A stretch of DNA of 48,408 nucleotides. Source: a virus. Positions 1-48,408 of this stretch are shown here, in pieces. Location of the stretch: IMG/VR virus record IMGVR_UViG_3300046615_000032; one strand, written 5' to 3'. Within the stretch, counting starts at the first letter, position 1. Every line of letters begins with the position of its first letter. A program made the position numbers and the translations under genes. The notes below the pieces were generated by a model. It had not been told where the DNA came from. It was given only the letters and a program-made list of their open reading frames with translations, and made no database searches.

Positions 1-127
1 TCGAGCGCGAGGCAGAGGCCGAGCTGAGGGAAGCCCTTCAGAACCTCGGACCCAACAACCTCGCGAAGAAGCAGCGCGACATCGACCCCGAGGCACCGGC
101 CAAGGACGTGGACAGGCTCCGCGACGA
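1..127. repeat. Terminal overlap, exact copy of 48282..48408
   Basis: Bases 1-127 are identical to the last 127 bases. The head-gene reading frame is continuous across the join, giving a unique length of 48,281 bp. Confidence 0.95.
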
Positions 128-599
128 GGCCCATGCCCAGGCTGGTGCTCGGCAAGCTGCGGCTGCGGAGCGCATCGCCATGAACGGCGGGCGCTCGACG
201 GTCTGGAACCACGCTCAGCGCGACAAGCGAGCCATCGGCTACGTCCGACTCTCGCGCACCGGAACCCCCTGTGGGTGGTGCGCGATGTTGATCTCTCGCG
301 GTGCTGTCTACAAGTCCAAGCACTCGGCTGAGTCCCGTGCTGGCGTCGCCAACTTCGGCGACGGAGACAAGTACCACGACAACTGCCACTGCTACGCGGA
401 GCCCGTGTTCTCCCCGGAGCAGTACCGCGACTCCCCCCTGTACGCCGTGAACCGGCGTTACGAGGAGTTGTGGCCCCAGGTGACCAAGGGACTCGGCGGC
501 AAGTCCGCGATCTCCGCCTGGCGGCGCTTCATCCGCACGGAACAGCAAGCCGCTGCCCAGGAGGCGCGGCGATCCACAACGAGCGTCCAGGAGGCGTAA
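3..599 (+). CDS. MuF-like minor head / head morphogenesis protein, C-terminal part (continues 47759..48408)
   Basis: In frame with 47759..48408 through the overlap. The C-terminal CGWC...HDNCHC metal-binding motif is typical of SPP1 gp7 / Mu F-like proteins. It follows the portal gene. Confidence 0.85.
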   Translation, partial: EREAEAELREALQNLGPNNLAKKQRDIDPEAPAKDVDRLRDEAHAQAGARQAAAAERIAMNGGRSTVWNHAQRDKRAIGYVRLSRTGTPCGWCAMLISRGAVYKSKHSAESRAGVANFGDGDKYHDNCHCYAEPVFSPEQYRDSPLYAVNRRYEELWPQVTKGLGGKSAISAWRRFIRTEQQAAAQEARRSTTSVQEA

Positions 600-603
600 C
601 CGC

Positions 604-1146
604 ATGAGCACCCCGACCGAGACCCAGACCCCCGGCTCCACCCCGGTGACCGAGGAGAAGCCCGCTGAGGGCACCGCTCCTGAGTCGCCGTCGACCCCGA
701 GCACCGAGGAGAAGCCCGCTGAGGGCGTCACTCCGGAGGCCAAGCCCGAGGACGAGCTGCCCGAGTGGGCACGCAAGGAGCTGACCAAGGTCCGAGGTGA
801 AGCCGCGAACTACCGCACCAAGCTGCGGGAAGCCGAGGCGTCCCTCCAGAACGCGAAGACCCCCGAGGAGTTCGAGGCCGCAAGGTCCGAGCTCTCCACC
901 CGGATCGCCGAGCTGGAGCACCAGGTCGTGGTGACTGCGGTTGCGCGCAAGTACGAGCTCCCCGACGAGCTCATCCCCCTCCTGAAGGGCGACAGCGAGG
1001 AGGCGCTGGAGGCGGTCGCGAAGACCCTCTCCAAGTACGCCGTCACGCCTGCGCCTGAGTCGCTGGGCGGCGGTCTGACGCCGTCCGACGACGACGACGA
1101 CGAGATGGACCCGCGCAAGCTCGCGCGCCGTACACGACGTCGCTGA
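604..1146 (+). CDS. Scaffolding protein
   Basis: 180 aa, acidic and Pro/Glu-rich with a helical centre. It lies between the MuF-like and capsid genes and has a GGAGG SD upstream. Confidence 0.7.
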   Translation: MSTPTETQTPGSTPVTEEKPAEGTAPESPSTPSTEEKPAEGVTPEAKPEDELPEWARKELTKVRGEAANYRTKLREAEASLQNAKTPEEFEAARSELSTRIAELEHQVVVTAVARKYELPDELIPLLKGDSEEALEAVAKTLSKYAVTPAPESLGGGLTPSDDDDDEMDPRKLARRTRRR

Positions 1147-1224
1147 CGCACCCAGAACACCTACCCATCCCCCAGCCCTCGGTCGCACTGACCGGGGGCT
1201 TCGTCACACCTGGAGGACACACCA

Positions 1225-2253
1225 GTGGCTGAACACCAGATCGTCAAGCCCGAGAAGCTCGCCGCGACTGCGGTCGGGATGCTGGAGCAGGAGCTCGTCA
1301 TCCCCAACCTGTTCCAGAAGGAGGGCATCGACCAGTTCAAGGGCGCGGACAACGACACCGTCTCCGTCAAGGTCGAGGGCGTCCTGCCGTTCCACGACTA
1401 CGCCTTCCGCAACGACCGCTCCGCGCCCATCGTCTTCGATGAGTACAAGGAGCGGAAGATCGCTGTCACCTTCGGTGGCAACGTGTACTCCGCCGTCAAG
1501 GTGACCGACGAGCAGAACGACTTCGACCTGGACGACTGGGGCAAGCTGCTCCGTCCGCAGGTCAAGGCCGTTGGCCGTGGTCTCCAGCGTCGTGCGGTCG
1601 GCACCCTGCTCGGCCAGGACTACGCCGTCACCATCGGTGGCGCTGAGGCGAACCTGCGCGGCGCGATCATCGAGGCGCGTCGGGTCCTGAACAAGCTCAA
1701 CGTCCCGGACGACCAGCGGTACCTGCTCGTCGGCTCGGACTTCGAGAGCGCCCTGCTCTCGGACGACAAGCTCAACCTCGCCCAGAACGTGGGCGACAGC
1801 GAGGCCGAGTCCGCGCTCCAGACCGCGACGATCACGAACCGCTTCGGCTTCAAGATCGTGGTCGACCAGACCATCCCGTCCGACGCCGCGTTCGCCTTCG
1901 CTGGCTCCGCGTTCGTCTTCCTGTCGGGTGCCCCGAGCGTCCCGCAGTCGGTGCCCTACGGCGCGACCCAGTCCTTCGAGGGCATCGCCCTCCGGTGGGT
2001 CCGCGACTACGACCCGACCTACATGCAGGACCGCTCCGTCGTGAACACCTACGCGGGCTTCCGCGCGGTGACCGACGTGCTGCTCGGCTGGGACGAGGCC
2101 AACCACAAGGAGATCGTGAGCGCGGGCGAGCACTTCGTCCGTGGCATCAAGCTCACCCTCGGTGGCGCGTCCGAGTACCCGGCTGTCGGCTCGGAGCTCC
2201 AGACCATCACCGGTCTGACCGAGCGTCCGATCGTGGCCGACCCGGCTGCCTGA
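1225..2253 (+). CDS. Major capsid protein
   Basis: 342-aa ORF directly after the scaffold gene, GTG start with a GGAGGA SD, high GC3, followed by a hairpin. Confidence 0.85.
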   Translation: MAEHQIVKPEKLAATAVGMLEQELVIPNLFQKEGIDQFKGADNDTVSVKVEGVLPFHDYAFRNDRSAPIVFDEYKERKIAVTFGGNVYSAVKVTDEQNDFDLDDWGKLLRPQVKAVGRGLQRRAVGTLLGQDYAVTIGGAEANLRGAIIEARRVLNKLNVPDDQRYLLVGSDFESALLSDDKLNLAQNVGDSEAESALQTATITNRFGFKIVVDQTIPSDAAFAFAGSAFVFLSGAPSVPQSVPYGATQSFEGIALRWVRDYDPTYMQDRSVVNTYAGFRAVTDVLLGWDEANHKEIVSAGEHFVRGIKLTLGGASEYPAVGSELQTITGLTERPIVADPAA

Positions 2254-2264
2254 TCCCGCTGACG

Positions 2265-2297
2265 GAGGGGGCTGGCTCACTTCGAGCTGGCCCCCTC
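2265..2297 (+). terminator. Stem-loop after capsid gene
   Basis: GAGGGGGC ... GCCCCCTC outer stem followed by TGTTCGT. Confidence 0.5.
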
Positions 2298-2323
2298 TGT
2301 TCGTCCTCGCGAAGGAGTGACCG

Positions 2324-2785
2324 ATGGCCTACGCCACGATGGAAGACCTGAAGGCTCGCCTCGACTGGGAGCTGGACGAGGACGAGGAGCGGATCGCAGG
2401 CGGGGCGCTGGAAGACGCCTCGGACCTCGCTGCCCACTACGGCAGAGAGTGGCCCGAGACCACAGCCCCTCGCCTGGTTCGGACCCTGGTCCTGAAGGCC
2501 GCGTCGCGGTACATGAAGAACCCGGACGGCTACATCCAGTCCCGTGCAGGCGACGAGACGCTGGGCTGGAACGACAAGGCTGGCGAGAACGCTGGCACTG
2601 TCTACTTCACGGACGAGGAGCAGAAGCTCCTGATCTCCCTGGCTGGCAAGAAGCCCGGCCTGGTGAGCGTTCCGATCTCCGCCTGGAACAGCAAGATCCG
2701 TCACCGCGATGCCGGTGGCCTGGTGCCCGTCGACTACGGGGGCGACCCCTTCCCGCTCTACGGCGATGAGGTGAGTCCCTGGTGA
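2324..2785 (+). CDS. Head-to-tail adaptor (connector) protein
   Basis: 153 aa, first gene after the capsid gene, GAAGGAG SD. The call is by synteny. Confidence 0.6.
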   Translation: MAYATMEDLKARLDWELDEDEERIAGGALEDASDLAAHYGREWPETTAPRLVRTLVLKAASRYMKNPDGYIQSRAGDETLGWNDKAGENAGTVYFTDEEQKLLISLAGKKPGLVSVPISAWNSKIRHRDAGGLVPVDYGGDPFPLYGDEVSPW

Positions 2786-3120
2786 GCTCGATGCAGCGCA
2801 GGCGTGGACAGAAGGCCAAGATCTGGAAGACCAAGCTGGTCGAGGACCGGCGCGGGAACAAGCTCCAGACGGCAACGCAGGACGGACCGCATGAGGTTCG
2901 AGCCGCGTTCATCCCGCAGCGGTCCGGCAAGGCCGAGGTGCCTGGTCAGCAACTGATCAACGTCACCCGGATGATCGTCGCCGCCGACCTCGAAGACGTG
3001 ACCCTCTGGTCCCGAGTCGAGTACATGGGCAAGACGTGGGACATCGTCACACCGCCCGCGTACCACCACGGCCCTCGGAAGACCAGGCACTGGTCGATCG
3101 ACATCCGAGAGAGGACGTGA
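2782..3120 (+). CDS. Head closure / stopper protein
   Basis: 112 aa, GTGA overlap with the upstream gene. The call is by synteny. Confidence 0.55.
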   Translation: MSSMQRRRGQKAKIWKTKLVEDRRGNKLQTATQDGPHEVRAAFIPQRSGKAEVPGQQLINVTRMIVAADLEDVTLWSRVEYMGKTWDIVTPPAYHHGPRKTRHWSIDIRERT

Positions 3121-3121
3121 C

Positions 3122-3508
3122 GTGGCTGAGATCAAGCACAACATCGGGCGAGTCCCGATCGAAGACTTCATCGCTCGGAACGACGGCGTCGTTCATGAGC
3201 TCGACAACCGCACCTTCGAGATCGCAGTCCGAGCCGAGGCCCTGCTCCTGGAGCACCGCCTCGAAGGCGACGCCTCCATCGACGTCGAGCGCGGCAAGTA
3301 CGACCGCTACGTGGTCCTGTCCGACGAGGCGGGCCAGAAGCACGCACTGTCCATCGAGTACGGACGCGCGGCTGGCGAGAAGGAAGTCCGTGACCCGAAG
3401 ACCGGCGAGACGAACACCGTCTCCTGGGGCGCGATGGACGGGCTCTACATCCTCGCCACTGCGAGCAACCTCCCGAAGAAGCGGAAGGGCAAGGTGCATC
3501 TCGACTGA
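3122..3508 (+). CDS. Neck / tail-completion-like structural protein
   Basis: 128 aa, tightly packed within the head-tail joining module. Confidence 0.55.
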   Translation: MAEIKHNIGRVPIEDFIARNDGVVHELDNRTFEIAVRAEALLLEHRLEGDASIDVERGKYDRYVVLSDEAGQKHALSIEYGRAAGEKEVRDPKTGETNTVSWGAMDGLYILATASNLPKKRKGKVHLD

Positions 3509-4011
3509 TGGCTGGACTCCCGGACCACATCAAGGGTCTGGCGGAGATGAGCCCGGTCGAAGACCTGCTCCTGTCCGTGCTTCGCGAGGGGCTGCCTGGC
3601 ATCCAGGTCAAGTCCCTGATCGAGGCGCACCAGACCTTCCCCCTCGTACTCGCTCGTCGCACCGCAACCTTCGGGGAGTGGGGCGGCGACACTCGCTTCA
3701 CCGACGCGGCGCAGGTGGTCGTTCACACCTTCTGCGAAGACCCTGACGGTGACGAGGACGCGGCCATCCTCTCCGAGGCTGTACGTGTCGTCCTTCGCGA
3801 CGCCTGGCTCAGCCAGAAGGTCGTCCCCGGACGTGGCCACTTCACGAAGGTGGAGCTCACGTCCGCACCACGGCGAGTCACCGACTGGGCAACAGCCGCA
3901 GGGCCTGTCCAGTACGCCGACCTGCCTACGGGCGTGTGGCGCTACGAGTCGATCTACCAGATCAGCATCCGCAAGCCACGCTCCCGGCCCTACCCATCCC
4001 TGACCCCCTGA
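3508..4011 (+). CDS. Tail terminator-like protein
   Basis: 167 aa, ATGA overlap with the upstream gene, immediately upstream of the major tail gene. Confidence 0.55.
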   Translation: MAGLPDHIKGLAEMSPVEDLLLSVLREGLPGIQVKSLIEAHQTFPLVLARRTATFGEWGGDTRFTDAAQVVVHTFCEDPDGDEDAAILSEAVRVVLRDAWLSQKVVPGRGHFTKVELTSAPRRVTDWATAAGPVQYADLPTGVWRYESIYQISIRKPRSRPYPSLTP

Positions 4012-4027
4012 GCAAGGAGTACACACA

Positions 4028-4585
4028 GTGCCTCTGAACGACGACGCCACTCTCGTCATCGGTAGTGGTAACTACCTGACCGCGCCGGTCGGTACCGACA
4101 TCCCCGCCGACCTCCTGTCCCCGAACAGCCCGTGGATCAACACCGGCCACACCTCGCTGGAGGACATCTTCAGCATCTCGTCCGAGGGCGGCGAGGCCAC
4201 CGTCATCGGCACGCTCCAGAACAAGAGCCTGCGGACGAAGTACTCGGCCCGTACCGAGACGATGACCTTCACGCTCCAGCAGTTCGATGAGGCTGGGCTG
4301 AAGCTGTACTACGGCTCGAACGCCCCGATCCTCCCGGACGGCAGCGTCGGTGTCCCGACCGACCCGACCCCCACGGTGGCCGCGTTCCTCGCGATCTTCG
4401 TGGACGGCGACAACGTCTTCGCGTTCTACGCGCCGAAGGCGGAGATCTACCGTGCCGACGACCTGTCCCTCGCGGACACCGAGTCGCTGGCCGGTCTGCC
4501 GCTCGGCGTCAAGCCGATGGCCTACGGCAACAACGCCTGGACCTACGCGGTCACCCCGCTCGGCGCTGTGCCGGACGCTGGCTGA
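4028..4585 (+). CDS. Major tail protein
   Basis: 185 aa, AAGGAG SD. It precedes the chaperone pair and tape measure and is followed by a very strong hairpin. Confidence 0.75.
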   Translation: MPLNDDATLVIGSGNYLTAPVGTDIPADLLSPNSPWINTGHTSLEDIFSISSEGGEATVIGTLQNKSLRTKYSARTETMTFTLQQFDEAGLKLYYGSNAPILPDGSVGVPTDPTPTVAAFLAIFVDGDNVFAFYAPKAEIYRADDLSLADTESLAGLPLGVKPMAYGNNAWTYAVTPLGAVPDAG

Positions 4586-4605
4586 TCTCAGCCGATCAAG
4601 TAACT

Positions 4606-4647
4606 CCCCGGTGTGCAAGTGAGTGCGGACCCGCTTGCACACCGGGG
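4606..4647 (+). terminator. 14-bp perfect stem-loop (attenuator/terminator) after major tail gene
   Basis: CCCCGGTGTGCAAG (4606-4619) pairs with CTTGCACACCGGGG (4634-4647). There is no T-tract. Confidence 0.6.
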
Positions 4648-4717
4648 GCTCACCCGAGCCCCCACTTCGTAGGTCCGCAACCCATCCCGTTCCACTCAAC
4701 TTGGAGGTCCGCACCCC

Positions 4718-5041
4718 ATGGCCAGCTTCTCTCTCGATGACATCCGTTCCGCCGCTGAGGCGAAGTACGGTTCCACCGACATCAACTTCGGCGACGACGT
4801 CTGCCGACTGCTCAACCCCCTGCGCCTCTCGAAGGAGAAGCGTGCGGAGCTCATGAACATCCAGAGCAAGCTGGACGGCGAGGACGTCGACCAGGAGCAG
4901 GTGCTCCAGGACGCGATCCGCCTGGTGGCCGAGTCCCCGAAGGCGGCTGAGAAGCTGCTCGGCGCGATCGGTGACGACCTCGCAGTCCTGGCCCAGATCT
5001 TCGAGACCTACGGCGAGGGGACTCAGGCGGGGGAAGCCTGA
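4718..5041 (+). CDS. Tail assembly chaperone (G-like)
   Basis: 107 aa, acidic, immediately upstream of the tape measure gene. Confidence 0.8.
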   Translation: MASFSLDDIRSAAEAKYGSTDINFGDDVCRLLNPLRLSKEKRAELMNIQSKLDGEDVDQEQVLQDAIRLVAESPKAAEKLLGAIGDDLAVLAQIFETYGEGTQAGEA

Positions 5042-5427
5042 GCCTCGCCAAGCTCGTAGACGACTACGGCGAAGGCATCTACCCCGACCTGCTGCACTAC
5101 TACGGAGTTGATCTCCGAGAGGTGATCGCAGGTCGGGGTCCTTCGCCGTCTCTCGTCCTCTTGCTGGTGCAGAGGCTCCCTGACACGTCGCTCACCATCG
5201 CCCTCGCGTCGGGCGGACGTGAGCACTTCGGCTGGGGCATGGACAGACACATGACCGCCGATCTCTACGACGCGCTGAACCAGAACACGCGGGCGACTGG
5301 TCAGTGGGGGAAGAAGGGTGCGCCCAAGATCCCCGAGTACCCGCGACCCAAGGCCAAGAAGAAGGACGAGAGCAAGAAGAAGTTCAAGTCCGTGGCCGAC
5401 ATCTACAAGGCGTTCTCCAGGAGGTAG
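4718..5427 (+). CDS. Tail assembly chaperone, -1 frameshift fusion product (G-T-like)
   Basis: The -1 frame is open from the G-run at 5029-5033 to 5427. It encodes ...DLLHYYGVDLREVIAGRGPSPSLVLLLVQRLPDTS..., which resembles the conserved T-part of actinophage chaperones. Confidence 0.7.
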
Positions 5428-5430
5428 CAA

Positions 5431-8400
5431 GTGGCAGGTTCACCAGGCGGGCAGGTGATCGGGCGCGTCTCGGTCAAGGTCTTGCCGGACACCTCGAACT
5501 TCCGCCGAGAAGCCGAGAAGGCGCTCAACAAGATCGAGAAGACGCTGAAGCTCAGCGTGGCCACCAAGGTGGACATGAGCGGCGCGTCGCGAGAGTTCCT
5601 GACCGAGCTGCGCAAGATCAACCAGCGCAACCGGAACATGGACTCCCGCAAGATCAGGTTCCACACGACGATCTCGACAGACGGCATGACCGAGGCGATC
5701 ACCGTCGCCCGTCGCCGCCTCCAGCAGAAGGCCGACCAGAACAAGATCAAGTTCAAGGTCGACGGCGCTGAGGTGGCTGGCCAGGTCAAGCTGGAGCTCG
5801 ACCAGGCGGCTGCCGACAAGGTGGCTCGCGACCTGAAGGACTGGGCCAAGAACCACAGCCCGATCAAGATCAAGGTCGAGCCCGACTGGAGCTCCACTGG
5901 AGCTGCCGTCACGTCTGCCCGCATGGCCGTACTCACCCGGCCTCGCACCGTGTCGATCATCCCGAACCTGAACAACGCAGCCGTCGCGAAGGTGGGTGCA
6001 GCTCTGGCTGCCCTGTCCGGTGCGCGCGTGCTCAACTCGATGTTCGAGAAGCTGGGCAACACTCTGCGCAACCTCGACAAGTCCGTCCCGATCATCGGCT
6101 CCCTGGCTACCGCCATCGCCGGTCTCGGTGCACTGGGCCTGACATCTGCGAGCAACCTGTTCGCCTTGTCGTCGTCGCTTGCGCAGATCGGTCCAGCAGC
6201 CCTCTTGCTTCCCGGCCTGTTCGGCGGTCTCGCAGTAGGACTCGGCGCTTCGTTCGCCGCGTTCAAGGACTTCAACAAGATCCTGCCCGAGGTCAAGACC
6301 CAGCTCTCGGCGTTGCAGGACACCATCTCCTCGAACTTCTGGGAGAAGGCCAAGGCTCCGATCAAGGACCTGGTCGACGGGCTTCTGCCCGAGCTCACGG
6401 CTGGCTTCGCCAAGACCTCGACTCAGCTCGGTGGTTTCTTCGGCTCGCTGGCTACGCACCTGAAGGGCGCGCTCGACCCGGCGCTCGGCCAGATGTTCAC
6501 CGACCTCTCCGCGTCCATCTCGGAGACGACCAAGCACACGGGCGCGATGGCCAACATCATCGCCGTCCTGGGCAAGGTGGGTACCTCGTACCTGCCCGAG
6601 CTCGCGAAGTGGTTCGGCGATCTGACCGAGCGGTTCTCCAAGTTCCTCTCGAAGAACGAGGAGAGCGGCCAGCTCACCGACTGGATCGACACCGCCATCC
6701 AGAACATCAAGGAGCTCGGCGGGGTCATCTCGAACCTGTTCGGGATCTTCGCCGGTCTGGGTCGCGCTGCTCAGGAGGCTGGCGGCTCCACGCTCGCCAT
6801 GCTGAACGACACGCTGGAGCGCATCCACAAGACGGTGGACAGCCCCGGCTTCCAGAACGGACTGGTCGGCGTCTTCAAGGCGGCTCACACCGCGATGCAG
6901 ACCCTGGCCGACACCGCTGGTCCGGCTGTCGAGAACCTGTTCATCAAGCTGTCCAGCCTGCTCACCACGATCCTGCCGCAGGTCGGCACGATCCTCGGTA
7001 CGGCGATGAAGGCCATCGCCAACGCGCTCGCACAGCCCGCTGTGTCCGAGGGCATCAAGGCCATGTTCGACGGCATCCTGAAGGCGGTCACGGCTCTCGC
7101 TCCCGCGATGGGTCCGGTCGGCAAGGCCCTCGGTGCGCTGATGCAGGTTGTCGGCGCGATGCTCACGGCCTTCGGTCCGCTGATCGCTGCGGTGCTGACG
7201 CCTCTGGCCAACGCCTTCGCCCAGCTCGCTCCGAAGATCATCCCGATCATCCAGCTCCTGTCCGGCGCTCTGCTCCAGGCAGTGAAGATGATCGCTCCGA
7301 TCCTCATGCAGATGGTGCCGGTCATCGGCCAGGCTCTGGCTGGTGCCTTCAAGGCGCTCCAGGGTGTGCTGCCTGGGATCATGACCTCCTTCGGTCAGAT
7401 CCTCGCTGCGGTGATGCCGCTCGTCGGCGCACTGATCGGTGCACTCGCTCCGATCCTTCCGGTCATCGCTTCCCTGTTCGGGACGATCATGGCTGCCCTG
7501 GCCCCCCTGGTGCAGGTCATCGCTTCGGCGCTGGCTCCGCTCCTGCCGGTCCTCGGTGCTGCGATCGGCACGATCCTCACGGCGCTCCAGCCGGTCGTGG
7601 CTCTGGTCCTGAACATCATCTCGGCAGTCCTCACGCCGCTGATCCAGGTGCTGACCCCGATCATCCAGGGTCTGCTGCCTCCGCTGGCCGACGCGATCTC
7701 GCGTCTGTTCGCTGCGCTTCAGCCGATCCTCCAGGTGCTCCTGGTCATCGTGAACGTCCTGATGACGGTGCTCGCACCGGCCATCGGCTTCATCGTGGGC
7801 ATCCTCGGTGGCGCGCTGATCGGCGTGATCAACGGTGTCTCCCTGGTCCTCGAAGGACTGAAGGAGTTCTTCGTCGGAGTCTTCGACTACATCGTCGGCT
7901 TCTTCAAGATCTGGTTCGGCATCTTCAAGGGCATCTTCACCGGCAACTGGTCGACGTTCTTCGACGGCTGGAAGCAGCTCTGGAACGGCATCAAGGGGAT
8001 GCTGAAGGGCGTCTGGGATGCCATCCTCGGCGCGCTCGAAGTCTGGCTGAACTGGGGCATCCTCGGTGCAGCGAAGAAGGCGTTCACCGCGCTGAAGGGT
8101 CTGTTCACCGCTGTCTGGGCTGGCATCAAGACCGCCTGCTCGGTCGCGTGGATCGGCATCAAGGCTGCCTTCTCGGGGTTCATGTCTGCGATGCGGACGA
8201 CGCCCATGAAGGCGCTCGACTCGATCAAGGCCCTGTTCTCGAACACCTGGGCTTCGATCAAGGGCGCGGCCTCGTTCGCATGGTCGTACATCAAGTCCGC
8301 GTTCACGACCGGCGTGACCAACTGCGTCAACGTCGTGAAGGGTCTGCCCGGCAAGGCGAAGGCGGCGCTCGGTGCCATCGGCTCCGCGCTCTACAACGCC

Positions 8401-9543
8401 GGTGTCGAGATGATCAAGGGCTTCATCAACGGCATCAGCTCGATGATCGGTTCGGTCAAGTCGAAGCTCAAGGGCCTGACCGACATGATCCCGGACTGGA
8501 AGGGTCCGCTCCCCAAGGACAAGGTTCTGCTGTACGGGGCGGGCAAGGCGATCATCGCCGGTCTGATCAAGGGCCTGGAGTCCCAGTTCGCCAACGTCAA
8601 GAAGGTGCTGGGCTCACTGACCAGCCAGATCGGCAAGGCCAAGCTCAGCAAGGGTCTGACCGCTCACCTGAAGTCGCAGAAGTCGCAGCTCGACACGCTC
8701 CTGAAGTCCTGGGAGAAGATCGACGCCAAGATCGACGCGGCCAAGAAGAAGCTCGCGGACCTGAAGACGGCCAAGGCCGACTACGCCGCAGGCGTGGCCC
8801 AGAAGATCGTTGACGCTGCCGACATCACGAACATGGAAGGCGGCTTCGCTGGGATCATCACGTCGCTGAAGATGCAGGTCGAACAGGCCAAGCACTTCGC
8901 CGACGTCCTGGCCAAGCTGAAGAAGCTGGGCCTGAACAGCGAGATGTTCGACCAGCTCGCGCAGGCTGGACCCGAGGCTGGCATGGCTGCGGCTGAGGCT
9001 CTGGCCAACGCTGGCAAGGCTGGCGTGGACGAGGTCAACAACCTGGAGAAGCAGCTCGCCTCTGCCGCTGGCAAGGTCGGAGCTACCGCCTCCCAGGTGA
9101 TGTACGACAACGGCATCCACATGGCCGAGGGTCTGCTGAAGGGTCTGGAGAAGAACGCAGACAAGATCGAGAACCAGATGCTGAAGATCGCCGAGTCGAT
9201 GACGAAGGCGATCAAGAAGGCACTGGGCATCCACTCCCCCTCGCGGGTGATGAAGGCGATCGGCGTCTGGGTCGGCAAGGGCCTGAGCAACGGTCTCGAC
9301 AAGGGGCGCTCCGGTGTCCTCTCCACGATGAAGGCCATGGCGCTCGACGTCTCTGGCTACGACATCCAGCCGCCTGCGGTGGCTCAGCTCGACGTCTCGT
9401 CTGCGGTCGCTTCGGCGGTCGACGGCAACGCGGCGGGCGGTGTCACGAAGGTACTCAACTACTACGCGGCTCCGGGCTCGTCTCTCTCCTCCGAGGAAGA
9501 CCTGTTCGCCGCGTCGAACCGAGCAAGGATGGTGGGCTGGTAA
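5431..9543 (+). CDS. Tape measure protein
   Basis: 1370 aa with a long Ala/Leu/Gly-rich hydrophobic core and a coiled-coil C-terminal third. Position fits. Confidence 0.95.
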   Translation: MAGSPGGQVIGRVSVKVLPDTSNFRREAEKALNKIEKTLKLSVATKVDMSGASREFLTELRKINQRNRNMDSRKIRFHTTISTDGMTEAITVARRRLQQKADQNKIKFKVDGAEVAGQVKLELDQAAADKVARDLKDWAKNHSPIKIKVEPDWSSTGAAVTSARMAVLTRPRTVSIIPNLNNAAVAKVGAALAALSGARVLNSMFEKLGNTLRNLDKSVPIIGSLATAIAGLGALGLTSASNLFALSSSLAQIGPAALLLPGLFGGLAVGLGASFAAFKDFNKILPEVKTQLSALQDTISSNFWEKAKAPIKDLVDGLLPELTAGFAKTSTQLGGFFGSLATHLKGALDPALGQMFTDLSASISETTKHTGAMANIIAVLGKVGTSYLPELAKWFGDLTERFSKFLSKNEESGQLTDWIDTAIQNIKELGGVISNLFGIFAGLGRAAQEAGGSTLAMLNDTLERIHKTVDSPGFQNGLVGVFKAAHTAMQTLADTAGPAVENLFIKLSSLLTTILPQVGTILGTAMKAIANALAQPAVSEGIKAMFDGILKAVTALAPAMGPVGKALGALMQVVGAMLTAFGPLIAAVLTPLANAFAQLAPKIIPIIQLLSGALLQAVKMIAPILMQMVPVIGQALAGAFKALQGVLPGIMTSFGQILAAVMPLVGALIGALAPILPVIASLFGTIMAALAPLVQVIASALAPLLPVLGAAIGTILTALQPVVALVLNIISAVLTPLIQVLTPIIQGLLPPLADAISRLFAALQPILQVLLVIVNVLMTVLAPAIGFIVGILGGALIGVINGVSLVLEGLKEFFVGVFDYIVGFFKIWFGIFKGIFTGNWSTFFDGWKQLWNGIKGMLKGVWDAILGALEVWLNWGILGAAKKAFTALKGLFTAVWAGIKTACSVAWIGIKAAFSGFMSAMRTTPMKALDSIKALFSNTWASIKGAASFAWSYIKSAFTTGVTNCVNVVKGLPGKAKAALGAIGSALYNAGVEMIKGFINGISSMIGSVKSKLKGLTDMIPDWKGPLPKDKVLLYGAGKAIIAGLIKGLESQFANVKKVLGSLTSQIGKAKLSKGLTAHLKSQKSQLDTLLKSWEKIDAKIDAAKKKLADLKTAKADYAAGVAQKIVDAADITNMEGGFAGIITSLKMQVEQAKHFADVLAKLKKLGLNSEMFDQLAQAGPEAGMAAAEALANAGKAGVDEVNNLEKQLASAAGKVGATASQVMYDNGIHMAEGLLKGLEKNADKIENQMLKIAESMTKAIKKALGIHSPSRVMKAIGVWVGKGLSNGLDKGRSGVLSTMKAMALDVSGYDIQPPAVAQLDVSSAVASAVDGNAAGGVTKVLNYYAAPGSSLSSEEDLFAASNRARMVGW

Positions 9544-9545
9544 CG

Positions 9546-10403
9546 ATGGCGAAGCTCCTCTTGGAGAACGCCCTGGACTCCTTGTCCCTCAACGGGGTCG
9601 AGGATGAAGGCAGGGGGGTGCAGGCAACGACTGGCGTGTCCGGTCTGGGCCTGCCCCCCGTGTCTGTCCAGTGGCTGGAAGGCGCGGGCGACGGTGCGAT
9701 GTACCGACGCACCCGCGTCCTGGCGCGGGACATCGACATCCCGCTGGACATCGTCGGCACTGACCGCGATGACCTGAAGTCGATCCTCTCCCGGCTGGCT
9801 CAGATGCTGGCCGGGCCATGCACGCTGCGGCTGGTCGAGGACGACGGTTCCGACTGGTCCACCGATGTGGTCCGGGTCGGGGGCGGCGAGTACGCCTACG
9901 GCACGGACACCACCGGCAACCGGGACGTCCAGACGGTGATCACGCTTCGCGCGGGTGATCCGTACTGGACGTCCTCGGTGACCACCACACAGCAGATCGG
10001 CGGCACCACCACCGCAGGTTCGTTCGTGTCCGGCTTCATGTCCATGCCGGTGGCCTCCTCGCAGGCGATCGGCGAGATCACGCTGGAGAACACGGGCGAC
10101 GTTGCGGTCTACCCCGTCTGGACCATCTTCGGTCCGGGCGACAACTTCAAGGCGATCTCCCCCACGGGAGAGACCTTGTACTGGAAGGGCACGCTCGCGG
10201 CTGGCGAGAAGCTGATCGTGGATGCGCGCTACGGCACCGTCAAGGACGGGACCGGCGCGAACCGCTACTCGCTCCTCGACACGGCCCCGAGGTTCTGGGC
10301 GATCGAGCCCGGCATGTCGACGTGCACGGCCAGCCTGCTCAACACCACGTCGGCCTCGAAGATCACGGTGGCATGGAAGCCCCGGAAGTGGATGGTGATC
10401 TGA
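9546..10403 (+). CDS. Minor tail protein (distal tail protein-like)
   Basis: First ORF after the tape measure gene, 285 aa. Confidence 0.65.
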   Translation: MAKLLLENALDSLSLNGVEDEGRGVQATTGVSGLGLPPVSVQWLEGAGDGAMYRRTRVLARDIDIPLDIVGTDRDDLKSILSRLAQMLAGPCTLRLVEDDGSDWSTDVVRVGGGEYAYGTDTTGNRDVQTVITLRAGDPYWTSSVTTTQQIGGTTTAGSFVSGFMSMPVASSQAIGEITLENTGDVAVYPVWTIFGPGDNFKAISPTGETLYWKGTLAAGEKLIVDARYGTVKDGTGANRYSLLDTAPRFWAIEPGMSTCTASLLNTTSASKITVAWKPRKWMVI

Positions 10404-10407
10404 CCCC

Positions 10408-11625
10408 ATGAAGCTCCGCGACCTCACGGTCGAGGTGCGGGACAAGGCGCTCAACCGCGTCGGTGCCATCCGCCCCGAGGAGCTGGTGCTGGAACTGGAA
10501 GACCAGTTCAACAACGTCGGAACCTGGAAGCTCACACTGGCTGCCGAGCACCCGCTCACGCAGGCACTGCGGACTCCAGGTTCCGGCGTCATCATCACCG
10601 GCCCGACCGACGTGCTCATGTCCGGCCCGACCTCGAAGAACGAGTTCGCCTCGACACCCGAAGACCCAGGCGGGTCAGTGGTGTTCGAGGGGATCTCCGA
10701 CACCTGCATCTTGTCGGACATGCTGTCCTTCCCCGACCCGACCAACGTCAACCCGACCACGCAGACCCTCTCGCACGACGTCCGTACCGGGCCTGCCGAG
10801 ACCCTGCTCCACGCCTACGTCAACGCGAACATCGGACCGAGCGCACCGGCAGCTCGACGCAGGGCTGGGCTCATCATGGGCACCAACCTGGCGCGCGGCA
10901 CGGTGATGACGAAGTCCGCCCGCTTCCCGGTGCTGGGCAACCTGCTCACTGACATCGCCGTCGTGGACGGCCTTGGCTTCCGCATCGTGCAGCGCGGTGC
11001 GAACCTGGTCTTCGAGACCTACCAGATCACCGACCGGACGAAGACGATCCGGCTCGACGTCCTGAACAACACGCTGGCCGGTCAGCGCGTGGCCATCTCT
11101 CCCCCGTCCGCTACCCACGTCATCGTGGCCGGTCAGGGCGAGCAGGAGGACCGGACCTTCCGGGACGTCACGACTCCCGAGTCCCTTGCCGCTGAGGCGG
11201 ACTGGGGTCGACGCATCGAGGTGTTCCAGGACCAGCGAGATCAGGCGGAGGACGCCCAACTCGACCAGTCCGGGCTGGAGACGCTGGCCGAGAAGGGCTT
11301 CACTGCGGTCGCCGTACAGGCGGTCCCGATGGAGGACTCGGCCATGCAGTTCGGCGTCGACTGGGGCCTGGGCGACACCGTCTCGGTCGTGGTCAACGAC
11401 CAGGAGCTCAGCTCCACCGTCACCGGCATGATCCTGAAGGCCACCTCCGATGGCTTCAAGATCGGCGTCGAGCTCGGTGACGCAACCGGCTTCAACGCCG
11501 AGGCTGCCTACGCGCAGCGAGTCCAGGACACGGAGAACCGTGTGAGCAAGCTCGAACGCAACAGTTCGGGTGGCGGCGGCGTCTCTACCGATGACCAGAT
11601 CATGAACATCATGGGGGTGTGGTAA
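10408..11625 (+). CDS. Minor tail protein (Siphovirus Gp37-like / tail-associated)
   Basis: Second ORF after the tape measure gene, 405 aa. The N-terminus MKLRDLTVEVRD... recalls Gp37-like tail proteins; this is from memory, not searched. Confidence 0.6.
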   Translation: MKLRDLTVEVRDKALNRVGAIRPEELVLELEDQFNNVGTWKLTLAAEHPLTQALRTPGSGVIITGPTDVLMSGPTSKNEFASTPEDPGGSVVFEGISDTCILSDMLSFPDPTNVNPTTQTLSHDVRTGPAETLLHAYVNANIGPSAPAARRRAGLIMGTNLARGTVMTKSARFPVLGNLLTDIAVVDGLGFRIVQRGANLVFETYQITDRTKTIRLDVLNNTLAGQRVAISPPSATHVIVAGQGEQEDRTFRDVTTPESLAAEADWGRRIEVFQDQRDQAEDAQLDQSGLETLAEKGFTAVAVQAVPMEDSAMQFGVDWGLGDTVSVVVNDQELSSTVTGMILKATSDGFKIGVELGDATGFNAEAAYAQRVQDTENRVSKLERNSSGGGGVSTDDQIMNIMGVW

Positions 11626-11628
11626 CGA

Positions 11629-11931
11629 GTGGCGAACACGCCGACATGCCTCTACCGAGGTAACACGACGACCAGCTTGGCGACGGTCTACACCGTGCCG
11701 ACGAAGACCAAGACCATCGTCACCAACATCGTGGTGACCAACAGCGGCACGACCGCTGCGACCGTCCTGCTCCAGATCGGCGGCTACGCCATCGTCCCGA
11801 ACACCCCCGTCCCGGCGAACGGCATCTTCACCCTCGACGTCACGCAGGTGATCGAGGAGACGAACACCGTCAAGGTGCAGGCAAGTTCGACCACATGCGC
11901 AGTGCACGTCTCAGGAGTGGAGGTGGCCTGA
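11629..11931 (+). CDS. Small tail-module protein
   Basis: 100 aa, Thr/Val-rich, stop overlaps the start of the fibre gene. Confidence 0.6.
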
Positions 11932-13595
11932 TGGGCTTCAGCGTCATCCCCGCTCCCGAGGTCTCCGGCCTCACTGGAGCTCCAGGGCCATCCGGCCTGA
12001 ACGGGTCCAACGGCAACGTGATCCTGTCCGGCACCACGGCACCAACTGCCGCGCAGGGCAACGACGGTGACGTCTACATCCAGGACGACAGCCGGACCTT
12101 CCTCGGTGTGACGAGCACCAACCTCACGGTCTACCGCAAGGTGTCCGGCGCATGGACTCAGGTCGGTGCCTCGCCGGTCGGTGGATCGAAGTGGTACCTG
12201 AACACCACCTCGACGTCGAGCACCGACACTAAGCCCGGCGACATGCTGCTCCGCACCGACACGGGCGACATCTGGCAGCGCAGTGCCTCTGGTTGGGGCA
12301 ACCCGATCGGCAACCTGAAGGGACCGAAGGGCGACACCGGGGCGACTGGCGCTACCGGTGCGACTGGTCCCGCTGGGCCGACAGGCGCGACCGGGGCTAC
12401 CGGCCCGACTGGTCCGACTGGCCCCCAGGGTCCGGCTGGTCCGGCTGGCGGCGTCACCTCGGTGAACACCAAGACCGGTGCCGTCTCCCTGTCGGCTGCC
12501 GACGTCAACGCCCTGCCCACCACGGGCGGCACGCTCAGCGGCGAGCTCAGCGTGGACGGTGCGGCTGCCACGTACCGCGAGTTCTCGTTCAAGACGGGCG
12601 GCGCGAAGCGTTGGTCGATCCAGGCGGAGAACAGCTCCGAGGCTGCCGGTGACGGCACGGGCTCCGACTTCCGGATCTTCTCCCGGAACAACGACGGCAC
12701 CTTCAACCTGACCGGCATGTCGATCACCCGCAAGTGGGCGCAGACCGCCTTCGGCGACGGCAAGCCCCTGGGCGACGCGAAGGCCACGACCATCGGGGCG
12801 CACGGCCTGCGAGACATGACCTGGGAGCCCGCCCTCCCCAACGAGGGCGTCCTGCTCTACTCGCGGGGCGGCTTGCCCTACATCAAGCAGGGCAACGGGA
12901 CGGTCTTCCAGGTGACGCCTGCGGGTGTTGGTCCCCAGGGTCCGGCTGGCCCTACGGGTCCTGCTGGTCCGACTGGTCCGGCTGGACCGCAAGGCATCCA
13001 GGGTGCGACTGGCTCCACCGGTCCGCAGGGTCCGGCTGGTCCGTCTCTCCCGCAGTTCGAGCCTGCCGACCTGGGCCTGGCGGCGTGGGCGTTCGACCCG
13101 GCGCTGACCCTGTCGGACGGGCGACTGCCCGGCACCTCTGCCCGCGTCACGGCTGTGGTACTGAGGCAGACGACGACGATCTCGAAGGTAGCGTTCCACT
13201 TCACCAGCTACGCGGGCGGCATCACGACCGGCTCCTGGGCTGCGATCTACGACACTGCCGGGACGAGGAAGGCCACTACGGCTGACATCGTCGGCACGAC
13301 CCAGTTCCCCACCGTCTCAGCCGCTGGTGGCCAGACCGTCTCCGTGCCGCTGACCTCCTCGGTCTCGCTCACGCCCGGCATCTACTACATCGTCTGGCGC
13401 TTCCAGTACACGACGAACGGGCCGCTGCTCCTCCAGTTGGAGAACGCGGGCAACACGCCCCCGAACAACTTCGGCCTCACGGTCGTCCGGCGCTTCGGCG
13501 TCTACTCCTCTGGCCTGGGCACGACAGCACCGGCCAGCATCACCGTCTCCAGCATGGAGGTCGGGGCCAACCGCTACTGGGCGGGACTGGCGTAA
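11931..13595 (+). CDS. Collagen-like tail fibre protein
   Basis: ATG at 11931 with a GGAGTGGAGG SD. There are two Gly-X-Y blocks (12321-12449 and 12930-13046). Confidence 0.8.
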
Positions 13596-13623
13596 CCCCT
13601 TGTGACAGAAGGGAGTTCAACCC

Positions 13624-14043
13624 ATGGGCGCTTCTCTGTACCCGCCCACCAAGAACGACACCGGCTGGCTGTCTTTCGGCAGCCTGCCCGGCATCACCTA
13701 CTCCAACGGCTTCTCGTACAGCTCCGGTTCGTACCGGCTGTACGACAACCGCATGGCCTTCTCGGTCGTGGTGAAGCTCAGCGACACCGCGTCAGCCATC
13801 CCGACCACGGCCACAGGTGTCGGCTCGGGCAACGTCGTGGGTGACCCGGTCATCTTCACGCTGCCTGTCGGCTACCGCCCGTCCAGCGTTCAGGTGCTCC
13901 TGCTCGACGCCTCCCTCGGCGGGTACAGCGGACGCCTCCAGGTCGCCGGAACGCTGGGCATCTACGACGGCCCCACAGGCGCGTCGATCTCGCCTGGTGA
14001 CTTCATCACCATGTCCGCCGACTACATCCTGCTCGGCATGTAA
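13624..14043 (+). CDS. Tail-tip-associated protein, paralogue 1
   Basis: 139 aa. It shares MGAS(L/I)YPP and LP.GYRP with the next gene. Confidence 0.7.
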   Translation: MGASLYPPTKNDTGWLSFGSLPGITYSNGFSYSSGSYRLYDNRMAFSVVVKLSDTASAIPTTATGVGSGNVVGDPVIFTLPVGYRPSSVQVLLLDASLGGYSGRLQVAGTLGIYDGPTGASISPGDFITMSADYILLGM

Positions 14044-14067
14044 CCCGAAGGAGCGCCACCCCCCACC

Positions 14068-14454
14068 ATGGGCGCAAGCATCTACCCCCCACCCGTAGCA
14101 GCCGCCCCGTCGCCGGTCACCGCCACCTCTGGCGTCACGGCGTCGAGCGGCTTCTCGCTGAACAACTGCTTCCTGACGAAGATCAACGGCATCGCGACCG
14201 TCAAGGCCGACGTCAAGGTGGTCACCGCGATGAGCGCAGGCAGCTCCGCCCCGTACAACCTGGCGGACACCGTGATCTGCAACCTGCCGGACGGCTACCG
14301 CCCACGGCAGACCATGACCGCGCTGTACTCCACCGGCTACGCGGATGGCGAGTGTGACATCACTTCTGACGGCGACGTCACGATCCGAACGACCAACACG
14401 TACAGCCTCTCGGCCAACGACACGGTCCGCTTCTCGGCGACCTTCGTCCTGTAA
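14068..14454 (+). CDS. Tail-tip-associated protein, paralogue 2
   Basis: 128 aa, a paralogue of 13624..14043. Confidence 0.7.
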   Translation: MGASIYPPPVAAAPSPVTATSGVTASSGFSLNNCFLTKINGIATVKADVKVVTAMSAGSSAPYNLADTVICNLPDGYRPRQTMTALYSTGYADGECDITSDGDVTIRTTNTYSLSANDTVRFSATFVL

Positions 14455-14469
14455 CTCCCCCTGCACTTC

Positions 14470-14498
14470 AAGCCCCTGAGCCGTCTGGCCGGGGGCTT
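14470..14498 (+). terminator. Stem-loop
   Basis: AAGCCCC ... GGGGCTT followed by CTTCC. Confidence 0.45.
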
Positions 14499-14527
14499 CT
14501 TCCATGCCCACCAGGAAGGACCCCTCA

Positions 14528-15793
14528 GTGGCACAGACCTCCTACCCCTTCGACGCGCAGACCGTCAGCGAGTCCCAGTACAGTCAGTACTTCCGCGAGC
14601 TCCAGGACTCCGGTGTCGTCGGTTCAGCCGGTGGCCCCGAGCTGAAGGTCTCGTCGTCTGGCGGCATGACCCTGTCGGTCGCCATCGGTCAGGCCGTCGT
14701 GCGTGGCCACTTCTACAACAACGACGCCGTCGCCTCGCTGACCATCGCGGCTGCCGACACCGCCGCTCGAACGGACCGGATCGTCCTTCGACTGGACCCG
14801 GCTGCGAACAGCATCGTGCTGATGATCCTGCGGGGTGCGGCTGGCGGCGGCGTCCCCGCGCTGACCCAGACCGACACCGGCATCTACGACATGGTGCTGG
14901 CCAACGTCACGGTCGGCGCGAGCGTCACCTCGATCTCGGCTGCCAACATCACCGATCAGCGCCGCTTCGTCGGCACCCGCATCGGTGCCTGGAGCACCGC
15001 GCTGCGCCCGACCTCTCCGCGCACCGGCAAGCTCGGCTTCAACACCGACACGCTCGTCTGGGAGTTCTGGAACGGCACGGCCTGGACGAACCTCACGCAG
15101 TCCGTCGACTGGTCCAGCCTGAGCAACAAGCCCGGCACGTTCCCCCCGAGTGCACACACCCACCTGTGGGCCGACGTCACGGACAAGCCGACGACGTTCA
15201 CGCCCAGCTCGCACACGCACGACTGGTCGCAGATCACGGGCGAGCCCGCCACGTTCCCGCCGTCGACTCACTCGCACTCCTGGTCCTCGATCACCTCGAA
15301 GCCGACCACGTTCGCCCCGAGCTCGCACAGCCACAGCTCCTACCTGGAGTCCGGCGACACGATCTCCTGGGCCAACGGCACCAAGCGAGTCCACGCCGAC
15401 TCGGTCTCCGGGTCCGGCACCTACTACGCGGTGTGGGTCCAGGGTGACGGCACCTTCGCTCGCAACACCTCCTCGATCAGGTTCAAGGAGAACGTCCGCG
15501 ACCACCCGATCGACCCGGCCAAGGTGCTGGCTCTGCGCCCGGTCATCTACGACCGCAAGCTCCAGGAGGGCGACGAGTCCCGGCGCACCGACGAGTTCGG
15601 GCTCATCGCCGAGGAAGTCAACGAGCACATCCCCGAGATCGTCAACATCCTGGATGGCGAGGTCGACGGCCTTCGCTACGACCTTCTGCCGGTGGCCATG
15701 CTCACTGTCGTCCAGGACCAGCAGGCTCGCATCGAGTCGCTGGAGGAGAAGGTTGCCCGACTGGAGTCCCTGGTCCAGGGCCTGACGGGGTGA
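14528..15793 (+). CDS. Tail fibre with HxH repeats and C-terminal S74-type intramolecular chaperone domain
   Basis: GTG at 14528 follows an AGGAAGGA SD; an alternative ATG lies at 14504. It has four 19-aa HxH repeats. The C-terminal IRFKENV...EFGLIAEEV...LESLEEKVARLE pattern matches endosialidase-chaperone (S74) domains. Confidence 0.8.
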   Translation: MAQTSYPFDAQTVSESQYSQYFRELQDSGVVGSAGGPELKVSSSGGMTLSVAIGQAVVRGHFYNNDAVASLTIAAADTAARTDRIVLRLDPAANSIVLMILRGAAGGGVPALTQTDTGIYDMVLANVTVGASVTSISAANITDQRRFVGTRIGAWSTALRPTSPRTGKLGFNTDTLVWEFWNGTAWTNLTQSVDWSSLSNKPGTFPPSAHTHLWADVTDKPTTFTPSSHTHDWSQITGEPATFPPSTHSHSWSSITSKPTTFAPSSHSHSSYLESGDTISWANGTKRVHADSVSGSGTYYAVWVQGDGTFARNTSSIRFKENVRDHPIDPAKVLALRPVIYDRKLQEGDESRRTDEFGLIAEEVNEHIPEIVNILDGEVDGLRYDLLPVAMLTVVQDQQARIESLEEKVARLESLVQGLTG

Positions 15794-16182
15794 ACACCGC
15801 GATGGAGCCGACCGTTCAGGTCGCGCTCGTAACCACCGGAGGCACGATCCTGGTGACGCTCATCGGCGTAGTGGTCGAGATGCTTCGACGCAACCACAAG
15901 GCCCTCACCGAGGTGCAGGAGAACGCGCAGATCGCTCGCGATCAGGTCGCCAACTCTCACAGCACGAACCTCCGTGACGACATGGATCGGCTTCACGACG
16001 ACGTCCGCGAAGTGCTCGACGTCCTTCGTCAGCACGGCTCGGAGATCGGCGGCCTGCGGGCCGACCTTCGGCAGGAGCGCGTCGAGCGCCTTGCCGTCTC
16101 CGAGCGACTGGACCACCACCTGACCACGGTCGCCTCGACCACTGCCGCGACGGTCGCTGCCGTCATGGGCGGGACCGAGTAA
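15790..16182 (+). CDS. Membrane protein (one TM segment plus coiled coil), lysis-cassette associated
   Basis: 130 aa with an N-terminal hydrophobic helix. GTGA overlap with the fibre gene, directly upstream of the endolysin. Confidence 0.6.
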   Translation: MNTAMEPTVQVALVTTGGTILVTLIGVVVEMLRRNHKALTEVQENAQIARDQVANSHSTNLRDDMDRLHDDVREVLDVLRQHGSEIGGLRADLRQERVERLAVSERLDHHLTTVASTTAATVAAVMGGTE

Positions 16183-16250
16183 CGACCACCCCCGCGAAGG
16201 CCCTGGCTCACATCGAGCTGGGGCCTTCGCCATGTACGGAAGGAGAACCA

Positions 16251-17234
16251 GTGAGCACTGGACCCCAGACCTACCCCGGCGCGAACACCACCAAGGAATG
16301 GTTCCAGGACAACTACCCCGGCTCCAGCATGGAGGTGAACGTCGGCGTCATCCACACGACCGAGGGCACCAGCCTGCCGACCTACTCCAACGGTGCCGTC
16401 GCTCCGACGATGACCCTGGTGCCGGACTTCAAGGCGAAGAAGATGGTCGCCTACCAGCACTTCCCGATCGACAAGTCCGGACGCGCTCTCGTCAACGCTG
16501 CGGGCGGCGTGGAGACCAACACCCTCAACGCCTTCCAGGTCGAGCTCGTCGGCACCTGTGACCCCGGCACCCACTCGAAGTGGGCCAAGGCTGGGTACCC
16601 CCACATCTACTGGCCGGACGCTCCCGAGTGGGCGTACGAGGGCGTCGCCGACCTGATGCGCTGGCTCAACAAGGAGCACGGCATCCCGCTCACCTCGGGT
16701 CTGTCCTTCCTCGCCTACCCCAGGAGCTACGGCTCCGTCAGTGGGCAGCGCATGAGCGGGGCCAAGTGGCAGAGCTTCAAGGGATGGTGCGGACACCAGC
16801 ACGTCCCGGAGAACGTGCACGGCGACCCCGGCGACTTCCCCATCGAGAAGGTGCTGGCGATGGCGAAGCAGGGTGCGACAGCTCCCGCCCCGGCCAAGCC
16901 TGCACCGGCCAAGCCCGTCCCTGCCAAGCCTGCCCCGGCGAAGCCGAAGCCTGCCCCGAAGCCGGTCAAGCCGACGTCGAAGCTCTACAAGCTGGCCTCC
17001 GGCGTGAAGCCGGGCGCGAGGCACGTCCAGGTCAAGGACATCCAGCAGCTCCTGCTGAAGCTCGGCTACAAGATCCCCGGCGCGGTGACGGACTTCTACG
17101 GTCCTGCCACTGAGGCGGCTGTGGCCGCGTGGCATGAGCGGAACCCGAAGTACAAGAGCTACGGCGTGAAGCGGGACACCAAGCTCGGGGCGGCTGGCTA
17201 CATCGCGCTCCAGAAGCAGTGTGGTCGGCGATGA
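16251..17234 (+). CDS. Endolysin: N-acetylmuramoyl-L-alanine amidase with C-terminal peptidoglycan-binding domain
   Basis: IHTTEG ... GHQHVPENVHGDPG amidase_2-like motifs, a (PAKP)n linker, and a C-terminal LGYKIPGAVTDFYGPATEAAV PG_binding_1-like motif. Confidence 0.85.
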   Translation: MSTGPQTYPGANTTKEWFQDNYPGSSMEVNVGVIHTTEGTSLPTYSNGAVAPTMTLVPDFKAKKMVAYQHFPIDKSGRALVNAAGGVETNTLNAFQVELVGTCDPGTHSKWAKAGYPHIYWPDAPEWAYEGVADLMRWLNKEHGIPLTSGLSFLAYPRSYGSVSGQRMSGAKWQSFKGWCGHQHVPENVHGDPGDFPIEKVLAMAKQGATAPAPAKPAPAKPVPAKPAPAKPKPAPKPVKPTSKLYKLASGVKPGARHVQVKDIQQLLLKLGYKIPGAVTDFYGPATEAAVAAWHERNPKYKSYGVKRDTKLGAAGYIALQKQCGRR

Positions 17235-17518
17235 GCGGCGAGCACCGAGCCCCCTCCCCCAAGTTCCAGAAGGAGTCCTTCGTGGCCCTGCTCCTGCCCC
17301 TGCTCCCCACCAAGGCCCGGCCCTACGCGAAGGCGATCCTCGCCCTCCTGGGCACGGCTGCCTCGATCGCGACCCTGGTCTACGCGGATGACCCCCGCGT
17401 GGCTGCGGTCGTCCAGGCCCTGACCGCCCTGGGTGTCTACGCCCAGCCGAACGGCTCGGTCCCCGAGGACTTCCCCGAGGACGGGCTTGACGAGAACGAG
17501 CTCACCACCGAGGGCTGA
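17231..17518 (+). CDS. Membrane protein, possible holin
   Basis: ATGA overlap with the endolysin stop. It has 2-3 hydrophobic segments and an acidic C-terminus. Confidence 0.5.
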   Translation: MSGEHRAPSPKFQKESFVALLLPLLPTKARPYAKAILALLGTAASIATLVYADDPRVAAVVQALTALGVYAQPNGSVPEDFPEDGLDENELTTEG

Positions 17519-17528
17519 CCTCGGAACG

Positions 17529-17570
17529 CAGAAGACCCCCACCAGCTACGTGCTGAGTGGGGGCCTTCTG
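17529..17570. terminator. Bidirectional stem-loop between convergent genes
   Basis: CAGAAGACCCCCAC pairs with GTGGGGGCCTTCTG (13 of 14 positions), T-rich flank. Confidence 0.65.
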
Positions 17571-17589
17571 TCGTCTGTGGGCCTGGGCC

Positions 17590-17871
17590 TCACGACTGCT
17601 TCAGCTTCTCGATGTCTTCGAGGCTGACCACCTTCGCGGTGGACCGGCGACGCGGGGTGGTCGTCTTCTTCGCCGCCGTCTTCTTGACCGGCTGCGGGGT
17701 GATGCCTGCCGGGCTCTCGTCCAGCTTGAACAGCAGGGTCTCGATCGGACCGGCGTGATCCTTGCACAGGTCCATCTCGGTGCGCTCCCCGTCGCGCGTG
17801 ATGGTGTAGTGCATCGTCGCCTTGCCCACCTCGGTGGGGTCCATGTCGCAGACCGTGACCTGAACCTTCAT
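17590..17871 (-). CDS. Lsr2 N-terminal-domain-like protein lacking the Lsr2 DNA-binding domain
   Basis: ATG at 17871 with a GAGAAGGAG SD. MKVQVTVCDMD...TRDGERTEMDLCKDHA aligns with the oligomerisation domain of the Lsr2 at 29238. The C-terminus is a short basic tail. Confidence 0.55.
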   Translation of the reverse strand: MKVQVTVCDMDPTEVGKATMHYTITRDGERTEMDLCKDHAGPIETLLFKLDESPAGITPQPVKKTAAKKTTTPRRRSTAKVVSLEDIEKLKQS

Positions 17872-17996
17872 GCGGATCTCCTTCTCTCGGTGTGTGTTGC
17901 TCGGTAGGTGCAACGTACACGAACTTGCTTGCACTGTCACTCCCTGTGTGTAACGATGTGCAAGTAGTTACCGAGACCACATGAGAGGAGCACCAC
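17872..17996. promoter_or_regulatory. Divergent regulatory region
   Basis: Contains GTGCAA/TTGCAC inverted repeats, CTCGGTA...TACCGAG arms, AGTGACAGTG and TGTGTAAC motifs, and a GAGAGGAGCACC SD. Confidence 0.5.
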
Positions 17997-18455
17997 ATGG
18001 GAGCCCGCAAGATCCAGGACGAGCAGGAGGTCATCCGCTGGTTCGAGGAGGGGCGCACGTACGCCTGGATGGTGGACGAGTACAAGCGCAAGTACAACAT
18101 CGAGACCGTGCCCTCCCTGTGGGGGAACTTCCGGCGTCGGCGTGGGTTACAGCGTCGGCTCACCCGCAACGACGAGCTGATCCCCTGGCACGTCAAGCCT
18201 GAGCACCGCTGGCTGTACCCGATCGGGATGCTGCGCGTCGAGGCTCGGCGGCGAGACAAGGGCGAGGACGCCATCAGTGACCTGGAGCGCACCCGGCTCA
18301 ACTCCTGGAAGAAGATGCTGGCCGACGAGAACGCCGTCGTGCACTACGACCCGGACACCGAGGAGGGCTTCTTCTACGTCCCGCGCGGTGAGGGTGACAC
18401 GGACCTGATCCACGTCCCCAAGGTCAAGACCACCCCACGCCCTCGGGTGGACTGA
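17997..18455 (+). CDS. HTH DNA-binding protein
   Basis: 152 aa. The N-terminal EVIRWFEEGRTYAWMVDEY segment is HTH-like and the protein is basic. It is the first rightward early gene. Confidence 0.55.
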   Translation: MGARKIQDEQEVIRWFEEGRTYAWMVDEYKRKYNIETVPSLWGNFRRRRGLQRRLTRNDELIPWHVKPEHRWLYPIGMLRVEARRRDKGEDAISDLERTRLNSWKKMLADENAVVHYDPDTEEGFFYVPRGEGDTDLIHVPKVKTTPRPRVD

Positions 18456-18550
18456 CCCGGTTTGTAACCGTTCAAGTTTCCAGTGTTACTGTTCGACCCC
18501 GCAGTTCCGGTGCCACGGACTGCCCAGATGAAGACAACGTCTGATGCAAC

Positions 18551-18579
18551 TTGCACACTGGCCGAAGAACATGTACTGT
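18551..18579 (+). promoter_or_regulatory. Sigma70-type promoter candidate TTGCAC-17-TACTGT
   Basis: -35 at 18551-18556, -10 at 18574-18579. It is flanked by two GCAACTTGCAC 11-mers (18546 and 18593). Confidence 0.45.
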
Positions 18580-18626
18580 CCTTCGAGTCAGCGCAACTTG
18601 CACGCACCGGAGGAGGTAACCGCAAG

Positions 18627-19055
18627 ATGCCGTACCGCAGGGCACTGCCCGCATGGAACAGGAAGCTGGGAGACCCGAGGAGCTTCACCACTCGGGATGG
18701 AGCCATCCACTTCCACTTCGACCTGGAGGCGTTCGACTTCCACATCGTCGCCTCGCCGGGCTACAAGCCCGAGGTCATGGGCCACGTCCTGAACCAGCTC
18801 ACGGGCTGGGGCCTGGAGCTCATGGAGTACGACGAGTGTGACGTCGAGCTCCTGGAGCACGGACTGGTGCGGATCTACCTCACCCCGATCATCCCCGCCC
18901 AGCAGGCGGAGGACGACATGGTCGAGGAGTTCCGGAGAGAGCTCGACGCGCTGACAGAGATCACTGACACACAGACTCTGGAGGCGACACAGCTTGGCCC
19001 TGAACTTCATGGAGATCCCGAACCAGGCGCACCCGAACAACTCGGTGCCGCGTGA
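18627..19055 (+). CDS. Hypothetical protein
   Basis: ATG preceded by a GGAGGAGG SD. Upstream of this ATG the track ORF lies in low-GC non-coding sequence. Confidence 0.6.
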   Translation: MPYRRALPAWNRKLGDPRSFTTRDGAIHFHFDLEAFDFHIVASPGYKPEVMGHVLNQLTGWGLELMEYDECDVELLEHGLVRIYLTPIIPAQQAEDDMVEEFRRELDALTEITDTQTLEATQLGPELHGDPEPGAPEQLGAA

Positions 19056-19962
19056 CGGTTGGGACCGTCCGCTCATCGTGCCGAAGGCTGGCGGCAAGCC
19101 GGTCGGGCACACCAGGACGACGACGTTCATCGACTGCATCGAGGACAAGTCGAGCCTGACGACGTGGGGCAAGCGCATGACGCTTGTGGGTGCGGCGAAG
19201 AAGCCGTCCCTCCTGGACGCAGTAGCGGGCCTGGACCCGAACGACAAGGAAGACAAGAAGAAGCTCGACGCTCTCGCCGAGCGTGCCGTGGATGTCAGCG
19301 GCGCGAACGACAAGCGGGAGAAGGGCACTCACCTGCACACGCTCTCCGAGTACGTGGACGCGGGCAAGCCGCTCCCCTTCGGCACGCCGCAGAAGGACGT
19401 CGAGGACATGATGGCCTACATGATGGCCACCTCGGTGCTCACGGTTCACGCCGTCGAGCAGTTCGTCGTGGTCAACGAGCTCAACGTCGGTGGCACCTTC
19501 GACCGCACGTACGAGTACGAGGGGCCTGGGCCTGACGGCAAGCCGATCTCGGGCCTGTTCATCGGCGACCTGAAGACAGGGTCGGTGGAGTACGGCGCGC
19601 TGAAGATGGCGAGCCAGCTCGCGATCTACTCGCGAGGAGAGAAGTACGACCACACGAAGTTCCCCGTGGACCACCAGGACAAGAAGGCCCTGGCCGCGTG
19701 GAAGAAGGTGGCGGTCGACGCAGCCGAGGCGGAGAAGGCGTACAGCCCGCTCCCCCCGGTGAACCAGGACTGGGGCATCATCGTCCACCTGCCTGCGGGC
19801 ACGGGCGAGTGCACCCTGTACTGGGTGGACCTGAACATCGGCTGGGCACTGGCCCAGCTCGCGCTTCAGATCCGCAAGGCACGAAGCACCCGAGGTGCGA
19901 TGAAGCCGTTCGTGACGCAGGCCACCGCGAACGAGGTTGCTTCTTCCGCCGCGAGTGTGTAA
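18994..19962 (+). CDS. PD-(D/E)XK (Cas4/RecB-like) exonuclease
   Basis: GTFDRT ... IGDLKTG ... QLAIYSRG nuclease motifs. TTG start after a GGAGG SD. Confidence 0.7.
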   Translation: MALNFMEIPNQAHPNNSVPRDGWDRPLIVPKAGGKPVGHTRTTTFIDCIEDKSSLTTWGKRMTLVGAAKKPSLLDAVAGLDPNDKEDKKKLDALAERAVDVSGANDKREKGTHLHTLSEYVDAGKPLPFGTPQKDVEDMMAYMMATSVLTVHAVEQFVVVNELNVGGTFDRTYEYEGPGPDGKPISGLFIGDLKTGSVEYGALKMASQLAIYSRGEKYDHTKFPVDHQDKKALAAWKKVAVDAAEAEKAYSPLPPVNQDWGIIVHLPAGTGECTLYWVDLNIGWALAQLALQIRKARSTRGAMKPFVTQATANEVASSAASV

Positions 19963-19965
19963 CTT
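19937..19965 (+). promoter_or_regulatory. Promoter candidate TTGCTT-17-TAACTT
   Basis: The hexamers have an exact 17-nt spacer. The palindrome ACTTGGATCAAGT (19962-19974) overlaps the -10 and start region. Confidence 0.45.
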
Positions 19966-20026
19966 GGATCAAGTCAGGGCGACGCGGTAGCGACGAACTG
20001 GAGGCGCAAGTCGCCGGACCGGGAGG

Positions 20027-20055
20027 TTGACACCGACCCCCGGATCGTGTAACTT
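20027..20055 (+). promoter_or_regulatory. Promoter candidate TTGACA-17-TAACTT
   Basis: Consensus -35 hexamer with a 17-nt spacer. The palindrome CTTGTACCAAG (20053-20063) overlaps the -10 and start region. It lies 42 nt upstream of the GTG at 20097. Confidence 0.6.
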
Positions 20056-20096
20056 GTACCAAGACAGAGAGAGAACAGAGAGAGGAGCTACACCGC

Positions 20097-20579
20097 GTGA
20101 GGGAACTGACCGTCACCATCAAGTACGGCAAGGGCTACGAGGAGACCTGGGCGGTCTTCAAGGGCAGCCCGGACGAGGTCCGCGAGGACATCATCTCCTA
20201 CTTCGGCGTCATGCGTGACAGTGTGAGCGAGTTGACGCTGAGCGAGCTGGTCGTAGAGATGACCAGCCTGGCCCACGGGAAGGGCAACATCGCCCGCTTC
20301 CTTGGTGGCACGATCATCCCGCCCTCTGAGGCGGCGGCCCCCCCGGCCCCGGCACCGAGCGGTGACCCCTGGGCTGCGGCGCAGAGCTCGACCCCCGTCC
20401 ACACGGTCGCTGACAACCAGCAGGCCGAGGACCCCAACGCCTACATCCTGGGCGAGATCGAGAAGCAGACCGACGTCGCTTCGCTGAAGCGCCTCTGGGC
20501 TGAGAACCAGAGCTTCTTCTCCGACCCGTCCGTGATGGCTGCGTGGAAGGCGAAGGGCAAGGCCCTCAGCGCCGCGTAG
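20097..20579 (+). CDS. Hypothetical protein
   Basis: 160 aa, GAGAGAGGAG SD, good GC3. Confidence 0.75.
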   Translation: MRELTVTIKYGKGYEETWAVFKGSPDEVREDIISYFGVMRDSVSELTLSELVVEMTSLAHGKGNIARFLGGTIIPPSEAAAPPAPAPSGDPWAAAQSSTPVHTVADNQQAEDPNAYILGEIEKQTDVASLKRLWAENQSFFSDPSVMAAWKAKGKALSAA

Positions 20580-20645
20580 CAGGACCAGCACCACCCACCC
20601 CAACAGACACCGAGCATCGACTCACAGAACAAAGGAGACTTCACA

Positions 20646-21080
20646 GTGGCTCTCAACTTCATGGACATCCCCACGCAGGGCGGCGGCTGGTTCAAGCCGA
20701 AGGACAACGTCGACGCGGTCGCGATCCTCATCGAGGTCAAGCAGTTCGACCGTCAGCGTCCGACCCCGAACGGCCCGAAGGACTCGGTCCTCGCGGACGT
20801 CTCCGTCTTCAAGACGCAGGCCGACCTGGACGCTGGCCGTCCGGAGATCGCGAAGGGCCAGAGGATCGAGCAGACCGTCCTCGCCCGTGACCTGGAGGCG
20901 ATCGTCGGTGGCGCGACCATCGTGACCCTGGCCCAGATCCCGGCCAAGAAGCCGGGTGCCTACCCGGCGTGGGTGTGGCGTCAGGCTGAGCGCGCTGCTC
21001 AGCAGAAGGTCATCGACTACGCGACCAAGCGTGAGGCGGAGGTCAACGCGGCGCTCGACGCTGCGCCCGACTTCGACTGA
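20646..21080 (+). CDS. Hypothetical protein (ALNFMDIP N-terminus)
   Basis: 144 aa, AAAGGAGA SD. Confidence 0.75.
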   Translation: MALNFMDIPTQGGGWFKPKDNVDAVAILIEVKQFDRQRPTPNGPKDSVLADVSVFKTQADLDAGRPEIAKGQRIEQTVLARDLEAIVGGATIVTLAQIPAKKPGAYPAWVWRQAERAAQQKVIDYATKREAEVNAALDAAPDFD

Positions 21081-21152
21081 GGTGTGACAGTGTGACCCGT
21101 AGGGGGGCGTTCTTCGGAGCGTCCCCCTTGGGGCAGTGAGAGAGGAGGTCGA

Positions 21153-21557
21153 GTGAGACCTGAACGAGACGAGTGGGCGCTGAACATCGCTGATGAGGTG
21201 GCCACGATGGCGGACTGCACGCGGTCCCAGGTGGGCTGCGTCATCCTGAACAAGCGCAAGCGCATCCTGGGCGTGGGGTACAACGGACTCCCGCCCGGCA
21301 TCCCCGGCTGTGCGACGGCTGGCAACTGTCCCCGAGGTCGACTGACCCGCGACGAGTGTGCCCCCGACAGCGACTACGCGAACTGCGCGGCTGACCACGC
21401 CGAGCGCAACGCCATCCGAGACGCCCTGGACAAGGGTGTCCACCCCGACGAGCTGAAGGGCTCGACGGTGTACGTGACCCGCAAGCCGTGCCCGGCCTGC
21501 CAGACCCTGATCACCGCCGTTGGAGTCGAGCGTGTGATCGTGAGAGGAGACAAGTAG
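21153..21557 (+). CDS. dCMP (deoxycytidylate) deaminase
   Basis: HAERNAI and PCPAC zinc-binding motifs, 134 aa. Confidence 0.85.
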   Translation: MRPERDEWALNIADEVATMADCTRSQVGCVILNKRKRILGVGYNGLPPGIPGCATAGNCPRGRLTRDECAPDSDYANCAADHAERNAIRDALDKGVHPDELKGSTVYVTRKPCPACQTLITAVGVERVIVRGDK

Positions 21558-22444
21558 TGCTCACCCCTGGAAGGTCCCTGTCGCTTCACGCGGAGTCGGG
21601 ACGAGAGCTCCCCCGCGTCGAGGCGTTCGAGGCCCTGTACCAGAAGGGCGTGCGTCCTCGCCACGGCGAGGTCATCATGATCGCCGGTCGGTCCGGCACG
21701 CAGAAGTCCGGCTTCGCCCTGTTCTGGGTGGCGTCGATGAACCTGCCCTCCCTCTACTTCTCCGCCGACATGAGCGCCTTCACGGCGTCCTCGCGCCTCG
21801 CCTCGATGGCGACTGGCGACACGACCGAGATGGTCGAGGCTGGCATGGCGCAGGGCGGCAAGCACCGTCAGGGCTACATCGACGCGCTGTCCCACTCGAA
21901 CATCACCTTCTCCTTCGGATCTCCCATCACCTGGCGTGCCGTCGATGAGGAGTTGGAGGCGTACGTCGAGCTGTGGGACGCCTACCCCGAGGTGATCGTC
22001 TTCGACAACCTGATGGACTTCGAGGGTGCCGAGTCGGACTACACCGAGCAGATGGCGGTCATGTCCAACGCGACCGAGCTGGCCCGCGCTACCGGCGCGA
22101 CGGTGATCATCCTCCACCACGCGAGCGACAAGAGCTGGGAAGCCAAGAGCGACCCGTGGGCTCCCCCGTCCCGTGACCAGGTGAAGGGCGGTCTCTCCGA
22201 GAAGCCCGAGCTGTCCCTGACGGTGGCTCTCGACCCGACGTCGCTGGAGTACCGAGTCGCCTGCGTGAAGCAGCGCATGGGTCCGTGTGACCCGACCGCC
22301 CGGAGCTACGCCATGATGCGCTGCCACCCGGACGTGACCCGCTTCTCCAAGCTGGACGTCATGACCAAGCCGCAGGTGCAGGAGGCAGTGAAGGCTGCGG
22401 ACTGGTCGCCAACTCAGGCGCTCGAACGTCTGGGCCTGGGCTGA
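21557..22444 (+). CDS. DnaB-like / RecA-fold ATPase (replicative helicase-like)
   Basis: GTG at 21557 after a GAGAGGAGA SD. Walker A GRSGTQKS, Walker B VIVFDNLMD. Confidence 0.7.
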   Translation: MLTPGRSLSLHAESGRELPRVEAFEALYQKGVRPRHGEVIMIAGRSGTQKSGFALFWVASMNLPSLYFSADMSAFTASSRLASMATGDTTEMVEAGMAQGGKHRQGYIDALSHSNITFSFGSPITWRAVDEELEAYVELWDAYPEVIVFDNLMDFEGAESDYTEQMAVMSNATELARATGATVIILHHASDKSWEAKSDPWAPPSRDQVKGGLSEKPELSLTVALDPTSLEYRVACVKQRMGPCDPTARSYAMMRCHPDVTRFSKLDVMTKPQVQEAVKAADWSPTQALERLGLG

Positions 22445-22518
22445 CCGAGTGTGTTACTGTGTACGAAGACGGAGCAGGGGGCCGCAAGGTCCCCTCTCCT
22501 CGAAGGGAGTGTGAGAGT

Positions 22519-22884
22519 GTGAGCAACCCCGTCAGAAACAAGAAGAAGGGGGCCGAGTGGGAGAACGAGCTGAAGAACAAGTTCCGTGCCACCGGCTTCG
22601 ACATCGAGCACCTGCACCTGAACGGCAGTGAGGACGAGGGTGACCTGGTCATCCGGTCCTGGAACGGCAAGACCTGGGTCATCGAGGCGAAGAACGCGAA
22701 GATGGACCCCAACCAGTTCGTCAAGGAGATGGAGGCCGAGGTCGGCCACTACGCCTCCCATCGGGGACTGGACCCCGAGCTGGTCGACGGCGTCGTGATC
22801 GTGAAGGCGTACCGCAAGCCCTGGCGCAAGGCGTACGTGATCACCACGGTGGAGCGGTTCTTCGGTCTGGACGATGCCGCATGA
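22519..22884 (+). CDS. PD-(D/E)XK nuclease, Holliday-junction-resolvase-like
   Basis: GAEWENEL ... GSEDEGDL ... VIEAKN motifs. GTG after a GGGAG SD. Confidence 0.6.
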   Translation: MSNPVRNKKKGAEWENELKNKFRATGFDIEHLHLNGSEDEGDLVIRSWNGKTWVIEAKNAKMDPNQFVKEMEAEVGHYASHRGLDPELVDGVVIVKAYRKPWRKAYVITTVERFFGLDDAA

Positions 22885-22991
22885 GCGAGTTCGAGCAGGA
22901 GGTCGAGGCGTTCCTCGCCTTCCTCCTGGATGACGAGTCGGATCTCCCGACCATCCTCGCCGTCGAGGAGCGGTACGGGGTGGTCGTGTAG
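22881..22991 (+). CDS. Small acidic hypothetical protein (36 aa)
   Basis: Below the ORF-track cutoff. ATGA overlap upstream, stop abuts the next ATG, high GC3. Confidence 0.45.
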   Translation: MSEFEQEVEAFLAFLLDDESDLPTILAVEERYGVVV

Positions 22992-23429
22992 ATGGCCATC
23001 CAGTGGAGAGAGCCCAGCAAGCCGAAGGGCAGGAGCTGGGACAACGACGACGACACCAAGCCCGAGCTCTCGGCGGTGCTCGACCACTACGAGGTCGACT
23101 TCAACCCTGAGCGGGCGACCGGCATGGGCCACTGCCCACTGCACGACGACAACACACCCTCGATGTCCTACAACACGGACAAGGGGCTCTGGCGCTGCCA
23201 CTCCTGCGGAGAAGGCGGCGACAGTTACACGATGATCATGTTGAAGGAGGGGACAGACTTCCGTGGAGCACGAACCGTTGCAACCACTCTCGGCCTCCCA
23301 GAGGGAAGCTCTGGAAGAAGCGACGAGCAGCTACGAGGCAGCCGTTACGGCGGAAGCCGCAAGGTACCTGGTCGGTCGGGGGCTGGATCGAACGGCGGCG
23401 GTTACCAACCGCGTTGGCGTCGTAGCTGA
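22992..23429 (+). CDS. DNA primase, CHC2 zinc-finger part
   Basis: CPLHDDNTPS...WRCHSCGEGGD motif. The tail after about 23300 is Arg/Gly-rich and looks out of frame. Confidence 0.7.
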   Translation: MAIQWREPSKPKGRSWDNDDDTKPELSAVLDHYEVDFNPERATGMGHCPLHDDNTPSMSYNTDKGLWRCHSCGEGGDSYTMIMLKEGTDFRGARTVATTLGLPEGSSGRSDEQLRGSRYGGSRKVPGRSGAGSNGGGYQPRWRRS

Positions 23430-23928
23430 TCCGTTCCCTGGGCATGAGAGGTTCCGAGGCTTCCTCGCGATCCCCTACCTGGACCGGAACGGCAAGCCGC
23501 TCTCGATGCGCTTCCGCTGCATCCAGGAGCACAACCACCGGGACTTCGGTCACGGCAAGTACATGGGCATGAAGGACGAGCCGCCCCGGATGTTCAACGT
23601 CGGGGCCGTCCACCGGGCTGACACCGAGATCGCCGTGACCGAGGGCGAGTTCGACGCGATGGTCCTGAACATGATCGGCATCCCGGCTGTCGCCGTCCCT
23701 GGCGCACAGGGCTGGCGCAACCACTACCGACGGATGCTCGCTGGCTTCAACCGGGTCTGGGTCTTCGGTGACCCGGACGACGCTGGAGCCGAGCTCGTCG
23801 CCAAGATCACCCGCTCGCTGCGCTCCGCCAAGGGCGTGCGCCTGCGTGACGGCGACGTGACCGACACCTACCTGAAGCACGGGGCTGACGCCCTCTACGC
23901 ACTGATGAAGACGGAGGACTCGAAGTGA
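23263..23928 (+). CDS. DNA primase, TOPRIM part
   Basis: IAVTEGEFDAM ... VFGDPDDAG TOPRIM motifs, in the +1 frame relative to 22992. Confidence 0.75.
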   Translation: MEHEPLQPLSASQREALEEATSSYEAAVTAEAARYLVGRGLDRTAAVTNRVGVVADPFPGHERFRGFLAIPYLDRNGKPLSMRFRCIQEHNHRDFGHGKYMGMKDEPPRMFNVGAVHRADTEIAVTEGEFDAMVLNMIGIPAVAVPGAQGWRNHYRRMLAGFNRVWVFGDPDDAGAELVAKITRSLRSAKGVRLRDGDVTDTYLKHGADALYALMKTEDSK

Positions 23929-24269
23929 CCGAGGCGACCGAGACGAAGAAGACGACCCGCAAGGCCAACCCCCTCACCGCCATCCTGAACGAGGTCAAGG
24001 CCAAGGCCGAGACCGAGACGGCCATCCCCTTCGTGGGCGGCTACAACGGTGAGGGTGGCCAGGCGTACCACGCCCAGCAGGAGCACCGCTGGTCGACGGT
24101 CAACAAGTACCGCGAGGGTCGGGGCGTGCTCGGCTCGGACGGGCTCCTCCTGGAGGACGCTCACGCTGCGGGCGCTGCCACCACCGACGCCGACCGGCGC
24201 GAGGCGCTGATCCTCCTGGCCTCCCAGGCTGTGGCTGCCATCGCCCAGCTCGACCGAGGTGAGGGCTGA
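23925..24269 (+). CDS. Hypothetical protein
   Basis: 114 aa, GTGA overlap with the upstream gene. Confidence 0.7.
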   Translation: MTEATETKKTTRKANPLTAILNEVKAKAETETAIPFVGGYNGEGGQAYHAQQEHRWSTVNKYREGRGVLGSDGLLLEDAHAAGAATTDADRREALILLASQAVAAIAQLDRGEG

Positions 24270-24478
24270 TGCCCCTGCCGGGCACCGACCGGTTCCCGTC
24301 CATCGAGCAGATCTGGCAGAAGCTCAGCGACCGTGAGCGAGACCTGTTCTTCGACCACCTCTACGGAGGTACGTCAGCCGACTGGCTGGCCACCACGCTG
24401 CGCAAGTACGGACACGACGTGTCCGCCTCCACGATCCGCACCTACCGAAGGAGCCTGAACCGTGTCTCTGAAGGATGA
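24269..24478 (+). CDS. Small HTH DNA-binding protein
   Basis: 69 aa with a TSADWLATTLRKYGHDVSASTIRTY HTH-like segment. Confidence 0.55.
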   Translation: MPLPGTDRFPSIEQIWQKLSDRERDLFFDHLYGGTSADWLATTLRKYGHDVSASTIRTYRRSLNRVSEG

Positions 24479-25649
24479 GCTCCTGAAGAAGCCTGTCGGA
24501 CCGAGCGTCCCCGCCCGCAAGACCAACCCCGAGAAGGACTTCACCCGACAGATCGAGGTGACCGGCGACGTCGCTGCGGTGACGGTGCGGGGCCTGCCGG
24601 ACGAGGTGGACGAGAGCGCGGCTGCCGAGTACCTGCGCTCGAAGGGCGAGGACCCGGAGCTGTGGATCGCCACCGGCTTCCGCTCGGGCGAGTGGACCAT
24701 GGCGAACGGCGACGTCGGGGTGAGCAACCGCTACACCTTCAAGCGCCGCGACCCGCTGCTCGACTTCGAGCGCCCCTCCCTGGACGAGCTGATCGCAGCC
24801 GTTGACAACTACGTCCCCAGTGTGACAGTGTCGCAGACGGACGGGGAGTTCACCTTCATCGTCGCCATCGGCGACATGCAGTTCGGCAAGATCGACGGCG
24901 ACGGTGTCGAGGGAACGCTCGAACGGACCATCGACTGCCTGAACAAGGCGGCTGCTCTGCTGGAGCAGTACCGGCTCCGGTTCCCGATCGGCCACGTCCA
25001 CATCGCCTGGCTCGGTGACCACATCGAGGGCTTCGTCTCGCAGGGCGGGGCCAACACCTGGCGCACGGTGCTCACGCTGAACGAGCAGATCCGCCTGACC
25101 CGACGAGTGATGCTCCACGCGCTGCTCCTGTTCGCGCCGCTGGTCGCTCGTCTCACGATGGCTGCTGTACCTGGCAACCACGGTGAGGCTGTCCGGATCA
25201 ACGGCAAGGGCGTGACGCGGTACGACGACAGCCACGACACCGAGTCCCTGATCGCCGTGAAGGACGCGGCTGACCTGAGCCCCGAGCGGTTCGGTCACGT
25301 CGAGTTCTACGTGCCGGACACGGACGAGCTGAGCGTCGTAGTCGAGTGCTCGGGCACGGTCGTCGCCCACGTCCACGGTCACCAGTTCCGACCGGGCAAG
25401 CACTTCGACTACTGGAAGGGCCAGGCGTTCAACCGCGCCTCCGCCTTCCACCAGGCCGACCTGCTCCTGGCCGGTCACCTGCACCACGAACACGTCGACA
25501 CCGATGGGTTCCGCACCTTCATCCAGCCCCCGGCGATGGAGTCGGAGAGCACCTGGTGGAGGCACGCCAAGGGCACGACCGGTGCTCCTGGCCTGATCGT
25601 CGCCGTCACCAAGGACGGCAACACGAACCTGAAGGAGGTGGTCCGGTGA
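24462..25649 (+). CDS. Calcineurin-like metallophosphoesterase (Mre11/SbcD-like)
   Basis: GDMQFG, GDHIEG, PGNHGE, HGHQF and GHLHHEH motifs. Confidence 0.8.
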   Translation: MSLKDELLKKPVGPSVPARKTNPEKDFTRQIEVTGDVAAVTVRGLPDEVDESAAAEYLRSKGEDPELWIATGFRSGEWTMANGDVGVSNRYTFKRRDPLLDFERPSLDELIAAVDNYVPSVTVSQTDGEFTFIVAIGDMQFGKIDGDGVEGTLERTIDCLNKAAALLEQYRLRFPIGHVHIAWLGDHIEGFVSQGGANTWRTVLTLNEQIRLTRRVMLHALLLFAPLVARLTMAAVPGNHGEAVRINGKGVTRYDDSHDTESLIAVKDAADLSPERFGHVEFYVPDTDELSVVVECSGTVVAHVHGHQFRPGKHFDYWKGQAFNRASAFHQADLLLAGHLHHEHVDTDGFRTFIQPPAMESESTWWRHAKGTTGAPGLIVAVTKDGNTNLKEVVR

Positions 25650-25999
25650 AGCTCATCGAGATCCAGCCGAGCGACAACGTCGAGCCGCCTGCGGCTGACT
25701 GGTCCTGGTACGAGCCGGGCAACGAGATCGACCGCGTGATCAGCCGGGCTGCCCGGCACATCGCCAACAAGTACGACGACACCCGGACGACGGAGTACGA
25801 GGACGCCTACCAGGACGCGCTGGTCTTCGTGGCCACCCGCAAGAACCTGCGCTCCGCCTTCGGAGAGCCGGGCCTCCTGTACTCCCGGCTGGTGCAGGAC
25901 CTGACCGACAAGAACAAGCAGACCGCGACCAAGAGGACGCGCTCGAAGATGACGAGCTACGAGGACAACCTCGCGAAGCTCGAAGGACTGGGGGTCTGA
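25646..25999 (+). CDS. Sigma-factor region-2-like protein
   Basis: EYEDAYQDALVFVA...LLYSRLVQDLTD resembles ECF sigma region 2. It ends at TGA 25997-25999, in frame with the next ORF. Confidence 0.5.
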   Translation: MKLIEIQPSDNVEPPAADWSWYEPGNEIDRVISRAARHIANKYDDTRTTEYEDAYQDALVFVATRKNLRSAFGEPGLLYSRLVQDLTDKNKQTATKRTRSKMTSYEDNLAKLEGLGV

Positions 26000-26395
26000 G
26001 TGGGAGCTGCGTACGACAGGGCACTGGTCGAGAGTCTGCTGCCCGCTCACTTCGATCCGGCTGCGGCCTACGGAGTGAAGAACGAGACCGCGCCGGACGC
26101 GGACATGCCCAAGGTCAAGGCCAACCCCAAGCACGCGAACACCCTGTTCGCCCACCTCGCCGACATGAACGCGGCCTGGAGGTGGGCGGTCGCGGGCGGG
26201 CTGTCGTGGGAGGAGGCGCGAGCCACCCTCATGCGGTACGGCCTGGACTGGACGCTGGAGATGATCGCCCTCGGCGAGAACTGCAACAAGAGCACCGCAC
26301 AGCGACGGTGCGAGCGGGCGGTCGGGAAGATCACCGCCTACCTGAACCAGGACCGCTACGTGGACGGCTACGACACGAAGGAGGAAGCAGCGTGA
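26000..26395 (+). CDS. Sigma-factor region-4-like HTH protein
   Basis: LSWEEARATLMRYGLDWTLEMIALGENCNKSTAQRRCERAVGKI resembles sigma region 4. The GTG start directly follows the in-frame TGA. Confidence 0.5.
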   Translation: MGAAYDRALVESLLPAHFDPAAAYGVKNETAPDADMPKVKANPKHANTLFAHLADMNAAWRWAVAGGLSWEEARATLMRYGLDWTLEMIALGENCNKSTAQRRCERAVGKITAYLNQDRYVDGYDTKEEAA

Positions 26396-26763
26396 GCGAC
26401 ACCCCAGTGCCTGCCCCGGAGGGCATGAGCGAGGCAGCCATGGAGTTCTGGGAGGACAGCACCCAGACCTACTACCAGCGAGCTGAGGACGGGCTGGTCT
26501 ACTCCCGGCCCTACACCGAGAACGAGCTCGCCCGGTACGTGAAGGAGCGGCAGCTCGACGTCCTCGGGCAGGCAGCTCGGGAGGCGATCCCCTACCTGGA
26601 CGAGCGCATCGACAAGAGCCTGGCCTACCTGGCTCTCAGCGCGCCGTCGCCCGAGGAGACCGCAGCGCAGATCAAGGTGCTGTCCGACCTGGCTGCGTAC
26701 AACGCGGGCACCCTGAAGCGGATGATCCTCGTCCTCGGGGAGCTGACCGGACGCCCGGTGTGA
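26392..26763 (+). CDS. Hypothetical protein
   Basis: 123 aa, GTGA overlap with the upstream gene, GAGGAAG SD. Confidence 0.7.
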   Translation: MSDTPVPAPEGMSEAAMEFWEDSTQTYYQRAEDGLVYSRPYTENELARYVKERQLDVLGQAAREAIPYLDERIDKSLAYLALSAPSPEETAAQIKVLSDLAAYNAGTLKRMILVLGELTGRPV

Positions 26764-26860
26764 CAGTGGTACAGTGTGCAAGTGCGGCAGGCGGCAGTCC
26801 TTCGGGGCTGTCGCCTTGCGGCAGTGAGAGAACAGACGAACTTCAAGGAGGACCCACTCA

Positions 26861-28972
26861 GTGAGCAGCACCACCCCCTTCGGCCCGACCGGTCAGACCG
26901 TGTACGAGCGGACGTACTCCCGCACCAAGCCCAACGGCGAGAAGGAGACGTACCCCGAGACGGTGGCCCGCGTGGTCGAGGGCAACCTCGCGCTGGTCTA
27001 CGGTCCTCGTTCCGGCTGGGATGTGACAGTGTCGCAGGAGGCCGAGAAGCTGACCGCCTACATGGAGAGGTTCGCCATCCTCCCGGCTGGTCGCCACCTC
27101 TGGGCGTCCGGCGTCAAGGGCAGGCAGTACCTGTTCAACTGCCACGTCGCTGGCTGGGGAGAGACCCTGGCCCGACACTTCGAGTTCACCTTCCTCCGCC
27201 TGATGGAGGGCGGCGGTGTGGGAGCGAACTACTCCTCCCGCTTCCTGGCTCCCTACGGTGCACCGCGCCGGGCGCTGAACGTCCACGTCGTGTGCGACCC
27301 GACCCACCCCGACTACGCCGAGATGCAGGCGGCTGGCCTCCTGTCCACCGAGTACGACTCGGACTGGGACGGGGCCTTCGAGGTCGAGGACTCCCGCGAG
27401 GGATGGGCTGACGCCCTGGTCGACCTGATCGACACCTTCATGACGGACGACGAGGTCGTCCACTCGAACCGCGTCTACGACGTGAGCCGAGTCCGAGGCA
27501 AGGGTGCCCGGCTGAAGACCTTCGGTGGCACGGCCTCTGGCCCTGGCCCGTTCGCCCGCATGATGGCGGAGATCGGCAAGGTCATGAGCGCCGCGAGCAA
27601 CCCGGCCAGCCGCGTCCGCATCCTCGACGGCTCGACCTACCTGCTCGACCACCTCCACCCCACCGAGGCCATGGAGATCGACCACGCCATCGCGGAGTGC
27701 GTCGTCTCGGGTGGCAACCGTCGCTCTGCCCGCATGGCGATCGTGCACTGGGCCGACCCGCTGATCGAGGACTTCCTCGCGTGCAAGGCGGACGGCTCGA
27801 AGCACTGGACGACGAACATCTCGGTCGAGATCGACAACGACTTCGTCGGCTACCTCACCGGCGAGAAGCACGACGACTTCGGTCCGGGCGGCAACGAGCT
27901 GGCCTACCGCGTGCACCGCAAGGTGGTGCAGGGGATGCTCCTGAACGGGGAGCCGGGCTACTGGAACAGCGACCTCTCGAACGAGGGAGAGCCGGGCCTG
28001 GTCATCGCGACGAACCCCTGCGGCGAGATCGCTCTCGAAGCCTGGGAGAACTGCAACCTCGGACACGTCAACCTCGACGCCTTCGCGCCCACCGAGAAGG
28101 GTGGCTCGTTCGATGAGGCTGGCATGAAGGAGGCGCACGCCCTCGTCACCCGCTTCCTGATCCGAGCCACCTACGGCGACGTGAACGACGACGAGCAGGC
28201 CGACCGTCTGGCGAAGAACCGGCGCATCGGTGTCGGCCACTTCGGGGTGCAGGGCTTCCTCGCGAAGCTCGGCATCCGGTACAGCTCGGCTCCGTTCTCG
28301 TTCATGCCGGGCCTGCTCGATGACCTGTACGACGTGGTCCGTGAGACGGCTCGCGAGTACGCCTTCGAGCTGCGCATCCCGGAGCCGGTCAAGGTCACCA
28401 CGGTGGCACCGACTGGCACCATCGCGAAGATGCCGGGCGTAACCGAGGGCATCCACCCGATCTACGGGCGGACGTTCCTGCGCCGGGTCCGCTTCTCCTA
28501 CTCGGACGCTGACCAGGCCGCTGCGGTCGACCGGTTCTTCATGCAGGGGTACGCCGTGGAGGCGTGCGTCTACGACCCGTCCGGCAACACGATGGTGGTC
28601 ACCTTCCCGACGAAGGACAAGCTCGTCGCCGAGGTCGAGGAGATGGGCTACGACGCGGAGCTGGTCGAGTCCGCTGACGAGCTCACGCTCGACCAGATGC
28701 TGTGCTTCCAGGCGATGTACCAGAAGCACTACGCCGACAACGCGGTGAGCTTCACGGCCAACGTGCCGGAAGGGCTCGACCTGGACGAGACGATGGACGT
28801 CATCCAGTCCTGGCTGCCCCACCTGAAGGGCACCACGATCATGGTCGACGGCACGCGAGAGCAGGCACCGTACGAGCGGATCTCCGAGGAGGAGTTCAAC
28901 CAGTACGAGGCCACTCGGATCGAGGACTCGACCGACGAGGACTGCGCCACGGGAGCCTGCCCGGTGCGGTAG
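26861..28972 (+). CDS. nrdJ: Class II (adenosylcobalamin-dependent) ribonucleotide reductase
   Basis: 703 aa with the TNPCGEI active-site motif and a C-terminal CxxC. Confidence 0.9.
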   Translation: MSSTTPFGPTGQTVYERTYSRTKPNGEKETYPETVARVVEGNLALVYGPRSGWDVTVSQEAEKLTAYMERFAILPAGRHLWASGVKGRQYLFNCHVAGWGETLARHFEFTFLRLMEGGGVGANYSSRFLAPYGAPRRALNVHVVCDPTHPDYAEMQAAGLLSTEYDSDWDGAFEVEDSREGWADALVDLIDTFMTDDEVVHSNRVYDVSRVRGKGARLKTFGGTASGPGPFARMMAEIGKVMSAASNPASRVRILDGSTYLLDHLHPTEAMEIDHAIAECVVSGGNRRSARMAIVHWADPLIEDFLACKADGSKHWTTNISVEIDNDFVGYLTGEKHDDFGPGGNELAYRVHRKVVQGMLLNGEPGYWNSDLSNEGEPGLVIATNPCGEIALEAWENCNLGHVNLDAFAPTEKGGSFDEAGMKEAHALVTRFLIRATYGDVNDDEQADRLAKNRRIGVGHFGVQGFLAKLGIRYSSAPFSFMPGLLDDLYDVVRETAREYAFELRIPEPVKVTTVAPTGTIAKMPGVTEGIHPIYGRTFLRRVRFSYSDADQAAAVDRFFMQGYAVEACVYDPSGNTMVVTFPTKDKLVAEVEEMGYDAELVESADELTLDQMLCFQAMYQKHYADNAVSFTANVPEGLDLDETMDVIQSWLPHLKGTTIMVDGTREQAPYERISEEEFNQYEATRIEDSTDEDCATGACPVR

Positions 28973-29005
28973 CATCCTGCTCCCCTACTTGAAGGAGCAA
29001 CTACC

Positions 29006-29173
29006 GTGGGCGTTACCCGCAAGAGCATGAGCGCGCTGTCGCTGGGCCTGGTCGACTGGAAGTCGGACAAGGAGCGGATGGCAGCGTCGGCTCGGAAGCA
29101 GAAGAACCAGCAGAAGAAGACGAACAAGCTCCTGAAGGAGCAGAACAAGCTGCTGAAGCAAGCCGGGCGATGA
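29006..29173 (+). CDS. Small Lys-rich protein (55 aa)
   Basis: Below the ORF-track cutoff. GAAGGAG SD, followed by a canonical terminator. Confidence 0.45.
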   Translation: MGVTRKSMSALSLGLVDWKSDKERMAASARKQKNQQKKTNKLLKEQNKLLKQAGR

Positions 29174-29183
29174 GCCCGAGGAG

Positions 29184-29221
29184 AAGGCCCCCTGGAACTT
29201 CGGTTCTGGGGGGCCTTTTTT
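29184..29221 (+). terminator. Rho-independent terminator
   Basis: AAGGCCCCC pairs with GGGGGCCTT. The right arm ends in, and is followed by, a run of six T. Confidence 0.85.
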
Positions 29222-29237
29222 GCGTACCCTGTCGGGC

Positions 29238-29567
29238 ATGAAGAACGAGCGAGTGATCGTTGACCTGGTGGACGACATCGACGGCACGGGAACGGCTTCA
29301 ACTGTCACCTTCGCCGTGGACGGGAAGACCTACGAGATCGAGCTGAACAAGCGCAACGAGACGAAGTTCCGGAAGGCGCTGGAGCCCTGGGTTCAGGCTG
29401 CTCGAACAGTGTCCCCGGCACGGCCTCGTCGGCGACCGGCGAAGCGCAAGACTGCCGACCCCGCAGCGGTCCGTGAGTGGGCTGCCAGCAACGGGGTGGA
29501 GGTAGGGGCCACCGGTCGCATCCCGAAGGCTGTGCTCGACCAGTACGAGGCGGCACAGAAGGAGTGA
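29238..29567 (+). CDS. lsr2: Lsr2-like nucleoid-associated protein
   Basis: VIVDLVDDIDG...VTFAVDGKTYEIELNKRNETKFRKALEPWV N-domain, and a C-terminal VREWAASNGVEVGATGRIPK DNA-binding motif. Confidence 0.85.
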   Translation: MKNERVIVDLVDDIDGTGTASTVTFAVDGKTYEIELNKRNETKFRKALEPWVQAARTVSPARPRRRPAKRKTADPAAVREWAASNGVEVGATGRIPKAVLDQYEAAQKE

Positions 29568-29911
29568 TCTCCTACTACGACCGGCGAGGTAACCCGATCA
29601 GCCTGGAGGGGTGGACGCACCTGCTTCAGGATCGCGAGTACAGGCGTGTGGCGAGCACCGCCATCCCGGAGTCGGACGTGTGGGTCTCGACGGTGTGGCT
29701 CGGTCTGGACCACAACTTCTCCTTCGGCACCGAGCCGCACGTCCCGGTGATCTTTGAGACGATGGTCTTCGGCGTCGAGGACGAGGTCATGGACCGGTAC
29801 GCCACCGAGGAGCAGGCCCTCGAAGGGCATCTGCGGGTCGTGCTCAACCTGCTCCCGTCCGGCGTCCGGATGGACAAGGCGAAGATCCCCCTCAACGATC
29901 CGGAGCCTTGA
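29564..29911 (+). CDS. Hypothetical protein
   Basis: 115 aa, GTGA overlap with lsr2. Confidence 0.7.
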   Translation: MISYYDRRGNPISLEGWTHLLQDREYRRVASTAIPESDVWVSTVWLGLDHNFSFGTEPHVPVIFETMVFGVEDEVMDRYATEEQALEGHLRVVLNLLPSGVRMDKAKIPLNDPEP

Positions 29912-29973
29912 CCCGGCGCTCGGGGAGGCGGACCGTAGGGGGTGGCGGCGGCTCGCTACGAGCGCGCCGATCA

Positions 29974-30004
29974 GGTGCCAAGGAGGCGCATCCTCGGTGG
30001 CACC
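29974..30004. other. Imperfect 13-bp inverted repeat, attP-core or hairpin candidate
   Basis: GGTGCCAAGGAGG cgcat CCTCGGTGGCACC (11 of 13 positions pair), in the 225-bp gap upstream of int. Confidence 0.25.
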
Positions 30005-30136
30005 CGAGGAGCCCTGGACGGTGGGTCGCCGTCCTCTGACCTGCAAGTTCTTGTAGACCTACTGTGCCGAACGCGCCCGCGTTGTTCCTCTTTGGGGTAC
30101 GATGGGTGACACACCCACTACCGAGAGGAGCCAGCC

Positions 30137-31474
30137 TTGGCCAAGCGAGCCGTCATCTACACCCGAGTGTCCCGAGACGACACCGGGGAGGGTCAGTCCA
30201 ACCAGCGCCAGGAGCGCGAGTGTCGGCGGCTGACCGACTACAAGCGGCTCGACGTGATCGCGGTCGAGGCGGACATCTCCATCTCAGCGTACTCGGGCAA
30301 GGAGCGCCCGGCCTGGCGTCGCGTCCTGGACATGGTCCGGAACGGTGAGGTCGACTACGTGATCGCCTACCACATGGACCGGATGACCCGGTCGATGTTG
30401 GACCTGGAGGAGCTGATCATCCTGTGCGAGGAGCACGGGGTGGGCATCGCTACTGCGGTCGGCGACATCGACCTGACGTCGGACATGGGCCGCATGGTGG
30501 CCCGCATCCTGGCGGCTGTGGCTCGGGCCGAGGTTGAGCGCAAGAGCGCCCGGCAGAAGCTGGCCAACGCGCAGCGTGCAGCCGAGGGCAAGCCTCACTC
30601 GGGAGGACAGCGTCCCTTCGGGTACACCCGCGACCACACGAAGGTGCTGACCGACGAGGCTGAGCTGATCCGAGACGCGGCTCGACGTGCGCTTGCCGGT
30701 GAGCCCCTGGCTTCGATCGCGAAGGACTGGCCGATGACCCCGCGAGGCGTGAAGAACGTGCTGACGAGCCCCCGGTACGCGGGCATCCGCATGTACCTGG
30801 GAGAGCGCGTCGGCGAGGGTAGCTGGGAGCCGATCCTGGACATCGAGACGCACCTCCGACTGGTCGAGTCGCTGACCGATCCAGCCCGAGTGAAGGGCGG
30901 CGTGAAGAAGGGGCGGACCCCGGCTTCTCTGCTCACCGGCATCGCCCTGTGCTCGGTCTGCCGAGTGCCTGTCCGTGGGTCCTCGGTCCGTGGTCGGATG
31001 ACGTACTCCTGCCGCAGCTCCCACGCCCACGTCGAGCGCGCTGACGCCGACACCCTGGTCCTCGGTGCCGTGATCAACCGACTGTCCTCCCCGGACTGGG
31101 TGAAGGAGCTGGCCCCCTCGGGTGACGACCGGCTGGTCGACGCGAAGCGGGTGGTCGAGGAGCAGCGCGCGATGCTGAAGACGTACGCCCGGCTGCTCGC
31201 ATCGGGAGCGATGGACGAGGAGCAGTTCACCGAGGCTTCCGCCGTGGCTCGGGGCTCGATGCAGGAGGCGGAGAAGATCCTCTCGCAGGCCGCTGACGGG
31301 GCGATGCTCGAAGGGTTGGACGTCGGGACCGACCGGGTCGGTTCGCAGCTCCTGGCCCTGCCTCTGGGCCGTCAGCGAGGCATCGTGGAGCAGATGCTCA
31401 GCGTCGAGATCGCACCGCAGGTGAAGTCGCGGTCGAACCCCCTGCCCCTGGAGGAGCGCGTGCTCATCGCCTGA
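30137..31474 (+). CDS. int: Large serine recombinase (integrase)
   Basis: N-terminal AVIYTRVSRDD catalytic-serine motif, a resolvase-like domain, and a Cys-rich recombinase/zinc-ribbon region (CSVC...C). 445 aa. Confidence 0.9.
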   Translation: MAKRAVIYTRVSRDDTGEGQSNQRQERECRRLTDYKRLDVIAVEADISISAYSGKERPAWRRVLDMVRNGEVDYVIAYHMDRMTRSMLDLEELIILCEEHGVGIATAVGDIDLTSDMGRMVARILAAVARAEVERKSARQKLANAQRAAEGKPHSGGQRPFGYTRDHTKVLTDEAELIRDAARRALAGEPLASIAKDWPMTPRGVKNVLTSPRYAGIRMYLGERVGEGSWEPILDIETHLRLVESLTDPARVKGGVKKGRTPASLLTGIALCSVCRVPVRGSSVRGRMTYSCRSSHAHVERADADTLVLGAVINRLSSPDWVKELAPSGDDRLVDAKRVVEEQRAMLKTYARLLASGAMDEEQFTEASAVARGSMQEAEKILSQAADGAMLEGLDVGTDRVGSQLLALPLGRQRGIVEQMLSVEIAPQVKSRSNPLPLEERVLIA

Positions 31475-31487
31475 CCCGCAACGCAAA

Positions 31488-31521
31488 GAAGGCCCCACCT
31501 CGCACAGGAGATGGGGCCTTC
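31488..31521. terminator. Bidirectional stem-loop between int and the leftward arm
   Basis: GAAGGCCCCA pairs with TGGGGCCTTC (10 bp). Confidence 0.65.
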
Positions 31522-31522
31522 G

Positions 31523-31648
31523 TCATGCTGCGAGCTTCAGCTCGCCGAACAGAGCGCGTACGACACGGACTTGGTTGCTGGTGGGTGGCGCTGGAGGGTT
31601 GCGCTTGACGCGCTCCTTGTCCAGCTCGATGGCCTCGGAGAGGGTCAC
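31523..31648 (-). CDS. Small hypothetical protein (41 aa)
   Basis: GTGA overlap with the thyX stop. Below the ORF-track cutoff, moderate GC3. Confidence 0.35.
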   Translation of the reverse strand: MTLSEAIELDKERVKRNPPAPPTSNQVRVVRALFGELKLAA

Positions 31649-32352
31649 GGAGCTACCCGCCCGTTGTTCTGGAAGGTCCGCCAGGTGATGGGCATGAGCT
31701 CGCGGAGCTCGTACTCCATCTTCTCGGCGACCATCTCGATCTCCCGCTGAGGGAAGCTCTTGAAGGTGGCGGTCTCGTCCTTGGTGCGGAGCCCGAGGAA
31801 GTGGAGCAGGGACCGGGCGTTGCAGGTGGCGTAGTAGCTGGTGAAGATCCCGACCGGGAGCACCGAGCGCGCCACCTCTCGGGCGATGCCCTGGTGGAGC
31901 ATGTTCTCGTAGGCGTCGTACGCCAGGAGGTACGCCCGCTTGTGCTCGTTCACGGCGGTGAGGTACTGAGCCATCGAGCCGGGCCGGAAGTCGTACGCGC
32001 CGGGCTTGCCGGACTGGATCAGGTTGCGGTCACCGGCAGGGATGTAGAAGACGGGGGCCAGCTCCTTGTAGCGCCCGCTCTCCTCGTTGTAGCTCCAGCC
32101 AGCGCGGTGGCGGAAGTGTTCGCGGGCCACGAAGATCGGTGCCTCGACCAGGAAGGTGAACGAGGTGTGCTCGAACGGGCTGCCGTGCCTGTCCCGCATG
32201 AGGAAGTTGATCAGCCCCTCGATGGGGCGGTCCAGGTCGAGGCTGCTCGTCCCGATGGTGCTGACGCGGGCTGCCTGGGCCACGTCCTGGTCGCTGGCTG
32301 TCGCCTTGACGAGCTGGACCGTGACGTCGGACCTGAAGGTGCGCTCGTTCAT
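31645..32352 (-). CDS. thyX: FAD-dependent thymidylate synthase
   Basis: The ThyX signature FRHRAGWSYNEESGRYKEL. The start is taken at MNERTF. Confidence 0.9.
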   Translation of the reverse strand: MNERTFRSDVTVQLVKATASDQDVAQAARVSTIGTSSLDLDRPIEGLINFLMRDRHGSPFEHTSFTFLVEAPIFVAREHFRHRAGWSYNEESGRYKELAPVFYIPAGDRNLIQSGKPGAYDFRPGSMAQYLTAVNEHKRAYLLAYDAYENMLHQGIAREVARSVLPVGIFTSYYATCNARSLLHFLGLRTKDETATFKSFPQREIEMVAEKMEYELRELMPITWRTFQNNGRVAP

Positions 32353-32381
32353 GCCGGTGGTGGTGATGATGGTGTCCTCTC

Positions 32382-32939
32382 TCAGTACCAGTGCGGTGAC
32401 CGGCCCTGCCAGGCGGCGAGAGCGTTGGTCGGGAGCCCGTAGGTGCGGGCGATGTAGGTGAGGCCCGCCTCGATCTGTCCAGCGGGGTCGGATGTCTTCT
32501 GTGCGCCGACGAGAGCCCATGTCGAGTCGAGGAACTGGGCGATGCCGTAGGCGGTGCTGCTCGGGTTCTGTGCGTCCGGGTTCCAGCCCGACTCGACCTG
32601 CCACAGCTCCTCCAGGGCAGCCCACTGAGCTGCGGACCACCCCCGCTTCGCGGCGAGGGCCTTGCCGATCTCTCGGGGCGTCTTCGGGGTGGCTGTCGGT
32701 GCCGCTGTGCGCTTCTCGCTGCGACTGGGCTTCGGTGTGGGTCTCGGGGTGACCGTCTCGGTCACGGTGACGGTCGGAGTGGGCTTCGTGTCGTGGACCG
32801 AGGCCGGGCGGGGCTCGTTGGCCTTGTCGACCAGGAGCGCGCCGCCCAGTAGGCCCAGGGAGAAGGCGGAGACGACCGCCGTGACCCCGGAGGCCACGGT
32901 CAGTCCGTCTCGGTGCCTGGAGTGTTGTCCCACTGTCAC
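32382..32939 (-). CDS. Membrane-anchored lysozyme-like (lytic transglycosylase-like) protein
   Basis: N-terminal TM segment, Pro/Thr linker, and a C-terminal WNPDAQNPSSTAYGIAQFLDSTW motif. Confidence 0.65.
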   Translation of the reverse strand: MTVGQHSRHRDGLTVASGVTAVVSAFSLGLLGGALLVDKANEPRPASVHDTKPTPTVTVTETVTPRPTPKPSRSEKRTAAPTATPKTPREIGKALAAKRGWSAAQWAALEELWQVESGWNPDAQNPSSTAYGIAQFLDSTWALVGAQKTSDPAGQIEAGLTYIARTYGLPTNALAAWQGRSPHWY

Positions 32940-33184
32940 ACAGCCTGCATCTGGCGCAGGTGGATGAGCTCGGACCCTCCGTCGACCAGCTCCTCGATCT
33001 TCTCCAGCATCCGCCAGGCGTGCCAGCTCTTGCCGAGGCCGGTGCGGTAGATGACGGAGGGCTGGCGGTCCTTCAGCAGGTGGATGAGCCGGAAGGGGAT
33101 GACGTTCTCCCGCTTGACCTCGGGGAACAGGCGGGCCTGGTGGTAGCCGTAGACGATGGCGATGGGCTCGGTGTTCAGCGTCAC
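32936..33184 (-). CDS. Hypothetical protein
   Basis: 82 aa, GTGA overlaps at both ends. Confidence 0.65.
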   Translation of the reverse strand: MTLNTEPIAIVYGYHQARLFPEVKRENVIPFRLIHLLKDRQPSVIYRTGLGKSWHAWRMLEKIEELVDGGSELIHLRQMQAV

Positions 33185-33357
33185 TGGGAGAGCTCCTTGT
33201 CGGTGAAGGGGTCGTACAGGAAGGCTTCGGCCTCGAAGCCGCTCAGCGTGAGGTCGGCCAGCCGCTTGTCCGCGAGGGTGCGGTCGTAGCTGACTGCCGA
33301 GGTGTGCTCGATGCCGTCGTGGTCCGTCCAGCGGAGCCGCCAGAACTCGATGCTCAC
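33181..33357 (-). CDS. Hypothetical protein (58 aa)
   Basis: Below the ORF-track cutoff, GTGA overlaps at both ends, high GC3. Confidence 0.5.
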   Translation of the reverse strand: MSIEFWRLRWTDHDGIEHTSAVSYDRTLADKRLADLTLSGFEAEAFLYDPFTDKELSQ

Positions 33358-33662
33358 TGGGCTCTCCGAGCGAGGCTCAGGGCGACGGCGGCGAGGCTGT
33401 CGGGGTGAGGCTTCGAGCCGGGGTCGATGACCATGCGGATGGGGCGCGTTGCCTCGCGCTGCGCCTGCATCTGGCCGATGTTGCGCTCGAACGCCTGGAG
33501 GGCGATGGCTGCGGCCTTCAGGTGCTCGACCGCGTCCATGATGCGCGGGTCTTCGAGGTCGGGGAAGGTCTTGGCTGCTCGGGTGAGCCGGTCGTACGCG
33601 ACGAGGGCTTCGTGCCTCGCCACCTGCGCCTGGATCTCGGCGACTCGGTTGCGCTCGCTCAC
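33354..33662 (-). CDS. Hypothetical protein
   Basis: GTG at 33662 after a GAGGAGG SD, helical, 102 aa. Confidence 0.6.
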   Translation of the reverse strand: MSERNRVAEIQAQVARHEALVAYDRLTRAAKTFPDLEDPRIMDAVEHLKAAAIALQAFERNIGQMQAQREATRPIRMVIDPGSKPHPDSLAAVALSLARRAQ

Positions 33663-33805
33663 TTGGCCTCCTCGGGCTTGGTCTGGATGGCTCGCTGCTT
33701 CGGGCAGCTCAGGTACTCGCGGTGGGTGCGCTCCGGGCAACTCCCGATCACGGATCGGATCGAGTCGCCGCACTCGCACACCCCTCGGGGCTTGGTCCAC
33801 TTCAC
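33659..33805 (-). CDS. Small Cys-rich protein (48 aa)
   Basis: GTGA overlap with the upstream gene. CxC...C...C pattern. Confidence 0.45.
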   Translation of the reverse strand: MKWTKPRGVCECGDSIRSVIGSCPERTHREYLSCPKQRAIQTKPEEAK

Positions 33806-34047
33806 GCGGCGACCAGGCGGTCGTTGAAGTGGCGACGGGACTCGGAGGTGAGGTGGAACAGGCCGTAGTCGCACTCGTAGTAGCGGGACTCGCGGTAGCT
33901 GCCTCGCCGGGTGCCTCGGGACTCCGCAGCGCGGTCGCGCTTGGCCTGGGCTCGACCCAGGGCCTTGTCGGCGTCCCGCTCAGAGCGGAAGCCTCGCTTC
34001 AGGCCGCACTCGCAGTACCTGTAGTCGACGGTCTTGGTCTTGCTCAC
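33802..34047 (-). CDS. Hypothetical protein
   Basis: GTG at 34047 after a GAGAGGG SD. Contains YRYCECG and YYECDYGLFHLTS. Confidence 0.55.
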   Translation of the reverse strand: MSKTKTVDYRYCECGLKRGFRSERDADKALGRAQAKRDRAAESRGTRRGSYRESRYYECDYGLFHLTSESRRHFNDRLVAA

Positions 34048-34060
34048 AGTAGGTGCCCTC

Positions 34061-34492
34061 TCACTTCTTGTACTTGTCGCACTTGCACGATGGGATCTGG
34101 CAGGCACCTCGGGAAGGCCCGGCCATGCTGTGGGTGTACGGGGCGTGCCCGCAGTCGGGGTGGAGGCACCAGGGCGTCCAGTTCTTCTTGCCGTTCTGGT
34201 TGGCCCAGGCTGCGCCGGGTGCGTAGAGCTTGACGACGTGGAACTTGCCGCCCACACCGCCCAGGGTCTCTACGAACTTCTCGGCGTCGCCCTCGGAGTA
34301 GAACGGGCCGTAGTTGCAGCCCTTCGAGCCGTCCGCCCAGACGTGGGTGCCTGCGAAGGTGTCCCGCATGGAGAGGATGTCGACCATCTCCTTCAGGAGG
34401 GCCTTGGCCATGGCCTTGGCGTCCGCGTACTCGCTGGACTCCAGGATCTCCACGATCCGGTTGTACTCCTGTGCGCGAGGCGTGAACCTCAT
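34061..34492 (-). CDS. Hypothetical protein with C-terminal Cys/His cluster
   Basis: ATG at 34492 after a GAGAGGAG SD, 143 aa. Confidence 0.7.
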   Translation of the reverse strand: MRFTPRAQEYNRIVEILESSEYADAKAMAKALLKEMVDILSMRDTFAGTHVWADGSKGCNYGPFYSEGDAEKFVETLGGVGGKFHVVKLYAPGAAWANQNGKKNWTPWCLHPDCGHAPYTHSMAGPSRGACQIPSCKCDKYKK

Positions 34493-34551
34493 GTGTCTCC
34501 TCTCACGGGGACCGCCCACCTCTCGCAGGCGGTCCCACTGTCACATCTTGG

Positions 34552-34944
34552 TCAGGCGGGGCGGTGGGCGACTCGGAAGCCCCACCTTCTGGCGTGGACG
34601 AAGGCCCGGACGTTGAACGTCGTGCCGATGGGCTTGCTCGGGTCGATCCAGTGGCCCGTCTGCTTGAAGAAGGTCAGGCGCAGGGCGTCGACCCCCACGA
34701 TCACGCTGCCGTCAGGCAGGGCGTCGAGATCCTTGATCTCCCGCAGCACGGAGTCGTCCGGTTCGGGCAGCGGCGAGACGACCTCGACCGGGAAGGCGAA
34801 GAAGCTGGCGTACACCGCGCTCCGGAACCCGACGACCTCGAACAGGCCGTTGCCCAGGCTCAGGCCCTGGTCTCCCTCGCGGTCCTCGAACTTCACCCCT
34901 TCGGGCAGCGCCTCCAGATCGGGGACGGTGTGTAGCGTGGTCAC
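34552..34944 (-). CDS. Hypothetical protein
   Basis: GTG at 34944 after a GAGAGGAA SD, 130 aa. Confidence 0.65.
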   Translation of the reverse strand: MTTLHTVPDLEALPEGVKFEDREGDQGLSLGNGLFEVVGFRSAVYASFFAFPVEVVSPLPEPDDSVLREIKDLDALPDGSVIVGVDALRLTFFKQTGHWIDPSKPIGTTFNVRAFVHARRWGFRVAHRPA

Positions 34945-35007
34945 TGCTGTGTTCCTCTCGTTCGTGGTCCCAGTGTCACACACCGGGCGAGCCGATGCAA
35001 CTTGCAC

Positions 35008-35604
35008 TCAGGCAGTCAGGGTCTTCAGTCGGATGAGCTGCGTCACGCTCAGGAGGCGGGCGTGCAGCTCCTCGATCGTGCCGTCGTTCTTCACGGTCAC
35101 GTCGAAGTCGTAGTGGTCGAGTGCGACGTCGCTCTCATGCACCCAGCCACCGGGGTCGGTGTGCGGGCCTACCCCAGGCCGCTCGATCCGGACGACCACT
35201 CCCCCGGCCTCGCGGATGGCGTCAGCCTCGTTGGGGAAGCGCACGTCGGTCACGACCAGCGCCTCGTTCTCGGGGTCGAAGTCCTGCATCAGGGCGTTGA
35301 CCCAGACCTGAGCTCCGAGCACCTTGCGCCCGGCCTCGGTGCCAGCACGCTGGAGCAGCCTCCGGATCTCGGGGAACTGCCTCTTGGCTCGGTCCCACCC
35401 GTAGGCGTCGACCAGCTTGGCCAGCCGGACCACACCGACGTCGGGGTAGGTGTCCACCCACGGGTCGAGGGCGTAGAGGAAGCTGCGCAGCCTGTCGGCG
35501 AAGGCGTCCCGCCTCCAGCCCCCCACGACCAGGGCGGCAGCCGCCTCGTCCTTCCCACTGCCTGCGTAGCCAGACAGGCCGATCAGCAGGGTCGGTCCAC
35601 TCAC
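35008..35604 (-). CDS. Deoxynucleoside monophosphate kinase-like P-loop protein
   Basis: P-loop GLSGYAGSGKDE. GTG at 35604 after a GAGGAGG SD. Confidence 0.7.
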   Translation of the reverse strand: MSGPTLLIGLSGYAGSGKDEAAAALVVGGWRRDAFADRLRSFLYALDPWVDTYPDVGVVRLAKLVDAYGWDRAKRQFPEIRRLLQRAGTEAGRKVLGAQVWVNALMQDFDPENEALVVTDVRFPNEADAIREAGGVVVRIERPGVGPHTDPGGWVHESDVALDHYDFDVTVKNDGTIEELHARLLSVTQLIRLKTLTA

Positions 35605-35861
35605 TTCGGGTCCTCCTCGTAGGGGTGCAGGTGCTGGGCGGCGTACTCCACGCCCATGCCGGTGTAGAAGTTGCGACCCATCGGGTCGGGCAGGTTGCTG
35701 GCCAGCTCGCGCAGCTCCTCGGCTGCCTGCCAGCGCGCTGCGGTGACCAGGTCTTCGAGCTTGGCCCGCAGCTCCTCGTACTCGTAGCCGTAGACGTCGT
35801 ACGTGAAGTCGGCCATGATCTCCTGGACCGTGCCGCGCCACTCGTTACCAACCCAGGGCAT
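35601..35861 (-). CDS. Hypothetical protein
   Basis: 86 aa, acidic, one-base overlap with the upstream stop. Confidence 0.7.
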   Translation of the reverse strand: MPWVGNEWRGTVQEIMADFTYDVYGYEYEELRAKLEDLVTAARWQAAEELRELASNLPDPMGRNFYTGMGVEYAAQHLHPYEEDPK

Positions 35862-36328
35862 CAGGCAGCCACCGGCTGCTCGACCTCGGGCTCCCAGAGG
35901 GGGCGGCGGCTGGTGAAGACCAGCTCCAGGTGGTCAACGAACACGCACAGCCGCTCGCCGCAGGTCGGGCGGATCAGGCCACCCTCGGGGACGTTGCGAC
36001 CGTCCAGCTCCCATGCGACTCGCGCGGCGGACTTGTTCGTGCCCTTGTGGTGCGCCTGCGGGGTGCCGGACCGCATGGTCGACCCCTCCCAGAACCAGTG
36101 CTTGTCGGTCGCCCGGATGCGGTTGTAGAACTTGTCCTCGTCGGTCGTGCCCGAGATCTGCGGACGCTCGACCGGCTCGATCGGCTTGGTGTACTTGCGG
36201 ATCGGGCGGTCAGCCTGGACGTCGCCGTGTCGGGCGATCCGACCCAGGTGGGTGGCGCAGATCGAGGCGAGTCCTCGCGTCTCGTTCTTGCACTGCCCGA
36301 TCTTCGTGCTGGTCACGCTGCACCTCAC
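35861..36328 (-). CDS. HNH endonuclease (HNH_3-like)
   Basis: GTG at 36328 after a GAGAGAGGAG SD. KHWFWEG...HHKGTNKSAARVAWEL pattern. The track N-terminus is read-through of the tRNA-like element. Confidence 0.7.
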   Translation of the reverse strand: MRCSVTSTKIGQCKNETRGLASICATHLGRIARHGDVQADRPIRKYTKPIEPVERPQISGTTDEDKFYNRIRATDKHWFWEGSTMRSGTPQAHHKGTNKSAARVAWELDGRNVPEGGLIRPTCGERLCVFVDHLELVFTSRRPLWEPEVEQPVAA

Positions 36329-36377
36329 TGGGTGCTCCTCTCTCGCAGGACGCCCGCCCCCTTGGCGGTGTCCGAGC

Positions 36378-36417
36378 GCGTGCCGGGGGCTCGAACCCCG
36401 GTGCCTGCCAGTCACGC
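36378..36417 (-). ncRNA. tRNA-like minihelix A
   Basis: Minus sense: GCGTG ACTGGCAGGCA CCGGGG TTCGAGC CCCCGG CACGC. Confidence 0.7.
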
Positions 36418-36432
36418 TGGTGGATCACACAG

Positions 36433-36654
36433 TCACACCGCGATGAGATCCCGAGCGAAGTCGGTGACCTCGCCGTCCTCCGTCAGGTACCCGGCCTCGA
36501 TCATGTCGCGGGCGGTCCGTCCGTAGTGGCCCTGGAGAGTCCAGGCCATGCCGCTCTTGACCAGGGTGCCGAACAACTCCAGCGTCTCCGCGTCGTCCAG
36601 CTCACCCGACTCGTAGCTGATGATGTCGATGACCAGGCTGCCCATCTTGCTCAC
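36433..36654 (-). CDS. Hypothetical protein
   Basis: 73 aa, GAGAGGGAG SD. Confidence 0.7.
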   Translation of the reverse strand: MSKMGSLVIDIISYESGELDDAETLELFGTLVKSGMAWTLQGHYGRTARDMIEAGYLTEDGEVTDFARDLIAV

Positions 36655-36721
36655 TGTGTGCTCCCTCTCGGTTGGTGTGTGCTCACACTCTCACACGCTG
36701 TGCGAGTGTGTCAAGGTTGGA

Positions 36722-37003
36722 TCAGGCGGCGTCTTCCTCCGCCTCAGCGCGGCCATCCTCCAGGCCCTCGTCGTACCCGTCGCTGTGGCCCTCGTCGTAG
36801 CCGTCCGAGCGACCGCTGTCGTAGCCCTCGGAGTAGGCGAAGTCCTCGCCCTCCGAGTACCCGTCCGTGTGACCGTCGTCGTAGGCGTCCGACCGCTCGT
36901 TCTCGACCAGGCTGTGGATGATGGCCTTCGCCTCCTCGGGCAGCTCCTCCAGGTCCAGGACCAGGGCGAGCTCGGCGATGGCGTCGGTGGTGTAGATGCT
37001 CAC
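36722..37003 (-). CDS. Highly acidic repeat protein ((S/H)DGY(D/S)EG repeats)
   Basis: 93 aa, about one third Asp/Glu by manual count. GAGAGGAGCACC SD. Confidence 0.7.
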   Translation of the reverse strand: MSIYTTDAIAELALVLDLEELPEEAKAIIHSLVENERSDAYDDGHTDGYSEGEDFAYSEGYDSGRSDGYDEGHSDGYDEGLEDGRAEAEEDAA

Positions 37004-37055
37004 GGTGTGGTGCTCCTCTCGCAGTGGGTCGGCGCTGTCACCGTCGACCCTGAGT

Positions 37056-37095
37056 GCCTGCCTGGGGCTCGAACCCAGGTGCCTGCCGGTCAGGC
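37056..37095 (-). ncRNA. tRNA-like minihelix B
   Basis: Minus sense: GCCTG ACCGGCAGGCA CCTGGG TTCGAGC CCCAGG CAGGC. Confidence 0.7.
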
Positions 37096-37105
37096 TGTCC
37101 CTCGA

Positions 37106-37315
37106 TCAGAGGGGGTACCGCTCCAGGTTGTGCTTCCGGGCGATGTCGTCGGCCTCGTCGGTCTCGGCCCGCAGGTAGGCGGCGGCGTTGACCGCTCCCA
37201 CCCCATCGGCGAAGACCTCCCAGGCGTTGGCGACGTCGCCCCCCAGCTCATGCGCTCGGAGGACTACCCGTGCCGCTGCCTCGGGGTTCCGAGCGGCGAT
37301 CTCTGCGTGATCCAC
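37106..37315 (-). CDS. Hypothetical protein (69 aa)
   Basis: GTG at 37315 after a GAGAGGAGAG SD. Confidence 0.55.
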   Translation of the reverse strand: MDHAEIAARNPEAAARVVLRAHELGGDVANAWEVFADGVGAVNAAAYLRAETDEADDIARKHNLERYPL

Positions 37316-37329
37316 TGTGCTCTCCTCTC

Positions 37330-37683
37330 CTACTTCAGGATCTTGGTGTCGAACCCGTAGCCCTGCACTGTCCCATCGGCGAAGTGTACGAACGCCTCGG
37401 GCTCGTCGCTGTGCATCCAGCGGAAGTTGAAGTCGTAGTCGGAGATCGGCGTGCCGTAGATGCTCGGCACCTTCTCCCCCTTGTCCCCGTCCCAGCACTC
37501 CGACCAGCGGTACCCGCAGCAGTCGCAGTCCCCCTGTCCGTCGAAGTACAGGCCGATCCTCTCGGCCTTGTCGTTGGCCTCCTCCGGGGAGTCAGCCTCG
37601 ATGATCACGTAGTGGCTGATGCCAGCCGGGTCGAAGGTGAACCCACCACCCGAGTTGTTCTGGCTGTACTCGAAGAACGCCAC
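37330..37683 (-). CDS. Hypothetical protein (CDCCGYRW motif)
   Basis: GTG at 37683 after a GAGAGGGG SD, 117 aa. Confidence 0.7.
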   Translation of the reverse strand: MAFFEYSQNNSGGGFTFDPAGISHYVIIEADSPEEANDKAERIGLYFDGQGDCDCCGYRWSECWDGDKGEKVPSIYGTPISDYDFNFRWMHSDEPEAFVHFADGTVQGYGFDTKILK

Positions 37684-37732
37684 GCCATGCCCCTCTCGCC
37701 TTGGGTCTGCGCTGTCACCGCATCCCCTGAGT

Positions 37733-37772
37733 GGGAGCCGAGGACTCGAACCTCGGTGTCTGCCGGTCTCCC
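37733..37772 (-). ncRNA. tRNA-like minihelix C
   Basis: Minus sense: GGGAG ACCGGCAGACA CCGAGG TTCGAGT CCTCGG CTCCC. Confidence 0.7.
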
Positions 37773-37793
37773 TGCCTACCTCCTGCCCCCCGA

Positions 37794-38240
37794 TCAGGAG
37801 GTCGTCTTGTACCCGTCCCAGCACTGGACGTAGGACGTGTCGCCGATCTTGGCCCAGCAGTCACGGTGTCCGTCGACCGTGTGCCAGTTCTCCTTGCCCG
37901 CCTTGCGCTGGGCGTTGTCCCAGGCGAGCTGCTTCTCCTTGTCGCGCAGCTTGGCGTCCAGGTAGATCACTCGACCCTGCTTGTCCACCCAGAACGAGTA
38001 GCCCTTGCCGTTCCCGCGCTTGCCAGCATCCCAGAAGCAGTCGTTGTCGTCCTCGTACCCGCACGCCTTCTTCGGGAGCCGGGAGGTGGGCACCTCCACG
38101 ATGATCGGCTTGGTCACGACCACCCGGATCACCTTGGGCGGCTGCGGTGCAGCCTCGGCGTGCACTCCACCGAGCGTGATGCCTCCGACCGCCACGCCGA
38201 TCGCGAGGGTGGCCAGGGTGCGCTTGATCGTCTTGAACAT
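37794..38240 (-). CDS. Secreted Cys-containing protein
   Basis: Signal-peptide-like N-terminus MFKTIKRTLATLAIGVAVGG...VHAEAA. GAAGGAGA SD. Confidence 0.7.
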   Translation of the reverse strand: MFKTIKRTLATLAIGVAVGGITLGGVHAEAAPQPPKVIRVVVTKPIIVEVPTSRLPKKACGYEDDNDCFWDAGKRGNGKGYSFWVDKQGRVIYLDAKLRDKEKQLAWDNAQRKAGKENWHTVDGHRDCWAKIGDTSYVQCWDGYKTTS

Positions 38241-38275
38241 GGGATCTCCTTCGTGAGTCAGCGGTGTTGCTGAGT

Positions 38276-38315
38276 GGGTGCCGAGGGCTCGAACCTCGGT
38301 GCCTGCCGGTCACCC
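38276..38315 (-). ncRNA. tRNA-like minihelix D
   Basis: Minus sense: GGGTG ACCGGCAGGCA CCGAGG TTCGAGC CCTCGG CACCC. Confidence 0.7.
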
Positions 38316-38321
38316 TCGGGG

Positions 38322-38750
38322 TCACTCCCCCGCGTTGTCCTCGATGTCCTGGAGCAGCTTGCTGACCAGCCGGTAGGCGATCAGGTACAGCGCCCAGCCA
38401 GCCTGCGTGTCCAGGTCGGCGAACTCGCTGGTGTCGGCGATCTCGCTCACGTCCTCGGTCCAGGCACCCAGGTCGGTGAAGGTCAGCCACTTGTCGTAGG
38501 TGTAGATCGGGACCGCACCGTCTGCGATCTCCCCGTCAGCCCCCTCGTAGCGGACGTTCTCGACCGCCTCGGCCAGGCTGAACTCGCCGTGCTCGACGCG
38601 CCACTCGACCGCCTCGATCACACTGTCACGGATGCCTCGCAGGAAGCGGGCTCCCGCACTGTCCTCGTCGTCCGGGGTGCTCGACTCGGCGTCCACCGCC
38701 AGCTTCCAGTGGCTCAGGCCCTTGATCTCGCTCAGGATGTCGTCGCTCAT
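38322..38750 (-). CDS. Acidic hypothetical protein
   Basis: 142 aa, Asp/Glu-rich. Confidence 0.7.
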   Translation of the reverse strand: MSDDILSEIKGLSHWKLAVDAESSTPDDEDSAGARFLRGIRDSVIEAVEWRVEHGEFSLAEAVENVRYEGADGEIADGAVPIYTYDKWLTFTDLGAWTEDVSEIADTSEFADLDTQAGWALYLIAYRLVSKLLQDIEDNAGE

Positions 38751-38792
38751 GGTGTACTCACTCTCACAGGTTGGGGTTGGATCAGGTTGAGT

Positions 38793-38832
38793 GGAAGCCA
38801 GGGGCTCGAACCCTGGGGCCTGCCGGTCTCCC
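38793..38832 (-). ncRNA. tRNA-like minihelix E
   Basis: Minus sense: GGGAG ACCGGCAGGCC CCAGGG TTCGAGC CCCTGG CTTCC. The closing stem has one G-U pair. Confidence 0.7.
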
Positions 38833-38872
38833 TTGCCGATGTGCTCACACTCTCACACTCTCGGCCCTCCCG

Positions 38873-39133
38873 TCAAGCGGGGTAGATGCCGAGGCACCAG
38901 CTCGTCACGGGCTCCAGGAAGACACCCGGCAGCCACTCGGGCTCGCTGCCCGCCTTCTCCGTGACCTCGAACACCCACTCGGGGTGACCCTCCAGGGCCA
39001 GGGACCAGGCACCCTCGCTCAGACCCTCATGGTCGTGGTCGGCCAGGAAGAAGTACCCAGCGTCGAGCGGGTACAGCTTCTCGATCTCAGCCTTGACGTG
39101 CTCGGCCTGCTTGCGGCTCAGCGCCTTGCTCAT
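38873..39133 (-). CDS. Hypothetical protein
   Basis: ATG at 39133 lies 5 nt after a GAGGAG SD. Confidence 0.65.
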   Translation of the reverse strand: MSKALSRKQAEHVKAEIEKLYPLDAGYFFLADHDHEGLSEGAWSLALEGHPEWVFEVTEKAGSEPEWLPGVFLEPVTSWCLGIYPA

Positions 39134-39166
39134 GATCACTCCTCGTTCAGGGCAGGGTTGCCCGGT

Positions 39167-39206
39167 GGGTGCCAGGGACTCGAACCCTGGTGTGTGCCAC
39201 TCACCC
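39167..39206 (-). ncRNA. tRNA-like minihelix F
   Basis: Minus sense: GGGTG AGTGGCACACA CCAGGG TTCGAGT CCCTGG CACCC. Confidence 0.7.
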
Positions 39207-39214
39207 TCACGGCG

Positions 39215-39622
39215 TCAGCCGTACCGTACTTCACCGAGCGCGGCCACCTGGACGATCACGTCCGCAGCAGTCGCGTCGATGTGCCCGCAGTCGATGCCGT
39301 CCTCGTCACGGTCCCGCCAGGAGTCCAGGATGTACCCAGCCACCATCGGGCCGACGTACTCCTGACTCGGGTCGAGCAGCTTGGCGTACGCCGCTCGGAT
39401 CTCGTCCTTGCTCAGGTAGTGGACCGCCTCGACCTCGCGGCCACCGAAGGGGAAGTCATCGACCCCCTCCACGATGGTGTACTCCTTGCCCTCGGGCAGG
39501 GCGGCGAACTCCTCCGCCGTGGGCTCGGTCGCCCAGTACGTGATCCCGCCGTACGACGCAGTGTCGATGATGTCCTGGACGTTCTCGTCCGTGATGCGGT
39601 TCAGGATGCGCTGCACGATCAT
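39215..39622 (-). CDS. Hypothetical protein
   Basis: 135 aa, good GC3. Confidence 0.7.
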   Translation of the reverse strand: MIVQRILNRITDENVQDIIDTASYGGITYWATEPTAEEFAALPEGKEYTIVEGVDDFPFGGREVEAVHYLSKDEIRAAYAKLLDPSQEYVGPMVAGYILDSWRDRDEDGIDCGHIDATAADVIVQVAALGEVRYG

Positions 39623-39624
39623 GC

Positions 39625-39765
39625 TCAGAACTCCTTGGCGACGTCGACCGACTCGGCCACGCCGTACTTGACGGACCGGGCGAACTTGCGCTGCTGAGCC
39701 AGAGCCTTGCCCTTGCGACGGTCGTCGCGGGTGGACTCACGGTTGTCGCGGAACTTGGGAACCAT
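39625..39765 (-). CDS. Small basic protein (46 aa)
   Basis: Below the ORF-track cutoff. GAGGAGAG SD, high GC3. Confidence 0.5.
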   Translation of the reverse strand: MVPKFRDNRESTRDDRRKGKALAQQRKFARSVKYGVAESVDVAKEF

Positions 39766-39816
39766 CTGGATCTCTCCTCGGATCAGAGCTCCCCTGCCAC
39801 TCAGGGGATGCCCAGT

Positions 39817-39856
39817 GCCTGCCCAGGACTCGAACCTGGGTGTCTGCCAGTCAGGC
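39817..39856 (-). ncRNA. tRNA-like minihelix G
   Basis: Minus sense: GCCTG ACTGGCAGACA CCCAGG TTCGAGT CCTGGG CAGGC. Confidence 0.7.
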
Positions 39857-39863
39857 TGTGCGG

Positions 39864-40520
39864 TCAGACCGCGATCGGGAGGGCGAGCTGGTCAGGGTGC
39901 TCACCCAGGAAGGCACGGAAGGCGTCGTACGCCTTGGCCTCGAAGTACTCGTCCCGCAGCTCGGCGTACAGCTCCTCGACTGCGTTCCAGCTCACGTCCG
40001 CCCCATCCCAGGGCAGCCGGTCCCCTGCGACCTCGTACAGCCGGTCACGGAGCTCCTGCGCCTCAGCGTCAGAGTCCAGGTCGTAGTCACGCTGCGCCTG
40101 GTCGATCGCCTCGCTCAGGTTCTCCTCGTAGAGCTTCCACTCACGCTCGGAGTAGTCGGACTCGTCCACGATCGGGTACGACTCCAGGCCCTCGCCGATC
40201 TCTACGATCGCCTTCCAGGCTGCGGTGAACGTCACCCCGTCGTCCTCGTACACTCGGACGAACAGTTGACGCAGCGACCCGACCAGCCAGTGACCGCACG
40301 TTGCGTCGATCACGTCGTCCTCGGACTCAGCCGCCCCCTGGACGATCTCCAGTGCGCTGAGGTAGTTCGACTCCTCCAGGATGTCGTCCCCACGCTCGGC
40401 CCAGGTCAGGGTCGACCCGTGCGTCTCGTACAGCCGCTCATCCCAGAACGCTGCGTCGCTCGGTCGGGTCAGAGCCTTCTCCGCCCACTCGGCCAGCGTC
40501 TCGATGTCGATCTCGTACAC
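39864..40520 (-). CDS. Acidic hypothetical protein (218 aa)
   Basis: Strongly Asp/Glu-rich. GTG after a GGGAG SD. Confidence 0.75.
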   Translation of the reverse strand: MYEIDIETLAEWAEKALTRPSDAAFWDERLYETHGSTLTWAERGDDILEESNYLSALEIVQGAAESEDDVIDATCGHWLVGSLRQLFVRVYEDDGVTFTAAWKAIVEIGEGLESYPIVDESDYSEREWKLYEENLSEAIDQAQRDYDLDSDAEAQELRDRLYEVAGDRLPWDGADVSWNAVEELYAELRDEYFEAKAYDAFRAFLGEHPDQLALPIAV

Positions 40521-40555
40521 AGTCCACTCCCACTGTCACAGCATGGTTGCTGAGT

Positions 40556-40595
40556 GCGCGCCTGGGACTCGAACCCAGGTGTCTGCCGGTCGCGC
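40556..40595 (-). ncRNA. tRNA-like minihelix H
   Basis: Minus sense: GCGCG ACCGGCAGACA CCTGGG TTCGAGT CCCAGG CGCGC. Confidence 0.7.
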
Positions 40596-40723
40596 TGTCT
40601 ACTACTCCCCCGGTGTCATGCAGGCTCTCGCCTGTGCACTTCCGGGTACCCGATCTCCTCGGGCTTCCGTTCCGTCTCGTCCCGTAACCACACACCACTC
40701 GGGTGGATCATCAGGACCCCCGA

Positions 40724-40864
40724 CTACTTCGAGGCTCGGTACGCCTGGATGGCGAGCTGACGACGCAGCGCGTCCAGGTCGTTCCGGCGCAGACGCTCGT
40801 TCCAGCGGGCCGCACGCTTGCTGCGGGCGATCGAGGAACGGGTCTTCTCCAGGGTCACGCTCAT
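40724..40864 (-). CDS. Small basic protein (46 aa)
   Basis: Below the ORF-track cutoff. GAGGAGA SD, high GC3. Confidence 0.5.
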   Translation of the reverse strand: MSVTLEKTRSSIARSKRAARWNERLRRNDLDALRRQLAIQAYRASK

Positions 40865-40911
40865 GTTGATCTCCTCAGATCTCTCTTGTCACAGGATCAC
40901 ACGATCCCAGT

Positions 40912-40951
40912 GGATGCCGGGGACTCGAACCCCGGTGTGTGCCACTCACCC
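40912..40951 (-). ncRNA. tRNA-like minihelix I
   Basis: Minus sense: GGGTG AGTGGCACACA CCGGGG TTCGAGT CCCCGG CATCC. The closing stem has one G-U pair. Confidence 0.7.
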
Positions 40952-40964
40952 TACACTCACACTG

Positions 40965-41342
40965 TCACACAGTCAAGCGCATGAAGACCACGTCAGGCTC
41001 ACCAGGCGTCCAGTTCGGGACGCGCTCGTACTCGGTGAAGCCGAACTGCTTGTAGTACTCAGGCAGGAAGCCATCGAAGCAGTCCAGGCGATCCGCACCG
41101 TGGTGCAGGATCGAGCTCCAGACCAGGTCGACACCCCGCCCCTTGATCAGGGAGAAGACTCCGACCAGGGTGCCGTCACCAGCCACGCCGTAGCCGGACT
41201 CCAGGTCGTCGGCGACGTAGTAGGCGTACGACGCGGGCATCTCCTCCGGAGTGGAGGTGGCAGCGGCGATGAGCTGGCTCTTGGAGCGCGCCCGTCGCAG
41301 TGCCTGAGTGTAGATGCCGTGACCGACTCGGAAGTAGATCAT
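40965..41342 (-). CDS. GNAT-family acetyltransferase-like protein
   Basis: 125 aa from the ATG at 41342. IKGRGVDLV and FLPEYYKQFGFTE GNAT-like motifs. It is the first gene of the punctuated array. Confidence 0.6.
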   Translation of the reverse strand: MIYFRVGHGIYTQALRRARSKSQLIAAATSTPEEMPASYAYYVADDLESGYGVAGDGTLVGVFSLIKGRGVDLVWSSILHHGADRLDCFDGFLPEYYKQFGFTEYERVPNWTPGEPDVVFMRLTV

Positions 41343-41391
41343 GTCCAACCCTCTCAGTTGCAACACTGTCACAGCCGGTGCTGTGACCAGT

Positions 41392-41432
41392 GAGTGCCCA
41401 GGGCTCGAACCTGGTGTGCCTGCCAGCCACTC
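41392..41432 (-). ncRNA. tRNA-like minihelix J
   Basis: Minus sense: GAGTG GCTGGCAGGCACA CCAGG TTCGAGC CCTGG G CACTC. Confidence 0.7.
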
Positions 41433-41594
41433 GCCCACCCCCTGGGGGGTGTCCAGACTCACAGTCTGGGAAGTCAGTTCCCACCCACAAACCATGCAGG
41501 CAGGTTCTTCGTCTGTGTCGCTTGCGCTCTGTTGAGTTCTCAAGGTGCGGTTCTTCGAGTCCGTGCTCGACCGCCCTTCGGGCGGGTCCTGCGC

Positions 41595-41688
41595 TTCGTT
41601 CTGGTCTCACTCTACCAGGTCTGTGTTGGTGTGTCAACCCGGTGTTTCTTGCTGTCCTGCGGTTCGTTCTGGTCTCACTCTACCAGGT
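41595..41688. repeat. Two exact 26-bp direct repeats, 68-bp period
   Basis: TTCGTTCTGGTCTCACTCTACCAGGT occurs at 41595-41620 and 41663-41688. A 12-nt partial third copy lies at 41904-41915. Confidence 0.9.
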
Positions 41689-42294
41689 TTCCCTGGGCTG
41701 TGCAACTTGCTTCGCTTGGCTGCTGGTCCCGTTCGTTGCGGGTACTTCCCTACGCTCTTGCGATCACTGGGAAGCGGGTCCGCTTGGGTCCTGCTCTTGC
41801 CTTGCTGAGCTCGACTCTACCTGATGTGTGTCAGTGAGTCAAGCCCCGATCTCGGCTGGCTTCCTGCCCGCTTGGCTTGCGCCTCGCTTGCTGTCTGCCG
41901 TGCTTCGTTCTGGTCACAGCTTGCACCACTTGCACAGCCCGTGTCAAGCCCGAGTGTGTTTGCGCAGGTCACAGCGTGTTTGAGCGCGTGTCTGAGAGCT
42001 GATCTCAGGACTTCCCAGGGTTCCCCTGGAGCCTTTCCCTGCCCGATGCCCGATCGTCCGGGAGATGAGCGCATGAGGCGCGCGCGAGGGTAGCGGGACG
42101 ACGTCGGGAAGTCCAGGGGCGGCGAGGCTTGACAGACCGAGGGGGGTGGGGGTACAACCCCGCGCGCGCGAGGACGCCGACCGGTACGTGATAGCCGCTG
42201 AGATCGCGCCACAGTTCCAGGGTCGATCAGGGGGAGGGGGAGCTGGCGCTCACCGAGGCCGTTGCACCATCGTTACCCCAGGTCAGCGGCGAGA

Positions 42295-42489
42295 TCAGGC
42301 TGGGAAGGGACGCCCTTCGGCTGCCGCGTCCCAGTGATCAGGAGTGAGGGCATCCTCCCCGTGCTCAGCGGCGAAGGACTGGATGCGTCCGAGCGGTGAG
42401 TCGGCTGACGCAGGCCCCTCGCTCACGATGCCGCCGAGCATCTGGGCAGCGAACTCCGCGCCGATCTCCTGGGCCGTCTTCTCCTCCAT
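42295..42489 (-). CDS. Possible small hypothetical protein (64 aa)
   Basis: GC3 about 78% by manual count. No clear SD. It lies only 14 nt from a divergent candidate ORF. Confidence 0.35.
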   Translation of the reverse strand: MEEKTAQEIGAEFAAQMLGGIVSEGPASADSPLGRIQSFAAEHGEDALTPDHWDAAAEGRPFPA

Positions 42490-42503
42490 GGGACCAGCGT
42501 ACC

Positions 42504-42707
42504 GTGAGCACCGTGGGCGATCCGCTCCAGCTCCTGCACGACGTGCTCGGTGCCGAGGTCATCGAGGTAGCCACGTCGCCGCCTCCCGCCCTGTCGGGTA
42601 CTGGTGGAGCTCCTGGTCCAGAGGAGATCTCCGAGGCTCGTCAGGAGCTGCACAGCGCCGAGGTGCTGGAAGAGATCCCCGAGCTCCCGGACGATGACGA
42701 GGCTTGA
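42504..42707 (+). CDS. Possible small acidic protein
   Basis: GC3 about 75% by manual count. No clear SD. Start is uncertain (GTG at 42504 or 42513). Confidence 0.3.
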   Translation: MSTVGDPLQLLHDVLGAEVIEVATSPPPALSGTGGAPGPEEISEARQELHSAEVLEEIPELPDDDEA

Positions 42708-42902
42708 CGCTCAGCCGTCTTCGTTCACTGCCGGGCGACAGCCCGGACCCAGCCCGCTTCGCTCGCTGAGCCCTTCGCCGCTGCGTGTCTTCGACAGGTG
42801 GGGGGCTCCGCCCCCCTACTTCACCTCGCCGTCGAACCTCACTGTGTAGGTGTGAGCCAGGTCACAAGAAGAAGCCCGCAACAAGGCTGAGGGGGTCCGC
42901 GT

Positions 42903-43046
42903 CTCTATAAACGTAGAGGGCTAGCGCCAAGCGAGATGTTGGAGCCTGTCGGCTCCACTTCACGAAGACGAAGTACGTCAGTGCAAGTGGTGGGCCTGTC
43001 GGCCCCGCTTGTCGAAGACGTACTTGCACTTGCCTCTACGTAGAGG
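42903..43046. other. cos / terminase-recognition candidate region
   Basis: Two covarying hairpin repeats (42941-42956 and 42992-43005) are each followed by CTT..CGAAGACG. They are bracketed by CTCTATAAACGTAGAG and the palindrome CCTCTACGTAGAGG. The region is locally AT-rich and lies upstream of the HNH and terminase genes. Confidence 0.3.
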
Positions 43047-43140
43047 ACAGAGACTGCCCCCGAGTCGACAGCTACGAGCAGCTTGGTGCACGCACCAAGG
43101 ACGTCGTCGGGGGCTTCAGCTTCCACGTCGGGAGGTGCGC

Positions 43141-43455
43141 GTGAGCGGATGGCAGAACAGCAACCGGAGGGACAGACTTCCCCCGGACTGGTTCAAGATC
43201 CGGGCACGGGTACTTCGGCGAGACGGTCACACATGCACTCACCGCGACGCGAACGGCATCAGATGCACCGACCTCGCAACCGACGTGGACCACATCAAGC
43301 CTGGCGATGACCACAGCATGGAGAACCTGCGGGCTCTCTGCTCCTGGCATCACGGGAAGAAGTCCGGCGCTGAAGGCGCAGCCGCGAAGGCTGCGAACTG
43401 GCGACGGCAAGACAGGAAGTTCAGGCGGTCGGAAGACCACCCCGGACTTCTCTGA
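43141..43455 (+). CDS. HNH endonuclease (terminase-associated)
   Basis: GTG after a GGAGG SD. CTHRDANG...DVDHIKP...NLRALCSWHH motifs. Confidence 0.85.
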   Translation: MSGWQNSNRRDRLPPDWFKIRARVLRRDGHTCTHRDANGIRCTDLATDVDHIKPGDDHSMENLRALCSWHHGKKSGAEGAAAKAANWRRQDRKFRRSEDHPGLL

Positions 43456-43542
43456 GAACGCGGCTGCTCCTGGGGTCCTCTCCCCCGGTCGAGCGGCTGC
43501 TTGGCGTGTTCCCCGTCCTCCTCTCCGGGTCGAGCGCGCCTC

Positions 43543-43568
43543 GCCCCCTGGCCGAACTACCAGGGGGC
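43543..43568 (+). terminator. 9-bp stem-loop
   Basis: GCCCCCTGG pairs with CCAGGGGGC. It is preceded by two CCGG(G)TCGAGCG direct repeats. Confidence 0.4.
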
Positions 43569-43594
43569 TTGACTTCGATGGAAGGCGGTAACCA

Positions 43595-43825
43595 GTGAGC
43601 ATCTGGACCTGGCTCTGGATCGGCTGGCTCGCAGCCTTCCTGGGCATCGAGGGCGTCGCCCTGTTCAACAAGAGCAAGGACGACACCCTCTCCGAGCACG
43701 TCTGGAAGTGGTTCGGCACCTCGAAGCTGGAGAAGCCCTCGGGCTGGGTCCGGCTGCGGCGCTTCACCCTCCTCGCCTTCATGGCGTGGCTGTCGGTGCA
43801 CTTCCTGACGGGCGGCATCTTCTGA
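43595..43825 (+). CDS. Small membrane protein
   Basis: 76 aa, Trp-rich, two hydrophobic segments. Confidence 0.65.
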   Translation: MSIWTWLWIGWLAAFLGIEGVALFNKSKDDTLSEHVWKWFGTSKLEKPSGWVRLRRFTLLAFMAWLSVHFLTGGIF

Positions 43826-44196
43826 TGTGGGACCGGCGTGCGTACGTCGAGGCCGTCAAGGACGGCGACACCCTGGAGGTGCGGCTCGACCAGGGCTTCG
43901 GTGACACGAAGACCCTGGCGCTGCGCCTCTACTCCACGTTCGCTCCCGAGCACGACGAGCCGGGCGGCAAGGAGACCCGCGACTTCGTCCTGGACTGGCT
44001 GAACCACGCCGATCCGGACGGCGACGAGTGGCCCTTCGTGGTCACCACGGTGCGGATCAAGTCCGGCGCACATGAGGTGACCACCCTCGGGCGCTACGTC
44101 GGCATCCTGCACGACGTCGAGGGGCGCTGCCTCAACGACGACATCAACGACTTCGTAGCCAAGAAGGGCTACGGACGCGGCATCGGTAGCAAGTAG
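43825..44196 (+). CDS. Staphylococcal-nuclease-like (thermonuclease-fold) protein
   Basis: VKDGDTLEVRL...LRLYSTFAPE pattern. TGATG overlap: the stop (43823-43825) and the ATG share one base. 123 aa. Confidence 0.5.
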   Translation: MWDRRAYVEAVKDGDTLEVRLDQGFGDTKTLALRLYSTFAPEHDEPGGKETRDFVLDWLNHADPDGDEWPFVVTTVRIKSGAHEVTTLGRYVGILHDVEGRCLNDDINDFVAKKGYGRGIGSK

Positions 44197-44199
44197 GAG

Positions 44200-44637
44200 G
44201 TGAGCCAGGTGCCAGGACCCGTACCCAACCGAGAAGCCGACCTGGCTCGCCCCCGCGAGCGCAAGGGGTCGGACGTTCAGCCCGTGACCCGAGGCGAGAT
44301 GCGGCCCACGAAGATCCCGAACGCGGATCGAGAGTGGCACCCCATCGCCCGGCGTCTGTGGGACTCCCTGAAGACGTCCGGCCAAGCCGACTTCTACCAG
44401 AACAGCGACTGGGCCTTCGCCTACTCGCTGTGTGAAGACCTCTCCGTCTACAAGAAGTCGGGGAAGCGCAGCGGCCAGATGCTCCAGACCATCTACTCCA
44501 GCTTCGAGCGACTGCTCGTTGCGGAGGGCGACCGACGTCGTGTCCGCATCGAACTGCATGAGCCCGAGGACGAGGGAGACACCGCGTCCGTGGTCGCCAT
44601 CGCCGACTACAAGAAGGAGCTGGGGCTCGCCGAGTAA
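44200..44637 (+). CDS. Terminase small subunit
   Basis: 145 aa, immediately upstream of the large subunit. The N-terminus recalls P27-family small terminases; this is from memory. Confidence 0.7.
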   Translation: MSQVPGPVPNREADLARPRERKGSDVQPVTRGEMRPTKIPNADREWHPIARRLWDSLKTSGQADFYQNSDWAFAYSLCEDLSVYKKSGKRSGQMLQTIYSSFERLLVAEGDRRRVRIELHEPEDEGDTASVVAIADYKKELGLAE

Positions 44638-44642
44638 CGGAG

Positions 44643-46298
44643 GTGAGCCTCATGATGGCCAAGCCGGTCATGACGACCGAGGAGATCGAAGCCCTCGAAC
44701 CGGAGTTCCACGGTCCTACGTGGATGCGGAACGAGGACGGCTCCTGGGTCCTGCCCGAGCGCACGCTCGGCTGGCAGATCGCAGGCTGGTGCGCTGAGTA
44801 CCTGAACGCCGAGAACGGCGGTCCCTGGCGGTTCACGAAGGAGCAGCTTCGCTTCGTCCTGTGGTGGTACGCCATGGACGAGACGGGTCGCTTCGTGTAC
44901 CGCAAGGGCGTACTCCAGCGCCTGAAGGGCTGGGGCAAGGACCCGCTCCTCGCCGTGATCTGCCTGGTCGAGTTCGTCGGGCCGTCGCGCTTCTCCCACT
45001 GGGATGCCAACGGTGACCCTGTCGGCGTACCTCACCCGCAGGCGTGGGTGCAGATCGCTGCCGTGTCTCGGGATCAGACCCGGAACACGATGACTCTGAT
45101 GCCGTCGCTCATGTCGGACAAGCTCATCAACACCTACGGCATCAAGGCCGGGGCCGAGCTGATCCGAGCGAACGGCGGACGTCAACGGCTCGAAGCCGTG
45201 ACCTCCAGCTTCCGTGCTCTTGAAGGTGGCCGGTCCACCTTCGTCGTGCTGAACGAGACCCATCACTGGGTCCGAGGCAACAACGGCGACAAGATGTACG
45301 AGACGATCGACGGTAACGCGACCAAGAAGGACGCGCGCTACCTGGCGATCACCAACGCCTACCTGCCCGGCGAGGACTCTGTCGCTGAGCGGATGCGGGA
45401 AGCGTTCGAGAAGATCCGCGAGGGTCGAGCTCTGGACATCGGCTTCCTGTACGACTCGATCGAGGCGCACCCGAAGACACCCCTCTCCCCCGAGGCGCTG
45501 CGCATCGTCCTCCCCAAGATCCGGGGAGACGCGATCTGGCTGAAGGTGGAGACCATCATCCAGTCCGTGCTCGACACGACGCTCTCCGCGAGCCGGTCTC
45601 GACGCATGTGGCTCAACCAGATCGTGGCTGAGGAAGACGCCCTCTACGGCCCTGCCGAGTGGGACGTGCTCCGCGACGAGCGCCTGACACTGAAGCCCGG
45701 TGACGAGATCACCCTGGGCTTCGACGGTGGCAAGACCGACGACGCAACCGCCCTGGTGGCGGTCCGCGTCAAGGACATGGCCTCGTTCGTGCTCGGGATC
45801 TGGGAGAAGCCAGACGGTCAGGCCGGTGACGGGTGGATCGTGCCTCGCGCTGCCGTCGACTCGGCGGTGCACGACGCCTTCCAGACCTTCACGGTCGTCG
45901 GCTTCTTCGCCGACGTCGCCCTCTGGGAGTCCTACATCTCCGAGTGGGATGACGCCTACGGCGAGAGCCTGTCGGTCAAGTCCCCCCTCGGGAAGGACTC
46001 GATCGGCTGGGACATGCGTGCGTCGCAGAAGACGTCGACCATGGCCCACGAACGCCTGATGCGCTCGGTCTTCGACAAGAAGCTGAAGCACGACGGTGAC
46101 CTGACCCTGCGACGCCACGCCCTCAACGCGCGCCGGGCGACGAACAACTACGGCATCGGCTTCCGCAAGGAGAGCAAGGACTCTCCTCGCAAGGTCGACG
46201 CCTACGCCGCCCTGATGCTGGCGCATGAGGCGCTGGTCGAGCTCCGAGCTCGCGGCAAGAAGACCAAGAAGCGGACCGGTCGCGGGTACTTCCTGTGA
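44643..46298 (+). CDS. Terminase large subunit
   Basis: 551 aa. KGWGKD Walker-A-like and VVLNETHHW Walker-B-like motifs. Position fits. An alternative ATG start lies at 44652. Confidence 0.9.
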   Translation: MSLMMAKPVMTTEEIEALEPEFHGPTWMRNEDGSWVLPERTLGWQIAGWCAEYLNAENGGPWRFTKEQLRFVLWWYAMDETGRFVYRKGVLQRLKGWGKDPLLAVICLVEFVGPSRFSHWDANGDPVGVPHPQAWVQIAAVSRDQTRNTMTLMPSLMSDKLINTYGIKAGAELIRANGGRQRLEAVTSSFRALEGGRSTFVVLNETHHWVRGNNGDKMYETIDGNATKKDARYLAITNAYLPGEDSVAERMREAFEKIREGRALDIGFLYDSIEAHPKTPLSPEALRIVLPKIRGDAIWLKVETIIQSVLDTTLSASRSRRMWLNQIVAEEDALYGPAEWDVLRDERLTLKPGDEITLGFDGGKTDDATALVAVRVKDMASFVLGIWEKPDGQAGDGWIVPRAAVDSAVHDAFQTFTVVGFFADVALWESYISEWDDAYGESLSVKSPLGKDSIGWDMRASQKTSTMAHERLMRSVFDKKLKHDGDLTLRRHALNARRATNNYGIGFRKESKDSPRKVDAYAALMLAHEALVELRARGKKTKKRTGRGYFL

Positions 46299-46328
46299 CA
46301 GTGAGACCAACGGAAGGACGGTGGGCCT

Positions 46329-47762
46329 GTGGCTGACACCTCCCCGGCGTCGCTGGCCAAGCAGCTCCTCGCGATCCTTCATCGGGACGGCGACCGGCTG
46401 CGACGCATCGACGCCTACAACCAGGGCAAGCATGACGACCCCTACATGCCGCCCCAGGCGGACGACGAGTACCGGCTACTGGCCCGGAGGGCAGTGTCCA
46501 ACTGGATGCCCCTCCTGGTCGGCACACCGGCTCAGGCTCTGTACGTCGATGGCTTCCGTCGAGGACAACTCGGCGAGACCATCGCAACTTCCGAGCCTGA
46601 GTCCGCGTCTCTGGAGTGGAAGCACTGGCAGCGGTCGCGGCTCGACGCCCGGCAGTCTGCGGTGTACCGGGGCGCGCTGGCCTTCGGTCACAGCTTCACG
46701 CTGACCGAGAAGACCAAGAAGGGCGTCATCACCAAGGGCCTGTCGGCCATGCGGACCGCTGCCCTGTTCGAGGACCCGGCGAACGACGACACGCCCTACG
46801 CGGCGTTGACCGTCACGGCCTGGGCCAAGGATGACGTCCCCGGCAAGGCTCGCCTGTTCGACGGCAAGTCCGAGTACCAGGTCACCTTCAAGTCCCTCTC
46901 GGACCTGAAGGGTGTGACAGTGGGTGCGGGCAAGCGTCACGGCGCGAGCGAGTGTCCGGTCACCCGGTTCGCTGCGTCGGTCGACCTCGAAGGCCGTACG
47001 ACCGGCGTGATCGAGCCGATGATCGCGCTTCAGAACCGCATCAACCAGACCATCTTCGATCTCCTGGTCGCCCAGACGTACACCTCGCATGAGGTGCGGT
47101 ACGCGACCGGCATGGCCCCTCCCATCGAGCGGGACGAGAACGGCGATCCGGTCCTGGATGAGAACGGCCAGCCCAAGGCCATCCCGATGAACCACAACTC
47201 CCGGCGCTTCCTGTTCGCCGAGGACGCGGACGTGAAGTTCGGCTCACTGCCGGGCGGTCCGATCGGTGGCCTCATCGAGTCCGTCGACATGAGCATCCGA
47301 CACCTCGCGGCTGTCTCTCAGACGCCGCCGCACCACCTGCTGGGTCAGATCGCGAACCTCTCTGCTGAGGCTCTGCTCGCTGCCGAGACTGCGCTGTCGC
47401 GCAAGATCGCGGAGTTCCGGGCGTCCTTCGGTGAGAGCTGGGAGCGCGTGATGCGCCTGGCTGGGGAGATGGAGGGCGACATCACCTCTGCTGAGGACTT
47501 CGCTGGCGAGGTCATCTGGCGGGACATGGAGCAGCGTTCGCTGGCTCAGGCCGCTGACGCTCTCGGCAAGCTGAAGGAACAGCTCGGCATCCCTGCCCGT
47601 GGTCTGTGGAAGCGCGTGCCTGGGGTCACCCAGACCGAGCTCGAAGACTGGGAGTCGATGCGCGAGGACGATGACCCCATCGGTCAGCTCGCCTCCTCGA
47701 TCACCCGTGCAACCCCTGACCCGACGCCGATCTCCGCTACCCCGGAGGTGGCTGTCGAGTGA
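46329..47762 (+). CDS. Portal protein
   Basis: 477 aa, directly after the large terminase and before the MuF-like gene. Confidence 0.9.
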   Translation: MADTSPASLAKQLLAILHRDGDRLRRIDAYNQGKHDDPYMPPQADDEYRLLARRAVSNWMPLLVGTPAQALYVDGFRRGQLGETIATSEPESASLEWKHWQRSRLDARQSAVYRGALAFGHSFTLTEKTKKGVITKGLSAMRTAALFEDPANDDTPYAALTVTAWAKDDVPGKARLFDGKSEYQVTFKSLSDLKGVTVGAGKRHGASECPVTRFAASVDLEGRTTGVIEPMIALQNRINQTIFDLLVAQTYTSHEVRYATGMAPPIERDENGDPVLDENGQPKAIPMNHNSRRFLFAEDADVKFGSLPGGPIGGLIESVDMSIRHLAAVSQTPPHHLLGQIANLSAEALLAAETALSRKIAEFRASFGESWERVMRLAGEMEGDITSAEDFAGEVIWRDMEQRSLAQAADALGKLKEQLGIPARGLWKRVPGVTQTELEDWESMREDDDPIGQLASSITRATPDPTPISATPEVAVE

Positions 47763-48408
47763 CGACTGCTTCTCGCGCCAAGGAGGCCGAGGAAGCAAGC
47801 GTCGCGTTCCAGATCGCTCTCACCCAGATCGGCGTGAAGACGGTCGAGGAAGCACTGAAGTTGTGGGCCGAGGTCCCCGTTACCGCGCGGGCCTCGACCT
47901 CCAACTCCTGGCTGAAGAAGGCCATCACGATGGTGATGACCAGGCGGCGCATGAGCCGCGACCTGGCCAGGGCGTACTACCGGCTGGCCCGCGCACTGCG
48001 GACCGGCACGACCGTCGCTGATCCGTACCACCCCGAGCCCACCTACGTGACGCTCGACTCCCTACGTCGTGAGTTCGCCTCCCTGGCTGGAGGCTCTGAG
48101 CAGCCCCAGGAGGGCCGCACAGAGTCGGCCCCTACCGAGGAGACCAGCTCCGACTCCCAGCCCGCTCAGCCCCCCAAGGCGGACGGCCCTGACGCTCCTG
48201 CGGACGAAGACTCCGAGGACGCAGAGGCCGACCGCATCTTGGTCGAGGAGCTGGAGCGGCTGAAGGAGGACGAGGAACGGATCGAGCGCGAGGCAGAGGC
48301 CGAGCTGAGGGAAGCCCTTCAGAACCTCGGACCCAACAACCTCGCGAAGAAGCAGCGCGACATCGACCCCGAGGCACCGGCCAAGGACGTGGACAGGCTC
48401 CGCGACGA
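47759..48408 (+). CDS. MuF-like minor head protein, N-terminal part (continues at 128..599 of the circular sequence)
   Basis: GTGA overlap with the portal stop. The frame stays open to the window end and is in frame with 3..599. Confidence 0.85.
   Translation, partial: MTTASRAKEAEEASVAFQIALTQIGVKTVEEALKLWAEVPVTARASTSNSWLKKAITMVMTRRRMSRDLARAYYRLARALRTGTTVADPYHPEPTYVTLDSLRREFASLAGGSEQPQEGRTESAPTEETSSDSQPAQPPKADGPDAPADEDSEDAEADRILVEELERLKEDEERIEREAEAELREALQNLGPNNLAKKQRDIDPEAPAKDVDRLRD
48282..48408. repeat. Terminal overlap, exact copy of 1..127
   Basis: Identical to bases 1-127. Confidence 0.95.

Follow-up and report, generated by a model that had tools for sequence, protein, structure and literature searches.

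What is the role of a short sequence that recurs along a temperate phage genome and points each time in the direction in which the local genes are read? The question is raised by a viral DNA of 48,408 nucleotides (the window), the circularly permuted genome of a temperate Streptomyces phage that is R4-like (Joe/Endor2/phiScoe3-type). The 10-mer TGTGACAGTG is most probably the core of the DNA site of the phage immunity repressor, encoded at 17997..18455, and would serve to silence phage genes in lysogeny. An operator for a phage regulator had been one of several alternatives in the preliminary description of this DNA, and it is the best-supported one. The evidence lies in the enrichment, orientation, placement, conservation and clade-specific concerted variation of the sites, and in the identity and fold of the repressor.

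There is a published precedent for such a system. The repressors of Cluster A phages recognise asymmetric sites of 13-14 bp, present 20-30 times per genome and oriented with transcription; some of these sites are operators in promoters, most are stoperators, and reversed sites give no repression (PMC6550527, PMC9283540). The motif described here has the same features, namely asymmetry, co-orientation, and both operator and stoperator placement.

TGTGACAGTG occurs in the window in exactly 11 copies (both strands), at the coordinates and on the strands first reported. The expected number is 0.13 by dinucleotide shuffles and 0.035-0.14 by Markov models of orders 1-4, and the motif ranks first for over-representation among the 10-mers of the window, so the claimed enrichment survives correction for composition. 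Sites with at most one mismatch number 23, against 4.1 expected. The original list of these was incomplete: it missed 20214, 22510, 38759, 38848 and 41827, as well as 18962 and 37366, and it included 13601, which reads TGTGACAGAA and has two mismatches. The sites at 18962 and 37366 lack conservation in relatives and look like chance occurrences. The related form TGTTACTGT is present at 18484 and 22452, as had been noted, and two further variants, TGTGCAAGT and TGTGAGAGT, are each found five times and swap with the TGTGACAGTG-type motif (AC-type; the phages that carry it are the AC clade) at orthologous sites. TGTGAGAGTG forms a partly separate class, which is mostly promoter-embedded in the window and is also found in a clade with a different main motif. 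The exact copies, with their state in related phages, are as follows.

21083..21092, plus strand: 2 nt past the stop of gene 20646..21080, without a -35; stoperator-type; exact in Endor2, phiScoe3 and Yosif, TGTGTAAGTGT in R4, TGTGCAACCTT in Izzy.
24802..24836, plus strand: TTGACA-N13-TGTGACAGTGTCGCAG within the metallophosphoesterase (MRE11-like) gene, a promoter-embedded copy (24821) that may form an operator-controlled promoter inside the gene; at this offset Izzy carries TGTGGTACCTTCGCAGAC.
26759..26783, plus strand: exact copy and, 6 nt apart, the R4-type copy TGTGCAAGT (26775), with the RNR gene downstream; the exact copy provides the TGA stop of 26425..26763; Endor2 has the AC-type at both positions, R4 has TGTGTAAGTGT at the ortholog of 26759.
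27022..27037, plus strand: the exact 16-mer TGTGACAGTGTCGCAG within the ribonucleotide reductase gene, without a -35; stoperator-type; exact in 8 of 11 orthologous loci, TGTGCAAGTG in Yosif; the RNR of the compared R4-type loci lacks it, this segment being variable there.
32931..32940, minus strand: the motif ends 32936..33184 with its TGA and opens 32382..32933 with its GTG; TGTGTAACTT in all seven Joe-like genomes aligned.
34536..34545, minus strand: between genes, in a gap of 59 nt, with a hairpin after it; stoperator-type; exact in 9 of 9 relatives, with variable flanks.
40531..40540, minus strand: the RBS GGAG follows directly, ahead of the GTG that begins 39864..40520; of 10 orthologous loci, four have the exact motif and six have variants (TGTGAGAGTG in two).
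40960..40969, minus strand: provides the TGA stop of 40965..41342, with a tRNA-like hairpin downstream; exact in 9 of 10 relatives, TGTGATAGTG in Yosif, TGTGATACCTT in Izzy.
41364..41373, minus strand: the tandem early promoters lie about 240 nt upstream, and the first right-arm gene begins 22 nt further on.
46294..46303, plus strand: its TGA ends the large terminase gene, and the portal gene starts 26 nt further on; Endor2 and phiScoe3 have the exact motif.
46913..46922, plus strand: within the portal gene, without a -35.

Variant and promoter-embedded sites complete the set.

17932..17941, minus strand: AGTGACAGTG in the divergent control region that separates the repressor gene from the small gene 17590..17871 of the minus strand, a candidate autoregulatory or lytic-switch operator; GTGACAGTGCAAG is kept in Endor2 and phiScoe3.
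20214..20223, plus strand: CGTGACAGTG, one mismatch, co-oriented and conserved as such.
22510..22519, plus strand: TGTGAGAGTG, sharing bases with the start codon of the Holliday-junction resolvase gene, whose RBS comes just ahead of the motif; kept in Endor2, phiScoe3 and Yosif.
34971..34980, minus strand: TGTGACACTG, 17 nt after TTGCAT and with AGTGCAAGT ahead; a conserved variant.
36428..36437, minus strand: TGTGACTGTG, a point variant; exact TGTGACAGTG at the same site in all 9 relatives.
36686..36714, minus strand: TTGACA-N13-TGTGAGAGTGTGAGCA, a promoter whose -10 position the motif occupies, likely a true operator; the ortholog in Joe, Sitrop, Alsaber, Saftant, Endor1 and phiScoe3 is AC-type.
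38621..38630, minus strand: CGTGACAGTG, one mismatch, co-oriented and conserved as such in 7 relatives.
38759..38768, minus strand: TGTGAGAGTG, 8 nt ahead of the ATG of 38322..38750, without a -35.
38848..38876, minus strand: TTGACG-N13-TGTGAGAGTGTGAGCA, a promoter-embedded copy; TTGACA-N13-TGTGACAGTGT in 8 relatives, TTGACC-N13-TGTGCTACCTT in Izzy, and a -35 of TTGATA in Lannister.

All 11 exact copies are co-oriented with the local genes (one-sided p=5e-4), and the orientation flips at two transcription boundaries, the integrase gene (about 31.5 kb) and the genome end (about 42.2 kb). Eight of the 11 touch non-coding DNA, where the expectation is 13% (P=1e-5). The observations that the motif supplies the upstream TGA stop at 26759, 40960 and 46294, that it holds both a stop and a start at 32931, and that the three intragenic copies (24821, 27022, 46913) are read Val-Thr-Val were all borne out. 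The placement of most copies 10-70 nt upstream of a start codon describes about half of the junction copies, but together these span -3 to about 115 nt. The metallophosphoesterase (24821) and RNR (27022) genes share the 16-mer TGTGACAGTGTCGCAG, as claimed; it and the VTVSQ peptide that it encodes are found in the AC clade only. Since it has been written into variable loops of two unrelated enzymes in one clade only, selection appears to act on the DNA.

How do the sites behave among related phages? At orthologous positions each clade has its own version: TGTGACAGTG in Joe-like phages, where it is the dominant motif in every genome examined, TGTG(C/T)AAGTG in R4 and TGTGnnACCTT in Izzy. Thus, the sites at 21083, 26759, 38848, 40960 and 24821 correspond to TGTG(C/T)AAGTGT in R4 and/or TGTGnnACCTT in Izzy. 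Motif columns are modestly better conserved than their flanks (91.5% versus 85.6%). The site is asymmetric, with partial conservation at positions 11-16; its length is roughly 14-16 bp, TGTGACAGTG-K-G-A-S, with TGTGACAGTG as the invariant core. S. coelicolor is a host common to R4 and to two Joe-like phages, Endor2 and phiScoe3. The host is shared but the motif is clade-specific; therefore, a phage factor and not the host RNA polymerase sets the motif. Yosif keeps TGTGA(C/T)AGTG and a repressor whose N-terminal part is 94% identical to that of the window, while its sigma-like protein is 56% identical; this discordance is a single case.

Which phage factor could this be? The gene at 17997..18455 (plus strand) encodes a protein of 152 aa with two predicted domains, a helix-turn-helix (HTH) and a Stoperator domain. 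It matches phrog_3929, 'transcriptional repressor' (6.7e-83), and phrog_357, the family of mycobacteriophage L5 gp71 (1.3e-7); BLASTP with L5 gp71 gives 7e-10, and the PHROG and BLAST matches are reciprocal. The protein is 62-88% identical to annotated immunity repressors of 172 Streptomyces phages. A profile derived from it matches PDB 7r6r, the solved Cluster A2 repressor-DNA complex (1.4e-8). The AF2 model (pLDDT 81.8) has 7r6r_A as its sole significant Foldseek match (E=3.2e-5, TM 0.55, 144 of 152 residues aligned), the next match having E=0.86. Its invariant R100 aligns with an arginine that is essential in the solved repressor. The sequence alignment with L5 gp71 covers the C-terminal domain only, and no sequence similarity is detectable between the N-terminal HTH regions of these two proteins. 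Across clades there is next to no variation in the HTH region or in the motif's 5' TGTG; clade-specific substitutions fall at residues 52-110, and the part of the site that varies is its 3' half. In these features, as in Yosif, the motif follows the repressor. No single repressor residue tracks motif type cleanly in the clade comparison. L41M was considered as a determinant of motif type and fails, as Joe has M41 with AC-type sites.

Could the motif instead be a promoter element? An extended -10 had been proposed, and at 36686, 38848 and the intragenic 24821 a -35 (TTGACA/TTGACG) does lie exactly 13 nt before the motif and 16 nt from GA(C/G)AGT, an architecture conserved in relatives. The TTGACA-N16 arrangement at 36686 and the TTGCAT-N17 arrangement at 34971 are both present as described. 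The three sites at the -10 of TTGACA-N16 promoters probably serve as true operators. At the right genome end lie the phage's three clearest promoters of the sigma70 type.

P1, 41814..41842, minus strand: early promoter, TTGACT-N17-TAGAGT.
P2, 41677..41705, minus strand: early promoter read from the sequence, TTGCAC-N17-TAGAGT.
P3, 41609..41637, minus strand: early promoter, TTGACA-N17-TAGAGT with TG before the -10; this region resembles the L5 TTGACA-N17-TAGAGT promoter (presumed P-left).

As a general explanation the extended -10 does not hold, and it fits only a subset of copies, because these clearest promoters use TAGAGT and not the motif, because several copies cannot drive their neighbouring gene, those at 32931 and 22510 overlapping start codons, that at 40531 being followed directly by the RBS GGAG and those at 27022 and 46913 being intragenic without a -35, and because the R4 and Izzy orthologs, despite the common host S. 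coelicolor, lack the essential -11 A in the alignment originally proposed. The L5 repressor sites read CTTGACAGCCACC in the sense direction, a -35 look-alike, and provide a precedent for promoter mimicry.

A reading in which each copy serves host RNA polymerase with HrdB as an early or middle promoter, without any repressor, is unlikely. It would make the right arm a series of small genes, each with its own promoter. Co-orientation would follow naturally, TTGACA/G/T lies at exactly 16 nt in the three window sites and in about 30 of 138 contexts from relatives, the motif is two bases away from the phage's own TGgTAGAGTG promoters, and all clade variants retain a TG-n-n-A-n-n-n-T skeleton compatible with an extended -10 whose hexamer is motif positions 6-11. 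However, 108 of the 138 contexts lack a -35 (score <=4/6) and 6 of the 11 exact window copies lack T at position 11. The copy at 32931 cannot be a promoter for the next gene, and a transcript begun at 40531 would leave out the RBS. Neither ten invariant bases nor a concerted, clade-specific change among phages of one host is expected of a host sigma element, and an antisense one-mismatch copy, TGTGTCAGTG (41827-41836, plus strand), lies in the P1 -35/spacer and is conserved in 7 of 7 relatives. A promoter role for further copies beyond the three may nevertheless exist. Recognition by the phage sigma-like protein (26000..26395) has a low probability. This protein has a match to phrog_3512, 'sigma factor', and a weak one to a sigma-factor profile, and it is 92% conserved in the AC clade but only 54-61% identical to its R4 and Izzy counterparts, whose motifs differ. 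Yet the Yosif protein is as distant as that of R4 although Yosif has AC-type sites. The sigma-like protein has no Pfam or PDB sequence match, and its weak similarity is limited to the C-terminal 80 of 131 residues; several copies lie upstream of its gene and share its direction of transcription, those embedded in promoters have the housekeeping -35 TTGACA, and the copies cluster in early regions, not ahead of late genes.

Similarly improbable is a site for another phage protein, for example a Cro-like antagonist encoded by 17590..17871. R4 and Izzy homologs of its product are annotated 'DNA binding protein', and the gene is divergent from the repressor gene with the motif variant pointing toward it, but the product is only 52-66% identical among phages with an invariant motif and has no family annotation that we found. 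The L5-type paradigm is described as lacking a Cro analogue, and the repressor fold already explains an asymmetric site. An element acting in RNA (UGUGACAGUG), as a signal for processing, stability or translation, has a slighter chance still: it would make co-orientation automatic, all copies being on the sense strand, and many stand just ahead of an RBS or adjoin right-arm tRNA-like hairpins. Their distance from start codons has no fixed register, however, they share no common secondary structure, the order of motif and hairpin is inconsistent, conserved antisense copies occur in the P1 spacer and the repressor control region, and what is seen is explained by a homologous DNA-binding system. 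A Chi-like site for recombination or nuclease control, protecting from either DNA end, could explain why orientation differs by genome region, but it is hardly credible: the flips coincide with transcription boundaries, the copies are concentrated at gene junctions, and a host nuclease signal should match within one host, where R4 and Joe-like phages differ.

How would the immunity repressor act at these sites? By homology with L5 gp71 and the Cluster A repressor of TipsytheTRex, it would bind as a monomer, its HTH at the N-terminal end and its Stoperator domain at the C-terminal end occupying successive major grooves. Binding to TGTGACAGTG, and a block of both initiation and elongation, are what the homologous system would predict. 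The promoter-embedded copies TTGACA-N13-TGTGA(C/G)AGTGT (36686, 38848, intragenic 24821) would act as operators in the lysogen, where bound repressor would cover the -10 region and prevent initiation. Junction and intragenic copies would be stoperators, at which repressor bound in that orientation would stop elongating RNA polymerase and silence read-through over the early right arm, the replication module and the terminase-portal region. The variant copy at 17932, in the control region of the repressor gene, probably serves autoregulation and control of the divergent gene.

A repressor-stoperator system has been reported for R4-like phages, with motifs TGTGCAAGTGTNGC and others (PMC10276819), an assignment that appears to be bioinformatic. 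With such systems already published for these phages, the window provides a new example of a known mechanism.

The over-represented 10-mer TGTGACAGTG is probably best explained as the set of operators (promoter-embedded sites) and stoperators (sites where bound repressor would stop elongating RNA polymerase) of an immunity repressor of the L5 gp71 type, with binding predicted for the 152-aa product of 17997..18455 (+). By megablast, the window holds the complete genome, in circularly permuted form, of a temperate Streptomyces phage of the R4-like group. The nearest relatives are Joe, Endor2, phiScoe3, Vanseggelen, Sitrop, and Alsaber, with 83-89% identity over the aligned parts, and the physical ends of relatives map to ~42.2 kb of the window. 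The genome layout, based on a GC3-based gene map made here and on the annotation of Endor2, phiScoe3, and R4, is as follows:

~42.5 kb through the window end to 17.5 kb, rightward: packaging and virion genes
17590..17871, leftward: small divergent gene
17997..18455, plus strand: immunity repressor gene
up to ~30 kb, rightward: replication and nucleotide-metabolism genes
30137..31474: serine integrase gene
31.6-41.3 kb, leftward: small early genes of the 'right arm'

No other 10-mer of the window is as over-represented as TGTGACAGTG. The preliminary description had counted 11 exact copies, on the plus strand at 21083, 24821, 26759, 27022, 46294, and 46913 and on the minus strand at 32931, 34536, 40531, 40960, and 41364, and these coordinates and strands are correct; the expectation is 0.13 from dinucleotide shuffles and 0.035-0.14 from Markov models of orders 1-4. 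Candidate versions of the site named beside it are TGTGACAGTGTGAGC, TGTGACAGTGGGACC, TGTGAGAGTGTGAGC, and TGTGCAAGTG. Sites with at most one mismatch number 23, against 4.1 expected. Several of these were missing from the earlier one-mismatch list, while 13601, which that list included, has two mismatches. Two of the one-mismatch sites, 18962 and 37366, lack conservation in relatives and were set aside as matches due to chance. There are about 20 sites in all: 11 exact copies, four co-oriented copies of TGTGAGAGTG, and five conserved one-mismatch sites. Each of the exact copies (11/11) points in the direction of the local genes, as had been noticed, and the dominant motifs of Endor2, phiScoe3, R4 (mostly), and Izzy are likewise co-oriented with transcription. 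Non-coding DNA is touched by 8 of the 11 exact copies, compared with an expected 13% (P=1e-5, using the GC3-based gene calls made here).

The ten bases of the motif do not vary, and conservation extends in part to positions 11-14 (T/G, G, A, C/G), which gives a site of ~14-16 bp. It is asymmetric and lacks dyad symmetry: TGTGACA by itself comes close to a palindrome, which is not true of the whole site. Several details of placement proposed from inspection also stand, namely that copies supply stop codons, that the copy at 32931 provides a stop plus a start, that intragenic copies are read Val-Thr-Val, and that 24821 and 27022 have the 16-mer TGTGACAGTGTCGCAG in common. The distance to the start codon, put at 10-70 nt, in fact ranges from -3 to ~115 nt.

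Is the factor that reads this site encoded by the host or by the phage? The dominant repeated word of every Joe-like genome is TGTGACAGTG. The 9-mer TGTGACAGT occurs 11 times in the window, 13 times in Endor2, and 14 times in phiScoe3, and the right arms of Joe, Amela, Saftant, Sitrop, phiCAM, Alsaber, Endor1, and Yosif each carry 5-10 sense-strand copies of this AC type (AC, AG, and CA denote versions of motif positions 5-6). The R4 genome has zero copies of TGTGACAGTG; it contains 10 copies of TGTGCAAGT and seven of TGTGTAAGT, mostly co-oriented. In Izzy, Lannister, Nanodon, and Danzina, TGTGnnACCTT is found instead of the AC type, with 19 copies genome-wide in Izzy that are co-oriented in the central region and the right arm. 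The different words occur at orthologous positions:

Sequences in R4 and Izzy-like phages at positions orthologous to window sites
21083: R4, TGTGTAAGTGT; Izzy-like, TGTGCAACCTT
26759: R4, TGTGTAAGTGT; Izzy-like, no entry
38848, promoter-embedded: R4, no entry; Izzy-like, TTGACC-N13-TGTGCTACCTT
40960: R4, no entry; Izzy-like, TGTGATACCTT
24821, in the MPE gene: R4, no entry; Izzy-like, TGTGGTACCTTCGCAGAC at the same offset

S. coelicolor is the recorded host of R4, Endor2, and phiScoe3. That a motif has been replaced in concert, genome-wide, in phages with a common host indicates a factor encoded by the phage rather than a host polymerase or nuclease.

Within the clade, the majority of copies are retained at orthologous positions, with 9/9 genomes for 34536, 9/10 for 40960, 3/3 for 21083, and 2/2 for both 46294 and 46913; at 36428, a point variant in the window, the orthologous site is exact in all nine relatives. 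Motif columns are conserved at 91.5% and flanks at 85.6%, a modest contrast because the flanks are often coding. Both intragenic 16-mers, in the genes of an MRE11-like phosphoesterase (24821-24836) and of ribonucleotide reductase (27022-27037), encode VTVSQ; in this clade only, the pentapeptide is found in variable, indel-rich segments of these unrelated enzymes. The same 16-mer in such segments of unrelated proteins shows selection on the DNA sequence and clearly exemplifies a protein sequence overridden by a regulatory DNA word.

The window repressor matches PHROG 3929 'transcriptional repressor' at 6.7e-83 and PHROG 357, the L5 gp71 family, at 1.3e-7; reciprocally, L5 gp71 matches both PHROG 3929 and PHROG 357. 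A BLASTP alignment with L5 gp71 (7e-10) covers the C-terminal part, and the profile of the Streptomyces family matches the 'Immunity repressor' entries 7r6r/7tz1 of the PDB at 1.4e-8. In an AlphaFold (AF2) model with pLDDT 81.8, an HTH of three helices is followed by a linker, a pair of long helices, and two strands. When this model was compared with the PDB by Foldseek, the sole significant match was 7r6r_A, a Cluster A2 repressor-DNA complex (E=3.2e-5, probability 1.0, TM 0.55/0.51, 144/152 residues), and the next hit had E=0.86. The essential R108 of the solved repressor corresponds in the alignment to R100, a residue that does not vary within the Streptomyces family. Many homologs of the repressor are encoded on Streptomyces chromosome contigs of megabase size, where prophage repressors would be expected, and the repressor is 62-88% identical to those of R4-like phages. 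A Pfam search gave zero matches for the repressor, for the sigma-like protein encoded at 26000..26395 (+), and for the product of the divergent gene. Between the repressor gene and the divergent gene, GTGACAGTGCAAG is conserved in the window, Endor2, and phiScoe3, which is where an autoregulatory site would be expected.

The Cluster A repressor is a monomer whose HTH and Stoperator domains bind successive major grooves of a 13-14-bp asymmetric site, the HTH domain being met first by RNA polymerase; there are 20-30 sites per genome oriented with transcription, of which a few are promoter operators and most are elongation-blocking 'stoperators', and repression is abolished by site reversal (PMC6550527, PMC9283540). 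Sequence diversity and immune specificity reside mostly in the C-terminal domain (PMC6550527, PMC9283540). The system of the window resembles that of Cluster A (L5 gp71, Bxb1 gp69, TipsytheTRex; PDB 7r6r) in its homologous repressor with the same predicted two-domain fold, in an asymmetric site of 13-16 bp with ~15-20 conserved, co-oriented copies mostly in short intergenic gaps and a few inside putative promoters, and in a motif that varies between related phages together with the repressor. It differs in host genus and in the size of the repressor, which has 152 aa compared with 183 and lacks part of the acidic tail. The repressor gene is located between the lysis and replication modules and is transcribed rightward, whereas in Cluster A it lies in the leftward right arm.

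Across the three clades, residues 1-50 of the repressor, with the recognition helix among them, hardly vary, and the 5' TGTG of the site is equally stable. Substitutions specific to a clade, together with a 2-residue indel, fall within residues 52-110, a span that takes in the linker, the loop joining the two long helices, and the first part of the R100 helix, and the clade-variable part of the site is its 3' half. The variable residues and the variable half-site match a model in which two domains read the site, as a correlation across nested clades. L41M was considered as a single HTH residue tracking motif type and failed, because Joe has M41 with AC-type sites.

A partly independent test is provided by Yosif (IMGVR_UViG_2974781839), which keeps TGTGA(C/T)AGTG. 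Over the first 70 residues, its repressor shows 94% identity to that of the window, while identity to the window's sigma-like protein is only 56% in Yosif, comparable with 56.5% in R4 and 61% in Izzy; the motif thus follows the repressor, not the sigma-like protein. Yosif sites have the form TGTGA(C/T)AGTGTCGC, a window-type 5' half with an R4-type 3' extension, and several C-terminal positions of its repressor match R4. Yosif looks like a natural intermediate or chimera that is useful for mapping domain against half-site.

The sigma-like protein itself (131 aa, 26000-26395, plus strand) matches PHROG 3512 'sigma factor' and, weakly, the C-terminal part of a sigma-factor profile, and a PDB sequence search with it gave zero matches. 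In relatives, the annotation of this protein varies between sigma factor, transcriptional regulator, and DNA-binding protein, and divergence from clade to clade is strong (54-61% identity).

Do the sites act as promoters? The preliminary description read the motif as an extended -10 element, and this is reasonable for 36686, 38848, and the intragenic 24821. TG-T-GACAGT fits an extended -10 with TG at -15/-14, A at -11, and T at -7, and the two -35-like boxes that had been cited are present. Like actinobacterial extended -10 (TGn) promoters, TG-n-GA(C/G)AGT carries A as the second and T as the sixth base of the hexamer, and the three copies have a consensus -35, TTGACA or TTGACG, exactly 13 nt before the motif and hence 16 nt from GA(C/G)AGT; the TTGACA/TTGACG-N13-motif architecture is kept in relatives. 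Unlike such promoters, the motif has ten invariant bases, its sequence is clade-specific, and most copies lack a -35, which is absent in 108/138 distinct motif contexts of related genomes. In the alternative register, with the hexamer at motif positions 6-11, T is found at -7 in only 5/11 copies. A placement that allows expression of the downstream gene is seen at 36686, 38848, and 34971. By contrast, 32931 and 22510 overlap the start codon of the adjacent gene, 40531 is followed directly by a GGAG ribosome-binding site, and 27022 and 46913 are well inside long genes without a -35, so that these five cannot serve the adjacent gene. At 40960 and 36428, a structured hairpin comes after the motif and not before it. 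The clearest sigma70-type promoters of the genome are the TAGAGT units at the right end, where the main motif is not used. On these grounds, the motif was rejected as a general promoter element. Temporal promoter classes, with different motif classes by region of one genome, are ruled out by Izzy, in which a single class is found genome-wide. A Chi-like nuclease-control site was rejected since the sequence is clade-specific and the copies are concentrated at junctions. The start-associated sequences (SAS) of Cluster K, which Pope et al. are said to have described in 2011, reportedly include the ribosome-binding site and lie at a fixed short distance from the start codon; they too are a repeated asymmetric motif of ~13 bp oriented with transcription near gene starts. 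A fixed-distance element of this kind was rejected because of the variable distance to the start codon and the three intragenic copies.

The 950-bp non-coding right end contains three tandem sigma70-type promoters (41595-41960, minus strand) with TAGAGT as the -10: TTGACT-17-TAGAGT, TTGCAC-17-TAGAGT, and TTGACA-17-TAGAGT. A repeated 'GAGACCAGAACGAA' unit comes after each of the three. As in L5, the right-end early promoters share a near-identical -10 region: cctggTAGAGTgagacca in the window closely resembles ccggTAGAGTgagaatc of the L5 TTGACA-N17-TAGAGT promoter, presumed to be P-left, which suggests an early promoter conserved between Streptomyces and Mycobacterium phages. The exact copy at 41364 is ~240 nt downstream of the tandem promoters and 22 nt before the first early gene. 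At the tandem promoters themselves, only an antisense one-mismatch copy was found, in the spacer of the early promoter P1 (41814..41842, minus strand) at 41827, where it is conserved in 7/7; by conjecture, this copy may be the operator of the main early promoter.

Why should a repressor site look like a promoter? Along the direction of right-arm transcription, L5 repressor sites read CTTGACAGCCACC, in which a perfect -35 hexamer is joined to six other bases, and one of them is the -35 of the TTGACA-N17-TAGAGT promoter, presumably P-left; experimentally proven L5 stoperators thus also resemble promoter halves. The L5 site mimics and overlaps the -35, whereas the window site mimics an extended -10 and is found at the -10 in promoter-embedded copies. 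The skeleton TG-n-n-A-n-n-n-T is kept by all three clade variants (hexamer at motif positions 6-11), and in the promoter-embedded copies it is at the right distance from the -35. The repressor site would have evolved on the -10 region of early promoters, with copies elsewhere keeping the skeleton, and such an origin would explain the initial impression of an extended -10. As a minority view, there is room for some more copies with promoter or pause activity. It is unlikely that the sites in general are evolved extended -10 mimics seen by both the RNA polymerase holoenzyme and the repressor, with the latter reading the intervening positions. If they were, a copy could be a weak -35-independent promoter, or a sigma-dependent pause site within the transcribed strand; promoter/pause modules, each gated on its own, would make up the early region; and polymerase that paused at the -10 mimic would be easier for the repressor to stop during elongation, L5 being the mirror case with a -35 mimic.

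Under the operator and stoperator explanation, variant words also have to be placed. The R4-type word TGTGCAAGT has five copies in the window against 0.125 expected:

4612-4620, plus strand: TGTGCAAGT at the major-tail/chaperone junction, conserved in Endor2, phiScoe3, and R4
17957-17965, plus strand: TGTGCAAGT
18549-18557, minus strand: TGTGCAAGT
26775-26783, plus strand: TGTGCAAGT
41928-41936, minus strand: TGTGCAAGT

One copy is 31 nt before the repressor start codon, and one is just after a right-end TTGACA box, where Endor2, Sitrop, and Saftant have the AC form. TGTGAGAGT, also with five copies, coexists with the main motif, and both words interchange with it at orthologous positions. For example, the window has CA and Endor2 has AC at the second site upstream of RNR, and at 36686 and 38848 the AG of the window is replaced by AC in most relatives. 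In the Izzy clade, too, TGTGAGAGTG is found behind a TTGACA box. The repressor may tolerate changes at positions 5-6, or some variants may be repressor-independent promoters; the TGTGCAAGT copies may be bound more weakly by the same repressor or may serve some other purpose. TGTTACTGT is found twice (18484-18492 and 22452-22460, plus strand; 0.02 expected), in the gap after the stop of the repressor gene and of the helicase gene, respectively, and may be a further diverged member of the site family.

Two structured elements were seen beside the copies. A hairpin, GGACCGCC...GGCGGTCC, immediately follows the 34536 copy (34493-34551, minus strand); its stem has paired substitutions in relatives (GGACCGGC...GCCGGTC), so the hairpin itself appears conserved. 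A second over-represented co-oriented element, GGTTCGAGNCC, occurs 10 times against 0.21 expected, always on the minus strand and between early genes:

~36370-36425, minus strand: GGTTCGAGNCC element
~37048-37103, minus strand: GGTTCGAGNCC element
~37725-37780, minus strand: GGTTCGAGNCC element
~38268-38323, minus strand: GGTTCGAGNCC element
~38785-38840, minus strand: GGTTCGAGNCC element
~39159-39214, minus strand: GGTTCGAGNCC element
~39809-39864, minus strand: GGTTCGAGNCC element
~40548-40603, minus strand: GGTTCGAGNCC element
~40904-40959, minus strand: GGTTCGAGNCC element
~41384-41439, minus strand: GGTTCGAGNCC element

All ten share one fold, with a 5-bp outer acceptor-like stem, a conserved GACCGGCAG(G/A)CAC, and a perfect tRNA T-arm, and 5/11 pairs of this fold show compensatory changes. 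In the window, ARAGORN found no tRNA genes and Rfam gave no hit of any kind at the gathering threshold; the T-arm-like words beside many copies are therefore not annotated tRNAs. The only sub-threshold Rfam match is to the tRNA-like mascRNA (E=0.89, not significant). The words of the element are also present in relatives, including the Izzy clade, and the 'tRNA-Arg' annotated in the right arm of Endor2 may be one of them. Possibly, the element is a tRNA-like minihelix with a part in mRNA processing or stability.

PMC10276819, citing Smith et al. 2013, gives predicted stoperators of R4-like (BD cluster) phages, TGTGCAAGTGTNGC for R4, TGTGCAAGTGTNGCA for ELB20, GTGTGCAACCTTCGTA for Zemlya, and AGTGTGTTAGNCNGAC for phiHau3, and describes a scan of phiScoe genomes with these four motifs only. 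The sites of the window agree with these in phage group, genome architecture, repressor family, orthologous positions, and the frame TGTG-nn-A-nnn-T-(C/G)GCA; they differ in the central bases, which are AC compared with CA/TA in R4 and nnACCT in Zemlya and Izzy. A literature search for the exact motif returned unrelated primer sequences only and no paper stating the TGTGACAGTG consensus, and no experiment on any R4-like repressor was found in the literature searched. What is new is the consensus of this clade; the system itself has already been described for the R4-like group, and no new kind of biology is opened.

The finding is of modest interest to specialists. It supplies a specific repressor-site consensus for the Joe/Endor2/phiScoe (Camvirus-type) clade, with which the annotation of these sites as promoters can be avoided. 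The consensus can be used for predicting homo- and heteroimmunity among Streptomyces phages and for orthogonal repressor-operator pairs in Streptomyces synthetic biology. The orthologous sites of three clades, at which the motif has switched in concert, are a natural data set for the evolution of immunity specificity in a two-domain monomeric repressor.

Follow-up and report, generated by a model that had tools for sequence, protein, structure and literature searches.

A repeated cis-RNA element with a predicted tRNA-elbow-like fold in intergenic gaps of an early phage operon

Several RNAs outside the decoding tRNAs are handled by tRNA-processing enzymes. In mascRNA and MEN-beta, the RNA upstream gets its 3' terminus from an RNase P cut while RNase Z and CCA addition free the small RNA, and the tRNA-like domain of tmRNA, which has a reduced D-loop, is processed by RNase P. 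The TMERs of the gammaherpesvirus MHV68 carry a viral tRNA-like structure with hairpins immediately after it, RNase Z cutting between the two. Bacterial RNase P accepts a coaxial acceptor/T-type helix with an RCCA-like 3' tail, including in phage RNAs, and its non-tRNA substrates include the P1/P7 C4 antisense RNA, the 4.5S RNA precursor, and acceptor/T-arm model substrates. The RCCA dependence of RNase P is stated in one report (PMC12710915), and the tRNA elbow serves RNase P, RNase Z, and the CCA-adding enzyme as the point from which they measure along the T-arm/acceptor stack (PMC4919913). Plant mitochondrial t-elements carry the same T-arm motif as the element described here and direct RNase P/Z cuts at mRNA ends; their ends coincide with the 5' and 3' termini of mRNAs, they are thought to guide cuts by both RNase P and RNase Z, and free t-element RNA can accumulate (PMC1920247). 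At the DNA level, the stoperators of cluster A mycobacteriophages and R4-like phages are present in many copies per genome, intergenic, and oriented with transcription (PMC10276819).

Ten elements spanning positions 36378-41432, all on the minus strand, were identified in the window (the whole 48,408-nt stretch of Streptomyces phage DNA analyzed here). They are copies of a conserved cis-RNA element on the leftward transcript of a promoter-proximal early operon. The coordinates given in an earlier sequence-only reading and their placement in the sense of the leftward genes, i.e. the minus strand, were confirmed. Its layout of one element per intergenic gap held only in part, as not every gap is occupied and that at 36655-36721 has no element. 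This gap contains a TTGACA-containing, operator-like sequence instead. The ten copies are:

36376..36417, minus strand, element A (core 36378-36417 plus GC tail), covariance model 71 bits
37054..37095, minus strand, element B (core 37056-37095 plus AC tail), covariance model 72.5 bits
37731..37772, minus strand, element C (core 37733-37772 plus AC tail), covariance model 73.3 bits
38274..38315, minus strand, element D (core 38276-38315 plus AC tail), 71.9 bits, stop codon 6 nt 5' of the arm
38791..38832, minus strand, element E (core 38793-38832 plus AC tail), 67.1 bits, arm GGGAG:CTTCC with a G-U pair
39165..39206, minus strand, element F (core 39167-39206 plus AC tail), 66.5 bits, stop codon 8 nt 5' of the arm, linker variant AGTGGCACACA
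39815..39856, minus strand, element G (core 39817-39856 plus AC tail), 70.4 bits, stop codon 7 nt 5' of the arm
40554..40595, minus strand, element H (core 40556-40595 plus AC tail), covariance model 73.6 bits
40910..40951, minus strand, element I (core 40912-40951 plus AC tail), 67 bits, stop codon 13 nt 5' of the arm, arm GGGTG:CATCC with a G-U pair
41390..41432, minus strand, element J (core 41392-41432, 41 nt, plus AC tail), 59 bits, one bulged A in the T stem

The motif GGTTCGAGYCC has exactly ten matches in the window, every one on the minus strand, and the longer pattern GGCASRCMYCNRGGTTCGAGYCC has nine against a chance expectation of 0.03. The covariance model built from the ten copies scored them at 59-74 bits; the next best match reached only 14.6 bits and therefore cryptic or plus-strand copies were absent by this model across the 48 kb window. 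Some 177 nt upstream of element J there is a promoter-like site, from which the leftward, element-bearing transcript would begin:

41609..41637, minus strand, promoter-like site TTGACA-17-TAGAGT, TG-extended, 10/12 by consensus match only

Each element measures 40-41 nt and comprises a 5-bp acceptor-like arm stacked on a 6-bp T stem, the canonical T loop UUCGAGY, and an 11-nt linker. The arm, stem, and tail sequences of the sequence-only reading were reproduced, including the two copies with a G-U pair (E and I), as was the continuity of the T arm into the closing acceptor-like arm; for element J, a single bulged A within a T stem of 6 bp is a better description than the first reading. Since both the D arm and the anticodon arm are lacking, the elements are not decoding tRNAs, as had been concluded earlier. 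The claimed selection on RNA structure was upheld by covariation that persisted and grew with the addition of hundreds of homologs: among the window copies, pairing holds at all 110 pair cells, with both sides changing in five of the 11 pairs, and 99.9% of cells pair among 116 distinct covariance-model matches, with both sides changing in eight of 11. For an unbiased pairing test, a pattern leaving the arms and outer T stem unconstrained gave 145 unique matches; all nine free pairs formed in 130 of these compared to 6.4 after shuffling the 3' halves. Single-copy folding energies were no better than those of shuffled sequence in the GC-rich DNA of the window, such that the case for structure rests on covariation and not on stability.

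The linker is structured and more than a spacer, which the sequence-only reading had missed. It forms a one-pair mini D-loop, an N-G-G-C-A pentaloop closed by a lone pair that covaries; the two linker bases that follow are paired to the last two bases of the T loop (6 and 7), with all four Watson-Crick types observed. These tertiary pairs, which played no part in sequence selection, were CG 192, GC 61, AU 38, and UA 9 for linker 2:8, AU 186, GC 80, CG 20, and UA 6 for linker 9:loop 7, and C:G in 300 of 308 copies for linker 10:loop 6. With a linker structured in this manner, the predicted fold is a compact pseudoknot that mimics the acceptor, T arm, and elbow of a tRNA. Approximately 20 positions hardly vary, among them A(-1) and the R-C dinucleotide where the helix ends; acceptor sequences vary across copies with conservation of shape.

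Orientation with transcription, on which the earlier reading had staked its RNA interpretation, was nearly uniform: relative to both flanking genes, 212 copies were sense and one antisense. Copies with a single non-Watson-Crick pair had G·U in 44 cases versus A·C in five, a strand-specific bias that together with the sense orientation indicates that the sense-strand RNA is what folds. Carriers include R4-like Streptomyces phages, Mycobacterium cluster R phages, and other actinophages along with prophages of Actinomycetota, Gemmatimonadota, and Bacteroidota (Mu-like), and a single dsDNA phage genome can have as many as about a dozen copies. The presence of the same element in unrelated phages and prophages of three phyla suggests recognition by a host factor rather than a phage factor. 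The spread beyond actinophages to the Bacteroidota and Gemmatimonadota prophages was not noticed at first reading. Tandem arrays of elements without genes also occur.

The T arm fits GGTTCRANYCC. ARAGORN gave no tRNA call in the window, as the sequence-only reading had expected, and no tmRNA; in phage Endor2 it mis-calls one copy as tRNA-Arg, overlapping a CDS. The element is absent from the RNA catalogs searched: Rfam 15 contained no family at threshold, the sole resemblance being to the tRNA-like mascRNA (RF01684; 19-21 bits versus a gathering score of 42.5 bits), the Rfam tRNA model gave no match even at E up to 10, and no description was found in the literature searched. The tail has R in 390 of 394 copies followed by C in 391 of 394, with C as the next base in just 15 of 394; of 13 real tRNAs from these loci, 11 have C74 and only three an encoded CCA. 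The element is preceded by A(-1), and the R-C-(not C) after it corresponds to the trailer of CCA-less tRNA genes in these hosts; at a Gryllotalpicola locus an element lies head-to-tail with a real tRNA-His with AC-T between them.

The elements are confined to operons of small, separately translated genes and are numerous in the immediate-early part of the genome, adjoining anti-restriction genes (Ocr-like in relatives). Of 398 non-redundant copies, 212 have a stop triplet beginning 9-11 nt 5' of the arm, against a background of ~3% per position, i.e. the gap from stop codon to arm is 6-8 nt in 53% of copies across phyla, with all three stop codons in use. The upstream stop at about 10-30 nt in most gaps proposed earlier was only approximate, the window range being 6-40 nt, and the 6-8 nt phasing had been missed. 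Deposited annotations of Send513, Endor2, and phiScoe56 agree with the spacing, and element J sits in a 5' UTR without an ORF directly upstream. The 40-nt spacer between the upstream stop and element E contains an operator-like motif. The window's counterpart of the published R4-group operator motif, TGTGAGAGTGTGAGCA, is separate from the element. Family-wide, the 32 nt after the element fold at a median of -10.5 versus -7.5 kcal/mol in ORF controls (p about 8e-16), while the upstream flank was no more structured than in controls. The downstream hairpin starts 0-4 nt after the conserved C of the tail, and element and hairpin together occupy most of the 90-110-nt intergenic gap. Hairpins in the window are:

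41369..41386, minus strand, hairpin after element J, TCACAGC-ACCG-GCTGTGA
40893..40908, minus strand, hairpin after element I
40538..40554, minus strand, hairpin after element H
39786..39813, minus strand, hairpin after element G, -18.6 kcal/mol
39150..39163, minus strand, hairpin after element F
38258..38273, minus strand, hairpin after element D
37703..37727, minus strand, hairpin after element C, GTGACAG in the loop
37026..37050, minus strand, hairpin after element B, GTGACAG in the loop
36345..36377, minus strand, hairpin after element A, -18.5 kcal/mol

From these sequence features, the leading proposal for the element, put at somewhat less than an even chance, is a pre-tRNA mimic that recruits host RNase P and/or RNase Z to punctuate the early polycistronic mRNA. 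Host enzymes recognizing the tRNA elbow and acceptor end would read the element, with RNase P cutting at the 5' edge of the arm and RNase Z, or exonucleases plus the CCA-adding enzyme, acting at the R|C junction. Such cuts would divide the early mRNA between cistrons in a manner similar to tRNA punctuation; the upstream message would end just past its stop codon, with a mini-tRNA cap in the case of a 3' cut alone, the message downstream would gain a structured 5' end (the mini-tRNA itself or the hairpin), and free mini-tRNAs might also be released. A distance of 6-8 nt from the stop may be the nearest placement at which a terminating ribosome leaves the element wound. The R73-C74-like tail, the tandem with a real tRNA, and the immediate hairpin form a context that favors pre-tRNA-mimic processing; the sequence context likewise favors a possible stabilization of mRNA ends by the element and lends weak support to a putative role as cassette boundary, since homology breakpoints match the elements only partly. 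Against a pre-tRNA mimic, the coaxial stack is 11 bp compared to 12 bp in tRNA (12 only on including an A(-1)·R mismatch), no match is obtained with the Rfam tRNA model, and the base at -1 is A while E. coli RNase P prefers U. In addition, T-loop bases 59-60 are Watson-Crick paired in the element, which is foreign to tRNA, and the elbow formed by the fold may therefore differ from that of a true tRNA. If RNase P were the only enzyme to cut, the 3' end of the upstream cistron would be unstructured, the gene-less tandem arrays need additional explanation, and the tight stop-codon phasing could signal a translation-linked role.

Such a role, which we consider unlikely but the foremost alternative, would be a translation-coupled insulator in which the uncut cis knot sits at the mRNA entry channel of the ribosome terminating on the upstream gene, where it could influence termination or recycling, stop ribosomes from scanning from one cistron to the next, or hold the untranslated gap in a structure on which Rho or nucleases cannot load. 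The phasing of all three stop codon types 6-8 nt before the arm in over half of the 398 copies and in several phyla, a spacing shared with recoding pseudoknots, is consistent with this, as are the filling of most of the gap by element and hairpin and the confinement to operons of separately translated small genes. However, an insulator leaves the exact tRNA T-arm sequence, the GG loop, and the invariant R-C tail unexplained, element J and the Bacteroidota copies have no immediate upstream ORF, gene-less arrays exist, and a conserved read-through frame is absent because all three stop-to-arm spacings are in use.

Judged somewhat less probable again is a decoy or sponge, whereby the operon makes many small mimics of the tRNA top half early in infection and titrates a host factor binding the elbow or acceptor end; candidate targets are defense toxins acting on tRNA acceptor ends by modification or cleavage, or an enzyme of tRNA modification or CCA addition. 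The immediate-early multiplicity beside anti-restriction genes, the tandem arrays with no genes between copies, and the varied acceptor sequence on a conserved shape agree with a decoy, and the cross-phylum spread implies a universal tRNA-binding target. The element nevertheless has no anticodon arm, and the best-known tRNA-targeting defenses cut the anticodon loop. Stop-codon phasing and the one-per-gap layout are unexplained by a pure decoy, and processing would still be needed, so that it overlaps with the pre-tRNA mimic rather than replacing it.

Decidedly improbable is a new class of small self-cleaving ribozyme or ligand aptamer that merely uses the T-loop module, with activity intrinsic to the 41-nt knot. 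The compact pseudoknot is the size of pistol, twister, and small riboswitch aptamers, has the nearly invariant positions noted above, matches no known Rfam class, and is phage-associated, multi-copy, and sense-oriented, as are known small ribozymes. Nevertheless, the conserved bases are those of the tRNA T arm and the D-loop GG, and the tail resembles the trailers of host pre-tRNAs, which argues for mimicry over a chemistry of its own; no expression platform accompanies the Bacteroidota copies, and a riboswitch copy in every gap would be unusual. Lastly, a DNA-level repeat, either a protein site (stoperator) or a cassette-shuffling recombination boundary with pairing incidental to a palindrome, is largely refuted and very improbable: the one-per-gap placement and orientation bias are also stoperator traits in the same phage group (PMC10276819) and some homology breakpoints versus relatives, for example those near 38250, 38800, 39200, 40550, and 40900, coincide with elements, but the 44 to 5 excess of G·T over A·C is strand-specific, the two non-palindromic tertiary covariations are meaningless in duplex DNA, the published R4-group operator motif differs with its counterpart lying apart, many homology breakpoints fall elsewhere, and a shared recombinase is not expected between Mu-like Bacteroidota prophages and actinophages.

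Compared to known systems, stoperators share the intergenic gaps of the same operons but are 13-16-bp asymmetric DNA repressor sites with no pairing constraint, and the window's own stoperator candidate (TGTGAGAGTGTGAGCA) lies apart from the element. Known non-tRNA RNase P substrates are single sites, none being a repeated intergenic family with an elbow-forming pseudoknot. The TMER layout is analogous to the phage element plus hairpin, although TMERs are RNA polymerase III units of a eukaryotic virus with a full cloverleaf and hairpins that are miRNA precursors. The tmRNA tRNA-like domain shares an acceptor stem and T arm with no anticodon arm, but has a 7-bp acceptor ending in CCA, is aminoacylated, and occurs as one gene per genome with an mRNA-like domain attached. 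The mascRNA and MEN-beta RNAs (MALAT1, NEAT1; RF01684) are similarly tRNA-like modules within a longer transcript, while mascRNA is a full cloverleaf of ~60 nt from vertebrate nuclei with no homology to the phage element. The layout of the phage element resembles mitochondrial tRNA punctuation in general, and t-elements are likewise non-decoding with a GGTTCRANYCC T arm inside mRNA precursors beside coding regions. Whereas t-elements are organellar, occur in small numbers in a genome, and are degenerate cloverleaves that descend from tRNA genes, the phage element is a putative cleavage substrate of 41 nt whose fold has a pseudoknotted linker and lacks D and anticodon arms; it is present in as many as about a dozen copies, is conserved across several bacterial phyla, and is in phase with the upstream stop codons.

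The element is a sense-strand RNA, conserved and pseudoknotted, that mimics host pre-tRNAs in its T arm, acceptor-type closing helix, and 3′ trailer, and it stands between separately translated early genes. The ten copies of 40-41 nt proposed in the sequence-only reading (36378-41432, minus strand; A at the lowest coordinates and J at the highest) were all present with their parts in the proposed order: arm (5 nt), linker (11 nt), T stem (6 bp), loop TTCGAG(C/T), the complements of first the stem and then the arm, and a tail that starts with AC in nine copies and with GC in copy A. The motif GGTTCGAGYCC had exactly ten matches in the window, all on the minus strand, and a 23-nt degenerate pattern gave nine matches compared to 0.03 expected. 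Trained on the ten copies, a covariance model (R1) scored them at 59-74 bits, while the best remaining score in the 48 kb window was 14.6 bits and revealed no further copies. Standard pairs occupied 110 of 110 pair cells of both helices, five pairs of which showed double-sided changes, and copy J was best aligned with a 6-bp T stem and one bulged A. Each copy has the T-arm form G53-T-T-C-R-A-N-Y-C61, closed by a stem and continuing into the 3′ acceptor strand. The covariation claimed for the two helices was borne out, with pairs changing on both sides in the window copies and in the added homologues. Folded with their flanks, the ten copies reached minimum free energies no better than those of shuffled sequences (z from -0.85 to +0.93), folding energies being uninformative in DNA of 70% GC, and the structural case therefore rests on covariation.

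The earlier description as a minihelix was correct for the two helices, but the linker is not plain and carries two covariations that it had missed. Column statistics over homologues (308 distinct cores for the linker counts) revealed a pair between linker positions 2 and 8 (C-G 192, G-C 61, A-U 38, and U-A 9) that closes a pentaloop N-G-G-C-A with an invariant GG. A second pair joins linker position 9 to the seventh T-loop base (A-U 186, G-C 80, C-G 20, and U-A 6); the neighboring linker C is opposite a G at the sixth T-loop position in 300 of the 308 cores. These rules were obeyed by 10 of 10 window copies, where the linker GGCAG-G occurs with the loop TTCGAG-C and the linkers GGCAG-A or GGCAC-A with TTCGAG-T. 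The complete four-helix structure, ....(((((.<.....>[[.((((((.....]])))))))))))....., was 98.7% paired across 150 diverse sequences with double-sided changes in 13 of 14 pairs. The homologue collection had been selected for pairing of the two main helices; the pseudoknot pairs, which lie outside Infernal's model, were counted separately. A bias-free test used a pattern fixing the linker, loop, and inner stem only, leaving nine pairs unconstrained; all nine formed in 130 of 145 unique matches compared to 6.4 after shuffling 3′ halves among sequences, and the arms and outer stems of the 130 fully pairing sequences were diverse, with 26 and 20 versions respectively. The linker looks like a one-pair D-loop whose GG resembles G18/G19, after which 2 bp form a pseudoknot with the T loop, a three-dimensional interpretation that we infer from the pairing pattern. 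A variant class with the linker AACGGTTTTCG and the loop TTCGATT was observed in loci L099 and L118 (Mycobacterium phages Riparian and Send513); it retains the two helices and the lone pair, is without the linker-to-loop pairs, and may be a second structural subtype.

Variant-class examples
6338-6377 of L118, minus strand, element with linker AACGGTTTTCG
6724-6763 of L118, minus strand, element with linker AACGGTTTTCG

Copies with a single non-Watson-Crick pair carried G·T in 44 cases versus A·C in five, an asymmetry that argues for RNA of the element's own strand since duplex DNA or the opposite strand would be symmetric. Orientation, on which the sequence-only reading had staked its RNA interpretation, gave the same answer: with the coding strand assigned from codon-position GC in the flanks, elements were sense to both neighbors 212 times and antisense to both once.

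A decoding tRNA was excluded by three results, including zero tRNA genes reported by ARAGORN in the window (as had been anticipated), no match to the Rfam tRNA model even at E up to 10, and the mere 11 nt separating the 5-bp arm from the T stem, which leaves no cloverleaf with a D arm, anticodon arm, and 7-bp acceptor. The full set of Rfam 15 families had no matches at gathering scores across the whole window, and no curated covariance model of a known small self-cleaving ribozyme or riboswitch family matched. Permissive searching (E up to 10, 36300-41500) returned only mascRNA and two chance matches; against mascRNA-menRNA (RF01684) the element reached at best 19-21 bits compared to a gathering threshold of 42.5, and it is not a member of that family. 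CRISPR arrays and type III antitoxin RNA repeats, with their evenly spaced and almost identical direct repeats, were rejected because the copies of a single genome differ by compensated stem changes and lie 330-740 nt apart with genes between. Real tRNAs were also rejected as the source of single-copy matches in viral contigs, where ARAGORN found none and R1 aligned full length, and the bacterial-genome matches had the same outcome except for two true tRNA-Leu pattern matches.

The window comes from an R4-like Streptomyces phage (Arquatrovirinae/Camvirus) of the group termed cluster BD (PMC10276819), and shares ~80% identity with phiCAM, Verse, Amela, the phiScoe phages, Endor1/2, and Joe. In phiScoe56, the homologous stretch covers the 5 kb nearest the promoter in the leftward operon at the right genome end. 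It begins with an acetyltransferase gene, takes in an Ocr-like anti-restriction gene, and reaches as far as an HNH endonuclease gene, and it contains eight elements with none elsewhere in the 20 kb examined. Exact-pattern scans, whose counts are lower bounds, identified at least 116 matching stretches in viral contigs and at least 77 in a scan of one genome per species, while R1 gave 280 matches in the first 80 viral loci. Viral loci with the element include the Mycobacterium cluster R phages Send513 and Papyrus, a relative of Actinoplanes phage phiAsp2, and unplaced actinophages. Full-length copies were confirmed by R1 in Actinomycetota including Kribbella, Streptomyces, Amycolatopsis, Tsukamurella, Gordonia, and others, in Gemmatimonadota, and in many Bacteroidota; Proteobacteria and Firmicutes were apparently without copies among the matches listed from the exact-pattern scans. 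The Bacteroidota copies have the arm UCCCG:CGGGA and the tail AC-AAA and lie 7-45 nt upstream of start codons of Mu-like prophage early genes, such as those for DDE transposase, an AAA protein, GemA, and Bro-N. A Bacteroidetes-type promoter just upstream of them was considered, and the conserved TAGTGATTT stretch fits its consensus poorly. The deposited annotations of Send513, Endor2, and phiScoe56 have nothing at the elements save one Endor2 "tRNA-Arg" (MT711979, 2015-2097, minus strand; L001), which is an ARAGORN false positive on the element and overlaps the preceding CDS. A tRNA-Arg is also listed under a homologous match in the Sitrop record (MT701598).

The position of the element relative to gene ends is strongly phased. 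Among 398 non-redundant copies, 61, 100, and 51 had a stop triplet beginning 11, 10, and 9 nt ahead of the arm, such that a stop codon ended 6-8 nt before the arm in 53% compared to ~3% at each other position. The phased stops use TGA, TAG, and TAA, and codon periodicity at the positions before them identifies real gene ends.

Stop-to-arm spacers (phage values from deposited annotation, omitting one or two longer spacers per phage)
Send513: 8, 8, 8, 8, 8, 9, 9, 13, and 15 nt
Endor2: 6, 7, 7, 8, 8, and 15 nt
phiScoe56: 6, 7, 7, 9, 12, 13, and 15 nt
Window copies I to A: 13, 20, 7, 8, 40, 6, 21, 10, and 15 nt

Copy J is without an upstream ORF; a promoter-like TTGACA-17-TAGAGT site precedes it by ~177 nt. 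The distance from element end to the next start codon is 33-52 nt. Ten flanking-gene proteins searched against Pfam gave DUF7296 and one weak sub-threshold match, with the other eight having no family, which gave no hint of what these genes do.

Sole clear Pfam match in the element-bearing run
37330-37683, minus strand, DUF7296 gene (E = 1e-45)

The base before the arm is A in ~70-75% of stop-phased copies. After the arm, the first base is R in 390 of 394 and the second is C in 391 of 394, followed by T or G, with C at the third position in only 15 of 394. Real tRNA genes in the same loci (a small sample) have C74 in 11 of 13 and encode the full CCA in three; CCA-less tRNA genes of actinobacterial and Bacteroidota loci (L134, L142, L162, L054, and others) were seen mostly to keep C74. 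In this small sample, host CCA-less tRNA genes mostly have an R-C-(not C) trailer, and the element tail bears the same signature. The 32 nt 3′ of the element are more strongly folded than ORF controls (median -10.5 versus -7.5 kcal/mol; p about 8e-16), with pairing that starts 0-4 nt past the conserved C and a downstream hairpin in nine of the ten window copies, while folding of the upstream flank against controls indicated that it is unstructured.

Gryllotalpicola koreensis (L122, 7043-7160, minus strand) has an element-AC-T-tRNA-His tandem in the same orientation after a gene end, in which the tRNA is genuine and the element behaves as a single tRNA-array unit would. Gene-less tandem arrays occur in some actinophages and prophages, with elements 65-96 nt apart and spacers of GGCNN pentamer tracts (up to 15 units, same strand as the elements), in which successive GGC triplets are spaced by 5 nt in 76 cases, 10 nt in 35, and 15 nt in five; the window has no such tracts.

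Loci with gene-less arrays
L035, minus strand, array at 11354-12728 in reverse-complement coordinates
L003 (the same as L172), L029, L176, L005, L062, L071, L106, and L141

One idea, by analogy, is that a ring-shaped RNA-binding protein with a 5-nt register could read the tracts, TRAP being such a protein.

Since the element is common to unrelated phages of three phyla, for which a dedicated shared protein is unlikely, its reader is probably a universal host machine recognizing the acceptor end of tRNA together with the elbow. The elbow is the point from which RNase P, RNase Z, and the CCA-adding enzyme all measure along the T-arm/acceptor stack (PMC4919913), and the sequence features suggest, with confidence slightly short of even, that host tRNA-maturation enzymes read the element as a pre-tRNA mimic. 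A cut at the R|C junction, after the first tail base and before the conserved C, would cap the upstream message with a mini-tRNA a few nt past its stop and let the downstream message begin with a near-terminal hairpin; a cut at the 5′ edge of the arm would give the downstream message a fully paired 5′ end, and both cuts would release a 41-nt RNA. The ribosome entry channel holds 6-8 nt of mRNA beyond the A site, and the 6-8-nt spacing would be the nearest placement at which termination leaves the element unmelted. Counting against such processing are a stack of 11 bp rather than 12, an A rather than the preferred U before the arm, and the pairing of T-loop bases 59-60, which is un-tRNA-like.

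A broader reading, possible if doubtful, is that the element represents an unrecognized cross-phylum phage RNA family, a 41-nt pseudoknotted replica of the tRNA elbow and acceptor placed at the edge of the terminating ribosome with a role unlike known bacterial RNA elements. One possibility within it is that the element hijacks tRNA maturation, punctuating early mRNAs in mitochondrial fashion and at the same time supplying mini-tRNA decoys that counter tRNA-directed immunity; another is a ribozyme or a ribosome-interacting RNA of a new class. In some actinophages, the gene-less GGCNN arrays would then yield a further type of small RNA by processing. A translation-coupled insulator acting without cleavage is unlikely. 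The 53% of 398 copies also have the structure within the 5-9 nt past the codon that is typical of recoding pseudoknots; spacings of 6, 7, and 8 nt are all common, covering three frames, and a read-through signal as the general function was rejected as the frame through the element is unconserved. A decoy or sponge for factors that bind tRNA ends overlaps with processing and is, by itself, quite unlikely, and a new self-cleaving ribozyme or aptamer is improbable. A DNA-level site is extremely improbable, as the strand-specific G·U excess and tertiary covariation speak for RNA and not for a duplex-DNA repressor site.

Identity with stoperators was rejected, as the element is unlike the published R4 repressor-site motif TGTGCAAGTGTNGC and a separate operator-like motif exists. 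This 16-nt motif, TGTGAGAGTGTGAGCA, has eight occurrences in the window compared to 0.74 expected, seven of which run with the local genes while the eighth (46294, plus strand) is in an unannotated stretch.

Occurrences of the operator-like motif
36680-36695, minus strand, TGTGAGAGTGTGAGCA
38842-38857, minus strand, TGTGAGAGTGTGAGCA
22510-22525, plus strand, TGTGAGAGTGTGAGCA
20214, 21083, and 46294, plus strand, weaker copies
38753 and 40954, minus strand, weaker copies

Resembling the R4 stoperator, it is probably the repressor-site family of the window phage and distinct from the element. The gap at 36655-36721 (minus strand), the sole gap of the run without an element, contains TTGACA and then the operator-like motif (ccttgacacactcgcacagcgtgtgagagtgtgagcac), resembling an internal promoter under repressor control. 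The heptamer GTGACAG, mildly enriched in the window (19 versus 12 expected), may be a half operator site; it lies ~15-20 nt downstream of the element in four gaps, in the loop of the following hairpin in two, and at 40962 just upstream of element I within the operator-like motif.

GTGACAG in element gaps
37035, minus strand, gap of B
37712, minus strand, gap of C
40533, minus strand, gap of H
40962, minus strand, gap of I
41366, minus strand, gap of J

With regard to the idea of cassette boundaries, ends of BLAST segments between the window and its relatives cluster at some elements and equally at other places, among them 37300, 38000, 35850, and 41250.

If RNase P and RNase Z are recruited to the element, tailed dsDNA phages of at least three phyla would cut and stabilize their early messages by means resembling tRNA punctuation, a strategy so far known to us from organelles and from a small number of nuclear and viral RNAs in eukaryotes. 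Such recruitment would account for the separate expression of small accessory and anti-defense genes in long early operons, give annotators an early-operon marker while removing false calls such as the Endor2 tRNA-Arg, and supply synthetic operons of Streptomyces, Mycobacterium, and Bacteroides with a tiny, portable part for processing or insulation. We know of no smaller natural sequence that apparently rebuilds the D-loop/T-loop corner, and the fold probes the minimal requirements of RNase P, RNase Z, and the CCA-adding enzyme. If the function is otherwise, stop-codon phasing and cross-phylum conservation would make the element a new class of regulatory RNA, and a categorically new one if the phasing reflects a new mechanism.

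The freely available full-text literature searched contained no description of the element and Rfam 15 has no family for it, and it is fairly unlikely to have been noted elsewhere already. As for t-elements and mascRNA-type RNAs, it is an acceptor/T-arm coaxial mimic at a boundary in a longer transcript, and it is classed with tRNA-like processing or mimic elements. It fails tRNA finders and has a smaller fold unlike those of t-elements, mascRNA, and tmRNA, and is a member of none of them. The closest in architecture is the tRNA-like domain of tmRNA. The closest functional analogues are the t-elements of plant mitochondria, discovered in a scan for GGTTCRANYCC, the same motif as in the element, and tied to mRNA ends made by RNase P/Z (PMC1920247), followed by the mascRNA and MEN-beta tRNA-like elements.
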